From positions 589,529-653,528 of the forward strand of contig NMRA01000213.1 of assembly GCA_002633005.1 (NCBI GenBank): 64,000 nucleotides of DNA. Reading direction: 5' to 3'. Numbering within the stretch: the stretch's first letter is position 1; each line of letters starts with the position of its first letter. Both the position numbers and the translations under genes were made by a program. This document shows positions 1-64,000 of this stretch, piece after piece. The notes beneath the pieces are model-generated. The model saw only the letters and a program-made list of their open reading frames with translations, ran no database searches and was not told where the DNA came from. The stretch is from Phoronis australis. Lineage: Eukaryota > Animalia > Phoronida.

Positions 1-1108
1 TCCATTTGAAACACAAACTGACTAAATTAGCCTATCTGCACAGTTTTTTTCATATTTTTAGAGAGATGTGACACAAGAAAACGTTACACTGGGCACTGAA
101 ACTGTGCAGACAACTGATGTTTCCTCATATCTTTACGATCCGGACAACGTAAATCGTTTGAACGTTTGCACAGTTTGCTCGTAAAATTATTTAAGTTCTG
201 TTCATATCAAACCATGTTTTTAGTTTCATATTTCATAAAAAGAAGATAAAATTACGAAACCAACGCTTGGGAACGCGGATGAAAACGTGTTTGTCTCTGG
301 TCCGGCAAATAAAACGAGCCGAGAACGTTTGAGCACAAAGAAAGGAAAGCCAAACTCGACGGTGACTTTTGGGACAGTCGATTTGGAAAACTAAATACGT
401 GAAAGGTTTGTATATTTCCATCCGGAATTTTTGGGATATATTGCTGCGCAATACTGTACCTGAGCATATTCATTTGCAGACGACATGACTCGACCGCAGT
501 TGTTAACAGGTGGAGCGCAAAACGCCAGTAGGCAATAGTGTCCGCTACAGGAAAAGTCCCCAGTAATCTAGGGGTATACAAACTACGTGTAACGAGTAGT
601 AAAGGTTCTACGTTTTAACGATGACGCAAAAACATTTGTTTATTTTGCCATTTGTATATCGGTTCAAATCACACCATAACTTTTGATAACTACAAAATAT
701 TACATATGGAACCTACATTGTAGAGCTCCAAAGCTGGAAATTGAACAATGCCAACATGGCTTTGTGCCGAATGCTACACAGCAGCGGTTGCGTGAATTTA
801 AATCTACCACATAACTGGTTTTTCAAGCTCCAGTAAATGACATTACGTGACAAGTGAATTTCTAAACACCGTATCAGTTACTAGCAAATATTAATCATTT
901 CCAAACCCACAATTCGCATCCATCTTCTCAAGAAATGATTTGAAATCAATTCCATATCAACGGCGCGTAGCCCAAATGAAAAACAAAATGGTTGTCCTGA
1001 TGCAAAGTGGGCCTCTATCGCTTTAAATTCCGATAGCCCATGGATCATTGACTAGAGTAGACACAAGCGATGCGATGAATATTTTCAGTAATCCAGGTGA
1101 GTAATCAT

Positions 1109-1767
1109 ATGTAGAAAAATAAATCAATTACTAGACTTACAGTTTATTGAGATGGCTACATTGTACGTTACGTCCTCCTCTCGAGGACTTCATCAGGTCA
1201 CTGAGGTGTCACGTGACTCGTCATGTGATCTACAGCACAGTTTGCGCGGTATACTCCTTAGTGCTCTAGCCTACGTCCTTGGCAACAGAAACCTCAGGCC
1301 CCCCTGTCTGTTTAGGCTAGGATTGTGAACTCTTTCGGAACCATGGTGTGAGGAAGAATACATGTACATTGGGGAAACCAAACAAGCCCTGAAAAGTAGT
1401 ATCAACCAACATCGTAGACTCAGTTATGAGGTCTGCTATGATTCTGCATATTGTAGTCATACAGCCGCCACAGACCACTTTTATCCCTGGATAATGTCAC
1501 GATTCTGGATGGAGAGGAAAATTGGTTCAGGAGAGGTGTCAAGGGAGCAATGAGTTGAGAATCTTAGCCTAAACAGACAGGGGGTCTGAGGTTTCTGTTG
1601 CCAAAGACGTGGGATAGGGCACTGAGGAGTATCCCGCGCAAACTGTGCTGTGGATCACATGACGAGTCAGGTGACAACTCAGTGGCCTGATGAAAACCAC
1701 GAGAGGGGGACGTAACGTAGCCATCTCAATAAACCGTAAGTCCAGTAATTGGTTTATTTTTCTACAT
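1109..1767. mobile_element. Penelope-like element fragment with inverted pseudo-LTR
   Basis: Imperfect inverted arms about 1109-1325 and 1560-1767 enclose a degenerate GIY-YIG fragment (C..EYMYIGETKQALKSSINQHRR); absent from the paralogous site near 54960. Confidence 0.8.
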
Positions 1768-2104
1768 CAGACACACACCTTTGAAGCAGGTAACCAGAAG
1801 ATAAAGAGATAAGAAGATAAGTGTGGACAAAACCCTCAGTCCCTGCAAGATGACAGCAGTGTAAAAAGACATTCGGGTTAATGTCCACGCTGAGGCCTCC
1901 AAACTGCAAAATTAGACTTGAATATAACTACAATGTGGTAATCACAGAGTGAATCGTGGAAACAGAATTAGATCTGAACCACGTGGTCAGTCTGTCATGT
2001 ACTGCAAAGCGAGGAATCCGACAATTATAAATCGGCGCTAGCTTCCCAAGCTAAAACCTTTGACCAAACGGCGGCAGTTAGGCTTGATAACACCTTGTCA
2101 TGCC

Positions 2105-2258
2105 CAGTGGCGGACTTAGAGGGGGCCAAGGGGGTCATGGCCCCCCTAGAATTCTCCCCAATTGAATTTGGTAATTCGGAGTGTAAATGTCTGACGGGCA
2201 AAGACCTGGCTAATACTCTGCCCCAGCCCCCCAACTCAAAATCCCGGATCCTCCCCTG
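2105..2258. mobile_element. Small MITE (CAGTGGCGGA...TCC.CCCCTG family)
   Basis: Imperfect TIRs; internal similarity to 7026-7156. Confidence 0.7.
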
Positions 2259-3170
2259 GTCAAGGTTTTGCAGCACTAGCTGGAGCATAGAACAGGCATT
2301 GCGCAGTACGTTTTGTCTGAGTAGACTTGAGTACGAACGTTCGAAGTCATTGAAGTGACTAACTCGAACCAGTTTCAGTCGGTCGTTGCACCGAAAGCTA
2401 CTTAACATTGGTTAGCGATAACCTGTGTCCGCCCACCCACGGAGCAAACCGTGAAATGTTCATTATAAAATTTGCAAACAGATGCGTTCCCGAATACGTA
2501 TCAATAAAACGAAAGACGAATATAGACGACACACACATATTAAAACAGCAATTTCTTATTTTTTTTTGTTTTCATTATTTTATTCATATCATGACTGCAG
2601 TGCAATAAACGTAATTTTTTCATAAGCTCATTCATTCACACATTCCGATGAGAAAACCAACCAGTTTCCTATCTTAAAAGTGCAATGCACTTCAGATCAG
2701 ACAAAAAAGCCATAAATGGGTAATACACCCTATGTCACGGATTTGGATCGTACTATGGCGTTGCAGTTTACTTTCTTATGTTATATTACTAAAATGTAGT
2801 TTAAACAATTCCTTCTCTGATAAGTAGCTTAAAAGTCCGGCAAATCAGTTTCCACTCAAAATCAGTGTCAAATACTATGAAATTTAATTTTTTGTGGTAT
2901 TGTAAAATTATAGAAGCTGCTGGACAGTGAAATAGTTTGTGTTTTGGATTAACTCACCCATGGTATCAGTAATAATAAATGGAAATTGGAAATATTTCCT
3001 GAAATTTCTGAGGATGACGGGGTCAAAGAAGCAAAAACACAGAAAACGCGTGAGCGAATCTCAGCTGAAGCCTAATTTTAGACTCTGAAACTTAGTTGTA
3101 AGTTTGACCTGTCGTAGTAGAATAGATAGTTTTATGATCCACATATGTCCACAAAACTACCACAATACAT

Positions 3171-4215
3171 CCACACATTGATTATTGTGATATTATATAT
3201 CAGTCTGCCAATACAGGTGCTTTCCAACATTTGGAGAAGTTACAATATCAAACCGCCTTACTCATAACCGGAGCTTACAGGGGATCTAATAGTGTTATGG
3301 TTTTGAATAGCCTCAAGTGGCCCAAACTGTCTACTCGACGCAATCTTCACATGACCACATTTACTTTCAAGGTAATAAACAATGTCAACAACGTGTCTGT
3401 CAAAAAAATATTTGATCTATACACTAAACAAGGCCATCGCAATGATTTCAGATCCTCCACCCCATATGCAATTCCTCCGTCGTTCGGCCAGGCATTCAGA
3501 AGGTCTACAGTCATGATGTGCATCAACAACTGGAAATTCTCTTCCAGTCTCTGTTAAGGGAAGCAACTCTTTTACGAGTATAAAAAATAATTTTAGAACT
3601 GTTTTTCAAAATTTCGATAACTCAACACCCTTGACTCAATTTTCCCTTACCCGCGATAACGAAATAGCATTGTACAGATCAAGATGTGGCCTTTTCCTCA
3701 ACTCTGACAAGTTCAGGCACAACTTTAGTAATGTCTCTCCAAACTGTAAATGTGGTGACCATCAATCTTATCCTCATATTTTCTTCAAATGTCCCCTCAT
3801 CGAATACCTGAGAGACTCACTCTTTCGTGCACTCAATGAAAACCAATCAATTGTTAACGCTCTCAATTCTTGTAATGATATCCCTACTAGAGTTACATTA
3901 TTATTGAATGGTGGACCTAACCTTGACCTCGTTCTCAATGATTTCCTTCTAAGCAACGTTAGTAATTTTTAGTACCGTTTATCAATATTGTTGCATCTGA
4001 TTTCAATACATGAATCTGTACATATCTTTGTTTTTATATATTTGTAATAGCATATTCAAGTATTGGAATACTTATATTAGACTACTTAATTGTATATACC
4101 TGTATGCATATTAGTTTCATTTATGAATGGTTTACAACCCAGATATATTGCTTCGCGGTTTCTGGGTTTGTTATTATTTCTTTGTTTGTTCTGTGTATTC
4201 TTCAATAAATATATA
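3171..4215 (+). mobile_element. 5'-truncated CR1-group non-LTR retrotransposon
   Basis: PHIDYCDIIY...LEKLQYQTALLITGAYRGS...LKWPKLSTRR (post-RT region), then a C-terminal CKCG...H.FFKCP Zn-knuckle, an AT-rich UTR and AATAAA near 4205. Confidence 0.8.
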
Positions 4216-5096
4216 TCACTTTAAAAACTACCGACGAACTTATGTTTACATGCAACAATTAGCCAATGTTTAGCAACCTCAGACAAAGGGAGCATTTGCA
4301 ACAGACACAACTGATCAGTGAAAATCCTCAGTCTTGATACTTTAAGTACTCAAGATTGTTTTTCAAAACATTGGTTCACTTCATAGAAAATAGAATGTAA
4401 TAAAATTAAAATAGTTGGTTTCCTGTGAATTATATTTTTCTTAAGAAGTTCTGCAATTACCACTGACGTCATCAAAGGAAAAATGGCTGCCGAGGAAGAT
4501 AAAGCAGACATTGTTCACTGGAGTCTTTATATTGATCTGGTTAGTGGGACTTCAATGGAATACCCAAACTAGCAAGCAGTTGAAACATTAGCTAAATCTA
4601 ATAAGTGGATAACAGATCTTCTGAAACATGTTAAATCAGGCCTTGTCCCGTTTACTGCAGGCAGAGAGTCAGCTGAATTTTGCCAGAGTGGGTCTGATTA
4701 CCTCCGTTTTCTCTCAGAATTGACTGTTTTGTGGAAAACATCGAGCTCAGTTTTAAATCAGATGGAGACCAAGAAAAACATGTACCTACCCTTAATAATA
4801 GAGTTTGATTTCGGGGTGTCAGAGGAAATTTCTCAAAGAATTGCTCGAGGAACAGAATGTACTGATTGAGCTAGGTCAGGTGACTTGTTATGCAGGTCAT
4901 ACATGTAAGTGTTCCAAAATTTTTAGAAATGTAGTTGGTACGTTTTGCTTTGTTAGGACAACAATTTGAAGGGTCACAACAATACTTTTGACTCCCCTGT
5001 TACCCTATGGTGTAGCCACCACGCGCGTTCAATACTGGTGAATAAAATAAAGCATCCTCTAGTCGTCTGTACAATTCTGTCAGCTACGAAACAGCA

Positions 5097-5312
5097 CTAG
5101 GGCAAAGTTCGCCGGGTACGACCCGATGATTACATGAAGCGTGTTGAACGGGAAGCAAATTCAGAACGATTACTAAATTAGTTATCATTATACATGTAGT
5201 TAGCAGTGGTACCAGTAGCTGCAACGGTTTTGTTGCTGTTGTCCACCTAAATCCTGTCCTTAACGGAGAGGCTGGACCTTTTCCGCTTTGGAACCTCCTG
5301 GCAACGGGCCTG
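5097..5312 (+). repeat. Diverged dispersed repeat shared with 8498-8735
   Basis: Colinear similarity, e.g. tagct(g/a)caac..ttttgttg(c/t)tgttgtcca and gaacctcc(c)tggc(a/t)acgggcc. Confidence 0.65.
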
Positions 5313-5384
5313 CATTTCTTCAAATTTAGGTTAATAAAGTTTAGGGCACACTGCTTACAGTCACGTTCTTAATGCTTATGAATG

Positions 5385-5890
5385 TTGATAAGTCCGTTGA
5401 ATTAAATGAAACCAACCTTGCAAAGAAGAAGAGAACGCTTGCGTACACTTGCATTTATCTGATAACAATTCTTTACCCTGCATTGTGAACAATACTTTCT
5501 GGGAATAGCATTTCAATGATTTTTTCATGACGATTCTTGGAAAGAACGCAAGCTGAAGCGCGACTATTGTAATGTCTGTTGAATTGAATGCAGTCAGCCT
5601 TGTGTAGTAGAAGAGAACGTCTGTTTACGTATTTATTTGTCTGATAACAATCATTTACCCTGGATTGAGAAGAACAACTATGAGGCATAGTTTTCAAGCA
5701 TTTTTATGACGATTCTTGGAAAGATTGTAATCTGAAACGCGACTAGTGTAATGTCGGTTGAATTAAATGTAACAAACGTTGCAGGTATTTATATGACAAC
5801 GATTCTTTACTCTGCATTGAGAACAACATTGTCGAGGCATAGTTTTCCAAACATTTTTTCATGACGATTCCTGGAAAGAACGTAACCTGA
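5385..5890. repeat. About 180-bp tandem repeat, ~3 degenerate copies
   Basis: gttgaatt(a/g)aatg recurs at about 5396, 5578 and 5757, and gacgattc(t/c)tggaaaga follows in each unit. Confidence 0.75.
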
Positions 5891-7025
5891 CACGTTTCGG
5901 CACTCAGTAACAGCAGCATGGAGTATGCATTTAAAAACTGCACTCGTCAGATATTTGTACTCAACACGAGATGTTTGTATGCAGTTATAGATAACTTTTG
6001 TTCGCCGTTATTATGGAGATAAGAAAGTGCGTGATTTAGTTTTTTTTTTTTGAAAACAGGCACATTTTCGTGTCTCTCATTAAAGTCGGGAAGGCAACGA
6101 ATTTCAGATCATGCAGCCACGGTTATTTGACCAGTTTATAAAACCTTTTCACGCCGGTGTTGCAGTCCACAACACAACACTTAATACTTCGTTAGCACTG
6201 GAAGAAAGAATAGAATAATGCAAGTGTCTCAGACAACAACAAATAACAAAATTGTAAAAATCCAGTGGCTCGAAAACGAGGCAGCAAATGTGCCTGACGC
6301 ATGTTTACGGCATTGTGGGTAAATACAGCTAGATTCGAGTGCCGCTGTGTAATCCGGGACGGCCCTATTGCCATGAACCGCAAGTATATAGTACTAACTG
6401 TATGTTTTTAATTCTATGTGTGCTTCGACCGCACAATTAGTAGCGGAAAGCAATCATAATGCACTTCAGCACGTGCATTATACTCAACTAAATAACCCCG
6501 GCATAAATCCTGAAGGTTACTGGAGTGATACACTGACTTATTCAGTTCTAACCGTGGCGTTATGTTAAACTAGGGAGACGATTTGTGTGCGTCAAAATAT
6601 TGCCCTTCGTTATCCGTAGGATTCACAAAGGACTGTAGGTGATACTCAATCATTAAACTAAGACCGTGAGTTATTTTTAGAGAGAACTCTTGTCGGTTAC
6701 TGACTGTAGCCCAGCTTAGAAAACTCTAAAAAGTTACTCAGCTACTTTGATATTTAAACACAAATCTTAGCCGAGTACAGAGATTTCATCGCTTACTTCT
6801 CTCCGAGCCAGTTCTAAATTTCGTCTTGTCTTTTACGCTGGCATTTCCTCCGCGATAATTCTACATTTAAAACATTCATTGACGCCTTGCTACGCGAAGA
6901 CATCTACATGTAATTTAAGCAACTCCTCGTGATGGTCATGTGACACAACTCGTTTCTCTGACCCTACTCCGGCAAGTGTGCAAAAAAGCCCAATAATTGG
7001 TCCAGTCACATAAAGTTTACGTAAG

Positions 7026-7156
7026 CAGTGGCGGACTTAAGGTTGGAGGGGGTAAGGCGACATTGCCCCCAAAAATTCTCCCAGATTCCATTTGGCAGCT
7101 TGGGGGTTCGAATGTCTGCCCTGCCCCTCCAACTCAAAATTCTGGATCCGCCCCTG
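7026..7156. mobile_element. Small MITE of the same family as 2105-2258
   Basis: cagtggcggac...ggatccgcccctg termini; shares the aattctccc and ccaactcaaaat internal motifs. Confidence 0.75.
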
Positions 7157-10100
7157 ATACCAACTTCTAAGTCTTTCGAAATTCTGTGCAATCTACGCAA
7201 GAAACGTGTATGATTGCATTCATTGTATTGTACTTGTAGTGCCAGTGACTGTTTACGGAGAATCTTTTCTCTGGTAACTTACCAGTGTTTCGACCAATCT
7301 CCATGTAAAATCCCTTCCGGGTGCAGCATTGATTTCTGGTCCTCAGCAATGGTGAACTTTCCCAATTAAAGACATAGTTTCACACCAAAACAACTGCTTT
7401 TCAACACAAATAACAGCACTGAGTGACTTTGTTGCACAGGGCAGTTCTTGTCCGCACAGCTTGGTTTATTCGAAATGCCCAGCAGTAATAAAGAAGTTTT
7501 AGTTATCTATGGGATATAGTATCTTTGGCAGTAATGACCTTACCCGACTTCAGCCGAGTCAATTCTGAGAACAGGAATATGTGGTTACATAACCGTTTGT
7601 GATGTCAGATCAGTTAGACAACTGTGTATTGCAATGGCTACAGGCACCCAACCCTCCAAAATTTACATGTAGCTTGCTTCATACGATAATTCCTTTCAAC
7701 TCAATTTGTTGGCATAACTGAATTGTTTTTTGCCAACGAGATGTAAAGACCATTGTATCACAGATAATAAAGCCTAATACAAAATATTACAGTTTTCATT
7801 TTTTCATTTTAAGCAGTGAGTAGGAAGGTTGTCACCTTTTTATTTAACCACATATGTAGTTGAAATTTGAGTGGAGGTGGCAATCTGAATGACAGAATTA
7901 CAAGAACACTTCAAATGGAGGTCTTCTTTTAAATTCATGTGTTTATTTATAGAAATAATAATAAAACCAAGGCATCCATGAAGATGCCAGTGAACATATT
8001 ATATCAGGCGTTCATTATGGCAAGATAATTCTACCATGCTAAGGTCACTGAGTCATAGAAATTAAAGAACAGATCAGAGGACGGTTATGATTTAATCCAC
8101 AGTCCAACGCGAATTGTGAGAATTTTCATCACTCAACAAGTAACATGTGCATGAACTGGATGAACAATATAGTTGCATATTTGACGATCACTTTCAATTC
8201 AAAATTTGAAAATGCCTACCCTTCTACCGTACTATTAGTGCAATTAATCCAAAAGAGCAGAATAACAAATCTCAATTTTCTGCTGTTTTGTTTCCTGGCA
8301 GAGTTTAAGGCATTCGCACGGCATTACTTTTTGGGATCTCTCTCGTTGTTATGTGCAAGTAGCTTACTTAGGTCGTAGGGCTAAACTTTTATGCTTAAGC
8401 ATAGACATTCACGTTCAGACTCCCTTGGGTTTATGAATAACACAAAGCCTACTCTTATCGTACATGTATGCAAGATCTCGTCATCTACAAACAGCGGCCC
8501 TCGGGAAAAGTTGGCCGAGTACGGCCTGATGCCACGTGAAGCGCTTTGAATCAGAAGTAAATTCAAAATTATTACTAACGTAGTTTTGATTGAATTTGGT
8601 AGCACTAGTAGCTACAACAATTTTGTTGTTGTTGTCCATTCCTATCCTATCTTTAACGAATATGCTGGGGTTGGACCTTTTCAGCGGGGGAGGGCTTCGA
8701 TCGAAGTCCCCGAACCTCCCTGGCTACGGGCCCGCCTAACAATAATAATAAAAGTAAAATTACTGATCAATGTAAAAAGGTGAAACATAAACTAGAATCT
8801 TTATTTAATTCAACTGCAAATCAGTTACTATTTCCAAAAACATTTTACATAGTGGTTGGATACCCCTGCCCCAAATGTTGACGCCTTGGGCCGTCGCCAC
8901 GATGACTGAGCACCATGTGCACAATCTATGAATAATTAATTTGAACGTATTTTATATTCACTATCAGGACAAAACGCGAACAGTTCCATTGCCCTAACAA
9001 CGATTGTCAATCTAACTACACTGAAAAATTATCAATACTCGTTATTTCCACGAACTGTGAATAATATGTTCGCAACATGAACAGAATGTTTTATCTACGT
9101 TACAGCTTTGATAGTTTCCATGCAATCTAACACTACCGTACGAATCCATTATCAGGTGCCGCAGAGGTGTTTTCAGCCTTTTTGGAGAACACCATGTCAA
9201 GCATAAAAATACGGACTGTTCCAACAGCCCATCTTCCTCGTACGTTGCACTGAGAACGCACCGTTTTTCCGCACTTCACGTAACATTGGGTTTGAGAATT
9301 TCAACTTTTGATAAAACATCGTTCCCATCTGGCGTAGTTTGGGCGCTTCAGGGCAAATAATACATATAGCAGGGTCATGAAAATGATGACATTATTGGTT
9401 TTTACCATCTCTGGAGTTCTCTGTGGGCTCGGTTTATCAGAAAGATTTAGCTTGCCCAAAACTGATCAGTTTTGCCAAATTTGTGAAATGAAGGTACATG
9501 TAGTTGGCGCGCATACATAACGTAGAGGACTTCAAAAGACGGTATTTCGATTATTCCTCGTTTTAGCAGTTGCATCAAATGACTCGTCTTAAAACAGGGG
9601 GACGCAGTTTAGACTGGAAAAATAGGACAACGAAAAATCAACCTTCTTGCAAACACAATGTGCCATCCGTCACGGAAGGGTTTTTAGGTTTTGTTTTTAA
9701 TAGTGAATCATGTAGAGTATTCCGCTGTTTTTGCATAGACTTGGGAGGACACTCCAACCTCAGGCGCGATGTTTCGTGGTTTTCATGCCCTGCCGTAAAC
9801 TTGCGGACAAAAATCTCTCACCTTGCGTGTTGACCTATGTCGTGTTACTTGGTGGGTTGATTAAGCTCAATTCGGGTATTTGTCTGGCGGGGCTAACCCA
9901 CCACTAGATTTGTCTGGCAGTGTTCATTCGTGATACCTTGGCTCACGGTGAATATTTTGTTTCATGTGGTTACCTCTTGGATTGATCGAGCTCAATTGTT
10001 TTAACTTTTTTATAACCGTCTGGCTGATACTCACCACCACTGAAATTGTCTGACAGTGACCAATTTTGATACAGTAGATTACGTAGTAGGTTTCGAAGGC

Positions 10101-10287
10101 AGTTTGCAGTGTTTACAAAAAAAGTTGATCTAGCTCAATTTTTGAGTGTCGTTCTCTTGGCTCCTCCTGACCACACCCATCAGAGAAAACCGGGCGGACG
10201 GCAATTTCCAAGCACGAGTATACCTATTGAGCACTTTGGCACCAAAAAAATTTTCTACTTTTTCATGCCCAAAAAAGCTCTGGGATT

Positions 10288-11124
10288 NNNNNNNNNNNNN
10301 NNNNNNNNNNNNNNNNNNNNNNNNNNNNNNNNNNNNNNNNNNNNNNNNNNNNNNNNNNNNNNNNNNNNNNNNNNNNNNNNNNNNNNNNNNNNNNNNNNNN
10401 NNNNNNNNNNNNNNNNNNNNNNNNNNNNNNNNNNNNNNNNNNNNNNNNNNNNNNNNNNNNNNNNNNNNNNNNNNNNNNNNNNNNNNNNNNNNNNNNNNNN
10501 NNNNNNNNNNNNNNNNNNNNNNNNNNNNNNNNNNNNNNNNNNNNNNNNNNNNNNNNNNNNNNNNNNNNNNNNNNNNNNNNNNNNNNNNNNNNNNNNNNNN
10601 NNNNNNNNNNNNNNNNNNNNNNNNNNNNNNNNNNNNNNNNNNNNNNNNNNNNNNNNNNNNNNNNNNNNNNNNNNNNNNNNNNNNNNNNNNNNNNNNNNNN
10701 NNNNNNNNNNNNNNNNNNNNNNNNNNNNNNNNNNNNNNNNNNNNNNNNNNNNNNNNNNNNNNNNNNNNNNNNNNNNNNNNNNNNNNNNNNNNNNNNNNNN
10801 NNNNNNNNNNNNNNNNNNNNNNNNNNNNNNNNNNNNNNNNNNNNNNNNNNNNNNNNNNNNNNNNNNNNNNNNNNNNNNNNNNNNNNNNNNNNNNNNNNNN
10901 NNNNNNNNNNNNNNNNNNNNNNNNNNNNNNNNNNNNNNNNNNNNNNNNNNNNNNNNNNNNNNNNNNNNNNNNNNNNNNNNNNNNNNNNNNNNNNNNNNNN
11001 NNNNNNNNNNNNNNNNNNNNNNNNNNNNNNNNNNNNNNNNNNNNNNNNNNNNNNNNNNNNNNNNNNNNNNNNNNNNNNNNNNNNNNNNNNNNNNNNNNNN
11101 NNNNNNNNNNNNNNNNNNNNNNNN
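10288..11124. other. Assembly gap (837 N)
   Basis: Run of N. Confidence 1.
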
Positions 11125-11394
11125 AGTCGCACTGACGGCGTTTTCTCGGCCTGGGTTCCTGAATGAATTGTACTTCCGGGTTCGCGGCAAGTTCAAAATG
11201 GCGGTGTTTCTTCGGGTGCGAATCGTGAGTGGCGCGTTCATTTAAACAGTTTTCGAGTACGGATCGTGTATTAGTTATGGGGTAGGTACTTCTTGGATCC
11301 TTATAACATCTTCTAACCATGTAATAAGGGTTAACAACGCGTGAGAGAATTACTTTAAGTTGTCTGGCAGATACGTTCAAGAAAACGCCACGGT

Positions 11395-12280
11395 TTCGCG
11401 TGGCGACTATAATGACTACTCCCCATAGAGTGGCAAAATTGGGAAAATATGAAAAGAATTTTAAAAGAAATGTCTTTGTTTTTTCACCCACTGTCTCCTT
11501 CTCGTTCTTTCAAAGCACTCTCGACAAATTTGGTTTAAAACTACTTCATCATCTATAGTTAATGGCCTAGTCAAAGACCTTTTTGACAGTGAAGGTCATC
11601 ATTACGGATGACATTTCACTTGCTTAGTACCTTCTTGCAAATAATCTATTCATTTACTTTATTTCAATTCTATCTTTGTTAACGCGTCAATCGTGTATAG
11701 TTGGTCTTCATTTGTCGGTATACAATCATGAAAATTTAAGCTGTTACCAGGAATGTAAAACTCCTTAGACGTTTGGTATTGTACTGTACAACCCAGCCCA
11801 TCTTTATTAAAGAAGGCACTAATGTACATGTATTATGTTAGGGCAATTTATGAATGCGTTTGCCTTTGTTGGGGTGTTCTTTTTTAAAGATGTAGATAAC
11901 AAAAAGTGCTATGATTTCGCGTGGTGACCACAACGGCAACGATGACGAAATTGGGAAAATATGATAAGAATTTTTTAAAGTATCATCTTTCATTTTTTCA
12001 GCCAGTGCCTCATTCTCATTGTTTCAAAGCATTCTCGACAAAGTTAGTTTGTAGCTAGTTTATCACCAATAGTTACATGTAATTGCCTTGACAAAAACAC
12101 TTTTTGTCCGTGAAGATCGTCATTACAGATGACGTTTCACTTGCTTAGTAGCTTCCTGCGAATAATCTATTCATTCACGTCATTTCAATTCTACCTTCCG
12201 ACCGAAGATTTGTTAACGCGTCAATCATTTATATTTCGCCTCCATTTGTGAGAGTATTGTACTATACAACCCAGTCCTCA
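11395..12280 (+). repeat. Degenerate tandem duplication, ~520-bp period
   Basis: 11395-11795 aligns to 11915-12275. Confidence 0.8.
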
Positions 12281-12735
12281 AGCTGAGTGCAGCGATGGCT
12301 TCGGTAGAACTTGGTGTACCCAACTTATTTTTTTGCAGATGGATAAATAGGCTTAGACTCGGATCAGGAGTTCAAAATTTCATCACCTAGTTTCACATGG
12401 TCAAAAATAGAATTATTTTCTTCTTAGTCTAGCTACAACACCTACATGTACATCAGCTGGTACAGCAGTCTCAATTGCCCGATTACGCACTCAGCTTGAG
12501 GAATCAGTGCTGAAATTGTGCGTGTGCAAGAGAAGTCAGAAAGGTTAGGTGTCTTGCTAGAGGACACTGAGAGTCGACGTGGGTGGTGTCGCCCGATTCG
12601 ATAAGAGTGCAGCACGTGTTGTGAAGGCAGTCTGCGCGCGCGAGGCATGGACATCTATATGCCGCCAGAGTAGAGATTGAAATGACCCAGTGTTCAACGT
12701 AACAAAAATGTTCACGAAAACAACAACGGATTTAA

Positions 12736-12783
12736 AACTTGACATGTTTCGGTGTCATTTATTAAACACCATCCTCAGAAGTC
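12736..12783 (-). ncRNA. Mirror copy of the hammerhead ribozyme
   Basis: Reverse complement of 13456-13503 in the left palindrome arm. Confidence 0.78.
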
Positions 12784-13455
12784 ATAATACAGTGGCCACC
12801 TAGCTAGGCCCAGCAACAAGTAATGAAGCACAGATACAGTCAGTTACAGGGAGTGACAGTGAACTATACCAACAATGACAACCTGTGGTGTGTCAGTTGC
12901 CTATTGAGATTGGGCTTGCACCAACTGATATGTAAAGCCTCACGAATTTTAAGCTCCTTTGTTGTTACTGCCTGGTCTATTATTGCAAAGTCATTGAAAG
13001 AGCACTGCTGATAACAATGTTTGGAGCTCTGCAGGTGAATATTTACATGTGAATTACTGTCAGAATTTAGATGTTCCTTGGTCCTGGTTTTCAAATGGCG
13101 AACAGTTTCGCCTATATAACTGGAGCCACATCCAGCACAGCCATTTGAAAACCAGGACCAAGGAACATCTAAATTCTGACAGTAATTCACATGTAAATAT
13201 TCACCTGCAGAGCTCCAATCATTGTTATCAGCAGTGCTCTTTCAATGACTTTGCAATAATAGACCAGGCAGTAACAACAAAGGAGCTTAAAATTCGTGAG
13301 GCTTTACATATCAGTTGGTGCAAGCCCAATCTCAATAGGCAACTGACACACCACAGGTTGTCATTGTTGGTATAGTTCACTGTCACTCCCTGTAACTGAC
13401 TGTATCTGTGCTTCATTACTTGTTGCTGGGCCTAGCTAGGTGGCCACTGTATTAT

Positions 13456-13503
13456 GACTTCTGAGGATGGTGTTTAATTAATGACACCGAAACATGTCAA
13501 GTT
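13456..13503 (+). ncRNA. Minimal type I hammerhead ribozyme (PLE-associated)
   Basis: gactt CTGAGGA t ggtgt..acacc GAAA catGTC aagtt: stem I ACTT/AAGT, CUGANGA core, stem II, GAAA, palindromic ACAUGU stem III, GUC cleavage triplet (after 13498). Confidence 0.8.
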
Positions 13504-14604
13504 TTAAATCCGTTGTTGTTTTCGTGAACATATGCTGTTACTTGCTATCATGGAGAACACAAATGTTGTATTGCACAGATTCAAACGTATCGTTGAATTG
13601 AAACTCGTGATATTATTATACGATTTTAGTGGAAAATAAGATAAGAAACTTTGGTAATTATTGAAAATCTCACCCAAGTGACTCCATTTGCGCAGAAAGT
13701 GCTATTTTGTTATCCCAAAGTCCATTCTTCCAAAATGTTGGCGGTACAGGCACGTGGAAATGTTGAACCACTACAATGAACGTAGTTCTTTATCCTCGTC
13801 GCCAATATTGTTATGTAGACACTAACGCAGTGATTTGATATAAAAAATGCATGTATATATTCTGAATGCTTGAGAAATATAAGATGCATGCAATTACTCA
13901 GTGGAAAGGGTTATCGTTTTGAACTGAAACTCAACTCTGCTTCATAGCGAAGTTCACGGTAAAATCGGAATTACGTAATTAACATCATTCTAGTCCCGTC
14001 CCAGGCTGTGTTTTGTAGACCATTAAACTGCGGCGAGAAATGTTTTCTTATGGAACAACAGGAATATTGAATTATTTCCCATGATGAATTTAATCTCATG
14101 ATGCAGCATTCCAAACTCACCGACCTATCACTCCAGTGACGACTCGCCTTGTAACCAATATTCACGAAGCACTTGCCTTTTTCTTTCGTTATGCCTGTTT
14201 TCACTCTAGAAACTCGATCTACATGTACGCAACTCGCACCTGGTGATTTTGGTCACAGCACATGGGTGCAGTTGTGAAGTCTCCTCAAGGGCAAAGCAAG
14301 TACAAGGTTGCAATGCTTATAAAATAACACGAAAAAGTTTGCTTTTCTTTGTTAGCTAGCTGCATTTACTAAACCGTTATCACGTTTTTGTAATTATATT
14401 CTTGCAGTTTCGAAGCAAGGTATATCTCTTTCATTTTTCCAATAGATAATAGTGGTCCGTGATAACGGCATTTTATATTCTGACCGTACATACCGGACTG
14501 TAGGCTGAATGTAAACAAGAAAAAGTCATGTCTAAACAGAAGTGAAAGAAGTAAGACTGTGATTCTATCATTTAAAGATGTGTGTATTTGTTCTTGCACG
14601 TTAG

Positions 14605-14694
14605 GGAATAATGTCGGCCACGATGGTTCATCCAATTACTTCCGCCCGGGCAAAACCAAAGGAACACTGCATTACTACAATTACACCCACGCCG
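14605..14694 (+). CDS. Candidate upstream 90-nt exon (phase 1-1) of the mosaic lectin gene
   Basis: ttcttgcacgttAG acceptor and ccg|GTAAGT donor; open frame NNVGHDGSSNYFRPGKTKGTLHYYNYTHA. Length, frame and donor are conserved in the paralogous copy at 63387-63476. Confidence 0.5.
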
Positions 14695-15351
14695 GTAAGT
14701 CATAAGGAAACTACACTATAATTGCAAAGTTAAACTGTTCTTGCGGCTGATTAAGAACCAGTCTGAACTCATTGTTATGAAAAACTCAAACGACGACACA
14801 TCTTTGGATCCTCGTTTTGTTAAAGTTCTCAAAGAAGCATATAGCGTGGGAAGTAAAGTAAATTCTAAAACGCTTATTTTACGAGGTCATCTGTGGTAAT
14901 TATAACAAATTGCCAGCTGTCACGTAGTGTAGCCTCGTTTGAGGTGGAATGTTACACATCTATCAGTTTTAAAAAAATAGTAAATTGATGAAAAACACAG
15001 CTAGCGCTTTATTTTAGACGTTGGTTTATTTCTTCAGATAAACAAAATGCCCTGTGCGATACTCGAATTGATAATATTCACAAAATGTGAGAGCACGGAC
15101 AGGAGCTGGCATCTTTAACAAACTACTGGTTTTAGCCTAAACTACGTGGTAGTGCAGTAGCCAAGTGTCATCTAGATACAAACAAAGACCGTGAGAGAGT
15201 TAATGTATTTTTGAACCCTCGTATCTGATGTAGACGTTTACTTGAATGGCATTGTTCTTGAGGGTATATGGACTCTTTTAAGCAACCTCATCGAAAGCCT
15301 TCGTACACATAATTTTAGTTTGACGAGCATTTTATTCAATCATATTTGTAG

Positions 15352-15627
15352 CTACAGAGGTCGCTTGTGAGCGTAAAGAAGCATCCCCAAAGTGCTCCAG
15401 TGGCGTAATAGAAGTAACTTTTGCACTGTACGGGAGGCAAGACACAACGACGTGCCATGACAATAATATGGCGAACACAAATTGCACAGCATCCGGTTTT
15501 CTTGCTAAAGCACAGTCTGCTTGTGATGGCCATGTCACGTGTTCAGTAAAAGGGTCACACGCTCATTATGGAATTCCAGACCCGTGCCACGGGACGCACA
15601 AATACATCACAATCGCTTACCTGTGCA
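15352..15627 (+). CDS. Exon: SUEL / rhamnose-galactose-binding lectin domain
   Basis: TEVACERKEASPKCSSGVIEVTFALYGRQDTTTC...C...CDGHVTC...DPCHGTHKYITIAYLC, with the YGR and DPC-x-GT-x-KY signatures; tgtAG and GTACGT, phase 1-1. Confidence 0.92.
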
Positions 15628-16411
15628 GTACGTATATGTTTATACACAAGCGGAGACAACCTAGATTCCCATCTCTTTCAGATTAGAAATGACTTCCGAT
15701 TTTGAGAAGAGCTGAAAGATTGTTCTTGCTTGAGACCGTGCAAAAATGACCAGCCTGGTTAACTAAGGGCTTATAAATTGCTGCTGTTTCGTAGCCGAAT
15801 CTGCGTTTTGCTTCAGCCACACCAGCATACACGTATATTTTCATGAATGTAACTGACTAGCAAAAGAATTAGTAATTATTAAGACCACATAAGTGAATAC
15901 AAGTCAAGGCTCAGCTACTACTACCTACAATATTTGACACTATTCATTGTTTATACTCTGGGTGGTGTTTTGCTTTAGGACTGCCAACGAATTCATTCCA
16001 AGTTTACTCTACCGAAAACGTGACCATGACCGGGAACAATATAACGACGGTAAGCGCGTCCAGCGAACATGCCTGTGCCTCTTACTGTGCTAATGACACT
16101 CAGTGTAAATCCGCAGACTACACACCTGCCACATCCGATTGCGTATTCAAAACTGCAAACGATTCGCTGTCAACATTCAACTACGACACAATACGGACAC
16201 AATCTGGAGTCAAGCATTTGGAGTTTCAATTCACCGATGGCAAGTCAAATTCTACTTACAGTTCATTTAGACTGTGTATCAGGCATCATTCTGGGTACAT
16301 GTAAATGGTCTCCCACAGTAACTTACCAGCAGATATATTTATGAATGAGTATATTGAAGTAATGGTGGTAATGGCGATTATAATAAATGTGGTGGTGATT
16401 AATGTGACAAG

Positions 16412-16455
<44 letters not shown>

Positions 16456-19400
16456 TGATGATGATGATATTAGTGGTTTGGATTGTTTTCAGAAACTGGT
16501 TGTCCAAGAGGCTGGACTATGATTGGGAACAGAAGGTGTTTTGTTGTTGCCGGCTCCAGCACATTATCTGTCACGCAAATGCAAGCCTTCGAGTACTGCG
16601 CGAGTAGAGGGGCCCTACTCGCCGTGATGGACTCTTTTGTGGAGCAGGATGGGATAACAACATTAATAAAAATGTGAGAAATGGTTGATTTGTGTATCGT
16701 TAAATTTACAGAAGTTGCATTTTCATTATAACGCCCAATGAGTCTAGCAATTTACATCCATCCAAGTTCTTCCACAGCAGTACAAAAGAGAGTGCGAAAC
16801 ACACTTCCCGGAAGAAACATTGCTGTTGTTACATTATAGATGTTGTAGTACTTCTTTTTTGGTTTGGAAATGCGATCAATCGCTGGCGTCAAAACATCCT
16901 TCGCGGGCACTTAGCCTGTTTTCGCTATCACACAATGTCGCCTGCGCAAAGATTTGTGGTAAATCCTCAAGTGCCGAGACTTCCCAGGTGTACAGTTTAC
17001 AGCCGGAACCACAATGAAAATGCATGCCACATAGTTGTTAATGTGTGTTTGTGAAAAGATAAGTGGAATTTGTGGATGTACTGTAAAATGATTTCGGTTA
17101 GACGGTGAACGTATTAATCGGTATTGAATTGGTTACTGTTCTTTACTTCATTTGAAAACCAAAAACAGGTCAAGCTTTTCTGCAATGAATAAACCTGTTA
17201 CACTGCTCTTCATTTGAAGGATACCCTAATGAATCAGGTTCCTTATTTTTCCAGGTACGCCGCGTCTCATGACATCGTTGTTGCAAATTATTGGATGGGA
17301 ATTACTAAAATTAACTCGACATTTTCCGGAAACTGGAGCACATATAACGGCAACATATTCAACAACAGTTTTACCAACTGGCGGAGTGGTGAGCCAAATG
17401 AAAGGGAAAACACTTGTGTCAAGATGAATTGCAAGGACCATGGTTGTAAATGGGAAGATGCGAGCTGCAGCGAACAAAACAACATAGTATGCGAAATGGA
17501 AGGTGTGTTTATGTAGAGGTTATTATGCCATGTCGCATCCAGCTCGGTCCTAGAAGCTCCGCGGATATCATATTTATTTCCATAATTAGAAGCAGAGCAG
17601 TGATGAGACAGGTATAACAGATTAGTGCATTATTAATATCACAATTGATTTTTTGTATTTTCAGCTATCATTTCCTTTTCTTTTTAGTCGATGTCAGACA
17701 AGGTCGAATATTAAGGTCCCACACCTAGGTCGTACAAAACGATGACCACAGACACTTGACTATGACCGCTGTCTTTATAAGAGCAAAAGTGCGACTTACA
17801 TGAAGATAAATTTGCCCCCAACAACTTCATGAGCCATTTTTATAAACGGGGTGACTCTAAATGTTTAATACGCGTTAGTGAATCTGCAAATACGATAACA
17901 TCGGATCATTGATCAAACGCTTCACCTTTGGTAAGTTATTAAAGTGTGTGGAGGTCTGTAAAGGGCTTTCGTCATTCAGAGATCCGAATGACAAATGCAC
18001 GTACACGTTTATTTTTTTGCCTAAAGTCTACTCGGGATCCTGGAGAGGAGACGTCCAACGTACATGTAGTGTTCTTTAACAGTGTGAAATGTAGAAAGAT
18101 CTTACCATTGTACTGCATGAGTTGCATACATGTTCACTGCTTTTAGCTCAGGGACCCATCAAAGGGGGCTGGGGTGAGTTCGGACCTTGGACGTCGTGTT
18201 TACTAAGTGAGAATCGCACGCGAACCAAAATGTGCAATAATCCAGCACCAAGTGGCGGCGGCTCCTATTGCCAGGAAAACAGCTCTAATACGGAGACCCA
18301 GTCTTGTCCAACTCAGGCAAAGTTGAGGATGAGCTATTACGACGAAGTCTCTGGTAAGAACATCATAAAACTCGTCGCTGGTTTATAGGGTTCTTATTGA
18401 AACAACACGTGCTCCCGCTGTGTGCATTTCTGATTTGCATCGTTTTGCATACATAGCTAATCAACTCGCCTGAAATTCCAGTCATCATGGGACTGCGATC
18501 AACGGCACCTGTCCACACGCACTTCATCAAAGTAGCTTAATAAACTGCATAATTTTGACTGAAGTATCAACAGTGTGACGCTCCTGATACCATTGTTTGG
18601 TTGTATATGGAATTTTCTCTATAATTTTAAAATCGACTATTTACTTAAGTACTGGTGTTTGGTCTGACTACAATTCTATGGGAAGCATTAGCATGTCGGA
18701 GACAACAGAGTTCCTGCACGCCCTTCTTTATCTCGTATCAATACACCAATTGAAAAATAAGAATATTATTAACAAATCATGGTTGGGCGAATTACAAATA
18801 CATGCTGCCTTCGCAAGTCATGTGAATACACTTTAACGAAGCAGAACTTCTTGTGTTCATCAGGGGACTGTTTCATGAAAGTGATCTTTGTGCTCACGAG
18901 GTTAATAACTATTCACTCACCGTGTACTATTAACCAGCGTTAAGCGTTTTATTTTGATGTTGATATCGCTTAGAAACTAAATCTTTTAAAGACTGAGTGC
19001 AATGTGAAGAAAATTTGACTGGTCTACCTGTGATAGCAATACCTTCATTTGTTAATTAGATGTTTATCGATGTTTTCGCTAAACGAATGTACCCCTAAGT
19101 TTAATCTTGTGGCGGGGAAAGTGAGATGCCTTTGGCGTGTATGAGACAACAGACGGTCCTGTACGCCCTTCTTTATCCATGCTCGTATCAATACACCAAT
19201 TGAAATATTAGAATATTTCAAACAAATCATGGTTGGGCGAATAAAAAATGCATGCTGCCATCGGAGGTCATGTGGTTGTTTATAAAGAAATAGGCAATAC
19301 TTTGTGTCACAAATCATAAAAGTGCGCGTACCTGACAGTCGAAAATACGTTATTTTCTTTAAGCAATCGAATATGGGTGCTATGTCGACAGTGATCGGCG

Positions 19401-21394
19401 AGATCTCCCAAATAGGCCTAACACTACAATACCTGAACTTACTCCATCAAAGTGCCGGGAAGCGTGTCAGGATACCGGCTACAATTACGCAGCGGTTCAA
19501 GCTGGCTACCAATGTTTCTGTGGCAACTCTTATGGTAGCAAGGGCAAAGCTTCCAACTCTGAGTGTAGTTTTGATTGTAAAGGTGACAGAACGCAGAAGT
19601 GTGGTGGGTCGTGGAGAAACTGGGTGATGCAAGCTACAACAGGGGCAGGTACGTGAATACACTTAAACGTAGCAGTGCGTTTTGTGTTCAGCAGGGGAAT
19701 GCTTCATGAAAATGCTATTTGTGGTCACCAGTTTAATAACTGTTCACTCGCCACGTACTCTTAACCAGCGTTAAACGTTTTATTTTGATGTTCATATCGC
19801 TCAGATAATAAATCCTTCAAAGACTGAGTTCAATGTGAAGGAAATTTGACTGGTTTACCTGTGACAGCAATACCTCCATTTGCCAATTAGATGTTTGTCG
19901 GTATTTTTCCTTGACGACAATGTTCCCCTAAGTTTAATCATGTGGCGGGGAAAGTGAGATACCTTTGGCGTGTCTGAGACAACAGACGGTCATGTACGCC
20001 CTTCTTATCCATGCTCGTATCAATACACCAATTGAAATATTAGAATATTTCAAACAAATCATGGTTGGGTGAATAAAAAATGCATGCTGCCATCGGAGGT
20101 CACGTGGTTGCTTACTTTGTGTCACAAATCATAAAAGTGCGCGCACCTGGCAGTCAAAAATACTTTATTTTCTTTAAGCAATCGAATATGGGTGCTATGT
20201 CGACAGTAAGTCGCGAGATATCCCACATAAGTCTGAAATACGTGAACTTACTCCATCAAAGTGCCGGAAAGCGTGTCAGGATACCGGCTACAATTACGCA
20301 GCGGTTCAAGCTGGCTTCCAATGTTTCTGTGGCAACTCTTATGGTAGCAAGGGCAAAGCTTCCGACTCTGAGTGTAGTTCTGATTGTGAAGGTGACAAAA
20401 CGCAGAAGTGTGGTGGGTCGTGGAGAAACTGGGTGATGCAAGCTACAACAGGGGCAGGTACGTGGATACACTTTAACGTAGCAGTACGTTTTGTGTTCAG
20501 CAGGGGAATGCTTCATGAAAATGCTCTTTGTGGTCACCAGGTTAATAACTGTTCACTCGCCATGTACTCTTAACCAGCGTTAAACGTTTTATTTTGATGT
20601 TCATATCGCTCAGATAATAAATCCTTCAAAGACTGAGTTCATTGTGAAGGAAATTTGACTGGTTTACCTGTGACAGCAATACCTCCATTTGCCAATTAGA
20701 TGTTTGTCGGTATTTTTGCTTGACGACAATGTTCCCCTAAGTTTAATCATGTGGCGGGGAAAGTTAGGTGAGTTTACCTACATGTAAAGCGTAAACTGAC
20801 ATTTTGAAAAATAGTAAAGCGTTGTTTACCGGAAACACCTTAGCGGCATGCAGTGGGTATCATGACGGTGGGGTATAAAAACCAGGCTGAAGACTTAAAC
20901 TCGGCTTTCTTAAACCTGAGATGTACTGTAACTTGCATTTCACCATCGTGGTTTAAAATCCTGAAAGTCAGTTTTGTCGAGACCAGGGAGCGGATTTGGT
21001 AAAACCAGTTATAAAGAATTATGGGATCTTACTGTTCGATCTGCCACGGCGTTAACTCGACAATGACGCTATTGAAGTGCTTAATGGAACCAGGTGGGTC
21101 TGTTAACAATAACATCAGTAGAGGTCTGGCAAATGTTCTTCTGAGGAACTAGGTTTCTTTACCGTAGAGAATAGGCCTATTTTTTAGAGAATCATAAAAC
21201 TTACGCCAATTCGTCTCAATGTAAATAACAAGTTTGGATAACTATTGTTTCAGTCACCTTGGTTGCATAGATCCTGGGACAGTTAAAGAAATTTTGGAGA
21301 TGCTAAAACATGAAAGCCAAACAAAATTTCATCTGAAAACAACACAGTGAAGGACGCAGTGGCCTCCAACATTTTTTTTCTGATAACTGCACCC

Positions 21395-21444
<50 letters not shown>

Positions 21445-24400
21445 AACCCATGATAAGTCGCAACGCAATCAATGCCATTTTACCTGTCATTTTTGCTACT
21501 TATTTTTTGGTGGTCTGGCCCGGTTTTCCCTAAATCCGCTACTGGGACTAAAAGAGGTGAACCTCAGTGTGAAGCATCAAGTGGTGTTAAACCTCATTGG
21601 AGATGTTGCCGTCTTTAGTCCTACATGACGACGAAAATCTGTCCAATCATTCGTATTCTTAGGAATCACGGTGCAAGTGGTACTGGTCTACTGTACGTTT
21701 GAATGAGCTTGTTGTCGTAAAAGTGAAAATATTCCACTATCGCTCTAAAATTGCGTCCGTGATGCACTCCGCGTCGTCGTTTTTCAGGCACATGGTTGAG
21801 CACAACTGTATCGTAGAGGTCTTTCAACTTTAACCTGCGTCTGACCAAGACTTAAGTTAAACTTTGCTTTTGATATTGGGCTAAGGAAATCAGCCCTGGG
21901 TTATTATTTATGCTGGAATTAAACCAGGTTCTAGATGACAACTGGACTAAAAGTCATGTCGCTTAAATGCAGGTTATCTTTAAACGTGGTCCATTCCTAA
22001 TGTAGAACAAGTTTTACTTGAAACCATTTTGATGAATGCTCCAGACGCGAAACAACAAATAGTATGTTGGCATCAAATGACTTAATCCATCATTTTGCAT
22101 TCTGTGATTTTAATACCTGCTTTGTATCATTTCAGTATGTAGTGGTACTGACAGATTCCAACTAATTATTGTTGACAAAGTGGCATTTAGCGGACATGCC
22201 ATTGAAACGGTCAGTAATGTCGACAGTGAACTAAACTGCGCCATTTTGTGCCTGAATGACGCAGAGTGCCAGTCTGCGGATTACTCCAGTGTGTCGTCCA
22301 CGTGCACTTTCTTAGATGTCACGTGGGATAACCAGATGTTGTCTTCCAATTCCTTGGCAGAGAAGTCTCAGATGGCGCATTTAGAATTTCAATGTTCCTT
22401 AGGTAAAATATCATCAAAATAATTTGACACCTTTATAGGCTTTGCAAAATCAAATAGAAAACGAAAAGCCAAGAGTACAATGAATCCATATCCGCAAGGA
22501 AAGGGCAGCCAGTGAGATTCGTTGCTGTTGATAAATGAGTCCACAATGCAATAAAGTTGCTTGCCCTCGCAGTCAGTGTTGGGAACGGGACAAGAAACGA
22601 AATGAAATAGCAGTACATTTCGAAAACAAAACCGATCTTAATCTTTCTTGTCTCTAGTTTTGCTTCAATAAGCCTGAAAATTTGTTAGGTTTTTGTGCTG
22701 CACATTTCATTTGCTAGTCTCTGGTGGGTTGCTGGTGAAATGAGGTTGGTATTCACGTGCTCATCGACTGGACATGCGCCTGTATGGTGTCTTTTTTTTG
22801 TTTTCAGTTGTTTCCGTACACAGTATATCATTTATTAAATTGTATGAAATGTACCTACTCAACAATTTATTTCATCATCTGACTTTTTTGAAAAAGTGGT
22901 CTCAGATATATGGATTTTGTTGTACCTCGAATGAGCATTTAACAGATAGCATGATAGTCGTCATATGGTAGAGTTGTAGAATCCTCTGTCGTTCGGCGCA
23001 AGCAACATCGCTAGTAGACGTATAGGCCCTACAGTATGTTTGATATTCTGAGATAACTTCATTTCAAGAGTATTTGGAGCGGACGAAACTTGTGCTCACC
23101 ACAGATGTTAGTAACCAACAGTGGAGTATTCAGGGTGTGGTAGGGGACACTCCATAACCGTCCAGGATCAAGTTGTCTACGTACATGTAAGCCATAAAAA
23201 TGGAACTGCCAGCGCCATCCTTTTCGCCAGGAATTCGACTTTTAGTAGATAGCTGCCAGCTTTTCAAGCAAAGATCACTTGCGTCCAGTTTCGTTGATTC
23301 TAGATTAGATGACTCATATCCGTCAAATCCATGCTTTGTGATGCGCAAGTGTCTGTTTTTACTGTGCAGAAAAGTCAGTGTACACATGTGTACGTTACGA
23401 CATCTTTCAGATCACCAATGTATTTTGCAGATCTGGGCTGCCCACCTGGGTTCCATCTTTACGACAACTCCAAATGCTACGCTTTAACAGGATCAGATTC
23501 TCTGAAGGTAGCCTTCACAGAAGCGATAGACTATTGCTACGCCAGGGCAAGTCAACCGGTGTTTGTAGACGACGTCGAAGAGAAGAATGACATAATTGCT
23601 TTTACAAATAAGTACGTTAAACAATACATATGCTGGACATTTTGAGCGAAACCACTTAGAAAAAAACAACAAACAGAGTTGTATGTGTTGTATACGTGTA
23701 GGCAAAGTGAGACAAATGTATCACTTGCTGAAATCGTTGTACGACTCTTAATCTATTTTGTAGTTCGAGAATGTATTGTTGTCTAAGCTTAACGTTCGAC
23801 AACCTTTAGGGCGTGGTATAGACGAAATTTTCTTTTTAGGACCGACCATTACTTTAAGTTTTTAAGAGCCTGAGACACCCAACAGAATGTTGTAACCTCA
23901 ATCGCTGACACTCTCAGCCGCGTACTTGTGTCCTTGAGCCAGATATTTTACTTTTGTAGCTGCAGTCGATGTGCATGTATTAGTCGCGGCTGGAAAGTAA
24001 CCCGTGGACCAGTGCACTGCTGGCAGTGTTCCGTCCGGGCTCATGCTATCGAAACAGAAGTCAATTACATGTACCTGTCCAATGAGTATGGCGATTCATG
24101 AAAGATTAGCTTTGTTATTATCGAGAGTACGCTAGTGCTTAGATAACCGTGTCCTTAAGTAATCCTGTACCCATGCCTGCTGTTCAGACATGAACTGAAA
24201 GTTTGTTTGGTACTAGTTACTTCATATCCATTTATAACGCGGCTTCGTCAAAGATTACTTCTTAAATGTTTGCTAATGAAACATCCCGTGTTTCAATTCA
24301 TTAAGATTCCCCTGAAAATCACTTACCGGAGTTTCGCTTCTTGTGTATTCCTCATTGTTAGTTGTTTATCATCATCGGGGAAACATTACCCCCTGCAACC

Positions 24401-27400
24401 GCCTTGGGGGTAATAGCGTGGGTGGCGATAAGTATAACGAGAGTTTCATAATTTCCATGGTTCTTGTTTGCCATTCATCTTTTATTGTATATCCAGTTGT
24501 TTAAACTGTTAATAACAGATATTTTATTAGAAATAAAAAACTTGGCATTTGTAATATTATTAGTGACGCTATCTTTCTAGGTACGCATCATCTGTAGGAA
24601 GTGCTGTGGAGATGTACTGGTTGGGAATGCAGCAAGTGCAAGTAAATAACACCACTAAGTGGTATCTATTGAACAAGACCGAATTTAATAACAACAGCTA
24701 CACCTACTGGAGAAACGGCGAACCGTCACACGATTGCGCACTAATGAACTGCAAGGAACAAAACTGCCAATGGGAAGGCGTAGACTGTGGTTCACGTCAC
24801 CATATAATATGTGAAAGAGAAGGTACGTTGGATCGACTCAGTGTGGGCGTGTCTTGCCTGCTCTTTATATTGGATTGTAAATGCAGTTCGACATCTCAGC
24901 GGTAAACGTTCTGGCTAAAAAATATTTTTCAGTGGTAATCAAATAAACATTTGGAGAACCATCAGTGTGTAGCCTCTTGCTAGATCTTCTTCTATCCTTT
25001 TACGCCAAATGAAATTGTATTAGCAGCCAGATGTACATACATGACTGATTCTGTTTCCCATAACTTGGATGTTTTCAGATATTCCCTCTAAGCAGTTTAA
25101 AAAGTAGGCTTACAATGTACTTCCTGGTAGGAGCAATTACAGCTTTGTGCTCGCTCGGCTATCTGTTTAACTATTAACAATATACAATGGTAAAAAACTG
25201 TGTAAAGAGATCGGACAGTGCATCTTTAAAACTTATTTTACAGCGTTTAGAATAATGGGAGGTTGGACGCAAGTGCGTTGGAACGGTCCTTGCGTGCCGT
25301 GCGGTAAACGGACTCTATTTGCTCAGTGTGACAACCCACCGCCAGTGAATGGAGGCTATTGTAACGACACGTCGTTGACGGCTACGTATGAGGAGGACTA
25401 CTGTTATTGCCCCGGGACGGAGACGGTGGAATATTATGCAAATATCTGTAAGTGACCATGATTTGCCGCAAACAATGGAAAACACGTGCAGTATTTGACA
25501 CTACAAAGTGAATCGAATTTCTAAGCCTGCAGATCTGCAAAACATGTAATTTACTCGTTTGTTTCGAGTAAATGTATGTATTTTATATTAGATCATCAAA
25601 ATCATCGAAAGAATATACTGCTACCACAAGATTGGAACTAATTCAAAAATGATTTAAAGTTTGTTGAGTTGTAAAGGGTGATTATGGATTTGGGCGAGTT
25701 ATTCGACTGGGTATGGCCACCCAATTCTTCTAAAAGGGATCCCCCTTGCGACATTTTCTATAGTGAGCGAGTTGCCACTGAACGGTTATGATTGCTTTCG
25801 GTGCTTTGGTAATTGAAGACCAGATCATACAAAATCCCTGTATTAATCTCGACCGAAGTCCACTCCGCCAAACAAAGCATCCCACGAAAAGTGTGGTCTA
25901 ATGGTCCAACCAGTGCTGTCAAGCCTTGACTTCTGTTGAAACTTTGAGTCATTCTTCGCAAATGTCTATTCGCTGACTCATCCATTGAATAAAACTAACT
26001 GTCTCTCAGTCACTAGTGCATTGGTACTTTGTTGCAAAAATTGCTGGAAGCCTTCAGCAAATCACGCACGTTCTCGAACTTTTTGGACTGTGGACACTCT
26101 TTCCACTAGCAGGGTTAGCTAAAGGTCCTAGGCAGAAATCTCTTCGGACTTATATTCAATAGGTCACGTGATGTGATCAAAAAGATGGCGTGCTGAAGGG
26201 GCAAAATATTCGCAATTATTCGTGTTATAGTAAATTCCGGTTAATTCCTGTGCTAGTCTGTTAAAATTGAAGTCATCTTTGTTCACAGTTGCCAGTCCTA
26301 TATACATTGGGCATGTACTGTACATCAAAAATAATCTCCTAGCTTGACAGTCTGACTGAAACAGCGATAACGAGTTTCAAATAGTGTACTAATCCTGGAC
26401 TTTTTTAGAAAAATATTTATATTTTTTCTTTGTAAAACCGTCTAGAAAAGAGCCTTTGTGTAGTTCATAAGTAGTGATCTTAGTTTCATGTTGATTTATC
26501 TTTAGATTTCGAGCAATGCTAGTGTTTTTGTCAGTCTTTGTACTTTAATACACAATCACGTGTTTGGTTGTTTGCACCGCATGTCCTGATGCTGATGTGC
26601 TTCCAATGAACACTATTTGTGATTCCCTTCACTACTTTAAAGTATCTCCAACTTCCTCCAGCGAGCAGTTGACAGTATTGGGTTAATAAGGTGGAATACG
26701 AGAGGTGTAACTGTATATAAAAGGCAAGCGGCCCAAGTATTTATATCATTTAACAGTATTGTTGGATTTGAAATTCTGAATAAATTTGCTGTTTATAACG
26801 AGATATCACGGATTCCGTAAGATGAGAGCTCTCTCCACGAACCCGAAACAGTAAATTCAACATAGTTAACAAATATTACATTAACGCCCATCTTTAACCG
26901 TAACACCTGTAAATTTGATTCCTACGGTATGTTAAGAGCATCGCTCTGAGACCACTAGTGTCATAAATTGTCGAATGTAATAAACTGTTAAGCGGGAAAA
27001 TAAATATCTGTGAATAACACCGGCAAGCAATGGTGTTCTACTGATTTAGATCCCTGATGCAACTATGATCGGCCTTTTGTTGTTTGTACTGGGATCTTGG
27101 GGTGGCGCAATATGGCACAAAAAGGCAGCTTCACCTATCACTTCACGGGCCAACATTTGTTTTTTCTCCTTTTGCTAAGACTTTGCTAGAACAACCCGGT
27201 TAGCCCAATACATCTAAAATAACAAAATTCCGTTAAATATAGGCTTAGTTCTCTCTGTCACGTGTTTTTTCTATCTTACTTTTATCAGCCCCCTTGTCCC
27301 TGTTCATCAACTAAATGTATGCCGGTCGCTTCGACGGTTTCACTACCACGCCTGCTTCCTGCCTACCCCAACTTCAGGAGTGGGAGGGTGTTGCCCCCTG

Positions 27401-30400
27401 CCCCCCGCATCCTTTGGCTGAGATTGCTATGTTATACATTCAAATATTTTCGAGTTATACGACAAATATTCACACGTTTTAGTTTGACTGAACGCACTCG
27501 CACCTTATCAGGTGTTTGCCTCATTTGGTTCCCGATGAGCTATGCCTGTATGGAATTCATGTATAGTTAACTCATCTCCAAATTAAACTTAGATTGTGCA
27601 CAGTGACGGGTCTAGGATACCATAAAGGGAGGAGGCAAGATGTTTCATCGGAGAATTGGGCAAAGCGCGATTGTATGCACAAGCGGCCCGAAAGCTGAGG
27701 GGGCTGGCGATGTAGACCTGGTGTTGCCAAATTCTATCGGAGGACTGAAAAAAATAATAAAAACGGGAACGCGATTCCGCTACGCTCTGCCACCCCCCGC
27801 TCCCATTCCGAATTGGTGCACTCCTTTCTTCACGCTGTTGCTGCTGTTTATTATTCCTTGCAACCACCCAGGGGGGCGCGCCCCCTGCCCCCCTAAATCC
27901 GCCTATGGTGCAACTTCCCTTCCGTTGTACTTGTAGCTCTCTGTGATCTATCGGCTGGTCAGCAGCTTCAAGTGGTGTCCTCAAGCAACCGAATGATTCT
28001 TGGCAATGAGTTGAAATACCTCAACGGCGTGAACAGCGAGATGGACTGTGCCATTCTGTGCCTGGATGAGTCGGGTTGCAAGTCTGCTGACTTCTCTAAC
28101 AGCACAAACGTCTGCATCTTAAAAAACGTCACGTGGTCCGACCCAGACTTGGATCCGAGCATTGTCCAGCCAAATAACACCCTGTCTCACTTGGAGTTTG
28201 CATGTGTCGTAGGTAAGTCATTTGCATTACTTATAAGCACCTGTTCCGTAGCAGCGAGAATCTCGCGAAAACGTACATGCATAAGCACGCAAGACTTTGC
28301 CCGATACCGGAATCTATTAAAAGCAAAGCAAGAGATTCTTGGGTCTACGGAACTCTTTCCAGGTAGAACATTGCCCAATGGCCTTTATTTTGCTACCTTT
28401 CAGCCTGGTTATACGAACGTAGTGTCCTTGTATTTTAAGGAAGTGCCGTAAAGTTTAGGATAGTTCCGTTGTACGTGCTCGTTCATTGTGCGCGGTCTAC
28501 GCTGACAGACTGTTCTTTGTAACAAGGTTTTACCAGAGTCCATGCGTATACGGTGAAGACGCCAAACACAAAAGTCTTTTTTCTGAATGATTATCATGAA
28601 CTAATCAATAAACATACAGACTCAGAAAACACCAAGAGTCATCGTATCTGGGCTAAACAATTCAAAACAGTACAAAAAATCTGGTATATATAAATATGCG
28701 CCAGTAACCTGATAAACTAATGTTAAGATTGCAATGATAAATACTAAAAATAAATATGCTTACGAATATAAATAAATCATGTTTATACACAATAAGCAAG
28801 ACAAAGTTTGATCTAATACCATAAATTCCTACACTGGGGTAATCTTCGGGTGTACTGGATGAGGGTCACCGCAATTTCCAAAGGACAAGCGTTTTATAGA
28901 GGTCTAGAAATGTCGGCCCCTTTTTGGTAGGAGGTTGACGTTGCACCGGGGGTCCTAAATCAGTCCGTATCAATGTTTTTGGAAACAACGCAAGTTCAAT
29001 GCAAAAATATCTTTTAAAAAATTCAAAGAAGATGCCTTTAATTGCTTTTGTATCTTCAATTTCATCAACAGTTTAATGAAACTGCACTGCACACCTATCC
29101 TCAGACACACTCAAATCTTGAATGAATGAGGAAATATCTTCGATGTTTATAGTTGTTTTTATTCATTCAAGCAGAACCACGAATAGTTAATGAAATTGAA
29201 AGAGAAATGATGTCCTGGTCGAGACAATTTTAAAACTTCTTTTGGCAGAATTACAACAGCAGTAAAGTAGACCTAGTTCTTGTTATCTAAACTGGTTTGT
29301 CTGTACCTTGTTATCTAAACTGGTTTGTCTGTACCTTGTTATCTAAACTGGTTTGTCTGTACCTTGTTATCTAAACTGGTTTGTCTGTACCTTGTTATCT
29401 AAACTGGTTTGTCTGTACCTTGTTATCTAAACTGGTTTGTCTGTACCTTGTTATCTAAACTGGTTTGTCTGTACCTTGTTATCTAAACTGGTTTGTCTGT
29501 ACCTTGTTATCTAAACTGGTTTGTCTGTACCTTGTTATCTAAACTGGTTTGTCTGTACCTTGTTATCTAAACTGGTTTGTCTGTACCTTGTTATCTAAAC
29601 TGGTTTGTCTGTACCTTGTTATCTAAACTGGTTTGTCTGTACCTTGTTATCTAAACTGGTTTGTCTGTACCTTGTTATCTAAACTGGTTTGTCTGTACCT
29701 TGTTATCTAAACTGGTTTGTCTGTACCTTGTTATCTAAACTGGTTTGTCTGTACCTTGTTATCTAAACTGGTTTGTCTGTACCTTGTTATCTAAACTGGT
29801 TTGTCTGTACCTTGTTATCTAAACTGGTTTGTCTGTACCTTGTTATCTAAACTGGTTTGTCTGTACCTTGTTATCTAAACTGGTTTGTCTGTACCTTGTT
29901 ATCTAAACTGGTTTGTCTGTACCTTGTTATCTAAACTGGTTTGTCTGTACCTTGTTATCTAAACTGGTTTGTCTGTACCTTGTTATCTAAACTGGTTTGT
30001 CTGTACCTTGTTATCTAAACTGGTTTGTCTGTACCTTGTTATCTAAACTGGTTTGTCTGTACCTTGTTATCTAAACTGGTTTGTCTGTACCTTGTTATCT
30101 AAACTGGTTTGTCTGTACCTTGTTATCTAAACTGGTTTGTCTGTACCTTGTTATCTAAACTGGTTTGTCTGTACCTTGTTATCTAAACTGGTTTGTCTGT
30201 ACCTTGTTTTTTGTCATTGTCATTCAGACAATTAACTAAACAGCTTGAACTAATGTTTGTCGGGTTTGTTTGTCGTCGCAAAATGACAAAATGAAGAGAG
30301 CTGAAATGGAACAATAAAGCTGTAATATGATTCACTTCCAGTATTGATCAAATCTCTTAATTCTGCTATCCTGGATCCACAGACTTAAAGTAACCAATGA

Positions 30401-33400
30401 TGGTTTTTGGGTAAAGTATTTCATTTGCAGTATCACTCACTGTGTGTTCACAACATGTATTTTTGAGGTGCGTTTTATCATGTGTTCCCAGAAAATTACG
30501 AATATATTTTTACTTCAAATGTACGGCTATAGCAGCCAAATTCGGGACTCTGGAAAGCAGAGCCAGGATGAAGATTCCTATTACTAGCCAACCTGGTATA
30601 GAAATATAAGAGTTCTTAAGTCAACAGTCTTTTAAAAAGCAATTGCAGCGTACTTATAGTTATTTTTGCTCGATTCAGACGGACTGCCTATGTTTTACTC
30701 CTCACGGTTTACGATTAGTTTTAGGGAATCATGCTCGCAATTTTTCATTTTCAAACATTTCAGAAATAGAAAATCCTACACGAGTCTCAGGTTCATGACC
30801 TCTCGGAAATATCGTCAAAATCCGGAGGCTTGCCGGGGTTTTGCCCTTGTCATTAATCTGAAACCGTAAAAACGATCTTTTTTATCGAAAAATTCGACGT
30901 GTCTAAAACTTTCAAATGACGAAACTTTTGAAAAAACACCCTAGAGCAATATAAGGTAATTCAGTTACAAGTGTTAATAGTTTTACTTTAAGCTTAACAA
31001 TTGTAAATTGCATCCACCTTTCGAAGCAATTACTAATGAATAGTCTTTGAAGTTGAACTATTAAATCCTAAAAATGTTTGTAAATAACTGCCAGCAAGGC
31101 TTCCTCACGCGTGAGCACTGGTTTGACCTTGAGACAGCACAGCTAGACAGTCTCGCCGTGTTTCTTGATGTGGGGCTCGTCTCGGCTTGAATGAACGTGG
31201 ATATTAAATGCTCCGCCGAAGATGGGTCCGTTTGAGAAGTTGTTTGTATGTCCTTCCGACTGGGACTACGTACAGTTGCGACACCCGATTTGTCAATCAT
31301 AACCTTGTCACCTTCTCGGGATTCCGGCATTGTTTGGTTGGCACGCGAGTTTGGTTGTTTTAGTGCTTTGCAGACGATAAAATGTAAGGCGTATAGATGT
31401 CTACTTGGCACTACTTTGTGATTCGCCCATGTAATGTCAAAAAATACGTACTCGGTGTTATTAATCAGTCTTGTCGTAACATTCCAGGTCATGTGAGAAT
31501 TATGATGTTTTCTGAAATCCGTCCAAATTTACAAAAGCATTAGCAAAATTTTACGCGTTTTCAAAACCATGCACCTTAACTGATATGGGAATCATAAATA
31601 ATATTCTTTAGGCACCGAGATGGTGGGGGGAAGTTGAAAGCTGCTCCCTTAATTTTACTGATGATTCGAGATTAGAGTGGTTTCAGATAACTTTCTGGAC
31701 AAAGCTGATATCCAACAGTCAGACCATCGCACGTTTATATGAAAAACTAGGATTGTACCTTGACGAAAATGTTCTGAAATATGATCTTCCTAGTCGAAAT
31801 CGAACTCGAAGTTCATTTTCGGGTACAGGTATTTCACAGTCTAGTTTTTGAGAACTCAAAGTAGCCTAACTTGTTTTTTTTTATGCCCGAAAATCGTTAA
31901 GTACACTGGCTGTCCAAAATCACAAATTGGGAACATAAACTTACATGTGCTAATTGACATAAAGTTTATTTTTAATTCGACTGATGATTATTCGAGCAAA
32001 ATAAAATAACTTTTAGCGACTACACTACCCCTTAATAGTCGATGATAACAGTGGCACCTGGTCGATGGGACCGAAGTTGACTGTTCATACTGCCCCGCAG
32101 CGTCGAATCGGATGCTCTGCTATTAAATTCACCAGTTTAGTGCGAAACTAACTGGCGTTGTTAACTTAGATCCAAACCCGAATATAACCGTCATACTGAC
32201 CGCAACTCCCCAAAACATCGACGCGTCGACGTTAGCAAGAAAGGCCCCATAAACAAGAAAAATCTCTGCTTGCAAGACAAAATGGATAAATCTTGCAAGT
32301 GCAGACCATTTTCAGCATCTAGTAAACGTTTGCTCTAATTCAAATCCCGGTTTTAATTTGGTAGCTGACTGATTGGGACCCGAACACATAGGTGCGTGCA
32401 AATAAGCGCATAAACTCGCTACAGTACGTGTACGTAACCAAACTCTTGTGATTGGACGAGTTGAAACATTGAATTGAATGATAAAATCGCTGGTTACGTT
32501 TAGCAAGCCAAGAACTCACACTGTTTCGAAAGTGTAAGCACCGCCACAAGTCCTCATAATATTTTGCAGGAGACAAAAGCCCGTATTGGTGGGACAACTC
32601 TAGTAGATGGAACGCGTTCTCATACAGCCTGCAGCACCTGGATTACGAAGAAGCCAAGAGACATTGTGACATGCGCAACAGCCACGTATTATTCCTGAAT
32701 AGCTTGCAAGAAGTGAGCCAAATCATCCAATGGAAAAATGGGTAAGTACAGTTCACCTTTAGTTCGTGAAAGACTTGAATGATCCTCTTATTTGACCAAA
32801 GGACATTTTGTTCACGTGCCACACAATTCGACGACTCACAGCAAAGAAAATTGCGAGTTTGATATCGAAGTCAGAAGCAAATTCGAGGCTTCGTTGACAA
32901 TCAATTTCCAGACTTTAAACCAACTAGATGTCTTAGAAGGTTGACCCATCAGAACCGGCAGGGTCAATGAAGTCCAGCCATTGATGGTGTCCTTAAAAAT
33001 ATTTATTTTACTCCGAAATATGAAGAACTGCCAGTGCTCTAAAACCCATCGCGTGCCGGCATCACGATTAGACAGACATGAGGGTGTGTAGTATCCGAAA
33101 GTAAACGGGTTCCTCTTTGTCTTTGCATGGTATACTTTGGGGACAAAGCTACTGTGCATAAATACTGCTTTTGGCGACATTTATTTGAATTTTCTTACCC
33201 TGACGTTCTGAGTTAAGCACAAACCATTTTGTTGCCGCAGCAAAAACTTGTCTGCGGATGTCTTCTGGTTGAGTGAGGCCAAGTCCAGTGCAGCCGATTA
33301 TGATTGGATGAAGCCGGTTGCAGCGGGATTTCACTCAGCGAACCAGTGCTTGAGTCTTGTGTGTAACTTCACGCACTGCTACGAGATGGCGCGTATGTGT

Positions 33401-36400
33401 AATGACAGCCTGCCGGTAATTTGTGAGAAAAACTTGCCAGGTAGGCCTAAGTCTGATAACTGTGGCGCGCATCGTTTGGCAAAATAAACTTTAATTACAT
33501 TTTTTCTTTCGTGGTGTTCTTTATTGAAATGAAAGAGGGATAGTACATGAATGATAATGGCCAGTTTTAATGTTGTCTCAACTACTCATGGTGACGGTCC
33601 AAATCGTTTTTCTTGTTTTTGCTAAACAAACACCGAGACATCTTGCACAAAATCGGGGTGGCTATGTGATGTTTGCATTGAAACATTTAGTAACATATTC
33701 ACGTTTTACTCTGAATTTGATTGATACAGGGTGTTTCAAAATTATCTGAATTATTAATGCCATGAAGTGGTTTCACTGGAAAACACTGTTATTGTTTTTT
33801 AATCATTTTAGGTTTTAAAAAGTTTCCTTACAAAACCAAAGATTTAGAAAACATATCTCACTTAACATTATAATTGCAAAGATACAACGAATGCAGTTTC
33901 AAGAATTTACACAAACGTAAATTCCGAATGTCAACAACGATTGTGCTGGGTCTCTACTGCTTATTACCAACATCGACAAATTACTCTTGAAGCTATTCTT
34001 TTCTTAACATTCACGAATTCAAAATCGAGCATGAGGTTTGTCTGTCGTTAAACAGGCACGCCAATTTGTTGCCCATCAAATTCTTGAGACCGGACGCCAA
34101 AATCATATAATGTGCGAGGTGTGTGGTAACGAAGACAATAATGCCAATGAATTTATTATTGCACAACAGCTGATGGACCAAGAAGCCTGAACAATCTGCC
34201 TGCAACCTCGTTCAAAGTGTCATCTGTCCTTTCGCCGAATTGTTCCTTCTTGCCTACATTCAGTGAAATTGCATGGTGCGCCACCACCACATCGTATCCC
34301 TACGATAATATAGAGGTCGATCTTGGTGTTGACTGGGTGGTTACAGCAATTGGGACGAAGGTAATTCCATTCGCATGGTTTTCGTTGTATCCAACGTCTT
34401 TTAATTCATTCACAGAACTAAAGCCGTGAAACATTTCTGTTTGTGGACAGGGCGTGTTTTGTGCCCGAGGCAGAGAAATGTTCATGAATAACACAAATCT
34501 CTTCCTAACCCATGAACAGGCAAGTTTTTTCCGACTCACGGTAATTATCAGCAACATCTTGGAGCATCATGCATGGCATGCTCTGAATTCAAACATCTAG
34601 CGCAAGATACAGGTAGGTATGCACATAATGACTGAAAAGTCGATTCGATACATTAAGTCTCAAAATTGCTATTATTTACAGGGTAGCACAAGCCACGACC
34701 AATGGGTTACAGTTTACGAATTTTACTTGGGTATGGACAGTCATTCTGTTGAGTGCGAACAAGCTTTCCCTCGCAGGAGCGTATGTAAAGCGGTAAGGAT
34801 GTAGCTGACAGCTGGTTCATGCCCTCATTGATTTTGATCGAAATGTGACGTTATATCATAAATTGCGCCAATAACACTTAATCCATGGCCTTGGTAAAGT
34901 TGTCATTGGTTCTGTTTTGATAGTTCAATAATTTATTGAAATAATCACAAATGCATAACATAATAGCACTCCGTACGGAAATCGCTGAGAGCGTTATACC
35001 CGGGCCTTAGACATTTTAAAAATGCACTAATTATTGCGTTAACAATAAATACTGAATAAAAACTTCTTCTGTAACTGTAGCTGAGATGAAAATTTCAATG
35101 TTAAGCGAATCTAGTACGTACACCACAATGCAAAGGAGTGAAGTAAGTTCATGCATTTATTAACTTTTACCCAAGGTCAATGTTTTCGCTCCCAAAAATG
35201 TGACAGTGGCCGACTTACGGCTAAAAACTTTCATTTCTCCACTTGTGATAAATTCCAGCACACCGCAGTCATCGTTCATTGATGTTTAAAATCACATGAG
35301 TTGCCACTACCACTGCAATGGAACGTTGCTTTATTGCATGCGCAAGAATAAAAAACAACGCCTCAGCATCAACTGCTATTTGACTGCGTTTTCGAACAAA
35401 ATGGCTTCCGCATAGGCTACCGATCTATCCTTGCAGACCTGGAGTTGTCTGCTTGGGCGCAGGCTACCAACGGGTTGGAAAAAAACCCATGACCTGTGTT
35501 TTTAAAAGGAAATTGTAGAATATTCCGAGTTTTTATATTAGTACAAAATCTTGACACCAGGCCCTGGAATACATTTTCGTTTCCAATTTTCTATCACCGG
35601 CGTTTTTAATGCGTACGATCAGTTACGACAGGACGTGCGACCATTCCCTGTTGCTCCATTAATTCGGTGGTAGTTTTGTCTGAATTTAAAATAGTGGGTT
35701 TGTTTTATAATGCGATCCAGGGCTGCTCCTATGGTTTCCAAGTTGAATGTACAGAAATGATTAAGATAAATTATAATGCCTTATCAAATAAGTTCAAGAA
35801 CATTGTGATAAGGCGAACAATATCTGTTTATAAAAACATTTACTCATTCTTCATAATTTCTCTATTTTCAGTTCAACGGTAACGTAAACAAAAACTCAGA
35901 GGTTGTTAACAGGCTAGAGTTTCCGCGCGTGGCACGATTTGTGAGAATTCAACCTCTTTCCTATCATGGTTGGAAGTCTTTACGATTGGAAATATACGGC
36001 TTTGCATACGGTAATTGTTCTTAATAGGTCCACTCACATATCTCATTATTTTGGCGTAACAGATTTGATTGCAACTACATGAGATGTAACATCGTAAACT
36101 TAAGCAATGTGCTAGCAAACGAGCTTCCTTTTTCTATTCTTGACTGCTTAGGCGTACTCTGGGATCTGTTTTGTTGGGCTTATTAGCGATAGCAAGGGAA
36201 AGGTACTGGTATTTTTTATTTCGTTATTTCTTAATGTCAATAAGCCAATCAGTTGCACCACTTTTCATTTTGGAGCCAGCCACACATAGCACAATAATAC
36301 ACTGAATAATCATGACTACAATAAATAAATTGAAATAATAAGTTAACTATGTCAGGACTTCAGGCGTTATACATTACATCCTCTTAGACGGAAATTTTAA

Positions 36401-39400
36401 TTTGCAAAAATTAGCCCTGGGAACGTCAGAGTAAAACATCACTGGCAGTAATAGAGTCTTGAACAAGGTATGGAACACAGCATGATTCGAATAATCAAAT
36501 GCTTGCTTTGGCGTATCTCAGTGTTTTGACTTGACTTGATGTAAGCGAATGCCTATCCCCGTGGATATCCATCATAAACCCAAAAGTATTTGATTCTTTA
36601 TAGCGTGATAATTTTTACTGGGAACAATAATGCCTCACCTTGATTGAAGAGGAATATACAACTGGTTTCATTTGTCCGAGGCTGTTGTACTTTCGGACAG
36701 GTATTATCAAAAACAATCCATCTTAGACCCTGTCACTCCAAACCTATGCAAACTAAGTTTGGCTGTAAAATACCTGGCGCAACTGTGGCAAACGCTTTCC
36801 AAAGATCCAGAAAAATAACAGATATCAGGAGACCTTTGTCCAGGCTGCTTATGATATTGTCAGAAAATTCTACCGACAAAGAATTAGCCTTACCCAGAAA
36901 TCTTGCTGTATTTAGCCACTAAAGAATTAATAAATGTACATATGTCGTCGAAAAAGCAGACTTATTCCTTGCCATATGATGGAGTTCCAAGCATTGCTTG
37001 TCCTTGCTTAGGTCCTTGAGTGCAACTTTAAAGAAAAACAAGATTATTGCTGACATTTATGTGGGCGACGTTTTTAATCGAAGAGCACAAGTCTCAAAAT
37101 GGCTTGGTGTAGAGATGAGAACACGAACTTTAAAATTAGCGCGTAAGTAGAAAAAAGACATATTGATCCGACGTTTCGGTTCATTCGCTATATACCTTTC
37201 TCAAGACAATAGTTCACATTATTCAATCAGGCGACACAAGTGGAGAACAGATTGTACAGGTACACATCAAAATGCATTCTGAGGGGAGACACCAGAAGTC
37301 AAAACAGTCGGAGTTCAAATGAACCAATGTATCTATTGAGATGGCGCTCGGCATGGTAAATGCATAGCCTCCTTTATACCACAATATTAGCCTCGAATGG
37401 CAGATACAACCGTGTAATAACCCATAAAATTATCTCACTAACGCCCTTCGGGCGATAATTCTCCAAAATCCACACGGGCTTTAGATAACGGGGGATAACG
37501 ACTTCGCCATGTAATAATCTATATTTATAAGGAGCCTGATGGTGACATTATTCTTGTGTAAGTTCTGAACACCAGAGTAATCTATAGTGTGACCAGTTTT
37601 CAATGAATGCCTTGAGAATGGTTTATAGTGAATAACCGAAACTTCGGATCAATATGTCTTGTTTTACCTATGTGCTAATTTTAAAGTTCGTGCTCTTTTT
37701 TGGTCAAAAAGGAGATGAGAACCTACAATTCTTTTACCTAAACTTGTATAATTCGCACTTGATTAATTCAAGTAGGCTGATTTGCTCTATGAAAAAAGGA
37801 AATGTTACATCAGTTTCTCATTGGTCACCAACTCAACCTCACCCCCTGTTATAACCAGTTTCTCCACCGCACTTCCACTTGAAACCGGTTTCGTAACTCG
37901 GTAGTGCCCAATTTTATGGCCGCCACCGCCCCCTCGCTCTCCAAAAGTCGTCTCTTCACCTAGATCAATTAGCTTTACTGTAAGACTGCAACTCTTTGGT
38001 TGCAAAGAGATGATTATTGCCTGGTCTGATGACGCCGATCTGGAGTCTGATTTGTGGTTAAATACGTTGCACAAATAGTCAAAACTGATAAATTCGAAGT
38101 GAACTCGAGCTAAAACAATCAACTGAAAAAAGTAACAAAAGGGTAATCAATAATCCTCGTATCGTTTGTGGACGACATCATTTCATACGCTATTCTAGAT
38201 ACCCCACGAGATAAATATGGTGGATGGTCGAGCTGGGGAGCCTGGTCACAATGCACTGAGCGAACCGACACTACCCGAAATCGGAGTCGAGTTTGTAACA
38301 ACCCGGTACCCCAAACAGGTCGGCACTGCCTCGGAACGCCATTCTCCTACAAGGATTGTCCAACCGGTATGCACCACTTTCTAATACGATACAGCCATTT
38401 AGATAGCTAAGAGTGGTCTCATGGTAAATTAGCATAACCTAAAAATGGAGTGTTATTGGATATTGTCATCTCGTTGGTGTCAAGTTATGCCTTTGTGATT
38501 GCATGAAGTGAGTCTGGTATTGTGGAGTAGAAAACTGTATGGTGTTTTCAACCATCACTATTTTTGTGATGCATGAACGTGTGTATCATCAAGAGATACT
38601 AACATAGTTAGCCTATGAGCATATATTAGCGATGACTCGGTTACTTAAATACATGAACAACTTAGCATTCGGTAACTTTCGTCAACCCGTAACATTTGTG
38701 AAAAAGTGTGATAAAGACTTGCAACTGCTTATAAGTTGGCGTTTAGCGCAATACGCGTTTGAAACACGTCTGCGGAGAAAAAAAACGTCTACCTCTTTAA
38801 ATTCTGTAGTGGAGAGAGCATATTACAAGAATTTCAGTTTTGTCCTTCGAGCGAAATAAAGTATAACAACACGAAATAGGTGAAGCAGTTTGGAATCAAA
38901 TGGCCAAAACGTTTAAGTAAACCAGTAAATCGTTCAAATTATTTAAGAAAACAGTTTTGGAAATTCAGTTTTGCTTTGGCTTTCCCCCAAAACAGTTGAT
39001 GGGAATTGGACAACGTGGTCAAACTGGACGGCGTGCTCACTTACCTGTGGAGGAGGTTCACGGAGTCGAACGCGGAAGTGTGCCAACCCTTATCCCATGA
39101 ATGGTGGCCGGTATTGCGTAGGCAACGCACAGGAGACGGTGACATGCAACACTTCGCATTGTCCAGTGAACGGGCATTGGTCAGACTGGATAAATAGGAC
39201 GTCATGCAGTGTCTCTTGCGGCGGAGGGTCTTATAACAGATTAAGGAATTGTTCGAGTCCTTCGCCTGCGCATGGGGGGCTGTACTGCCCAGGAAACAGT
39301 TCTGAACTTGTCGTCTGCAATACTTACCCGTGCCCCATTGATGGAAACTGGACTTCATGGTCACAGTGGTCCAATTGCTCGTCGGAATGTGGCTTGTCAG

Positions 39401-42400
39401 TTCGAAACAGAACTCGAAACTGCACCAACCCAGCGCCAGCATTTGGAGGTGTCGGATGTGAGGAAAACGACACGGACATATCAGTTTGTGTTGTGGAAAA
39501 GTGCTCATGTAAGTTACCAGTCTTCTTGTGGAGATATTATAAATGCCTGTACTGTAACAATCATGTCATTTGATTGAAACTCCGAGTAACTGAATCACGT
39601 CGCGTTTTCTTTATACTCCATGTAGGACACATTTACACGAGTTGAAGGAGAATGCCACCCGATATAATTAGTCTTTTTTGCCGTCTTAATTGGTCTATAT
39701 CCACATCGCCTCGCAAACGGTCGACCTTACCTTGCCAAGAGGTGTCGCGTTAACCTGTGAGGAAGGTGAGAAACGACGCTAGGGACGTCAGTGGTTCATA
39801 TGCAGAGTGAATGCCGCTATGTTGCGGTGCATCGTTCCCGCTTCTCCGAACTAAGCAGCTGCGAGGAAAGCGGGTATATCGTTTTTTTTTACTTTCTCGA
39901 GAGTCCGAAATACTTAGGAAGTGGCTCATGGTAGTGAAGAATGAAATGTACATGTACCCTGTAAATAGCAAGTATGAGACCGTGAAACATTTCCGTGTCT
40001 GCAGCCTGCACTGAGACGTCCGACGAATGGGCTTACCAAATAACTCCATACGTTCCGTTGTCTGAGCTTGTTCACGGAGCCTCTCTAGTATTTCTTCATC
40101 ACTGTATTCCTGTTCGAATTGATAGCCTGTAATACTTAACGATCCACTTGCTAAGTCGTGACCTTTGAGCTCTAGCTCGTCCTAAGTCGGGATTGCGAGT
40201 TGCCATGTTGGCGTTTATTACTGAGCGTTCTGTTTCAAAATGAATTATTCTCACCCTAACCAATACTTACATAAAACTGAAACCAAGTCTGTCTCATTAG
40301 ATGCAATTTGTAATGCCTTTGGATTGTTCGTGAGTGCAAATGATTTGAGAAGCCCGCAATGAATAAATCACTGCGTTACCGGCTTTAGGGGAAATAAAAC
40401 TACTTGACGGGTCACCGAGGCCGTGTGAGCTCATGCTAATTTAGTGTTTGCTGACAGAAAGTATTGTGAAACAACTCGATTTCCATCCCACGGCCAGGTG
40501 TTAGGGGAATCTTTATTTACATTTACATTACTCAAATAATGATTGTCAATGTACAACTTCTGCCCTGACGGTGCGAGTATAGATTGGCAGTTTCGAGGTA
40601 ATTCACCTCCGTCTGCCGTCAGGTGTCAGGTACCGCAACCGTACGTATTGTTATGCAGTAGAACTACTCGATCTAAATTGATACAAATTTGGTTGTTTTT
40701 TGGGTGGCATGCTCCTTTAAAGTGTTTGCGATAGTCCGAAAATACATAGGATTTTTCTACATGCAATAATGCATAATGCTTCGGTCGTTAGACATGTGCC
40801 GAATACAACCGACTGCCAGGTATTGATACATGTACACCGTGCTGGGATTTCCTATACGTGCGAAATAGGGAGCCTTGAGTGGTTACAACCCAACACTCTG
40901 AAAACTCAATATTCTGACAGCACACTGTTCCCACAATTTACCTGATATACCGACAATGATCTCTTCTCTAAATTTTGTTGTATGTTACACGTTGTTGGTG
41001 ATTTTTATGCCATTTATTTATTGATTTCAAAAACCTCCTCATGGGGGAACATGCAACAATAATAAACAATATACAACAATTTTGAAAAATAATGCTTTGG
41101 TTATACGCGATGAAGATTGGGCTCGCGATGTGTCTAGAGCCGAGGAGAGTACGAATCAAGGAAATCACTCTGAGGTCTGTCACTATTTCTCACTCTGTGC
41201 ATCTTACCCGGAGTAAGCTGCCTGGTATAATTCATAAACGTTTGTATGCATGTACATGTGCTATACGTTTGTATGCATGTACATGTGCTATACGTTTTTG
41301 GGAATGATAACCTCTGACATGGCATATACTGCAAAATTTGAGGTGATTGATACTTCCTCGCTTTTTGCAGAAATCTGTACAAAGGACACAAATTATCTGG
41401 CGAACGTGAATTTTGCTTCTTTACCTTCGGTGAGCGCCACCATTCGGAGAGCTTAAGGAGTTTTAGCAGTTGTCCAGTATTATCATCGTTATGACTAAAA
41501 AGAACTACGTGACCATTTCACGATGGAGAAGTCTATCATTAGTTGCCACTTTCAAAGCTGACACTGTGATAACCAATCAAAATCGGAATTATGAAAGCAA
41601 ACATTTTTGAAGGCACACAAATCATTGAATACATGCTGATAGTTTGCTTGGGTAACAACTTTCATTCACTCATTCTATTGAAATTCGATTTCTTATAGTC
41701 GCCCGACGGCAGCCAGTCGACTGATGTCGCACATCCGATTTGCATCGTTTTTCATCTTTGTAAATAATCTACTGCTTACTTTCCCACAGCGCGATTCAAG
41801 TGCACTTGCTACAAATTATCAGATGATAGAATAGGACTACTGCGATTTTAACGGACTTATTTCACAATATGGTATTTCAGGGAAATACATAATGCCTCGC
41901 GCGGTTTATTAGCATACTTTCGGACCAGTCCACCTTTGTACTAGTGCACCTTCGGACTTGTCTACCGTTGGACTAGTGCACCTTCATACTAGTGCACCTT
42001 CGGACTTTCAGATAATTAACAAGAATCTTCATGTCTAACTTAAAATTAATTTGGGGCGCCAGTTGTTAGATTAACTTTAATGCAAGGTGTATTTGTATTT
42101 ACTTAATTATAATTTATTGTAATGTCGCAATATACATGTAATATCATGTGTCTTGTCTGGCTTACGTTGTCGTTTTCATAACCAACTCGAGGCTATATCA
42201 GCGTTGTGTTAATTAAAAGAAATTTATGTAATTATACGATGTCTGTTTGGAATTTGTATGCGTTACATTTAACGTATACGGTGTGGACTTGGCGAAAGAA
42301 CTTCAGGAAAAAAATAAACAAATCCTTTTCCATTACGCAGATTGCAAAGACAACAACAACAATTGTAACTATTGGGCTACAAAAGGCTATTGTAACAACA

Positions 42401-42516
42401 ACAATTATAAGGCGTATATGCAGAAGAATTGTCGAGCATCCTGCAAGGTCTGTGGTGGAGGAAACGGCGGAGGCGGCGGCGGTGGTGGTGGTGGTGGCGG
42501 TGGTAACAGTACGTAA
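15352..42516 (+). CDS. Multi-exon gene for a mosaic extracellular lectin (SUEL-PAN-CTL-TSP1-WSC-WSC-PAN-CTL-TSP1-PAN-CTL-F5/8C-TSP1x4-ShKT); 5' end missing, 3' end uncertain
   Basis: 20 exons with AG acceptors and GT (one GC) donors join in compatible phases with no stop codon, about 4.58 kb of coding sequence. Domains were recognised from conserved Cys/Trp motifs (see exon entries). Many N-x-S/T sequons. Confidence 0.85.
15979..16239 (+). CDS. Exon: PAN/Apple domain 1 (ends at a GC donor)
   Basis: ...SEHACASYCANDTQCKSADY...CVF...HLEFQFTD, with C-x3-C-x5-C-x-S spacing; donor g|GCAAGT at the same position as the GT donors of the other two PAN exons. Confidence 0.85.
16412..16468. repeat. Compound (GAC)n(GAT)n microsatellite just upstream of the CTL1 exon
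   Basis: Direct reading. Confidence 0.95.
16493..16673 (+). CDS. Exon: C-type lectin domain 1, N-terminal half
   Basis: GCPRGWTMIGNRRCF...AFEYCASRGALLAV; tttcAG and GTGAGA, phase 1-2. Confidence 0.9.
17255..17502 (+). CDS. Exon: C-type lectin domain 1, C-terminal half (EPN motif)
   Basis: YWMGI...FTNWRSGEPNERENTCV...WEDASC...IVCE; ttccAG and GTGTGT, phase 2-1. Confidence 0.92.
18147..18353 (+). CDS. Exon: thrombospondin type-1 repeat
   Basis: GGWGEFGPWTSC...RTRTKMCNNPAPSGGGSYC...ETQSC; tttAG and GTAAGA, phase 1-1. Confidence 0.9.
19364..19648 (+). CDS. Exon: WSC (putative carbohydrate-binding) domain, copy 1
   Basis: Frame not shown in the ORF track: IEYGCYVDSDRRDLP...LTPSKCREACQDTGYNYAAVQAGYQCFCGN...ECSFDCKGDRTQKCGGSWRN; ttctttaAG and GTACGT, phase 1-1. 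Confidence 0.9.
20179..20457 (+). CDS. Exon: WSC domain, copy 2 (recent tandem duplicate)
   Basis: IEYGCYVDSKSRDIP...LTPSKCRKACQDTGYNYAAVQAGFQCFCGN...ECSSDCEGDKTQKCGGSWRN; same splice sites as copy 1, 6 nt shorter, still in frame. Confidence 0.88.
21396..21442. repeat. (CA)n microsatellite
   Basis: Direct reading. Confidence 0.95.
22136..22402 (+). CDS. Exon: PAN/Apple domain 2
   Basis: SELNCAILCLNDAECQSADY...CTF...HLEFQCSL; tttcAG and GTAAAA, phase 1-1. Confidence 0.88.
23431..23611 (+). CDS. Exon: C-type lectin domain 2, N-terminal half
   Basis: GCPPGFHLYDNSKCY...FTEAIDYCYAR; ttgcAG and GTACGT, phase 1-2; 181 nt, the same length as the CTL1 N exon. Confidence 0.9.
23865..24090 (+). mobile_element. 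Possible degenerate CORE-type SINE
   Basis: tgtgtccttgagccagatattttac (about 23926-23950) resembles the CORE motif; no intact A/B box seen. Confidence 0.3.
24581..24822 (+). CDS. Exon: C-type lectin domain 2, C-terminal half (EPS motif)
   Basis: YWLGM...YTYWRNGEPSHDCALMNC...WEGVDC...IICE; ttctAG and GTACGT, phase 2-1. Confidence 0.9.
25244..25447 (+). CDS. Exon: divergent TSP1 repeat
   Basis: GGWTQVRWNGPCVPCGKRTLFAQCDNPPPVNGGYC...EEDYC; tacAG and GTAAGT, phase 1-1. Confidence 0.82.
27601..27907. mobile_element. MITE with related termini and 5-bp TSD GTGCA, 30 nt upstream of the PAN3 exon
   Basis: cagtgacgggtctagg...cctaaatccgcctatg flanked by gtgca at 27596-27600 and 27908-27912. Confidence 0.72.
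27937..28212 (+). CDS. Exon: PAN/Apple domain 3
   Basis: SEMDCAILCLDESGCKSADF...CIL...HLEFACVV; tgtAG and GTAAGT, phase 1-1. Confidence 0.88.
29279..30208. repeat. Perfect 28-bp minisatellite, about 33 copies
   Basis: (cttgttatctaaactggtttgtctgtac)n with no variant unit seen and no spacers. Confidence 0.97.
30645..32031. mobile_element. Probable degenerate TTAA-type (Kolobok-like) DNA element
   Basis: Right end cgactacactacccc-TTAA; subterminal inverted match agttatttttgctcga (about 30658) and tcgagcaaaataaaataact (about 31992); left terminus eroded. Confidence 0.35.
32570..32741 (+). CDS. Exon: C-type lectin-like domain 3, N-terminal half
   Basis: Frame not in the ORF track: DKSPYWWDNSSRWNAFSYSLQHLDYEEAKRHCDMRNSHVLFLNSLQEVSQIIQW; ttgcAG and GTAAGT, phase 1-2. 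Confidence 0.8.
33241..33440 (+). CDS. Exon: C-type lectin-like domain 3, C-terminal half (no EPN/QPD motif)
   Basis: VFWLS...NQCLSLVCNFTHCYEMARMCNDSLPVICEK; cgcAG and GTAGGC, phase 2-1. Confidence 0.82.
34170..34360 (+). CDS. Exon: F5/8 type C (discoidin) domain, part 1
   Basis: LNNLPATSFKVSS...AWCA...IEVDLGVDWVVTAIGTK; aacAG and GTAATT, phase 1-0. Confidence 0.82.
34682..34792 (+). CDS. Exon: F5/8 type C domain, part 2
   Basis: GSTSHDQWVTVYEFYLGMDS...; tacAG acceptor; donor GTAAGG at 34793 (alternative in-phase GTATGT at 34781), phase 0-0. Confidence 0.8.
35872..36010 (+). CDS. Exon: F5/8 type C domain, part 3
   Basis: Frame not in the ORF track: FNGNVNKNSEVVNRLEFPRVARFVRIQPLSYHGWKSLRLEIYG, with the ARFVRI.P and LR.E.YG signatures; tttcAG and GTAATT, phase 0-1. 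Confidence 0.9.
37120..37693. mobile_element. Element with about 90-bp inverted ends carrying hammerhead-like motifs (probable PLE remnant)
   Basis: 37120-37208 is the reverse complement of 37608-37693; TTGAGAA..ggt(t)..(a)acc GAAAC(G/T)TC motif in both arms. Confidence 0.5.
38199..38366 (+). CDS. Exon: TSP1 repeat
   Basis: GGWSSWGAWSQC...RNRSRVCNNPVP...C.G...C; tctAG and GTATGC, phase 1-1. Confidence 0.9.
38996..39508 (+). CDS. Exon: three tandem TSP1 repeats
   Basis: DGNWTTWSNWTACSLTCGGG.R.R.R.C.NP.P..GG..C repeated three times; aacAG and GTAAGT, phase 1-1. Confidence 0.95.
39646..40716. mobile_element. Kolobok-like non-autonomous DNA transposon, copy 1
   Basis: TIRs aggagaatgccaccc and gggtggcatgctcct, flanked by ttga and ttaa (TTAA-type TSD, AG termini). 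Confidence 0.7.
42341..42516 (+). CDS. Exon: ShKT domain plus poly-Gly linker (ends at donor 42509 or at TAA 42514-42516)
   Basis: CKDNNNNCNYWATKGYCNNNNYKAYMQKNCRASCKVC (six-Cys ShKT pattern ending C-x3-C-x2-C) followed by a G-rich tail; cattacgcAG acceptor; a phase-1 GTACGT donor precedes the stop. Linkage to the upstream exons is inferred from phase only. Confidence 0.8.
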
Positions 42517-42545
42517 TATGGTCAATTTCATCATACTGCTCCTAA

Positions 42546-45106
42546 AGGAGAATGTCACCCGATTTCATTAGTCTTTTTTGCCGTCTTAAACGGTCTATAT
42601 CCACATCGCCTCGTATACGGTCGACCGTACCTTGCCAAGAGGTGTCGCGTTAACCTGTGAGGAAGGTGAGAAACGACGCTGGCGACGTCAGTGGTTCATA
42701 TGCAGAGTGAATGTCGCTATGTTGCTGTGCATCGTTCCCGCTTGTCCGAACTAAGCAGCTGCGAGGAAAGCGGGTATATCGTTTTTTTTATGCGCCCACA
42801 TATTTATATGTGGACGCATTATGAAGTCATCTCCGTCCGTCCGTCCGTCCGTCCGTCCGTCCGTCCGTCCGTTCGTCCGTCCGTCCGTCCGTCCGGGCGG
42901 CGTCCGTCCGGCGTCCAGCGTCCGGCGTCCGCTGCTTTATCTCCAAAACCCTTTGACATACGTTCATGAAATTTGGCACATATGTCCCATTCATGAATGG
43001 GACGGAATGTGCGAACTTTCGGACGGATCCGACTACCGGTGTGCCCCCTAGTGGCAATTTTAGTTTTTTACGCTTACCTTTGTATCTTCAAAAGTCCTGA
43101 ACGGATTTTCATGAAATTTTGTATGTAGGCACCTATTAGTGAGATGACGCTTTTTCCTATCGTTTTCAGATGGATTTGACATAGTTTGCGCCACCTAGTG
43201 GCCATTCTTAGTGTTTTCGAGTTTGTTTTGTGCGTCCACCTCTCTATCAACCAAACCGCTCAAAGGATGATTGTGAAAATTGGCATGTATATGCTTACTA
43301 TGTAGAGGACGATTGACGATGATTTTCCGACGGTTTAGACTACTGTGGCGCCTCCTAGTGGCAGTTTTTTTGTGCCTATGGCTGTATCTCCTAAACCGTT
43401 CGCAGGATCTTTACGAAATTGTGTAAGTATATTTATATGATGTTAACAATAGACGATGACAACTTTTGGACGGATCAGCCTACCAGTGTGCCACCTAGTG
43501 GCAATTTTATTTTTTTACGTTTACCTCTGTATCTTCACAAGTCCTTAACGGATTTTCATGAAATTTGGTATGTAGGCACCAATTAGTGCGATGACGCTAT
43601 CCTCACGTTTTCGGATGGATTCGACCTAGTTTGCGACACCCAGTGGCCATTTTTACTGTTTTTGGGTCTGTTTTTTGGCGTCCACCCCTCTATCAACCAA
43701 ACCACTCTAAGTATGATTGTGAAAATTGGCATGTATGTTGTTACTATGAAGAGGACGGTTGATGCTGAATTTCCCATGACTTTGATTACTGTGGCCCCTC
43801 CTAGTGGCAGTTTTTTTGCGCCCATGGCTGTATCTCCCAAACCGTTTGCAGGATTTTTACTAAATTTAGCAAGTGTATTTATGTGATGTTGACAACGGAC
43901 GATGACGACTTTAGGATGATTATGACTACCGGTATGCCTCTAGTGGCAATTTTAGTATTTTACATTGACCTCTGTATTTTCATAGGTCTTCAGGTGTATA
44001 CTTTGTGTTACTTCGTGACTATGAAGGAAAAAATCAAAATAGAAATTTGTTTCTGGCATTCTAATGCTGTGCTAATCTCTTATGTTGGTAAATTTGTTTT
44101 TAATTCTATGTTTCTGTGGTGCTTTAAGTAACTGATGTATAAGATGTGCTTGTATTATGAAGATCACTCACATTTTGCCCCTAGCCTATTGAGGAGACAA
44201 TGACCATGCCTTTCCATTTTGCAAAGTACAACATACTACATTTATGCCCTCTACTGGCCACTTTATGGTACCAATAAACAACCTTAGAAGGATGCCGTAT
44301 ACGGTGCAATTGTGGGCGCATTTCAACGCTTTGCGTTGCTCTTGTTTACTTCCTCGAGAGTACGAAATGCTTAGGAAATGGCTCATGGTAGTGAAGAATG
44401 AAATGTACGCTGTAAATAGCAAGTATGAGGCCGTGAAACATCTCCGTGTCTGTGGCCTGCAGACGTCGACAGTGCCTGACGAATGGGCTTACCAAATAAC
44501 TCCATACGTGCCGTTGTCTGAGCTTGTTCACGGCGCCTCTCTAGTATTTCGTCATCACTGTATTCCTGTTCGAATTGATAGCCTGTAAAACTTAACGACC
44601 CACCAGCGAAGTCGGGACTGATGAGCTCTAGCTCGTCCTAAGTCGGGATTGCGAGTTGCCATGTTGGCGTTTATTACCGAGCGTTCTGTTTCAAAATGAA
44701 TTCTCACCCTAACCAATACTTATGTAAAGCTGAAACAAAGTCTGTCTCATTAGATGCACTTTGTAATGCCCTTGAGTGTTCGTGAGTGTAAATGATTTGA
44801 GAAGCCAGCAATGAATAAACCTCTGCGTTACCGGCTTTAGGTGCAATAAAACTAATTGACGGGACACCCGAGGCCGTGTGAGCTCATGCTAACTTAGTGT
44901 TTGCTGGCAGAAACTCTTGTGAAACAACTCGATTTCCATGCCATGGCCAGGTGTTAGGGGAATCTTTATTTACATTTACATTACACAAATAATGATTGTC
45001 AATGTACAACTTCTGCCCTGACGGTACTTGTGCTGTGGCCAAAGCGGAACCTGAATTCGCGGCCCCCGACGAGTAAGTAGATTTGCAGTTTCGTGGCTAT
45101 TTCACC
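42546..45106. mobile_element. Kolobok-like element, copy 2 (interrupted by a HINE; right end not found)
   Basis: 42546-42790 plus 44346-45106 align colinearly with 39646-40607. Confidence 0.75.
42788..44345 (+). mobile_element. Helentron-associated non-autonomous element (HINE/DINE-1-like)
   Basis: 5' subTIR with adjacent inverted copy (atgcgcccacatat..atatgtggacgcat), (GTCC)n microsatellite, central ~150-bp repeats, 3' subTIR tgtgggcgcat, hairpin caacgc-ttt-gcgttg, CTTGT end. Inserted in a T-run without TSD; empty site at about 39890. Confidence 0.88.
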
Positions 45107-45550
45107 AACACAATCACGTGCACATTACTTCTTTGGCTCACTAGTATAATTTTCTTGACTGGAAATCCAGTTTCTAACTTTGGCTGGTTTATGTTCGTGG
45201 TGTCTGATCATTTTCCTAGCCACTGGCCGGGATAACGAGTCAATCCGGCCGGCCGCGACGGGCCCGATCGGTTTCCGAGAACCACTGGCCAGGATAACAA
45301 GCGTTTCGTGTTTAGAAGTTAAAAAATCACAAGGCCAAACAACACAGATCTAGGTTCTTCTGTTAGTATCTCACGGAAAATACTTCGAAATTATCTCCGA
45401 ACAGACTCCAAACTCCTGCTACAGACCTTATTGGCCTGCCGAACTTTGTAGCCTACGGTGTGTCCAAATACCAATAAATCCGTAAGAGCAAAATAAAACA
45501 ACACTTTTATATAATAACTCGGTGTATTTTTAAGGGTTTTACATCGAAGT

Positions 45551-46352
45551 TTATTTATTTATTTATTATTGTGATATTTAAAATGAGGGTGGCCTCTTCA
45601 GTGATAGCACTGCTTTCCAAGGGGGCCCTCAACAAGACAAACAGTAATATAATACAATGAAGTAATAAAACAACAATGAAATATACTTAACAAAGATACA
45701 ATTAAAACAGGTTGAGAATTAAGACAATAACTAAATGACAAATAATGGTAAAAATTTATGTAAGACAGATGAAATAAATTAAGAGACGATTCTAGACAGT
45801 GAGAGTATTTACGACAATGAAAAAATGACATGATTAAGACAGGCAGGGTATAAAAGGTCAAGTAAATTACAGCCACTTTTTAATATTTACTTTAAAGGTA
45901 GTAATTGAATTGGACCGTTTAATTTCTGGGCTAAAAGAATTCCATATTATAGCAGCTGCATAGATAAAAGATCTCTTGCCCGTCTCGGTTTTAATTTTTT
46001 TAGAATAAACATTGCCACCAACAGAAGAACGTGTAGAATATACAGCCTGGCTGCTATTGAATTTACTGCTGAGATATGCTGGAGCCAAGCCATTGATACA
46101 TCTGTACATACATGTACAACAGGCAGACAGATATTTATTTCTTTGTCTTATTTTCATAAATCCCAGCTTGGAATACATGTCGTCAACCCTAGTGTCCCTA
46201 ATTTTAGTACCCAGGATAGCCCTGGGGGCTCTATTTTGGATTACTTGGACTTTGCTGACAAGTGTGTCACTGGTGTGCCCCCAAACCGGTAAACAATAAT
46301 CAATATGAGGTTGAATAATGGAATGGTAAAGGGTCTTAAGAGTACTGACATT
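45551..46352 (-). mobile_element. L2/Crack-type LINE 3' fragment
   Basis: LKTLYHSIIQPHIDYCLPVWG...IQNRA...GKRSFIYAAAIIWNS...FK, followed by a 3' UTR and (TAAA)n tail at about 45551-45570; truncated at the N at 46353. Confidence 0.85.
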
Positions 46353-47671
46353 NGCCCCCCCCCCCCCCCTGGGAGCGCGCATGTATTTAGTCTATAGCCA
46401 TTGTTGATATAACGACTAGTGTCCTCTGATTGGCTGAAGCGGCGAACGATAACTTCCGTTTTAAATGTAAAAACCACGAATCTCTGACAAGAGCGAATAA
46501 AGGGTGACAGTGCTTCAGTGAAGGTAAGAAAATGTTAATCTTAAAAGAGACTTGAAAATAAGACGAACCGAAGAACAGCAATGTCGTGGTCGGCCTTTCT
46601 TTTGCTACAGCATTGTCCGTGTGAAAATTATCCTTGGGATCGGTCCCTACTTGTATAGCGCTTTTCATCTTTCTGAATCAGCGATCGTTAAAAACCCTAC
46701 AGCGCAAATAACACATTTTACCATACCCCCAGACAAATTGCCTGCTGAATGCCAATGAACTGGCTCAACTTGATGACGGAAACAATTTACCGGAAACTTG
46801 GACTTCGTCACTTCAACGTGTTGAACAGTCATAGTTGCGTTGAAAACGAGACCGTAGAAACGTAAATATTTTTGAAAGGTGCGCAAACTGATTTGAGTTT
46901 ACCCAACTGTCCACACCCAAAGTGGTCACGAAATTCAAATTCTTCTCTATCACCAATCAGGTCGTCGCTAGTGGGTGACATGTACATATATCTCTTAGGC
47001 AACCTGGGACTTGAATTTCTAGCAAAGATGTCACCCAAAATTCAACTTCCCTCCTTTCATATAACAGACATATGATGGTCTGTTGGGGGTAATCGGAAGG
47101 ATGTCAACCATACTCGACTTTGCCGCGGTCAAACACAAGGATCACGTGGCGAAATGGTAGGCTGTTTATGACAATGTGCAAAGCCATCGTCTTCAACAGC
47201 TGGTTTCGAAAATATGCGTTTTTCAATTTCCAAAGTGGTTACAATAGCTCTTTATCAACTTCACAGGGTTTTTCACAAATGACTTTAAAATACCGTAAGA
47301 GATTGAGCTGTTGCAAAAATCTGGAAGAAATGGTATTCATGGAAATCAATTCTGCAGTGGTTATTCTAACCCCACGTGAATGTATAATGGTAAGACCGTT
47401 TGTTAAAATTAAATCCGTTTTAATATCTGATGGCCAATTTCAGTAACGTCTTATCAGGGCTTCTTCAACCGTTTAGTTAATGTTACATGTACGAATAGCA
47501 CATGAAGTGATACAATTACTGCCTGCAAATCGAAATCATCACATGCAGTCAGATTAACAAATATAACAAGAACCAGTATAAAGATGACCACTACTGGCAG
47601 ATATCAGAAATACAAGTTATACTTTTGCTAAGCGGTGCAAGAGCAAACCGAAGTTGAGAAGCCACCTGATC

Positions 47672-48260
47672 GAATTCATAAGTTTCATAAGACGTGGTGA
47701 TGATGCTAGTAAAAGGAAGGCCCAAGCGCAGAAAGGCATCCTGCGCACAGCCAACGACTGGAGAGTGTGGGCAGACCTTGCCGGTCACCAGTCATTCTTC
47801 CCACAGCACATTGTCCAGACGACCCAGCGCCCTGACCTGAGAGTTCCCACCAGGTAATCCTGATCGAACTCACCATCCTATGGGAGAGTAGGGTGGATGA
47901 GGCACACGAGCGGAAGAACATGAAGTATGCAGACCTGAGGAATGGCTGCCTCGTTAACGGCTGGCGATGTTGAAGTTTTCCTGTGGAGGTCGGCTGCCGG
48001 GGTTTTCAGGCCAATTCAGTCACTACCATGGCGAGGTCCTTGGCGTCGCTGTGTCAGGAAAGAAGGTTCTCCTACGCGACGTAGCCACTAAAGCTGAACA
48101 GGCATCTTATTGGATTTGGATGAAACACCAACAGCAATACCATCAACAACCGTCAGACAGAGCCTGATCAACTCTGTTGTCCGCCTGCAAGAGATGGTCT
48201 TGCTTTAGGGACGAAACCATTAAGGACAGCAGGAGACCAACTGAAGATACCGGTTGAGCA
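47672..48260 (+). mobile_element. HERO/NeSL-type non-LTR retrotransposon 3' fragment (restriction-like endonuclease), degenerate
   Basis: GILRTANDWRVWADL...TTQRPDL, then (frameshift) VILIELTILWESRVDEAHERKNMKYADL...GW..*SFPVEVGCRGF...AEQASYWIW; PD-(D/E)xK-type RLE motif with a frameshift and a stop. Confidence 0.8.
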
Positions 48261-48999
48261 TAGTTTCATCAAGTGTTTAAAGTAAGTCTTTTTAAAAATC
48301 AAAACCGTTACTATTCAAAGAGTTTTTGAAACCGTCTTTGAACTCGCCTACCTAACTTTTGATTGAGCCATATATCTTTATAAACCATTGCATTTCTTGT
48401 TCAAGGTAGAAGTGTTTTGAGACGGCTCTATTTGAAGAAAGTAGATGGGAACACTGATAGTATGAAGACCTAAATAACAAGCCTGGTTAATAAAAAATTC
48501 AATTAATGACGAAATATAGCTACTATGGAACTTCAGTGAAGTAGCAAAACCTGACTTGCATGAGTTAGCTTCTTTGGATTTCTTGTTATAGCAAAGTGCT
48601 ATTGCTTTACACCGTCTACATTTTACTTTTACAGTATTCTAGGGAAATACGAACGCTAGATACTAGGTAATTCAACTTTCCACTTGTAGCAAAGCATGTG
48701 CGCATTAGTCCCGTCACGTGATGAAGTTCTTGCTCTTTACAGGGTACGTATTTCTTCACGGCAAGTTAACTTTCCTTTCCAAACTAGACTGCTGATTCTT
48801 GGCTCCTGGTGAATACAACTGTCTATAGCTCACTACTTTAACAAATTACAGCTGCTTTGATCAATGCAGATTTTCCCAGTGCTACAGGTACACGTAGAAC
48901 TGCATGGTCGAATGTTCATAAGGCTGATGAACGATTTATAGTCCTAATTATTGTCCTTTTGTTTACATTGGACGAAAGTTTGTTCCCCTCTCGTGATAA

Positions 49000-49165
49000 T
49001 TTAATGCATGGCAGGTGGTCACAATGGACAAATTGGTGGTTCTGTGCAATGAATTTTTTAAAGGAGACGAAGAACCAGTAATTGTTCGGGGCTATTTCCG
49101 TACAAAAAAATCGGGACTTTCGCTGTTCTCAGACTTTCCCATTTGAAAAAAGACGATGTCTGAAC
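49000..49165 (+). pseudogene. Frameshifted TSP1-like exon remnant
   Basis: HGRWSQWTNWWFC, then (+1) RRRRTSNCSGLFP, then (-1) FRCSQTFPFEKRRC; both shifts fall at homopolymer runs. Confidence 0.5.
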
Positions 49166-51129
49166 GTTTTTCTTCGGGCAATCACTTCATAAACACCTTT
49201 GCGTTTTGCATGCACCCAGATGTCCCGTGTCAGGATGCCCCCTGTTCAACTCAGTTGTCCCAATTTTCTATTCTCTGTTCCAGAAACTCAAAAAGGCAGC
49301 CTTTTAGATAGTTTCTTGCTGAAAATGGCACCATCTTGGGAAGTATTTTTGCAGTGAAAAACACCCCTTTGGAGGCACTTTTGTATATCTCTTCTAAACG
49401 AATGCCCTCCGGACTGACACCGCATAAATCTGGCTACTTATTACCATTTGTATTACTATTATATTACTATTACTACTTTCGCTACTATCGTTATAGTTGT
49501 CATAATAATCATTTTATTGATCTCTTTGAATTTATTTAGCAATTACAAATTGCCTTTTAAATAATATTTGTTTTATAGCAAAGTGCTAATGCTTCATGGT
49601 ACTCGTAGATTTTAAATTCATTTATGGTTCAACGTTTTCACCGGGCTTCCCCATAATGGACAGAGAGTGCTTAAAGGTTTTTTTATGTTCAACCTTAACG
49701 ATATCGTGAGAAACGTCATGACACCTTTGGTTGCAGAGTAGGTCTACTCTTTGGAAACGAGGGAGTTGAGATTTAAATTTTTCATTAGACTGCTCCATTT
49801 CAAACATTGATTATTTCTGATCTATCGGCATGAACGGTATTGTTTGAAAATATAAACATATCCTTCTGTAGTTTGCCGCGAATAACTGAATTCAGACTGT
49901 AATCTTTTACTTGCGACTTACATGTACATCTAAACGTGGGGATACCCACCGTCTTATCATTTTTGTCTCTTTGAAAACATTGCTGTTTTTAAAGATCTGG
50001 GGCTCGCTCCACGAGGTAAGATCAAAAATTGCTTTAAGTTGAATTCTGAAGATAGACATTTTTCGAGAACTAGCGACAAGTCGGCTATGGTTGTGGTCAC
50101 TGGGTCATTAGAATAGCTGGTAAGGGGCACACAAATCACGCAATTTTATATGGAAAGATCGCCAGTATTCAGTGATTTAACTGAGTAATTTGAACTAGGT
50201 TTCATTGAAAGTGGGTTGTAAGAAACAAAAACGGCCAACCCAAAGTCAGCGTTGTTTAATATGCGCTTTTTATGCGAAGTAGCAAAAGACCAAAGACCCT
50301 TTTCTTCCAGCAACCAGGCGTATTGTTGACAGCGATATGCAAAACAAAAATGGTGCCTTATGAGACACGTGGCTTCACGTCCATTAATACTAGAATGTCC
50401 AATCTCTGTCTTTATTGTGCTTCGGCCCTAGGAACTCGATTCCTAGTTCGGAATAACGTTCATTGACCAAATAGCAATTTTAATTGATTTTTATCTTAAA
50501 CTATGATAGAAAGGAAAAGTGCAAGTTTTTGTAGTCCGAAAAGCCGACATTTAGCTTTTTTCGGACAATTGCCCCTTTTAACTATCGACCTAGACCGGGT
50601 ATGAGCAAAATGACCGTGTCCTTTCAGAGTGGCAAATACTCTGCTATTTCCCCAGCTAGGCCTTCCATTTTACGAATACACGTCACGGTTTGATCAGTTG
50701 CTGGTACACAGAGCCCGTCGGCATTAGAAACTTTGATCTTGCCCCTTTTGTGTGGAGCATTAGCTGTGACTCCAAGGCAACCAAACACTGACTGAAATAA
50801 ATCAAGCTATCGTGGAGTAAAACGGGCGTTTTTCTATCAAATTGGCTGTCAAAATTGAATTCTCCGTGGAAAAATTTAATTTTCGTTTGTTCTCAAAGAA
50901 ATGTGATAAATACATGTATTAGCCAAAATGCGATGTCATTGTTTCTGCTGTGCTTACAGGGTACCAAGGAAGAGTGTTTACTGTAATGCCGGACACACAA
51001 TAGGGTGTGACCTGTGAACGCCAATAAAAGATTGCAAGAACGCTTTAACAATAAAACAGTGTTACCTGATCCTGGAAACTCCTTTCGTCTGGAGTTGAAA
51101 CAGTATGGGATACATTTTTACTATACCAA

Positions 51130-51335
51130 GGATCCCAATTTAAAGAGACAAGGGGGCCTGAGATTTTTGTTACCAAAAACTTGGGATAGGGCGCTAAAGA
51201 ATAACCGCGCAAACTGTGCTATCGACCACATGATGAGTCTTGTGACATCTCAGTGGCCTGCCGAAGTCCTCGAGATGAGGACGCAACGTAGCCAACTCAA
51301 TCCATAAGTTCAGCAATTAATTTATTTTTCATAAT
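51130..51335 (+). mobile_element. Solo 3' fragment of the Penelope family found at 1560-1767
   Basis: Reads PNLKRQGGLRFLLPKTWDRAL and aligns to 1560-1767, including a degenerate hammerhead-like motif (ctgccga..gtcctc/gaggac..gcaacgtagcca). Confidence 0.7.
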
Positions 51336-51380
51336 ACAATGGATAGCATATACGGACACATCTATAAATTCGAGATGTAA

Positions 51381-52584
51381 CATTTGATAGAATTTCATTC
51401 AAACAATCCAAGGCGTTAAGTGAAAGAACCGTTTTTCTCCTTGTGACAAATACCAGCCAAACTCATGAAATATGACGTTGGTTTCGTATAATGTAACAAT
51501 AGTACATTTCTCGCATGTGCATTTGACGTAAATTGTACAGTTGCATAAAACCTAACCGCTTGTTACGTTTTAGGAGAGGCCTAGTAACGTAAAATGGAAC
51601 AGTGACGTAAAATGTAACAGTTGTTACAGTTTACGGAATTTTTACATTTTACGGGTCCAAGATTTTACACAATAATGCTGAAGAATTGAAGGAAAGTGCA
51701 GGTATCAAAAGCAATTGATTTGTAATTCACGTTTTACGCCCAGTCTCTGCAAAGCACCAGTGTTTTTCAAAGGTTTAGTACATTGCTGCGACAACTAACT
51801 TCAGCTTTTTCATCAGTCAAAGAGAATTTCATCAAACAAATAACGCTGTACCTCTTCAGCTGGGATGTAGATATTTTGGCGGGTTTCAAACACACTGCCA
51901 CCGCCATCACAGGCATGACAATGTAAGGATATGTGTAAACGCATAGCCGTTTCGTAAGGTTAAACACTGTTCAGNTGGCACATTTGATAGAATTTCATTC
52001 AAACAATCCAAGGCGTTAAGTGAAAGGACCGTTTTCCTCCTTGTGACAAATACCAGCCAAACTCATGAAATATGACGTTGGTTTCGCATAATGTAACAAT
52101 AGTGCATTTCTCGCATGTGCATTTGACGTAAATTGTACAGTTGCATAAAACCTAACCGCTTGTTACGTTTTAGGAGAGGCCTAGTAACGTAAAATGGAAC
52201 AGTGATGTAAAATGTAACAGTTGTTACAGTTTACAGAATTTTTACATTTTACGGCGTATCAGACAAGTCCAAGATTTTACACAATAATGCTGAAGAATTG
52301 AAGAAAGTACAGGTATCAAAAGCAATTGATTTATAATTCACGTTTTACGCCCAGTCTCTGCAAAGCACCAGTGATTTTCAAAGGTTTAGTATATTGCTGC
52401 GACAACTAACTTCAGCTTTTTCATCAGTCAAAGAGAATTTCATCAAAAAATAACGGTGTACCTCTTCAGCTGGGATGTAGATATTTTGGCGGGTTTCAAA
52501 CACACTGCCACCGCCATCACAGGCATGACAATGTAAGGATATGTGTAAACGCATAGCCGTTTCGTAAGGTTAAACACTGTTCAG
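51381..52584 (+). repeat. Near-identical ~600-bp tandem duplicate straddling a single N; probable haplotype/contig-overlap artefact
   Basis: 51381-51974 is repeated at 51981-52584 with a few SNPs and one short indel; N at 51975. Confidence 0.8.
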
Positions 52585-53000
52585 GATTTCGTATTTTTCT
52601 CTTTATTAAGAAGTAGATCGTAGAGTGAATTGAATCATTTCAAATAGATTTAATTTATCAATGTTCTAGATCTACGGAGACCTCACATCCTGTTTAAAGG
52701 GAAGATGGTAACTGCGTCCGGATACGAGCTTTCGCGTTGCGCGACTCCTGGTGGATAGTTTCGTCCTAAGCAGACGAGATCTTGAATCTCACAACCCACA
52801 GCGTTTGTTGAGGGAAGGATAGAACACTTAGGATATAGACATACATGGTTTATTTTCCTATACTTCCGCTGCTGGTCTTTTTTCAGAATTTATCATCGTC
52901 ATTATTGAAAGTGTGAGCACACGAACAGACGTGATCATAAACTACTGACGAAGATCCCTTTCCTGCAAAATTTTTTTGTTGATACATTCTCTTTTTCTAG

Positions 53001-53740
53001 TCGATTATGTATGTATCTCGATTTCTGGTCAGGGCAAATGACAACGATGAGTTTCCTCATCGGGTTTTTGCGAAGGACGTTGATTTGGCTGGATCGAGTG
53101 GCAAAGTCATCACGTGTCTGACTTGCCTGTATGATGGTTCATTGCCAAAACAGGGGCAGCAGCAAAGACTGCGTCAGAGTACTAGAAACAAAACTCAATA
53201 AAGCCGATCCTGGATCATGCTATTGATTTGCTGTGTATAGTAAGTACTAATTAGTGCGTAGTGGTGCATGTATTTCAACCTTTAGACGTGCATTTTTATC
53301 GCACCACTTACAATTGAGCCTGTCGTGTTAAACTTTACATTGTACATGTATCACTTTTTTCAGATTAGCAATACTGCAGAAGCAAACTTCGGCGGGTATG
53401 GAACTTCGCATGCTTCTATCGTGGACAACGATATTGATGTTGACAGTTTGACGCAGGCTTTTTGGATGCTGAACGTCTTTGGAAACAAATTATGTTTGCC
53501 GGTCTTACCAAGATGTATGGAAATGCAGGACACGCCTTGCGTATTTTTGTGAAAATTTTGTTGAATCTTCTTTTGAAACACAAATTGACTACATTAGCCT
53601 ATCTGCACAATTTTACAACTTTTGGAGGGATGTGACAGAAGGAGACGTCCCGCTGAACAGTCTCGCTGTGCAGACAACGGTCCTGAAAATCTGTATCGTT
53701 CGTACGTCCCCCCCTCCCCAACACCTGCGACCCAGGAGGT
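53001..53740 (+). pseudogene. Possible decayed PAN/CTL-like exon remnants
   Basis: Segments with AG/GT-like borders and fragments such as FPHRVFAKDVDLAG..CLTCLYD and WKCRTRLAYFCE, broken by stops and frameshifts; 53568-53680 is homologous to 1-115. Confidence 0.3.
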
Positions 53741-56700
53741 AGGACCGTCATTCAGCTCGCTGAGAAAACTGATGAATTTCTTTTGGACCTCCATGTTAAA
53801 TGACGACTGTCTGTGTTATTCTTAATGAACGCCCACAGCATTATTCCAGCTGGTGTCAATGACATCACAGGGCAATCCAAAGCAAAGCGCAAAGACTGTA
53901 ATTTCCCGAGGACATTCTAGCTTATGACTCAATGAAATGTCGTCAACTCAACAAAGTGTCTTTTAACAGCTTGTGTCGCGATTGCATAAATTCACGCTGT
54001 ATATGCCAACGCATAAGTGGGTTACACACAGATATTACAAAATGAAAAATGTTACCCTCTCACGATATTCTAGATCCATCACTGTTTATTCCGTTTTGAT
54101 GTGTAAAACGAACTCACTGGTACCGCCTGCGTGCGTATTCTATTTCTAATTCTAATCTGAAGGCACATGGACATATAATAATCCAAGCTTCAGTTACTCG
54201 CTTTCTTCAAATGTTTGCCATTGGTTTGTACTCAAATGTATTGCACTTTCATATTGTGAATTACAATAAGTGGCTGTAATATTACATCGATCACAACATA
54301 AATATTGAAACGTGTGTCAACGTAAAATGAAACAATGCCGTAAAATGTAACAGTTGTTATACATTTTACGAAGGTCTAACATTTTACGGCGTATCAGAGC
54401 TCCAAAGCTGGGAATTGAACCAATGGCAACATGGCTATGCACCAAATGCTACTCAGCAGGGTTTGTATGAATTTAAAAGTAACACAATCTCTAATGAAAT
54501 TGATACTACCACCATCAGTATGCTTTGCGAATCAAACATTCAGAAACAACCATAAAGCGACATTCTTAGAGGAACAATTACTTTGGCTATCAAACCCAGG
54601 CCTCCTTCTGTCGATTCAACTTGGCTAATAGCCAGCATAAAATTTATCTCGGCGTGTTCCTTATCCAGAGGAAAGGTAACGTTAGGTCTTGTAAAGAAGT
54701 GACAATGTGTTATGCTCGAGACCGTGCCGGAAGAATAAATGACATTTCGTGAGGAGTCGACGTGTAAATACCGTATGAAGTAACATTCAACATCAAATCA
54801 TGTTCAAACCCACAATTCACATCCATTTTCCTAGGACCCATTTGAAATCAATTCCATATTAAATGCTCCTGGTCGACATGAAAAAATGGTTTTCGTTATG
54901 CAAGGTGCGTTTCAATCCGTTTTAAATTCCGATAGACCATGGATTAATGGCAAGAGCAGGCGTAGATCTTTCATGCAGGTGACCACAAGATAAGGACAAG
55001 TGCGGACAACAGCTCTGCTCTCAGTCCCTGCAAGATGACGATAGTGGCAACAGTGTAGAAATTCATTCAGTTTAAATTCCATTCTGAGGCCTCCACACTG
55101 CAAACTTAGAATTGAATCTAAATACGATGTGGTTCTCACAAAGTAAATCATGGAAATAGAACCAGATTTGAACCACCTGGTCAATCTGTCATGTATTACA
55201 AAGCGAGCAATCCGGCTTATATAAATCGGAGCAAACTTCCCAGGCTAAAACATGGCGCCAAACGGCGGGATTTAACCTTGACACCCTGTCATGCCAACTT
55301 CTAAATACGGAGAATCTTTTCTTTGGTAACTTACAAGTGTTTCGACCAATATCCACGCAGAATACCCTCCGGGTGCAGCATTGAATTACTTGTTCTCAGC
55401 AATGGTGAACTTTCCCAATTAGGTTAACGTCTGATAGGATCCCTTCTGGTTTTCGACGTATTCCTCATTTTCAGAAAGAGTTGCTAGTAACCAGCCATGT
55501 GCGCTGCCAGGATGGGCAAGAATGTCCCCCTCACAGAAACAAAAAGACCGAGAAAACGAGATAAAAGCCCACTAAAAAGGCAGGAATTCGGCGAATGCAC
55601 AGTTCATAGCCCGGTACGTACCCGGAAGTTTTTAGTAAAATCTCCACATTCTCAAAAATTCGAGTGTCCCTTTATTTAAGCTGGATGCGTGCATCGCCAA
55701 TTATGGTTTACGTTTTGTAGTCTTTATGCATGTGCCTGAGCAACCGTTAGCATTGTTTACCTTTTTAATTTCACAATTTAATTATTTTTAAAGTAAGTTT
55801 CGCACGTTGAAAATTAATAACCTCCTGAAGTTAATGTCTTGTAATCAGACCGACTAAAACTTCCCTAAAAGGTATTTTTGCTAAAACTCGGTCTTAAGTC
55901 CGTTAATGTTTCAATTTTTTCCGGGTGGATTGTTCCTAAGTTCCCGATGAAGTTTTAATGTTATTGAAAGGTTCAAAGGTTAACCTTGGTATCTAAGAAA
56001 CTAGCTGGCTCGATCATCGTCGTTCATTCACACCAACTCATTAATGGGTTCGTATGAATGGGATAAAGGTGTTATCTTACATACACAGTAATGCTATTGC
56101 AATTTCTCAACCCGAATATATTTCTTTATATAAATGCTCTAAAGAGACCAAACCTATAATGATTTACCTAGCACGTGTTTACTGGTTCCGTGGTAAAAAA
56201 ACATGTAAGTAAGTGGCAAGTCGATTTTGCATTACGCTCTATGAAGACTTGACATTGAAATGCAGACTTCTCTTACAATAAGCAAATAGCGTAAAGAGCA
56301 CTTGTTACATCCCATACACGCTGAATACACTATACATTGTAAGTTGAATGTCATACGGCCACGTGGTATTGTTTTCCGTATTGCACTCTCGGGACTAGTT
56401 TAACAATGACCTCTCACGTGGAAAATTCAAAAGGCAAGTAAATGTCAACCCGACGTTAACCGTCTCGATCAATTAATTATGAAACACTCACTTCTGATTC
56501 AAATATTGTCGTTATTTGATTATTTTCAGAAAATGTTACAAATTCACTGCACAATTACCGCTGTTTTCATCTTAGCTTTGTCTTCTTAAGTGTGTCGTTA
56601 CATCTTATACTGTTTTCTTTAACTAAAGTAAATTGTAACATAACACGACCTTATTCCGCGTCTGGACCAAAACCGAAGTTCTACCCGGTCTCGGTAGATA

Positions 56701-59700
56701 CGAGGATTGATCAATGTAAGTAGTTGGAAATTGAAGAAAGCCAAACTTCATCGTACACATCTAGGAATCGAGTGATTGGTGAATGTATTATTTGCAATTG
56801 TATTGACATTACGCCTTTCAAACAAATAATTTGATTACTCTTAATTTCTCGTAATGTTTTTGTATCATGAAGTGCTAATGAACAATATGAGAATGCTCTG
56901 AGGAGAGACATTGACAAAATCGTAAAACGCTGAAGATGGGGTCGACGACGAAACCAAGAATATCAATCAGCATGCCCTCGACGTCTATTATATAAACAAC
57001 GTACAGACCGTCACTCAAGGTACTCCTGGCAGGGGTTTCTGCTTCTAACGTGACTGCGTCCAACAGGAAATTGTCAAGTTTAAACTCGTTAAGTAGACTA
57101 GTAATCTCTGCTTTTAATATATCATTATTTTGCCCACAAATCCCGAAATTTCCTATTTTGGCTAACAAAACACTTGGTTACAATGTCCCCGGCTCATATC
57201 TCAGCCACATAATGAAATTCAAATGAATACTTCAAGTAGATTCAGCATGGCTGTTTGTTTCTAATGTGAATTTCCCGTAGGCGAACAAAAAAAATTGTAT
57301 CAATGGCTGCATTTCATTGGCCTCGTCAGCTCCGCTGTGTCGAAAGATTATGCCATCTGATTGGCATATACAGTAAGCCGGAAGGCGTCATCGAGAACCA
57401 ATCAGTCAGTGGGTCCCCTCCATATCGATCGCAGCTTCAGTCAAGGAAATAGGGGAAAAGGAATAAAAACCCTCATACAACGCCAAAAATATTCACTATT
57501 AAGCGCAAAACTCAATTTCGCCATAATCAAAAACAGCGTTTTGCGCAAATCTTTGGGTATTAGATAGGTTGTTCGCTTCTCTGCATGCATATAGTGGTTG
57601 CCGTCATTAAGGACGTGGAAACGTGATGCGATGCTGCTGACTTTATTGGCTGTTTTTGGTGTTATGGAATGTCTCTTGGCTTTAATGCTAATGTGTCCTG
57701 TCTGTTTTATAAGCGGTAAGTGTATTGTTACTTTTATTTTTTCGCTGTAGTACAAAATAATTGACTGCAATTTCTATTCCATTGCTAGACTTTTCGCTAG
57801 TCAGACGATAATTTAACTCGATATTTTAAAACTTCCAAACCAATTCCCTAAATATCTAAACAGATTTGTTTTTTATTTATCGGCCGAGTAATCAAATGTA
57901 AACTGTTTACTGGGTATATGTTGGCATTTTCGTCGAGAATTTTTTCTGAAATCAGCCTCAGCGCCCACTCGAGTCTGAAATTTTTCCTTGGCAGCCACGT
58001 ACTCTGTTAGCTGGGCTAAATCCCAATCAGCGTACGGCACAGAATTTTAAGCGTATTCTGAAATAACCAATGAAATCCAAAATAAAAATCAATCTGCGGG
58101 CCACCTTTCAAATTCAGCTCAAACTTCGTGTATTTGTCATGGTGTGGCTCTGATACAATGATTATCAACTCTGTACTTATTGACATCTTTTTGTCTGTAA
58201 GCCTTCAAAAGGTTCCGAAGAAAAGTGGCATGTTTATGCATGCCGAAAACAACAATTTTAAACTTTAAGAATGCAATGAGAGAAAACACATAATGGGATT
58301 AGGAAGTGATACAGCAGACTCCCATACACTCCATCACGTGACGGGATATACATGTAGATCAGTTGATAATTGTGGGTTACACTCAAGTGCTTCTACAAGC
58401 CAGTTTGCGGAGCTGTGTGCCTTATAGGGTATGTTTAAGATTAGATTTTGAATGTGTGAACGAATTTTGAAAATCTCTCCAATAGGCTTTATTCATTTTT
58501 CGTTTTAATTAAAAAAATGTCCCAAAATTGCTTATTCTAGGCCTTTTACACAGTCAAAGAATTAATGAAAATCATCCATAGTGATGTCTAACATACGACA
58601 TTTCACAATTGACCGTGGCTCAGAGGTTATGCCGCTGGCAAAAAGGTGATGACATATTTGCCTGGTGCCATGCCCGGTCATGCTAGGTCACAGGTGTCGA
58701 TGTCTCCAATACAAAAATGAAAAAACAATAAAAAGTCGCCAGCAAAACGAAAACGCGTGCGCCAGCGAGGGTAAATCCCAATTAAACCACCTCGAATAAA
58801 TTGAGGGGGTTAACTCTCAAACACAATGAATATAATTTCTTTGCATCTTGATTTGCTGTAATCACGAAAAGCAGAACAGTTTGAGTTTATGTGACTCATC
58901 GGCTTCCAATGTTTGTGCTTCTACTACAAGTAATATTCTAGGTTGGTTTTAGTTTAAATGACCATTGGATTGACCTTGCACTGCGTCAAATAAGTACAAG
59001 TACCTGAAATTGCTTTGAAATCGTTTTTTTTTTTTTAATCAGCTTTTCTTCAAGGTATGATTGTGTGCCCCTTTTTTTAAATTTTATGCATAAATTGTTC
59101 TTTTGATTCATGTTTTTGTAAGAAGTCAATTTCAATATTAAGTCATGTTAAAGCAGAAAAACGTTGAAGAATAACAATAAATATTTGCAAATTGTGCTCC
59201 TCTACGGCACTTGGGATGCTTTCGGTGGACACGTGTCAACATTTCGAGTTGGTGTGATTTGTTTATTAGTCTACAACCACTCCTTGTGTACCCACTTTCT
59301 GCCAAACCCTTAATCGCCCCGTTATACCGCCTCTACATTTTATCACGGACAATATTTTTCAAAATAATCAGGGCAACGGCGAAAATCCACATATTTGCAC
59401 AAAACAGCGACTAGATATACATACATTTTCACCTTGAATAAATTTCAGTTTTGGCTTACTTTTGACAGTTAGTTATTCCACCCACGTTGTCGAAGTAGTG
59501 ACGATTTACTGCGAAAGTACATTTCATAAAATAGGATTAATGTCGTATTAAACTCTGACCAAAGTTCGGCGAAAACGTTTTTAACGATTTTCGGTGCGTC
59601 AAGGTTTAGTAAACTGAATTAAATAATTGTGGCAAGCTGTTTATCTGAGTTTGTAAATTCTGTTTTTATTTTGGAAACCACTGTACCCCTTCACAAAGCA

Positions 59701-59846
59701 GTATCGATTTTGCAGTCAAAAACGCGTTTTGGGGATGTTTGATAGATTGGATAGATGCAATGCTATAAAACAAAATCCGTGGCGTTCCGATGAATACTCG
59801 TCGTTGTCTGAATGACATTAACTGAATTCGTGTCCGGTGACTCTTC

Positions 59847-60351
59847 TATGATGGGCCGTTGGGGGAAAAGTGTCGCCGGAAAAATACGAGCGTAATTGTG
59901 TACATTACGCCGTTTTTTACGCCGTTAATTACGCCGTAAAATTACGAGCGTAACTTAATTCTCTACGGCGTAAAATTACGCGCGTAATTTAGTTTGAATT
60001 CTTAGCCAATGACGTTAGGTTTTACAATCCACGATTGCGCGCTTTCATGGAAACACTTATTTACTGACGGATTTCATGTCTACGATACGAGTGCTGAATC
60101 ATGGCGGATCAAATCGCTCCTGCCATGTCAGCGATTGTGCAAGAACGAGCAACAGTCGTGCATGTTAGGTCATCACTGATTGGTTTAAATTTGGAACGTT
60201 CTTAAGGTATTTTAAGAGCGTAATTTACGGCGACATTTCCACCATTTAATTTACGGGCGTAATTTTACTGCAACACTTTTGCAGTTTAACTTACGCTCGT
60301 AATTACGAGCGTAATTTTACGGCGACACTTTCCCCTCAACGGCCCATCATA
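59847..60351. mobile_element. MITE with TAT..ATA termini and a 6-bp TSD (IS3EU-like)
   Basis: TIR tatgatgggccgttg..aaagtgtcgccg and cggcgacacttt..caacggcccatcata; ctcttc on both flanks; many internal ttacg..cgtaa motifs. Confidence 0.85.
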
Positions 60352-63300
60352 CTCTTCCACTTAATACGCTGGAAATACAGTCTGCCGTTTATCGAGCGTG
60401 GTTTAACTCCACTAACACTTTAATCTTTTAATCATGACGGGACGAGGGGTGTAGGTTGGAATGCAATCTGAGACTGAACGCAGAAAATCTCATGTTAATG
60501 GAATTCGATGGACTATCAATGTGTTTTGGGGAAACAAGACAAACGTAAAAAAATAGATAAGTCATTTGATCAAAATTATTGAACGTGCCACTCAAGATAA
60601 TGATTACAAAACTTGTTTCCACCCGAAGAATTTCGACAATTATAACTCTTCAGAACATGTCCTTGATGAACTGAAATGCAATAACGTTGTATTCATATGC
60701 AAATGGTGTCGTCTACTTGGTCTCGTATTCCAGAATGCTGCTATATCCTTGCCCATTATCAGCCAACAAAACCAGACATTGAGTGCGTTGATATTTGTTT
60801 TTGTAACACTCCGGCACTTCGATCAAACAGAAATGTAGGCCTACTGACAATGATTTTATGTTCCGTTTTCGATTTACAATAACAGGGAAATTGCATGCAT
60901 GGCTAGATGCGCACTACCCATACTAGGGGAATCCCCTTTTTTCATTTCCGTCACGGTAATTGATTTTGAATATCCTAAAATTACAGCGTCCATAAACCCA
61001 CCGTCCGTCACATAAGGTAAATTGAATGCAGTATATCGAACATGGCACATGCAGATTGAGGATATTGGAATCTATGCTTAAATTTATTATTTACATTCAC
61101 CAAATTATCCCTTATGCGTTGAATCTTTCGAGGGAAATACGGCCATGCAATAAAGTTTTCCGTATTCACCTCCCGCACTACTTCAACAGTGACCTCTGAC
61201 ATGGAAGGTTCCAAAGGTAGGTCAATGTCGACTCGACGTCTTCAGCCGGTTCGATCAACAAACTTTCCGAATATACATGTAGTTTAAAGTAATACAGTTG
61301 CAACAATTTAATTAACACCCGACATGCAACCAAGCCCTAAACGTAAAATCTGGAACAAAACTTTTGATTATATGACACTTCCGTCTCAGTTTTCAATTGC
61401 TGAATACTGAAACTCAGGTGCCGATTCCTAGGACACTACCATACCAAATGTTGTTATGTAACTATTTCCGGGAGATGTTACAAGTTCACTCAGTGCACAG
61501 TTGCCGTTGTTTTCATCTTTGTTACCTCTTTTCAATAAATAAATCGTTACTTTTAAAACTGTTTCTTTTAAAAGAGTTTGCAAACTAACGCGCAAGGAGG
61601 CCTACATACCTATAGGATAAGATCCGCCATGTGAACTGTCTGAGTGAAGAATTTAAAAATCTGCCGATAAATGAAAGAAACTCAGGAATTCGAAGGGCAT
61701 GGGATAAATACAAAACGTACCTCGATTAAGTGGCGTACATGAAGTGGTATCCCACTCGACATTATTCCGCAGAATAATGTCTCGTGGGATATTATTTCAT
61801 GTACGCCACTATCGGTACATTTTATGTATATAGAATACGTGACAAGTTTCATTCATCGAAATGTAAAATATTCATTACGTCACTCTTTTCTTTTTGTTTG
61901 CATTCTTTCACTATCATTTGTTTGAAGAGGGCGAGGTATCCGCGGAAATCTCACTTATTTCATATGGTGGCAATTGAATGAGTATCCGGGATGCATGAGT
62001 CACCTATCTTTCACTACGGCGGCCATTTTAATGTTGCACCACTAAAAATGCGAATTTTAGTCAGATTTAAAAACTAAAAAAATCATATTAAATACAGTTA
62101 ATTTTTAAAATTTTCGGAGTGGTGTTGAACTAGCATGTGCTAAAATCCAGTTTATTAAGCCTTTGACTAAACTGAAGCAGGGAATAGTATTTTAATGCCC
62201 GTGAAAAACCTGCGTTGAAGGAGCAGGTCACGGTGGTGTGCTGCAGGCTGGCACTGTTTTCCTAAAACCTGTGTTGATCAAGCTCTGCTGTTAGCTCACG
62301 GTCGATCGGGTCATGACACTTTAACACATTTTGTTATAATCCCCTGTGTCATTTTCATTTTCATCTGAACACGAGAGATGCCTGTCTCGAAATATAAACG
62401 TTATTTTAATTATCCATGTTTGGGTATTGTCGTTGTTCTTCTGCTCTCCCGTGGATGGTCGACAAATATACATAGAGTTTGAGTACTGTGTATGTGTGAA
62501 AATCGCCAATTGTAACAACGTCGTGCGTTTAAAGTTTGGTCACTCATGGGGAAGGGTGCATTGTCTCTAATGGCCATAATACAGAATATTGAGCTCCAGC
62601 TAGGAACTTTTTTGTTTTTTTCTGATGTGTTACAAAAAACAACATCAAAACTATACAGACGTATGATTGAGAAATATAAGATGCATGCAGTTACTGAAAA
62701 GGGTTATAGTTTTGAAGTGAAACATCAACTCTGCTTCATAACGAAGTTCACAGAAAAGTCGAAGTTCATATTTAACATTATTCTTGTCCCGTCCCAGGCT
62801 GTGTTTTGTAGACCATTTAGCTGTGGCGGGGAATGTTTTCATATGGAACAGGAACATTATTTTTTCCCATGAGGAATTTAATCTCATGTTTCAGCAATCC
62901 AAACTTACCGATCTATCACTCTACTGACGGCCATTTTTCCAGGTAACCAATAATCCCGAAGCACTCGCGTTTGTCTTTAGTAATGCCTCTTTTCACTCAA
63001 GAAACTATATCTACTCAACTCACACCTAGTGATTTTGGTCACAGCACATGGATGCAGTTGTGAAGTCCCCTCAAGCGCAAAACAAGTGCTGGGTTGCAAT
63101 GTTTATAAAGATAGCACCAAAAATGTTTGCTCCCTTTTGTAAGCTAAGTGCTATTTCTCAATCGTTATCATTAACTTATATTTGCATTCTTGCAGTTTTG
63201 AAGAAAGGTAGTTTTCTCTTCATTCATCCCATAGGGGTCCGTAGTAACTGCATTTTCGATGTTGATAGTACAGATCGGACTGTAGGCGGAATGTAAACTA

Positions 63301-63386
63301 GGAGAAATCCTGCCTAAATAGAAGTGAAAGAAGTAAGAATTTTATTCTATTACTTCAAGATGTGTGAATTTATTCTTCCACATAAG

Positions 63387-63476
63387 GGAATAGTGTCGGC
63401 GACGAAGGTTCATCCACCTACCACCCGTCGGGCAAAACCGAAGGAGCGCTGCATTACTACAATTACACCCACGCCG
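63387..63476 (+). CDS. Candidate 90-nt exon of the next tandem copy
   Basis: Paralog of 14605-14694: NSVGDEGSSTYHPSGKTEGALHYYNYTHA, open frame, no indel, AG and GTAAGT. Confidence 0.45.
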
Positions 63477-64000
63477 GTAAGTCATAACGAAACACAATAA
63501 TTGCAAAGTTAAATTGTTTTTGTAGCTTATTAAGAACCAGTCTGAACTCACTGTTGAGCAAAACTCAAACGACGACACATCTTTGGATCTATGTTTTGCC
63601 AAAAGTTCTCAAAGAAGCATATAGCTTGGGAAGTAAAGTAAATTCTAAAACAATTATTTTACGAAGTCGTCTGTGGTTAGTACAACAAATTGCCAGCTGT
63701 CATGTAGTGTAGCCTCGTTTGAGGTGGAATGTTACACATCCATCAGTTTTAAAAAACAGTAAATTGACGAAAAACAAAGCCAGCGCTTTATTTTAGAAGT
63801 TGGGTTACTTCTTCGGATAAATGAAAAGCCCCATGCGATACTCGCCTTAATAATAGTCACAAAACGTGAGAGCACGGGACAGGAGCTGGCATCTTTAACA
63901 AACTACTGGGTTTAGTGTTAACTACGCCATAGTGCTGTAGCCAAGTGTCATCTACACATAAACAAAGACCGTGAGAGAGTTAATGTATTTTGCACCCTCG

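What the first reader, a model, noticed from the sequence alone, without database searches (positions are those of the whole stretch)
1359..61281. Pervasive TACATGTA octamers are 6-bp insertions at TA: candidate transposon excision footprints
Seen: about 26 TACATGTA counted by eye (e.g. 1359, 4900, 5191, 6905, 8461, 12074, 14220, 18061, 23182, 39949, 46109, 50911, 61274), against roughly 2 expected from base composition. Internal paralogs show the state without the extra bases: 12074 agtta-catgta-attgcc vs ~11557 agtta-atggcc; 14220 atcta-catgta-cgcaactc vs ~63008 atcta-ctcaactc; 39949 atgta-catgta-ccctg vs ~44403 atgta-cgctg. The Penelope YIG motif at 1359 reads EY-MY-IGET. A 7-bp variant (ta-cattgta, about 1157) is present in one palindrome arm only. 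None was seen in the lectin exons. Established: Tc1/mariner elements duplicate TA, and C. elegans Tc1 excision leaves TA-CA-TG-TA. Inference: a very active cut-and-paste element with CA..TG ends has scarred this genome about every 2.5 kb, acting as an in-frame (+6) mutagen.
Basis: partly seen in the sequence, partly recalled or inferred. Interest (0 to 1): 0.8.

Follow-up and report, generated by a model that had tools for sequence, protein, structure and literature searches.

The report
Transposon excision scars pepper invertebrate DNA
The eight-letter word TACATGTA occurs about fifteen times too often in this animal DNA and, where a sister copy or other reads allow a clean check, it is six extra letters at a TA site, likely a scar left each time a Tc1/mariner-type jumping gene cut itself out, although that gene was not found.

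Summary
There are 26 TACATGTA against 1.7 expected.

Six-letter gain at TA: three in-window paralogs lack exactly 6 bases (12074, 14220, 39949). Site 18061 is empty in contigs of one sample and in 4 of 20 raw reads of another. Only 1 of 26 sites can be read as slippage.

New test: the flanks carry the Tc1/mariner target signature, A at -3 and T at +3 (31 of 52 against 31.5%, P 3e-5).

Best reading: germline excision scars of a TA-targeting element with CA..TG ends. This is inferred; neither the element nor a filled allele was found.

One-mismatch neighbours are in about equal excess, which suggests long, steady build-up rather than a burst. Absence from exons has no statistical power.

This scan noted the same pattern in urchin, bivalve and oyster DNA. 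Ten paper searches found no genome-scale description of it as scars.

The parts
1359..1366 (.). TACATGTA scar; two extra codons in front of an IGET motif of a Penelope-like relic (label recalled)
   Evidence: no Pfam or homologue support
4900..4907 (.). TACATGTA, empty state not seen
5191..5198 (.). TACATGTA; 69% paralog lacks the word but the gap is 9 bp (ambiguous)
6905..6912 (.). TACATGTA, empty state not seen
7664..7671 (.). TACATGTA in a repeat; other copies lack 3+3 letters here
   Evidence: 19 of 38 and 18 of 36 X5 reads, contigs of X1 and X4
8461..8468 (.). TACATGTA; 67% paralog is 6 bp shorter here (weak alignment)
9495..9502 (.). TACATGTA, empty state not seen
11825..11832 (.). TACATGTA, empty state not seen
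12074..12081 (.). TACATGTA; clean 6-bp gain against the paralog near 11557
12443..12450 (.). TACATGTA; a contig loose end reads about 6 letters shorter here
   Evidence: table 7 (one contig each in X1 and X2)
14220..14227 (.). TACATGTA; 6-bp gain against the paralog near 63008; one X1 contig lacks 6 letters, X2 and X3 contigs carry them
16296..16303 (.). TACATGTA downstream of the PAN-domain stretch; region skipped in alternative contigs
18061..18068 (.). TACATGTA; empty TA in contigs of X1, X2, X3 (4 other letters in 269) and 4 of 20 X5 reads: segregating allele or very close paralog
20779..20786 (.). TACATGTA; present in identical contigs
23182..23189 (.). TACATGTA; present in identical 1,211-base contigs
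24066..24073 (.). TACATGTA; present in near-identical contigs without gaps
39949..39956 (.). TACATGTA; 6-bp gain against the paralog near 44403, also readable as an ATGTAC tandem duplication
40827..40834 (.). TACATGTA, empty state not seen
42133..42140 (.). TACATGTA, empty state not seen
46109..46116 (.). TACATGTA inside an open frame of a LINE-like relic (label recalled; frame stays open)
   Evidence: no homologue found
47484..47491 (.). TACATGTA, empty state not seen
49919..49926 (.). TACATGTA, empty state not seen
50911..50918 (.). TACATGTA, empty state not seen
53336..53350 (.). Stacked pair sharing one TA: 7-bp variant (53336) plus TACATGTA (53343)
58349..58356 (.). TACATGTA, empty state not seen
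61274..61281 (.). TACATGTA, empty state not seen
1157..1165 (.). 7-bp variant TACATTGTA, absent from two paralogs (1549-1767 arm and 51132-51330)
714..722 (.). 7-bp variant TACATTGTA, empty state not seen
25111..25119 (.). 7-bp variant TACAATGTA (reverse complement form), empty state not seen
56333..56341 (.). 7-bp variant TACATTGTA, empty state not seen
61709..61828 (.). Decayed 120-bp foldback whose arms begin TA-CA(A/T) and end TG-TA: weak candidate relic of a non-autonomous element
   Evidence: single copy in the window; boundary not proven; no relatives found

Best explanation
The excess TACATGTA words are six-letter gains at TA sites, likely the heritable scars of an IS630-Tc1-mariner-type cut-and-paste transposon with CA..TG ends that inserted at TA, duplicated it, and later excised. 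Inferred steps: the transposase picks a TA with A at -3 and T at +3. Excision leaves terminal bases of the element on both flanks. Germline end-joining keeps them, giving TA-CATG-TA. Two sub-models fit: (i) two 2-nt CA overhangs, as in Tc1, both kept by fill-in; (ii) a 4-nt self-complementary CATG overhang from an element whose ends read CATG, which would explain why one product dominates. Scars have probably accumulated steadily over a long time, at about one per 300 substitutions on a rough steady-state estimate, and some appear still to segregate.
For: Shown: 26 vs 1.7 expected. None of the 5 in-window paralogs that cover an exact site carries the word; 3 show a clean 6-bp gap, 1 a 6-bp gap in a weak alignment, 1 an ambiguous 9-bp gap. 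3 of 5 six-base indels between paralogs are this event. Both 6-base indels among the 12 shown (of 22) rows sit on a site; 18061 is empty in contigs of S1 and 4 of 20 raw reads of S2. Repeat copies lack 6 letters at 7664. The inserted CATG is not a copy of the flank at 25 of 26 sites. Flanks: A at -3 in 18 of 26, T at +3 in 13 of 26, together 31 of 52 vs 31.5% at all TA (P 2.7e-5; the T test at this offset, P 3.4e-5, survives correction for 40 offset-base tests); 343 other TA-NNNN-TA words show 34%. This matches the Tc1 consensus CAYATATRTG with its conserved outer A/T pair (PMC9635669). One-mismatch words are in excess (60 vs 37) and keep a weaker flank bias (49 of 120, P 0.02). Tc1 does leave TACATGTA in the germline (24 of 103 frame-selected revertants, PMC4490562 supplement).
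Against: No transposase and no clear TA-CA..TG-TA element in the window; no genome to search; no filled allele among the shown read rows (both tables cut, 183 and 10 indel rows not shown). The canonical 4-bp (TACATA 39 vs 44.5) and 5-bp (TACAGTA 14 vs 11.3) footprints are not enriched and cannot be as common as the 6-bp form (P about 7e-5 and 3e-5), unlike somatic C. elegans Tc1. Rice excisions are mostly imprecise (8 of 94 perfect, PMC4423477), so such uniformity is unusual. The empty reads at 18061 and 14220 could come from close paralogs in this duplicated cluster. About 2 of the 26 are expected by chance, and 17 of the 26 have no empty or shorter state seen at all.
Confidence: 0.8

Rival explanations
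1. The gains are real and targeted but are not left by a Tc1/mariner element that stayed and left. They come from another TA-targeting mobile family, from abortive or hit-and-run transposase action, or from an unknown repair process that writes CATG into a duplicated TA.
For: Element not found. The product spectrum is far more uniform than known Tc1 spectra. The same word is reported by this scan in several distant animal groups (unchecked notes), which is hard for one element family to cover unless CA..TG ends are common.
Against: TA duplication, non-templated CA/TG and the A-3/T+3 bias together are the Tc1/mariner signature. CA ends are common among such elements (Tc1 3' CA overhangs; others recalled).
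Confidence: 0.12
2. TACATGTA is a selected protein-binding motif (Irx/TALE homeodomain type) kept in non-coding DNA, as proposed for Phytophthora.
For: PMC3520976 (passage) names TACATGTA as an abundant Phytophthora promoter motif and as the preferred Irx site; PsMyb37 binds it (PMC11134190 passages).
Against: The word arrives as a one-step 6-bp gain and is absent from paralogs. It lies inside dead repeats, appears polymorphic and has a transposase-like flank bias. Selection could act on some scars afterwards but does not explain their origin.
Confidence: 0.04
3. Replication slippage or tandem duplication of pre-existing ATGTAC/CATGTA hexamers creates the word.
For: 39949 can be read as an ATGTAC duplication.
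Against: Only 1 of 26 sites has the 6-mer tandem pair that slippage would leave; the empty states at 12074, 14220 and 18061 hold no template.
Confidence: 0.03
4. Assembly or library artefact.
For: Runs X1-X4 may be the sample the window was assembled from, so they are not independent.
Against: Contigs carry sites 14220, 20779, 23182 and 24066 without gaps. In raw reads of a second sample only 4 of 20 lack the six letters at 18061. Decayed one-mismatch copies are in excess.
Confidence: 0.01

Closest known systems
Tc1 excision footprints of Caenorhabditis elegans (PMC12632400 passages; PMC4490562 passages and supplementary file 4; PMC3520976 passage citing Eide and Anderson 1988, which was not held)
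   Same: TA duplication plus CA and TG; TACATGTA is a recorded product; target consensus with conserved A at -3 and T at +3 (PMC9635669 passages).
   Different: In the worm TACATA/TATGTA make up 78% of somatic footprints, germline products are very varied, and too few scars were found at known transposon sites in 45 wild genomes to analyse. Here one 6-bp product dominates, 4-bp forms are not enriched, and it marks about 0.55% of all TA sites.
Sleeping Beauty-type 5-bp footprints (TA-CAG/CTG-TA) and the Minos 6-bp footprint (both recalled; the search gave only listings)
   Same: A fixed-length scar of terminal bases between two TA; Minos also gives +6.
   Different: TACAGTA is not enriched; the Minos core is not CATG. 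A CATG-ended element with a 4-nt stagger is a hypothesis only.
Genome-wide DNA transposon excision scars between rice species (PMC4423477, passages)
   Same: Excision is treated as a genome-wide source of variation read from alignments.
   Different: 94 events, mostly imprecise, with deletions and filler; no single word accumulates.
Phytophthora motif-1 / AM-20 TACATGTA (PMC3520976, PMC11134190, passages)
   Same: The same octamer, highly abundant in a genome.
   Different: Interpreted there as a transcription-factor site, with the footprint idea considered and dismissed; here it is shown to be an insertion.

Membership tests
IS630-Tc1-mariner excision footprint | Sits at a TA that is single in the empty state and doubled in the scar | tested here: met
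   12074, 14220, 39949, 1157 against paralogs; 18061 against contigs and reads
IS630-Tc1-mariner excision footprint | Bases between the two TA do not derive from the flanks | tested here: met
   25 of 26 sites not explicable as tandem duplication
IS630-Tc1-mariner excision footprint | Flanks follow the transposase target consensus (A at -3, T at +3) | tested here: met
   31 of 52 vs 31.5%, P 2.7e-5; control words 34%; consensus from PMC9635669
IS630-Tc1-mariner excision footprint | Inner bases equal the termini of a resident element (CA..TG with TA duplication) | tested here: inconclusive
   No clear element in 64 kb; one decayed foldback at 61709-61828 fits but is unproven; no genome held
IS630-Tc1-mariner excision footprint | A DDE/D transposase of the family exists in the genome | not testable with these tools
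No genome.
IS630-Tc1-mariner excision footprint | An allele with the full element at a scar site | tested here: inconclusive
   None among shown rows for 15 sites in 4500-24499; tables cut, two samples only
C. elegans-type somatic Tc1 spectrum | TACATA/TATGTA are the main products | tested here: not met
   39 observed vs 44.5 expected
Irx/Myb-type binding motif under selection | Conserved at homologous positions and enriched at promoters | tested here: inconclusive
   Absent from all 5 paralogous positions, which argues against; promoter or chromatin enrichment not testable

The most novel reading that the evidence does not exclude
Across many marine invertebrates, one uniform germline repair outcome of cut-and-paste transposition has been writing TACATGTA into genomes at steady state. 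It leaves far more scars than surviving elements, gives a countable fossil record of transposition and germline end-joining, adds two codons when it hits exons, and seeds a ready-made Irx/Myb-type binding site genome-wide. The abundant Phytophthora promoter motif may have begun the same way.
Probability: 0.25. Interest if true: 0.82.

Novelty: new variant of a known kind. Interest (0 to 1): 0.52.

Why it matters
Cut-and-paste activity is normally counted from surviving copies, and excisions are thought to be hard to see. A uniform scar on about 1 in 180 TA sites would make the number of past excisions, their target preference and the germline repair route directly countable from any assembly or variant file. 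It would also define a recurrent non-slippage +6 indel class that affects alignment, motif discovery (false 'regulatory' motif) and possibly protein loops. The mechanism itself, a Tc1-type footprint, is textbook; the scale and uniformity are what I could not find described.

Tried and rejected
Whole genome not held.

Search for TA-CA..TG-TA inverted-repeat elements in the window found only internal points of larger palindromes.

The metagenome scan with a short pattern from the 61709-61828 foldback gave 1 hit, L001. It has 52% GC, no similarity to the window and no foldback, so it was rejected as chance. No earlier look-alike of the foldback.

Protein searches for the Penelope-like (1329-1484) and LINE-like (45870-46349) relics found nothing, and pairwise comparisons were too weak to place the two-codon gain. 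The TSP1 search gave only hits of 54% identity or less among the 120 listed of 544, across molluscs, cnidarians and others, so the taxon was not fixed.

One search was swamped by repeats (12 of 195 indel rows shown). The 7-base gap at 16747 is not a scar. TATA, TACTA, TACATA, TACAGTA, TACATTA, TACAATA are not enriched. The 7-bp variant (5 vs 1.1, P 0.005) ranks only fifth of 512 TA-N5-TA words, so its excess alone is weak; its support is the 1157 alignment. The 15.9-kb gap without sites (24066-39949) has P about 0.02, not taken as evidence.

Lancelet papers PMC4284660 and PMC12373286 (term passages) do not mention such scars; their supplements were not read and might. Eide and Anderson 1988 was not held.
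Full report
Setting. The window is animal DNA of about 40% GC. It holds a duplicated cluster of PAN, C-type lectin, WSC, SUEL-lectin and TSP1 exons among decayed repeats. No genome is held. The TSP1 exon has only distant hits across invertebrates, so I call the host an invertebrate without naming it; an earlier unchecked note on this genome calls it marine.

Observation. There are 26 exact TACATGTA at the stated places, against 1.7 expected (P 3e-22; simulations mean 1.65, maximum 6 of 100). It is the top 8-mer after masking arrays. The excess is about 24 sites, one per 2.6 kb, 0.55% of TA dinucleotides.

Are they insertions? Five exact sites lie in repeats with an alignable in-window paralog, and none of the five paralogs has the word. 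12074, 14220 and 39949 show a clean 6-bp gap, 8461 a 6-bp gap in a 67% alignment, and 5191 an ambiguous 9-bp gap. Of five 6-bp indels between paralogs, three are this event. The 7-bp variant at 1157 is missing from two paralogs.

Public runs add more. Five runs from two samples were offered. On 14000-18750, 12 of 22 indel rows were shown; both 6-base rows fall on sites. At 18061, contigs of X1, X2 and X3 are empty, with 4 other letters in 269, and 4 of 20 raw reads of X5 are empty, with neighbouring SNPs at about half frequency. This reads as a segregating allele, though a very close paralog is not excluded. At 14220 one X1 contig is empty while X2 and X3 contigs carry the word. At 7664, repeat copies lack 3+3 letters (19 of 38 and 18 of 36 X5 reads). 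Contigs carry 20779, 23182 and 24066 without gaps, against an assembly artefact, though X1-X4 may be the source sample. Direction is inferred: a 15-fold excess needs creation, not loss.

Slippage. Only 39949 has the tandem hexamer that slippage would leave (1 of 26). The CATG core therefore comes from outside the flanks.

Target signature (new test). Tc1 prefers CAYATATRTG, with a conserved outer A/T pair (PMC9635669, passages). Around the scars A stands at -3 in 18 of 26 and T at +3 in 13 of 26. Together that is 31 of 52 against 31.5% for all TA (P 2.7e-5); both occur at 9 of 26 (P 0.001). No other offset from 1 to 10 reached P 0.01, and 343 other TA-NNNN-TA words show 34%. This ties the gains to a Tc1/mariner-like transposase independently of the inserted letters.

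Product spectrum. TACATA/TATGTA (39 vs 44.5) and TACAGTA/TACTGTA (14 vs 11.3) are not enriched and cannot be as frequent as the 6-bp form. In C. elegans 78% of somatic Tc1 footprints are the 4-bp forms (PMC12632400, passages). TACATGTA was 24 of 103 frame-selected germline revertants at one site (PMC4490562, passages and both parts of supplementary file 4) and is called rare in PMC3520976 (passage). Either both 2-nt CA overhangs are kept by fill-in, or an element ending in CATG is cut with a 4-nt stagger so that the ends are cohesive (analogy to Minos, recalled). The 7-bp variants read TA-CA-(T/A)-TG-TA, never with C or G in the middle (5, 0 and 0). That hints at ends CA(A/T) or an untemplated base, but the numbers are small.

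Tempo. One-mismatch words number 60 against 37 and keep part of the flank bias (49 of 120, P 0.02). An excess ratio near 1 is what steady production with mutational decay predicts, about one scar per 325 substitutions. This is a rough inference from one window. It argues for a long-running process rather than a recent burst. One stacked pair shares a TA (53336-53350).

The element. No TA-CA..TG-TA element with good inverted repeats lies in the window. A decayed 120-bp foldback at 61709-61828 begins TA-CA(A/T) on both arms and has A at -3 and T at +3 outside, but similarity runs a few bases past the TA, it is single, and no relative was found. It is a lead only.

Effect on proteins. The frame stays open across the word in a LINE-like relic (46109), and the word adds two codons before an IGET motif at 1359. 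Both labels are recalled, and searches gave no homologue. No site lies in a Pfam-matched stretch, but only about one is expected there, so neither an effect on genes nor selection against it is shown.

Literature. Ten searches (only the listed top rows were seen, for example 40 of 425 and 30 of 37) found no paper describing genome-wide TACATGTA scars in animals. The library lacks most subscription journals, and supplements of genome papers were not searched. The same octamer is known as an abundant Phytophthora promoter motif, where a footprint origin was considered and dismissed (PMC3520976), and it is bound by PsMyb37 (PMC11134190, passages). Rice comparisons show mostly imprecise excisions (PMC4423477, passages). 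Earlier notes of this scan report the same pattern in urchin, bivalve and oyster DNA, also without the element where stated (38 findings in at least 5 genomes, 8 shown). These are unchecked AI notes, not support; they led me to PMC3520976.

Verdict. Real, non-random 6-bp gains at Tc1/mariner-like target sites; excision scars with probability about 0.8; culprit not caught. A new variant of a known kind, already seen elsewhere in this scan; interest 0.52.

Noticed in passing
window 13897-13903, 40009-40015, 61489-61495: A second recurrent gain: CTG becomes CTCAGTG (or CAG becomes CACTGAG) against paralogs; 3 of 6 four-base indels, one of them alignment-dependent. CTCAGTG counts 17 vs about 7, but three or four lie in one repeat family and other CT-NNN-TG words reach 15-17. 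By inference it is the product expected from hairpin-type excision of an element with a 3-bp CWG duplication (CACTA or Harbinger-like).
   Followed up: partly
window 59847-60351: 505-bp element with about 50-bp terminal inverted repeats starting TATGATGG, flanked by a 6-bp direct repeat CTCTTC; family not identified.
   Followed up: no
window 61709-61828: Decayed foldback bounded by TA-CA..TG-TA; possible relic of the scar-making family; no relatives found.
   Followed up: partly
window 12708-13531 and 1109-1767: Two large palindromes (arms 99% and about 87% alike) made of head-to-head pieces carrying YIGET-type frames, Penelope-like by recalled motif; the 1109-1767 one interrupts a repeat whose other copy is at about 54400-55300.
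   Followed up: no
   Followed up: partly
window 51588-51653, 52188-52253, 54321-54388: Three copies of a 66-bp hairpin repeat; the third has an extra TA at its centre.
   Followed up: no
window 29279-30208: Perfect 28-bp tandem array, 33 copies at 100% identity.
   Followed up: no
window 15324-28451: Cluster of SUEL-lectin, PAN, C-type lectin and WSC exons with duplicated segments and strongly differing haplotypes or paralogs in the reads.
   Followed up: no

What the first reader, a model, noticed from the sequence alone, without database searches (positions are those of the whole stretch)
15352..42516. One protein combining five glycan-binding-type folds (SUEL, PAN, C-type lectin, WSC, discoidin) with six TSP1 repeats and a ShKT domain
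Seen: 20 stop-free exons splice in frame into SUEL-[PAN-CTL-TSP1]-WSC-WSC-[PAN-CTL-TSP1]-[PAN-CTL]-F5/8C-TSP1x4-ShKT, about 1,500 aa, rich in N-x-S/T sites, with no transmembrane segment in the window. Established: SUEL domains bind rhamnose/galactose; EPN-type CTLs prefer mannose/GlcNAc/glucose; PAN, WSC and F5/8C domains include carbohydrate binders; ShKT occurs in toxins and secreted proteins. Inference: a secreted multivalent glycan-recognition protein (innate pattern recognition, mucus/adhesive, or gamete recognition). I do not recognise this architecture as a named gene.
Basis: partly seen in the sequence, partly recalled or inferred. Interest (0 to 1): 0.85.

Follow-up and report, generated by a model that had tools for sequence, protein, structure and literature searches.

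The report
Mosaic lectin with fast-evolving optional exons
Twenty exons in an animal genome read through in frame into 17 sugar-binding-type and adhesion domains, likely one secreted protein, whose two recently duplicated WSC exons differ only at amino-acid-changing letters and are missing from the few transcripts read across that spot, so it likely works as a variable recogniser of microbial or mucus sugars.

Summary
The gene is real. Twenty exons (15352-42516, +) splice stop-free into 1,525 aa: SUEL-[PAN-CTL-TSR]-WSC-WSC-[PAN-CTL-TSR]-[PAN-CTL-F5/8C-TSR]-TSRx3-ShKT. All 17 domains have even cysteine counts, N-glycosylation sites are enriched (38 vs 20.5), and there is no membrane helix. The first exon and signal peptide were not found, so 'secreted' is inferred. 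RNA is sparse: 2 of 19 modelled junctions were seen. 'Five glycan-binding folds' overstates it: SUEL keeps 5 of 6 sugar ligands, CTL1 is EPN/WED, CTL2 and CTL3 lack the canonical site, and PAN and F5/8C have no evidence for sugar binding. New here: the WSC exons sit in a three-unit tandem array whose oldest unit has lost its exon; the two live copies differ at 17 non-synonymous and 0 synonymous letters (p about 0.01, post hoc); four RNA reads join TSR1 straight to PAN2 without WSC; no read covers WSC. No protein of this architecture turned up in limited searches, and the scan had not noted it on other DNA. Best reading: a lineage-specific, exon-shuffled secreted recognition lectin, rhamnospondin-like in logic. 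New architecture, known kind; moderate interest.

The parts
15352..15627 (+). Exon 1 of the model: SUEL/rhamnose-binding lectin domain, 8 Cys, YGR and DPC motifs; opens in phase 1, so an upstream exon is missing
   Evidence: Pfam PF02140 E 4.7e-18; PDB 5h4s, 2zx0 alignments; sense RNA depth in X2
15979..16239 (+). PAN1 exon (4 Cys), followed by a GC-AG intron
   Evidence: PF00024 E 1.2e-10; donor position matches PAN2/PAN3
16493..16673 (+). CTL1, first half
   Evidence: alignment with CTL2a/3a; no Pfam hit alone
17255..17502 (+). CTL1, second half; EPN present, WED in place of WND
   Evidence: PF00059 E 1.1e-8; PDB mannose receptor/CLEC4 hits; RNA in X3
18147..18353 (+). TSR1 (4 Cys) plus linker; donor joined directly to PAN2 in 4 reads of X3
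   Evidence: PF00090 E 0.009, below cut-off
18685..19122 (+). Exon-less 'ghost' unit of the WSC tandem array: 381 bases including the whole WSC exon and both splice sites are absent
   Evidence: alignment to unit 1; 86-87% identity to the live units
19364..19648 (+). WSC1 exon (8 Cys), in array unit 19123-19955
   Evidence: PF01822 E 2e-20; Kremen1 E 2e-12; no RNA reads
20179..20457 (+). WSC2 exon (8 Cys), in array unit 19956-20764; 17 non-synonymous and 0 synonymous differences from WSC1
   Evidence: PF01822 E 5.8e-19; no RNA reads
22136..22402 (+). PAN2 exon (6 Cys)
   Evidence: PF00024 E 2.9e-8; RNA
23431..23611 (+). CTL2, first half
   Evidence: faint RNA depth in X2
24581..24822 (+). CTL2, second half; EPS/WEG, shortened loop
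   Evidence: PF00059 E 3.3e-7
25244..25447 (+). Divergent TSR2 (6 Cys) plus linker
   Evidence: no Pfam hit; alignment, z 3.1-8.6; weak fold matches
27937..28212 (+). PAN3 exon (6 Cys)
   Evidence: PF00024 E 1.4e-9
32570..32741 (+). CTL3, first half (degenerate; first Cys pair lost)
   Evidence: no Pfam hit
33241..33440 (+). CTL3, second half; long loop deleted, no EPN/QPD
   Evidence: no Pfam or PDB hit; faint RNA in X1
34170..34360 (+). F5/8C, first exon
   Evidence: weak neuropilin hit E 0.75
34682..34792 (+). F5/8C, second exon (a second phase-0 donor lies 6 bases earlier)
   Evidence: sequence, splice scores; no family hit
35872..36010 (+). F5/8C, third exon
   Evidence: PF00754 E 2.7e-5, below cut-off; factor V E 5e-9; joint to next exon in 2 reads
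38199..38366 (+). TSR3 (4 Cys), closing the third module
   Evidence: PF00090 E 0.008
38996..39508 (+). TSR4-6, three canonical 6-Cys repeats in one exon, WxxW motifs, two O-fucosylation-type motifs
   Evidence: PF00090 E 8e-32; joint to ShKT in 10 + 19 reads
42341..42516 (+). ShKT domain, Gly-rich tail and TAA stop
   Evidence: PF01549 E 4.7e-10; nearest solved: MMP23 ShKT E 0.03; RNA

Best explanation
The 20 exons form a chain of 17 disulfide-type extracellular domains, likely one secreted and heavily glycosylated protein that likely captures microbial or mucus sugars with its SUEL head and an optional, fast-evolving WSC pair, held on a scaffold of PAN, degenerate C-type lectin, F5/8C and thrombospondin modules. 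Shown: the reading frame, the domain order, paired cysteines, excess glycosylation sites, no membrane helix, low sense-strand transcription, two modelled junctions, one WSC-skipping junction, the WSC array with an exon-less relic, and the 17:0 substitution pattern. Inferred origin: a PAN-CTL-TSR unit was triplicated long ago (about 20-37% identity) and phase-1 cassettes (WSC, F5/8C, SUEL, ShKT) were shuffled in; the WSC unit has since been gained and lost by unequal crossing-over. Inferred function: SUEL binds L-rhamnose or galactose ends, WSC copies diverge under selection for different ligands, CTL1 may bind mannose-type sugars weakly or not at all, and the other modules mostly space, anchor or bind proteins, giving an agglutinin or opsonin at an epithelial or mucus surface. 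The ShKT is read as an ordinary terminal module, not a venom toxin.
For: Frame and phases. 104 Cys fall as even counts in 17 of 17 domains, with whole pairs lost together in PAN1, CTL3, TSR1 and TSR3. 38 sequons vs 20.5. SUEL keeps the equivalents of CSL3 Glu7, Tyr27, Asp79, Gly83, Lys86, with His for Asn74 (alignment; ligand list PMC3269628). WSC1/WSC2: 17 non-synonymous, 0 synonymous letters, binomial p 0.005-0.011, 0.023-0.043 without the indel zone; non-synonymous rate 0.08 vs 0.034 in flanking intron, Fisher p 0.006; 8 of 14 changed residues alter charge and all Cys are kept. Precedents: rhamnospondin, secreted RBL + 8 TSRs, proposed microbe binder (PMC3269628; PMC5446238); bivalve CTL proteins with WSC and other domains, putatively immune (PMC10140915); fungal WSC lectins bind beta-glucan (PMC9252488). 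No Pfam-detectable gene start, enzyme or membrane domain in 127 other stop-free stretches.
Against: No signal peptide exon found; the one candidate (9377-9493) is no more frequent than background and ends in the wrong phase. 17 of 19 modelled junctions unseen; 28212-32570 was not covered by either lay; no read on either WSC exon in 3 of 3 runs. Reads for the WSC-skipping junction carry 3-5 other differences, and X3's ShKT reads differ at 6 sites in 18 of 18 with no TSR6-ShKT joint, so a paralogue may be mixed in. Two of three CTLs lack the canonical site. The selection test is post hoc, on one pair; synonymous deficit against intron alone is not significant (p 0.09); RNA variants elsewhere in the 5' half are 5 non-synonymous to 3 synonymous, no excess. 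Positive selection on lectin domains is also seen in gamete recognition (PMC1934368). No ligand, tissue or induction data.
Confidence: 0.5

Rival explanations
1. It is a structural or adhesive matrix protein (mucus, tube, shell or glue) in which lectin-like modules cross-link host glycans rather than recognise microbes.
For: Long multivalent chain, dense glycosylation, six TSRs, Gly-rich tail, degenerate CTLs; bivalve CTLs also serve food sorting and mineralisation (PMC10140915 introduction).
Against: No free cysteine for polymerisation (17 of 17 domains even); very low RNA level in 3 of 3 runs (tissue unknown); 17:0 divergence of WSC fits ligand diversification better than a structural role.
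Confidence: 0.2
2. It is a gamete-recognition protein (egg coat or sperm surface), its WSC copies diverging under sexual selection.
For: SUEL, CTL and WSC domains all occur in sea urchin REJ/PKD1 proteins, whose lectin domains are under positive selection (PMC1934368); low level in the sampled RNA.
Against: No REJ, GPS, PLAT or membrane segment; the frame stops after ShKT with the last junction read in RNA.
Confidence: 0.12
3. The exons belong to two or more neighbouring genes or paralogues, or the WSC exons are now silent, so the 1,525-aa product is never made.
For: Only 2 of 19 junctions seen; WSC exons unread and skipped; X3 covers the 5' half and a variant ShKT but almost none of the 3' half.
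Against: No stop-bearing terminal exon or convincing leader exon between modules (2 weak candidates in 19 introns); all internal exons are phase-compatible with strong splice sites; depth rises toward the one stop in X1 and X2; the skip junction itself links modules 1 and 2; the WSC frames are intact with all Cys kept.
Confidence: 0.12
4. It is a type II membrane receptor anchored by an unseen N-terminal helix.
For: The 5' end is missing and an 837-base gap lies at about 10288-11125.
Against: No such exon found in 15 kb upstream; an N-terminal SUEL head next to the membrane with TSR/ShKT outermost would be an odd arrangement (inference).
Confidence: 0.05
5. It is a venom or toxin precursor that releases the ShKT domain.
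For: ShK and TSR proteins occur in cnidarian nematocysts (PMC5446238).
Against: The nearest solved structures are the non-venom ShKT modules of MMP23 and a nematode metalloproteinase (E 0.03-0.06); no dibasic cleavage site precedes it.
Confidence: 0.01

Closest known systems
Rhamnospondin (Hydractinia symbiolongicarpus; PMC3269628 section 6 read, PMC5446238 passages)
   Same: Secreted-type modular protein pairing one RBL/SUEL domain with thrombospondin type-1 repeats; proposed microbe recognition; diversified by duplication.
   Different: 726 aa, eight tandem TSRs and no PAN, CTL, WSC, F5/8C or ShKT; the review places its RBL domain at the C-terminus, here SUEL is first; no orthology shown.
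Bivalve and lancelet C-type-lectin-domain-containing proteins with extra domains (PMC10140915, parts 1-2 of 7 and passages)
   Same: Lineage-specific, uncharacterised mosaics of CTL with WSC and other modules, putatively mucosal immune.
   Different: The passages read name WSC, sushi, scavenger, apextrin, Ig and CUB partners; thrombospondin and ShK have 0 occurrences in the main text; figures not seen.
PKD1/REJ family (SpREJ1-10, hPKD1, hPKD1L2; PMC1934368 passages)
   Same: The only named family I found that uses SUEL, CTL and WSC among its members; lectin domains under positive selection.
   Different: Defined by REJ, GPS, PLAT and membrane segments, none present here; no thrombospondin in that paper's text.
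Fish rhamnose-binding lectins CSL2/CSL3 (PDB 9vwi, 2zx0) and 5h4s
   Same: SUEL domain: 8 Cys, YGR and DPC motifs, 5 of 6 primary ligands.
   Different: They are 2-3 tandem SUEL domains only; here one SUEL heads 16 other domains.
Unnamed P0051 (922 aa, ENA)
   Same: Alternating PAN and TSR domains.
   Different: No CTL, WSC, SUEL, F5/8C or ShKT; organism not given.

Membership tests
SUEL/RBL domain (PF02140) | 8 Cys, YGR and DPC motifs | tested here: met
   motifs as in PMC3269628
SUEL/RBL domain (PF02140) | Primary sugar ligands Glu7, Tyr27, Asn74, Asp79, Gly83, Lys86 (CSL3 numbering) | tested here: inconclusive
   5 of 6 kept, His at the Asn74 position; binding itself untested
Rhamnospondin | One RBL domain plus eight tandem TSRs and nothing else | tested here: not met
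   six TSRs, dispersed, plus 10 other domains
Rhamnospondin | Signal peptide / secretion | tested here: inconclusive
   5' exon not found; no membrane helix
Ca2+-dependent mannose-type C-type lectin | EPN plus WND at calcium site 2 | tested here: not met
   CTL1 EPN/WED, CTL2 EPS/WEG, CTL3 neither; variant motifs can still bind in bivalves (PMC12842671), so binding is not excluded
C-type lectin-like domain (fold) | Conserved Cys/Trp framework, Pfam PF00059 | tested here: met
   CTL1 and CTL2 pass the cut-off; CTL3 only by alignment to them
PKD1/REJ | REJ, GPS, PLAT and membrane segments | tested here: not met
   stop after ShKT, last junction in RNA
WSC domain (PF01822) | 8-Cys WSC profile | tested here: met
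WSC domain (PF01822) | Carbohydrate (beta-glucan) binding | not testable with these tools
   shown for fungal members (PMC9252488 passages); not for this pair
Thrombospondin type-1 repeat (PF00090) | WxxW, RxR and six Cys | tested here: inconclusive
   TSR4-6 canonical; TSR1 and TSR3 have 4 Cys and score below cut-off; TSR2 has no Pfam hit
F5/8 type C (PF00754) | Profile match over the whole domain | tested here: inconclusive
   only exon pieces could be scanned: C-terminal piece E 2.7e-5 below cut-off, factor V E 5e-9; N-terminal piece E 0.75
ShK-like domain (PF01549) | Six-Cys ShK profile | tested here: met
   E 4.7e-10, 6 Cys
ShK-type venom toxins | Small processed peptide with potassium-channel block | not testable with these tools
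   nearest structures are non-venom modules; activity untested

The most novel reading that the evidence does not exclude
The locus is a structurally variable recognition gene: WSC heads are gained and lost as a tandem cassette, diverge under positive selection, and are included or left out between alleles or transcripts, so individuals deploy different versions of one multi-lectin sensor, an invertebrate receptor-diversity system built on WSC rather than Ig or fibrinogen domains.
Probability: 0.3. Interest if true: 0.65.

Novelty: new variant of a known kind. Interest (0 to 1): 0.42.

Why it matters
Unnamed lectin mosaics are common in marine invertebrates, so the domain list alone is a modest result. 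What lifts this one is that it catches exon shuffling in progress: a relic, two live copies and a cassette-less transcript at one spot, with amino-acid-only divergence between the live copies. Animal WSC domains have few known ligands; two 85%-identical copies differing at 14 residues are a ready-made pair for finding what an animal WSC domain binds and whether the difference changes specificity.

Tried and rejected
No whole genome is held, so paralogues could not be counted. No RNA holder was listed by the word index; raw-read runs of the same species label were laid instead. Homologue searches with single exons or exon alignments: none at E<=0.001, 3 WSC-only proteins, 392 PAN proteins of which 150 were listed; my own seven domain profiles over 153 fetched proteins found one PAN+TSR protein and none with PAN+CTL; Pfam on 41 of the 150 found none with a CTL, one with a SUEL among many PANs (P0078). 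These collections are poor in spliced animal genes, so this is weak evidence of absence; CDART/InterPro could not be queried. The metagenome scan gave one locus, rejected as chance (29-residue match, 29% GC). The Atlas did not hold the PAN2 exon; the stored homologue P0129 gave only generic PAN clusters. Leader exon candidates: 9377-9493 (background rate, phase 0), 15047-15086 (inside a repeat also at 63231-63991), micro-exon 14408-14419 (no read support shown). Pfam on 127 other stop-free stretches found no missed domain exon or neighbour gene (two weak unrelated hits). Considered that WSC1/WSC2 are two haplotypes assembled in tandem: less likely because the alignment runs through both unit junctions and all three units end at the same point, but not excluded without DNA reads. 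A kringle-like reading at 12998-13372 is the reverse strand of a GIY-YIG-like fragment (by eye; no Pfam hit). Paper searches with no match to this architecture: 0-2 papers, none relevant; background only. Earlier scan notes: none near, none by sequence.
Full report
OBSERVATION. I rebuilt the gene from the sequence and spliced it by coordinate. Twenty + strand exons between 15352 and 42516 give 1,525 residues and one terminal stop. All acceptors are AG, 18 of 19 donors are GT, and one is GC at the place where the other two PAN exons have GT. All junctions between domains are phase 1; each CTL has a phase-2 intron at the same spot; F5/8C has two phase-0 introns. I picked sites by eye to follow the domain frames, so the through-reading is not itself independent; the shared intron positions among the three modules and the cysteine pairing are. 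Pfam on the 20 exon pieces hit the expected family in 13, above the curated cut-off in 10. The other seven are domain halves or degenerate copies and rest on alignments, shuffle z-scores (CTL3 is weak, z 2.2 and 4.9) and PDB hits. The protein has 104 cysteines, an even number in 17 of 17 domains, and 38 N-x-S/T sites against 20.5 +/- 4.0 in 2,000 shuffles. No membrane helix.

ANATOMY. The order is better written SUEL-[PAN-CTL-TSR]-WSC-WSC-[PAN-CTL-TSR]-[PAN-CTL-F5/8C-TSR]-TSRx3-ShKT-Gly tail: an old triplicated unit (PAN pairs 32-37% identical, CTL1/CTL2 36%) with cassettes inserted. TSR1 and TSR3 share a four-cysteine pattern. The first exon opens in phase 1 without a Met, so at least one exon is missing. 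A signal-like leader at 9377-9493 ends in phase 0 and such candidates occur at background rate (1 on the minus strand, 1 in 43-64 kb, 1 upstream). A gap of about 837 N lies upstream. Pfam on 127 further stop-free stretches found no missed domain exon.

RNA. Three raw-read runs of the same species label, 18-19% of each read, and one contig set were laid on 30300-43000 and the three runs on 11130-29250. Depth on exons is low and on the sense strand, rising toward the stop in X1 and X2. Seen: 39508-42341 (10 reads in X1, 19 in X2), 36010-38199 (2 reads in X1; resolved). That is 2 of 19 modelled junctions; the tool lists joints from 3 reads, hid 15 joints, and the 28212-32570 junction was in neither lay. 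In X3 four reads join 18353 to 22136, leaving out both WSC exons; the frame stays open (1,337 aa). Those reads carry 3-5 other differences, and X3's ShKT reads differ at six sites in 18 of 18, so X3 holds a divergent allele or a close paralogue. No run has reads on the WSC exons. The 20-exon form is therefore plausible but not shown.

THE WSC CASSETTE. The region 18685-20764 is three head-to-tail units. The first lacks 381 bases that include the exon and both splice sites and is 86-87% identical to the others; the two live units are 95.5-97.4% identical in intron but 94.3% in exon. The exons differ by one 6-base indel and 17 letters, all non-synonymous, against 64-74 synonymous sites with none (binomial p 0.005-0.011; 0.023-0.043 without the indel zone); the non-synonymous rate, 0.08, exceeds the intron rate, 0.034 (Fisher p 0.006); the synonymous deficit against intron is not significant (p 0.09). 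Eight of 14 changed residues alter charge and all cysteines are kept. This is one post hoc comparison, but decay would have left synonymous changes. Eight sense-read variants in the 5' half are 5 non-synonymous to 3 synonymous, no excess.

WHICH DOMAINS CAN BIND SUGAR. SUEL aligns to CSL3 with Glu7, Tyr27, Asp79, Gly83 and Lys86 equivalents kept and His for Asn74 (ligands from PMC3269628). CTL1 has EPN but WED for WND, and Asn where a further Glu ligand usually stands (that ligand is recalled; alignment). CTL2 has EPS/WEG with a shorter loop, CTL3 has lost the loop. Bivalve lectins with variant motifs can still bind (PMC12842671 passages and part of Table 4), so this lowers rather than excludes activity. 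WSC matches Kremen1; beta-glucan binding is reported for fungal members (PMC9252488 passages). F5/8C matches factor V, neuropilin and lactadherin. ShKT is nearest to the modules of MMP23 and a nematode metalloproteinase.

MECHANISM. Most likely (0.5) a secreted, glycosylated recognition protein at an epithelial or mucus surface: SUEL as the constant sugar-binding head, WSC as optional variable heads, the rest as scaffold and protein-binding modules. Shown are the anatomy, transcription and substitution pattern; inferred are secretion, single-transcript continuity (about 0.75), ligands and role. Rivals are a matrix or adhesive protein (0.2), gamete recognition (0.12), split genes or silent WSC exons (0.12), a type II receptor (0.05) and a toxin precursor (0.01).

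COMPARISON AND NOVELTY. It works like rhamnospondin (RBL plus TSRs; PMC3269628 section 6; PMC5446238 passages) but fails its architecture test; it shares SUEL, CTL and WSC with the PKD1/REJ family (PMC1934368 passages) but lacks REJ, GPS, PLAT and membrane segments. It fits the broad class of lineage-specific CTL mosaics (PMC10140915: abstract, introduction, results and start of discussion read; passages; one supplementary file searched without hits; figures and other supplements unseen and may show similar architectures). PMC4581086 (passages) only lists a WSC protein among mussel gill transcripts. Sequence searches found no protein with this order, and ten paper searches no description; both are limited.

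VERDICT. Observation confirmed, interpretation partly supported. New variant of a known kind. Interest 0.42; the bolder reading, a WSC-based receptor-diversity cassette, has probability 0.3 and would merit 0.65.

Noticed in passing
window 18685-20764: Three head-to-tail units of about 820 bases; the first lacks 381 bases including the WSC exon, with a 3-base microhomology at the break.
   Followed up: yes
window 16240-16492: GC-AG intron after PAN1, at the position of the GT donors of PAN2 and PAN3; junction not seen in RNA.
   Followed up: partly
window 12708-13531: Inverted repeat with 392-base arms at 99% and a 40-base spacer, holding a GIY-YIG-like fragment recalled as Penelope-type; many repeat-derived RNA reads; no Pfam hit.
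   Followed up: partly
window 29279-30208: Perfect array of 33 copies of a 28-base unit in the longest intron.
   Followed up: no
window 39645-40720 and 42545-45025: Dispersed repeat present in the last intron and directly after the stop codon; it draws most of the RNA depth and gives joints without splice ends.
   Followed up: partly
window 42378-42435: In run X3, 18 of 18 ShKT reads differ from the window at six sites and no TSR6-ShKT joint is listed, pointing to a close paralogue or divergent allele.
   Followed up: partly
window 22322-22339: Three antisense reads in X1 on the PAN2 exon with five differences each; possibly another locus.
   Followed up: no
window 3138-3969 (+) and 45870-46391 (-): Fragments that read like the C-terminal end of LINE reverse transcriptases (by eye; no Pfam hit).
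   Followed up: no
window 14449-15211 and 63231-63991: An 83-94% identical dispersed repeat lies just upstream of the SUEL exon.
   Followed up: no
window 51373-52584 and 43014-43982: Further tandem duplications of about 600 and 446 bases.
   Followed up: no
window 53286-54552 (+), 56878-57177 (-), 4573-4866 (+): Stop-free stretches with protein-like composition but no Pfam hit; possible exons of other genes.
   Followed up: partly
window 10288-11125: Assembly gap of about 837 N that could hide the missing 5' exon.
   Followed up: no

What the first reader, a model, noticed from the sequence alone, without database searches (positions are those of the whole stretch)
19364..20457. Duplicated WSC exons differ only at amino-acid-changing sites
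Seen, by manual codon alignment of copy 1 vs copy 2: 13 changed codons, all non-synonymous (D>K, R>S, L>I, N>H, R>K, P>S, P>R, E>K, Y>F, N>D, F>S, K>E, R>K), plus an in-frame NTT>E indel. No silent change was found and all 8 Cys are kept. The duplicated downstream intron differs at only about 8 of ~305 nt, a lower rate than the exon. Changes cluster in the loop after GCYVD. Inference: diversifying selection on a ligand-binding surface, as in immune or gamete-recognition proteins. Patchy gene conversion is an alternative.
Basis: partly seen in the sequence, partly recalled or inferred. Interest (0 to 1): 0.78.

Follow-up and report, generated by a model that had tools for sequence, protein, structure and literature searches.

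The report
Duplicated WSC exon with variable loop
An animal gene for a multi-domain lectin-like protein carries two 95%-identical copies of a WSC-domain exon that differ only at amino-acid-changing sites, mostly in one surface loop; this likely reflects selection for new binding surfaces, but the statistics are modest and no transcript containing either copy was seen.

Summary
Two phase 1-1 WSC exons (19364-19648, 20179-20457) differ at 13 of 91 aligned codons (15 nt), all non-synonymous, plus an in-frame indel; all 8 Cys are kept (one-sided p 0.008-0.04). The excess sits in the loop after GCYVD (31% of N sites against 3.4% elsewhere) and partly rests on one 4-of-5-nt burst. New evidence for selection: changes avoid family-conserved codons, variable codons exceed the intron rate (p 0.001, or 0.012 with the burst as one event), and a third WSC version (about 86% identical) in a DNA sample holding this locus is changed again in the same loop. 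Contig depths suggest the tandem pair lies on one haplotype only. An exon-less relic unit lies upstream. Against: no RNA read fits either copy in 3 shallow runs; 4 sense reads skip both exons; most WSC-covering reads are antisense and of the third version. Verdict: a turnover-prone WSC cassette, likely under diversifying selection on one loop (about 50%); a known kind of phenomenon.

The parts
19364..19648 (+). WSC exon copy 1 (E1), phase 1-1, 94 full codons, one N-glycosylation sequon (NTT) in the loop
   Evidence: (PF01822, E 2e-20)
20179..20457 (+). WSC exon copy 2 (E2), phase 1-1, 92 full codons, no sequon
   Evidence: (PF01822, E 2e-18)
19390..19437 (+). Variable loop (codons 9-24, between strand 1 and the helix): 9 of the 15 substitutions and the 6-nt indel
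19393..19397 (+). Burst of 4 differences in 5 nt (D>K, R>S); possibly one multinucleotide event
   Evidence: single-event reading is inference
19127..19363 (+). Upstream intron piece B1, duplicated as 19957-20178 (10 of 219 nt differ, 2 indels)
19649..19956 (+). Downstream intron piece A1, duplicated as 20458-20765 (9 of 308 nt differ)
18688..19126 (+). Relic third unit: both intron pieces at about 85% identity, joined at a 3-nt GTG overlap (18822-18824); 381 nt holding acceptor, exon and donor are missing
   Evidence: joint 19271->19653, contig depth 76.3
18147..18353 (+). Upstream TSP1-like exon, ends in phase 1
   Evidence: tblastn to TSP1 repeats; no Pfam hit
22136..22402 (+). Downstream PAN/apple exon, begins in phase 1; joined directly to the TSP1-like exon in 4 sense reads of run X7
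15352..15627 (+). SUEL (galactose/rhamnose-binding) lectin exon of the host gene, spliced to PAN exon at about 15980
16486..17501 (+). C-type lectin domain of the first PAN-CTL-TSP1 module (two exons)
18334..20251 (-). Minus-strand intron of an antisense transcript seen in runs X5 (3 reads) and X6 (4 reads); the reads carry letters of the third WSC version
62663..64000 (+). Start of a second gene copy (83% identical to 13866-15221) running off the window; candidate home of the third WSC version
   Evidence: link to the third version is inference

Best explanation
Two near-identical WSC exons sit in tandem as phase 1-1 cassettes inside a modular lectin-like gene, likely on one haplotype only, and their surface loop is likely under diversifying selection while the disulfide core is likely held by purifying selection. 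Mechanism: unequal crossing-over between the repeated intron units adds or removes whole WSC cassettes without breaking the frame (inferred; shown are three repeat units, one with its exon deleted, and matching phases). Each retained copy would add a PAN-like binding module between the first and second PAN-CTL-TSP1 repeats (inferred; not seen in RNA). Replacements accumulate in the loop after strand 1 and at a few exposed sites, including equivalents of Kremen1 ligand-contact positions, which would change ligand specificity (inferred; ligand unknown).
For: 15 N and 0 S changes. Loop 9 of 28.9 N sites versus 6 of 174.7 elsewhere. Variable codons, defined from 824 WSC domains of 153 other proteins, exceed the intron rate at three entropy thresholds (p 0.0007-0.003; 0.012-0.030 with the burst as one event), conserved codons do not (1 of 85 at H<3), and the 6 changes outside the loop all fall on variable codons (p=0.024). 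Only 2 of 72 within-protein WSC pairs with 8-22 differences put as large a share in the loop. A third version reads PNYIGISALTP where E1 has PNRPNTTIPELTP and E2 PHKSEIRELTP (hand translation of the X2 loose end): 11 of 28 nt differ from E2, 9 non-synonymous, against about 14% background (p about 0.001); by parsimony both copies carry derived changes. A divergent version of the neighbouring TSP1-like exon differs mostly synonymously (7 of 10 listed rows). Model pLDDT 94.9, Kremen1 WSC fold TM 0.84-0.88; P23R, Y48F and K72E match KRM1 N140, Y165 and F191 on the DKK1-binding face. Tandem on one haplotype: shared E1/E2 contigs at depth 70-77, the upstream junction at 47.7, the reference downstream at 43.9 beside a divergent version at 44.
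Against: Whole exon is not faster than both introns (p=0.14); outside the loop the rate is the intron rate; clustering p rises to 0.09-0.29 with the burst as one event. Interface overlap is 3 of 8 positions, p=0.084. The loop is the variable part of WSC domains anyway (1.44-fold in 159 pairs). No RNA read lay on E1 in 3 runs, reads on E2 carried other letters, and 4 of 4 sense junction reads leaving the TSP1-like exon in X7 skip both copies; depth was only 1-3 and the animals differ from the DNA sample. No listed contig bridges the junction between the copies, and depths in X2 do not scale cleanly with X1. The third version also has synonymous changes (4 known) and most of its differences were cut from the tables (66 rows not shown).
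Confidence: 0.5

Rival explanations
1. Relaxed constraint plus chance: a young, perhaps rarely spliced duplicate drifts; one multinucleotide mutation and one indel fell in a tolerant loop, and zero synonymous changes is a small-number accident in a pair chosen after inspection.
For: Only 2.5 synonymous changes are expected at the intron rate, P(0)=0.078; outside-loop rate 3.4% equals intron 3.6%; scan p 0.09-0.29 with the burst collapsed. Multinucleotide mutations are mostly non-synonymous and mimic selection (10.1101/165969, abstract). No sense read on either copy; a sister exon was deleted.
Against: Variable codons still exceed the intron rate after collapsing the burst (p 0.012-0.030); conserved codons are spared; a third version is independently changed in the same loop at about three times its background.
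Confidence: 0.29
2. E1 and E2 are alleles of one exon that the assembler joined in tandem through the shared intron tail; the pattern is then allelic hypervariability.
For: E1 plus E2 amount to about two haploid copies in run X1 (depth 70-77); intron divergence of 3.6% is near the allelic differences seen in flanking contigs; another contig path merges into the same 47-nt tail (19909-19955); no listed piece bridges the junction.
Against: Both alleles would exit into the reference downstream sequence, which has single-copy depth (43.9) beside a 10%-divergent version (44); that contig starts exactly 30 nt before the point where the tail branches (20735), as expected if the tail also leads into the second copy.
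Confidence: 0.13
3. Patchy gene conversion: the copies are older than they look and were homogenised except in the loop, which keeps old divergence without selection for change.
For: Older units in the array differ by 12-16%; 10 synonymous sites in the loop are too few to date it; mosaic intron tails are seen among contigs.
Against: Loop divergence (9 of 39 aligned nt plus indel; 11 of 28 against the third version) exceeds the roughly 14% of the oldest units; the 6 scattered changes outside are also all non-synonymous.
Confidence: 0.08

Closest known systems
WSC domain (Pfam PF01822), as in human Kremen1 and yeast Wsc1
   Same: Eight cysteines, CGG motif, PAN-like fold; changed sites partly match the Kremen1 face that binds DKK1 (PMC5014086, passages) and is reused by a virus (PMC6946704, passages).
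   Different: Here it is a single-exon cassette in a SUEL-PAN-CTL-TSP1 mosaic gene, in two young copies; best relatives found are at most 52% identical; ligand unknown.
Bivalve C-type lectin-like proteins with WSC and other accessory domains (PMC10140915, one passage)
   Same: C-type lectin combined with WSC in an invertebrate multi-domain protein.
   Different: The passage gives no exon-level duplication or dN/dS; the organism here was not identified.
Sponge aggregation factors (PMC5400394, passages)
   Same: Large extracellular mosaic genes, phase 1 introns, internal repeats of about 96% identity, polymorphism between individuals.
   Different: Different domains (Calx-beta, VWA, Wreath); no allorecognition evidence here.
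Sea urchin Sp185/333 (PMC3342357, abstract)
   Same: Diversity by duplication, conversion and presence or absence of blocks.
   Different: Two-exon genes with mosaic elements; unrelated protein; shown to bind bacteria, which is untested here.

Membership tests
WSC domain (PF01822) | Pfam profile above gathering score | tested here: met
   73.1 and 66.8 bits, cut-off 27.8
WSC domain (PF01822) | Eight conserved cysteines and CGG motif | tested here: met
   definition from PMC9024836 section 17
WSC domain (PF01822) | Five-strand sheet plus one helix (PAN-like fold) | tested here: met
   predicted model of E1 only: (TM 0.84-0.88 to Kremen1)
WSC domain (PF01822) | Binding of glucan or a protein ligand | not testable with these tools
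   no binding data
Symmetrical (phase 1-1) shuffled module exon | One domain per exon, same phase at both ends, flanking exons in phase | tested here: met
   the skip junction 18353->22136 keeps frame
Gene segment under diversifying selection | dN significantly above dS or neutral rate, robust to multinucleotide events and site choice | tested here: inconclusive
   p 0.008-0.04 for N versus S; 0.012-0.030 at variable codons with burst collapsed; whole exon versus introns p=0.14
Gene segment under diversifying selection | Recurrent change at the same sites across several sequences | tested here: inconclusive
   third version differs again at codons 17, 18, 23 and the indel site, but only a 30-nt consensus and 6 table rows were visible
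Gene segment under diversifying selection | Segment is expressed as protein-coding mRNA | tested here: inconclusive
   no sense read fits E1 or E2 in 3 shallow runs from other samples
Mutually exclusive tandem exons | Transcripts with either copy but not both | tested here: inconclusive
   only a skip-both junction (4 reads, X7) was listed; the intron between copies is 530 nt with normal GT-AG ends
Invertebrate immune or allorecognition receptor | Expression in immune tissue, microbial or non-self binding, population polymorphism | not testable with these tools
   tissues not given; domain content is only suggestive

The most novel reading that the evidence does not exclude
The WSC cassette is a copy-number polymorphism (none, one or two exons per haplotype or gene copy) of a modular invertebrate recognition protein, and its first loop is a hypervariable binding surface diversified by selection, making WSC a variable recognition module in animals, with an antisense transcript overlapping the cassette.
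Probability: 0.3. Interest if true: 0.62.

Novelty: new member of a known kind. Interest (0 to 1): 0.42.

Why it matters
If true, it gives a small, foldable domain with three natural loop variants on a known ligand-binding fold, so the unknown ligand of animal WSC modules and the effect of loop changes become directly testable. It would also add WSC to the domains that invertebrates vary by exon turnover. The general phenomenon (duplicated modules with non-synonymous excess in lectin-like genes) is well known, which limits surprise.

Tried and rejected
No whole genome is held, so paralogs could not be listed. Near-length homolog search found nothing; longer and profile searches gave only distant WSC proteins, so no ortholog-based dN/dS. 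No RNA holder was listed by the index; raw RNA runs came by species label. I first read the 18333->20253 joint as an in-frame fused exon lacking the loop and rejected this: its reads lie in the opposite mate direction to all four sense GT-AG joints, and the skipped part reads GT..AG on the minus strand. Pfam scan of 80 further ORFs found no family above cut-off, so no signal peptide, membrane span or C-terminus was placed. No further WSC copy in the window. One search used a wrong frame and was replaced. Earlier findings: none. Paper searches listed no description of this gene or of selection on animal WSC loops; the library lacks most subscription journals and supplements were not read. Solvent exposure was not computed because model coordinates are not returned.

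Full report
OBSERVATION. Both exons are present with AG and GT ends and phase 1-1. Of 91 aligned codons 13 differ, at 15 nucleotides, all non-synonymous; a 6-nt indel turns NTT into E and removes the only N-glycosylation sequon. All 8 cysteines are kept. With 63-73 synonymous sites, Fisher one-sided p is 0.008-0.017 per nucleotide and 0.016-0.030 per codon. The downstream intron differs at 9 of 308 nt, but the upstream intron is duplicated too and differs at 10 of 219 nt plus two indels. Against both introns (19 of 527, 3.6%) the exon (15 of 273) is not faster, p=0.14.

ANATOMY. The exons lie in a plus-strand mosaic gene. Pfam finds SUEL, PAN, C-type lectin, WSC, WSC, PAN, C-type lectin, PAN, TSP1 repeats and ShK in that order (10 of 20 ORFs scanned had a hit); tblastn shows repeated PAN-CTL-TSP1 modules and no other WSC in the window. 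RNA joints confirm four splices of this gene; that all exons form one transcript is inferred. The repeat array has three units. The first (18688-19126, about 85% identical) has lost 381 nt holding the exon, at a 3-nt overlap; a DNA contig shows this joint. A second gene copy starts at 62663.

WHERE THE EXCESS LIES. Codons 9-24 hold 9 changes in 28.9 N sites (31%); the rest hold 6 in 174.7 (3.4%), equal to the intron rate. A scan over the 830-nt unit gives p 0.001-0.004 per nucleotide, 0.26-0.29 if 19393-19397 is one event, and 0.09-0.10 if indels are counted as well. Multinucleotide events are a known source of false selection signals (10.1101/165969; abstract seen). An independent partition came from 824 WSC domains in 153 proteins. 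At entropy 3 or more, 14 changes fall in 118.6 N sites (p=0.0009 versus introns; 0.012 with the burst as one event); conserved codons have 1 in 85; two other thresholds agree. The 6 changes outside the loop all avoid conserved codons (p=0.024), which argues against a long-dead exon. Among 72 within-protein WSC pairs with 8-22 differences (37 proteins, not independent), 2 reach the loop share seen here; the median share is 0.27.

STRUCTURE. The E1 model (43-row alignment, pLDDT 94.9) matches Kremen1 WSC, TM 0.84-0.88. By the alignment, P23R, Y48F and K72E correspond to KRM1 N140, Y165 and F191, named in or at the DKK1 interface (PMC5014086; passages seen); D125, E162, S163, V189 and D201 equivalents are unchanged, so 3 of 8, p=0.084. 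The same KRM1 face binds a virus (PMC6946704; passages). In yeast Wsc1, loops L1, L2, L4 and L5 pack at one end and no ligand pocket is evident (PMC9024836; passages and section 17); 12 of the 13 changed codons lie outside the model's helix and long strands, as do most residues.

DNA READS. Eight runs were listed; 5 were laid. In X1, contigs shared by E1 and E2 have depth 70-77, the relic-to-copy-1 junction 47.7, and downstream of copy 2 two versions stand side by side at 43.9 (reference) and 44 (40 other letters, 7 gaps in 415 nt). I infer two haploid copies in all, in tandem on one haplotype. No listed piece bridges the junction, 40 pieces were not shown, and X2 depths are noisy, so allelic mis-assembly keeps about 13%. 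X1 and X2 are one sample and may be the source of the window, so they are not independent support. They also hold a third WSC version, about 86% identical (X1 records 4 and 7, X2 record 14). Its loop, from a 30-nt consensus of 2 contigs, translates by hand to PNYIGISALTP: 11 of 28 nt differ from E2, 2 synonymous and 9 not (p about 0.001 against 14%, 0.015 against 20%). Of 6 listed rows outside the loop, 2 are synonymous; 66 rows were not shown. Whether it is the other allele or a paralog is unresolved; its RNA link to a divergent TSP1-like exon favours a paralog (inference).

RNA READS. Three runs from other samples, 18-19% of each read, gave 75, 69 and 49 reads on 10.6 kb. None lay on E1. In X7, whose reads match the reference TSP1-like exon, 4 of 4 sense junction reads go straight to the PAN exon. 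In X5 and X6, 3 and 4 reads join 18333 to 20253 in the opposite mate direction; the skipped part is GT..AG on the minus strand and the reads carry third-version letters, so this is a spliced antisense transcript. Two X5 reads join the WSC end to 21555, a possible terminal exon (table 5c only). Expression of E1 or E2 is therefore not shown; these animals may not carry them. As a control, a divergent version of the TSP1-like exon differs at 7 synonymous and 3 non-synonymous of the 10 listed in-exon rows (337 rows not shown).

MECHANISM AND VERDICT. Shown: phase-symmetric cassette, three repeat units, one exon lost, all-replacement divergence, loop concentration, a third variant. Inferred: unequal crossing-over, single-haplotype tandem, selection, binding role. 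I put diversifying selection on the loop at 0.50, relaxed constraint with a multinucleotide event at 0.29, alleles at 0.13, patchy conversion at 0.08. Comparable systems are known: CTL-WSC architectures in bivalves (PMC10140915; one passage), sponge aggregation factors (PMC5400394; passages), Sp185/333 (PMC3342357; abstract). Searches (listings only) showed no report on this gene or on selection in animal WSC loops. New member of a known kind; interest 0.42.

Noticed in passing
window 18334-20251, minus strand: Spliced antisense transcript across the TSP1-like and WSC exons in 2 of 3 RNA runs; the reference copies keep the same minus-strand donor.
   Followed up: partly
window 14605-14694 versus 63387-63476: A 29-codon exon upstream of SUEL differs between the two gene copies at 9 codons (10 non-synonymous, 3 synonymous steps; 62.75 N and 24.25 S sites), about the rate of the flanking introns (11-17%).
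   Followed up: partly
window 21555-21628: Possible alternative terminal exon after WSC (2 reads in X5), ending in a stop after 24 codons; would give a short form.
   Followed up: no
window 29279-30208: Perfect 56-nt tandem array, about 16 copies, 100% identical, in an intron after the third PAN exon.
   Followed up: no
window 12867-13372: Inverted pair of near-identical ORF remnants (125 aa on each strand), transposon-like; not tested.
   Followed up: no
window 39885-40572 and 44342-45025: 90%-identical repeat pair; one ORF there has a weak THAP hit below cut-off (E 0.014).
   Followed up: no
window 42340-42508: ShK-domain exon followed by a poly-glycine stretch, probably part of the same gene.
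   Followed up: no
window about 10290-11120: Assembly gap of about 830 N upstream of the gene; the 5' end and signal peptide were not found.
   Followed up: no
window 20391-20443: A contig of depth about 42 matches only the WSC 3' end with unrelated flanks: a fourth, more distant WSC exon elsewhere in the genome.
   Followed up: no
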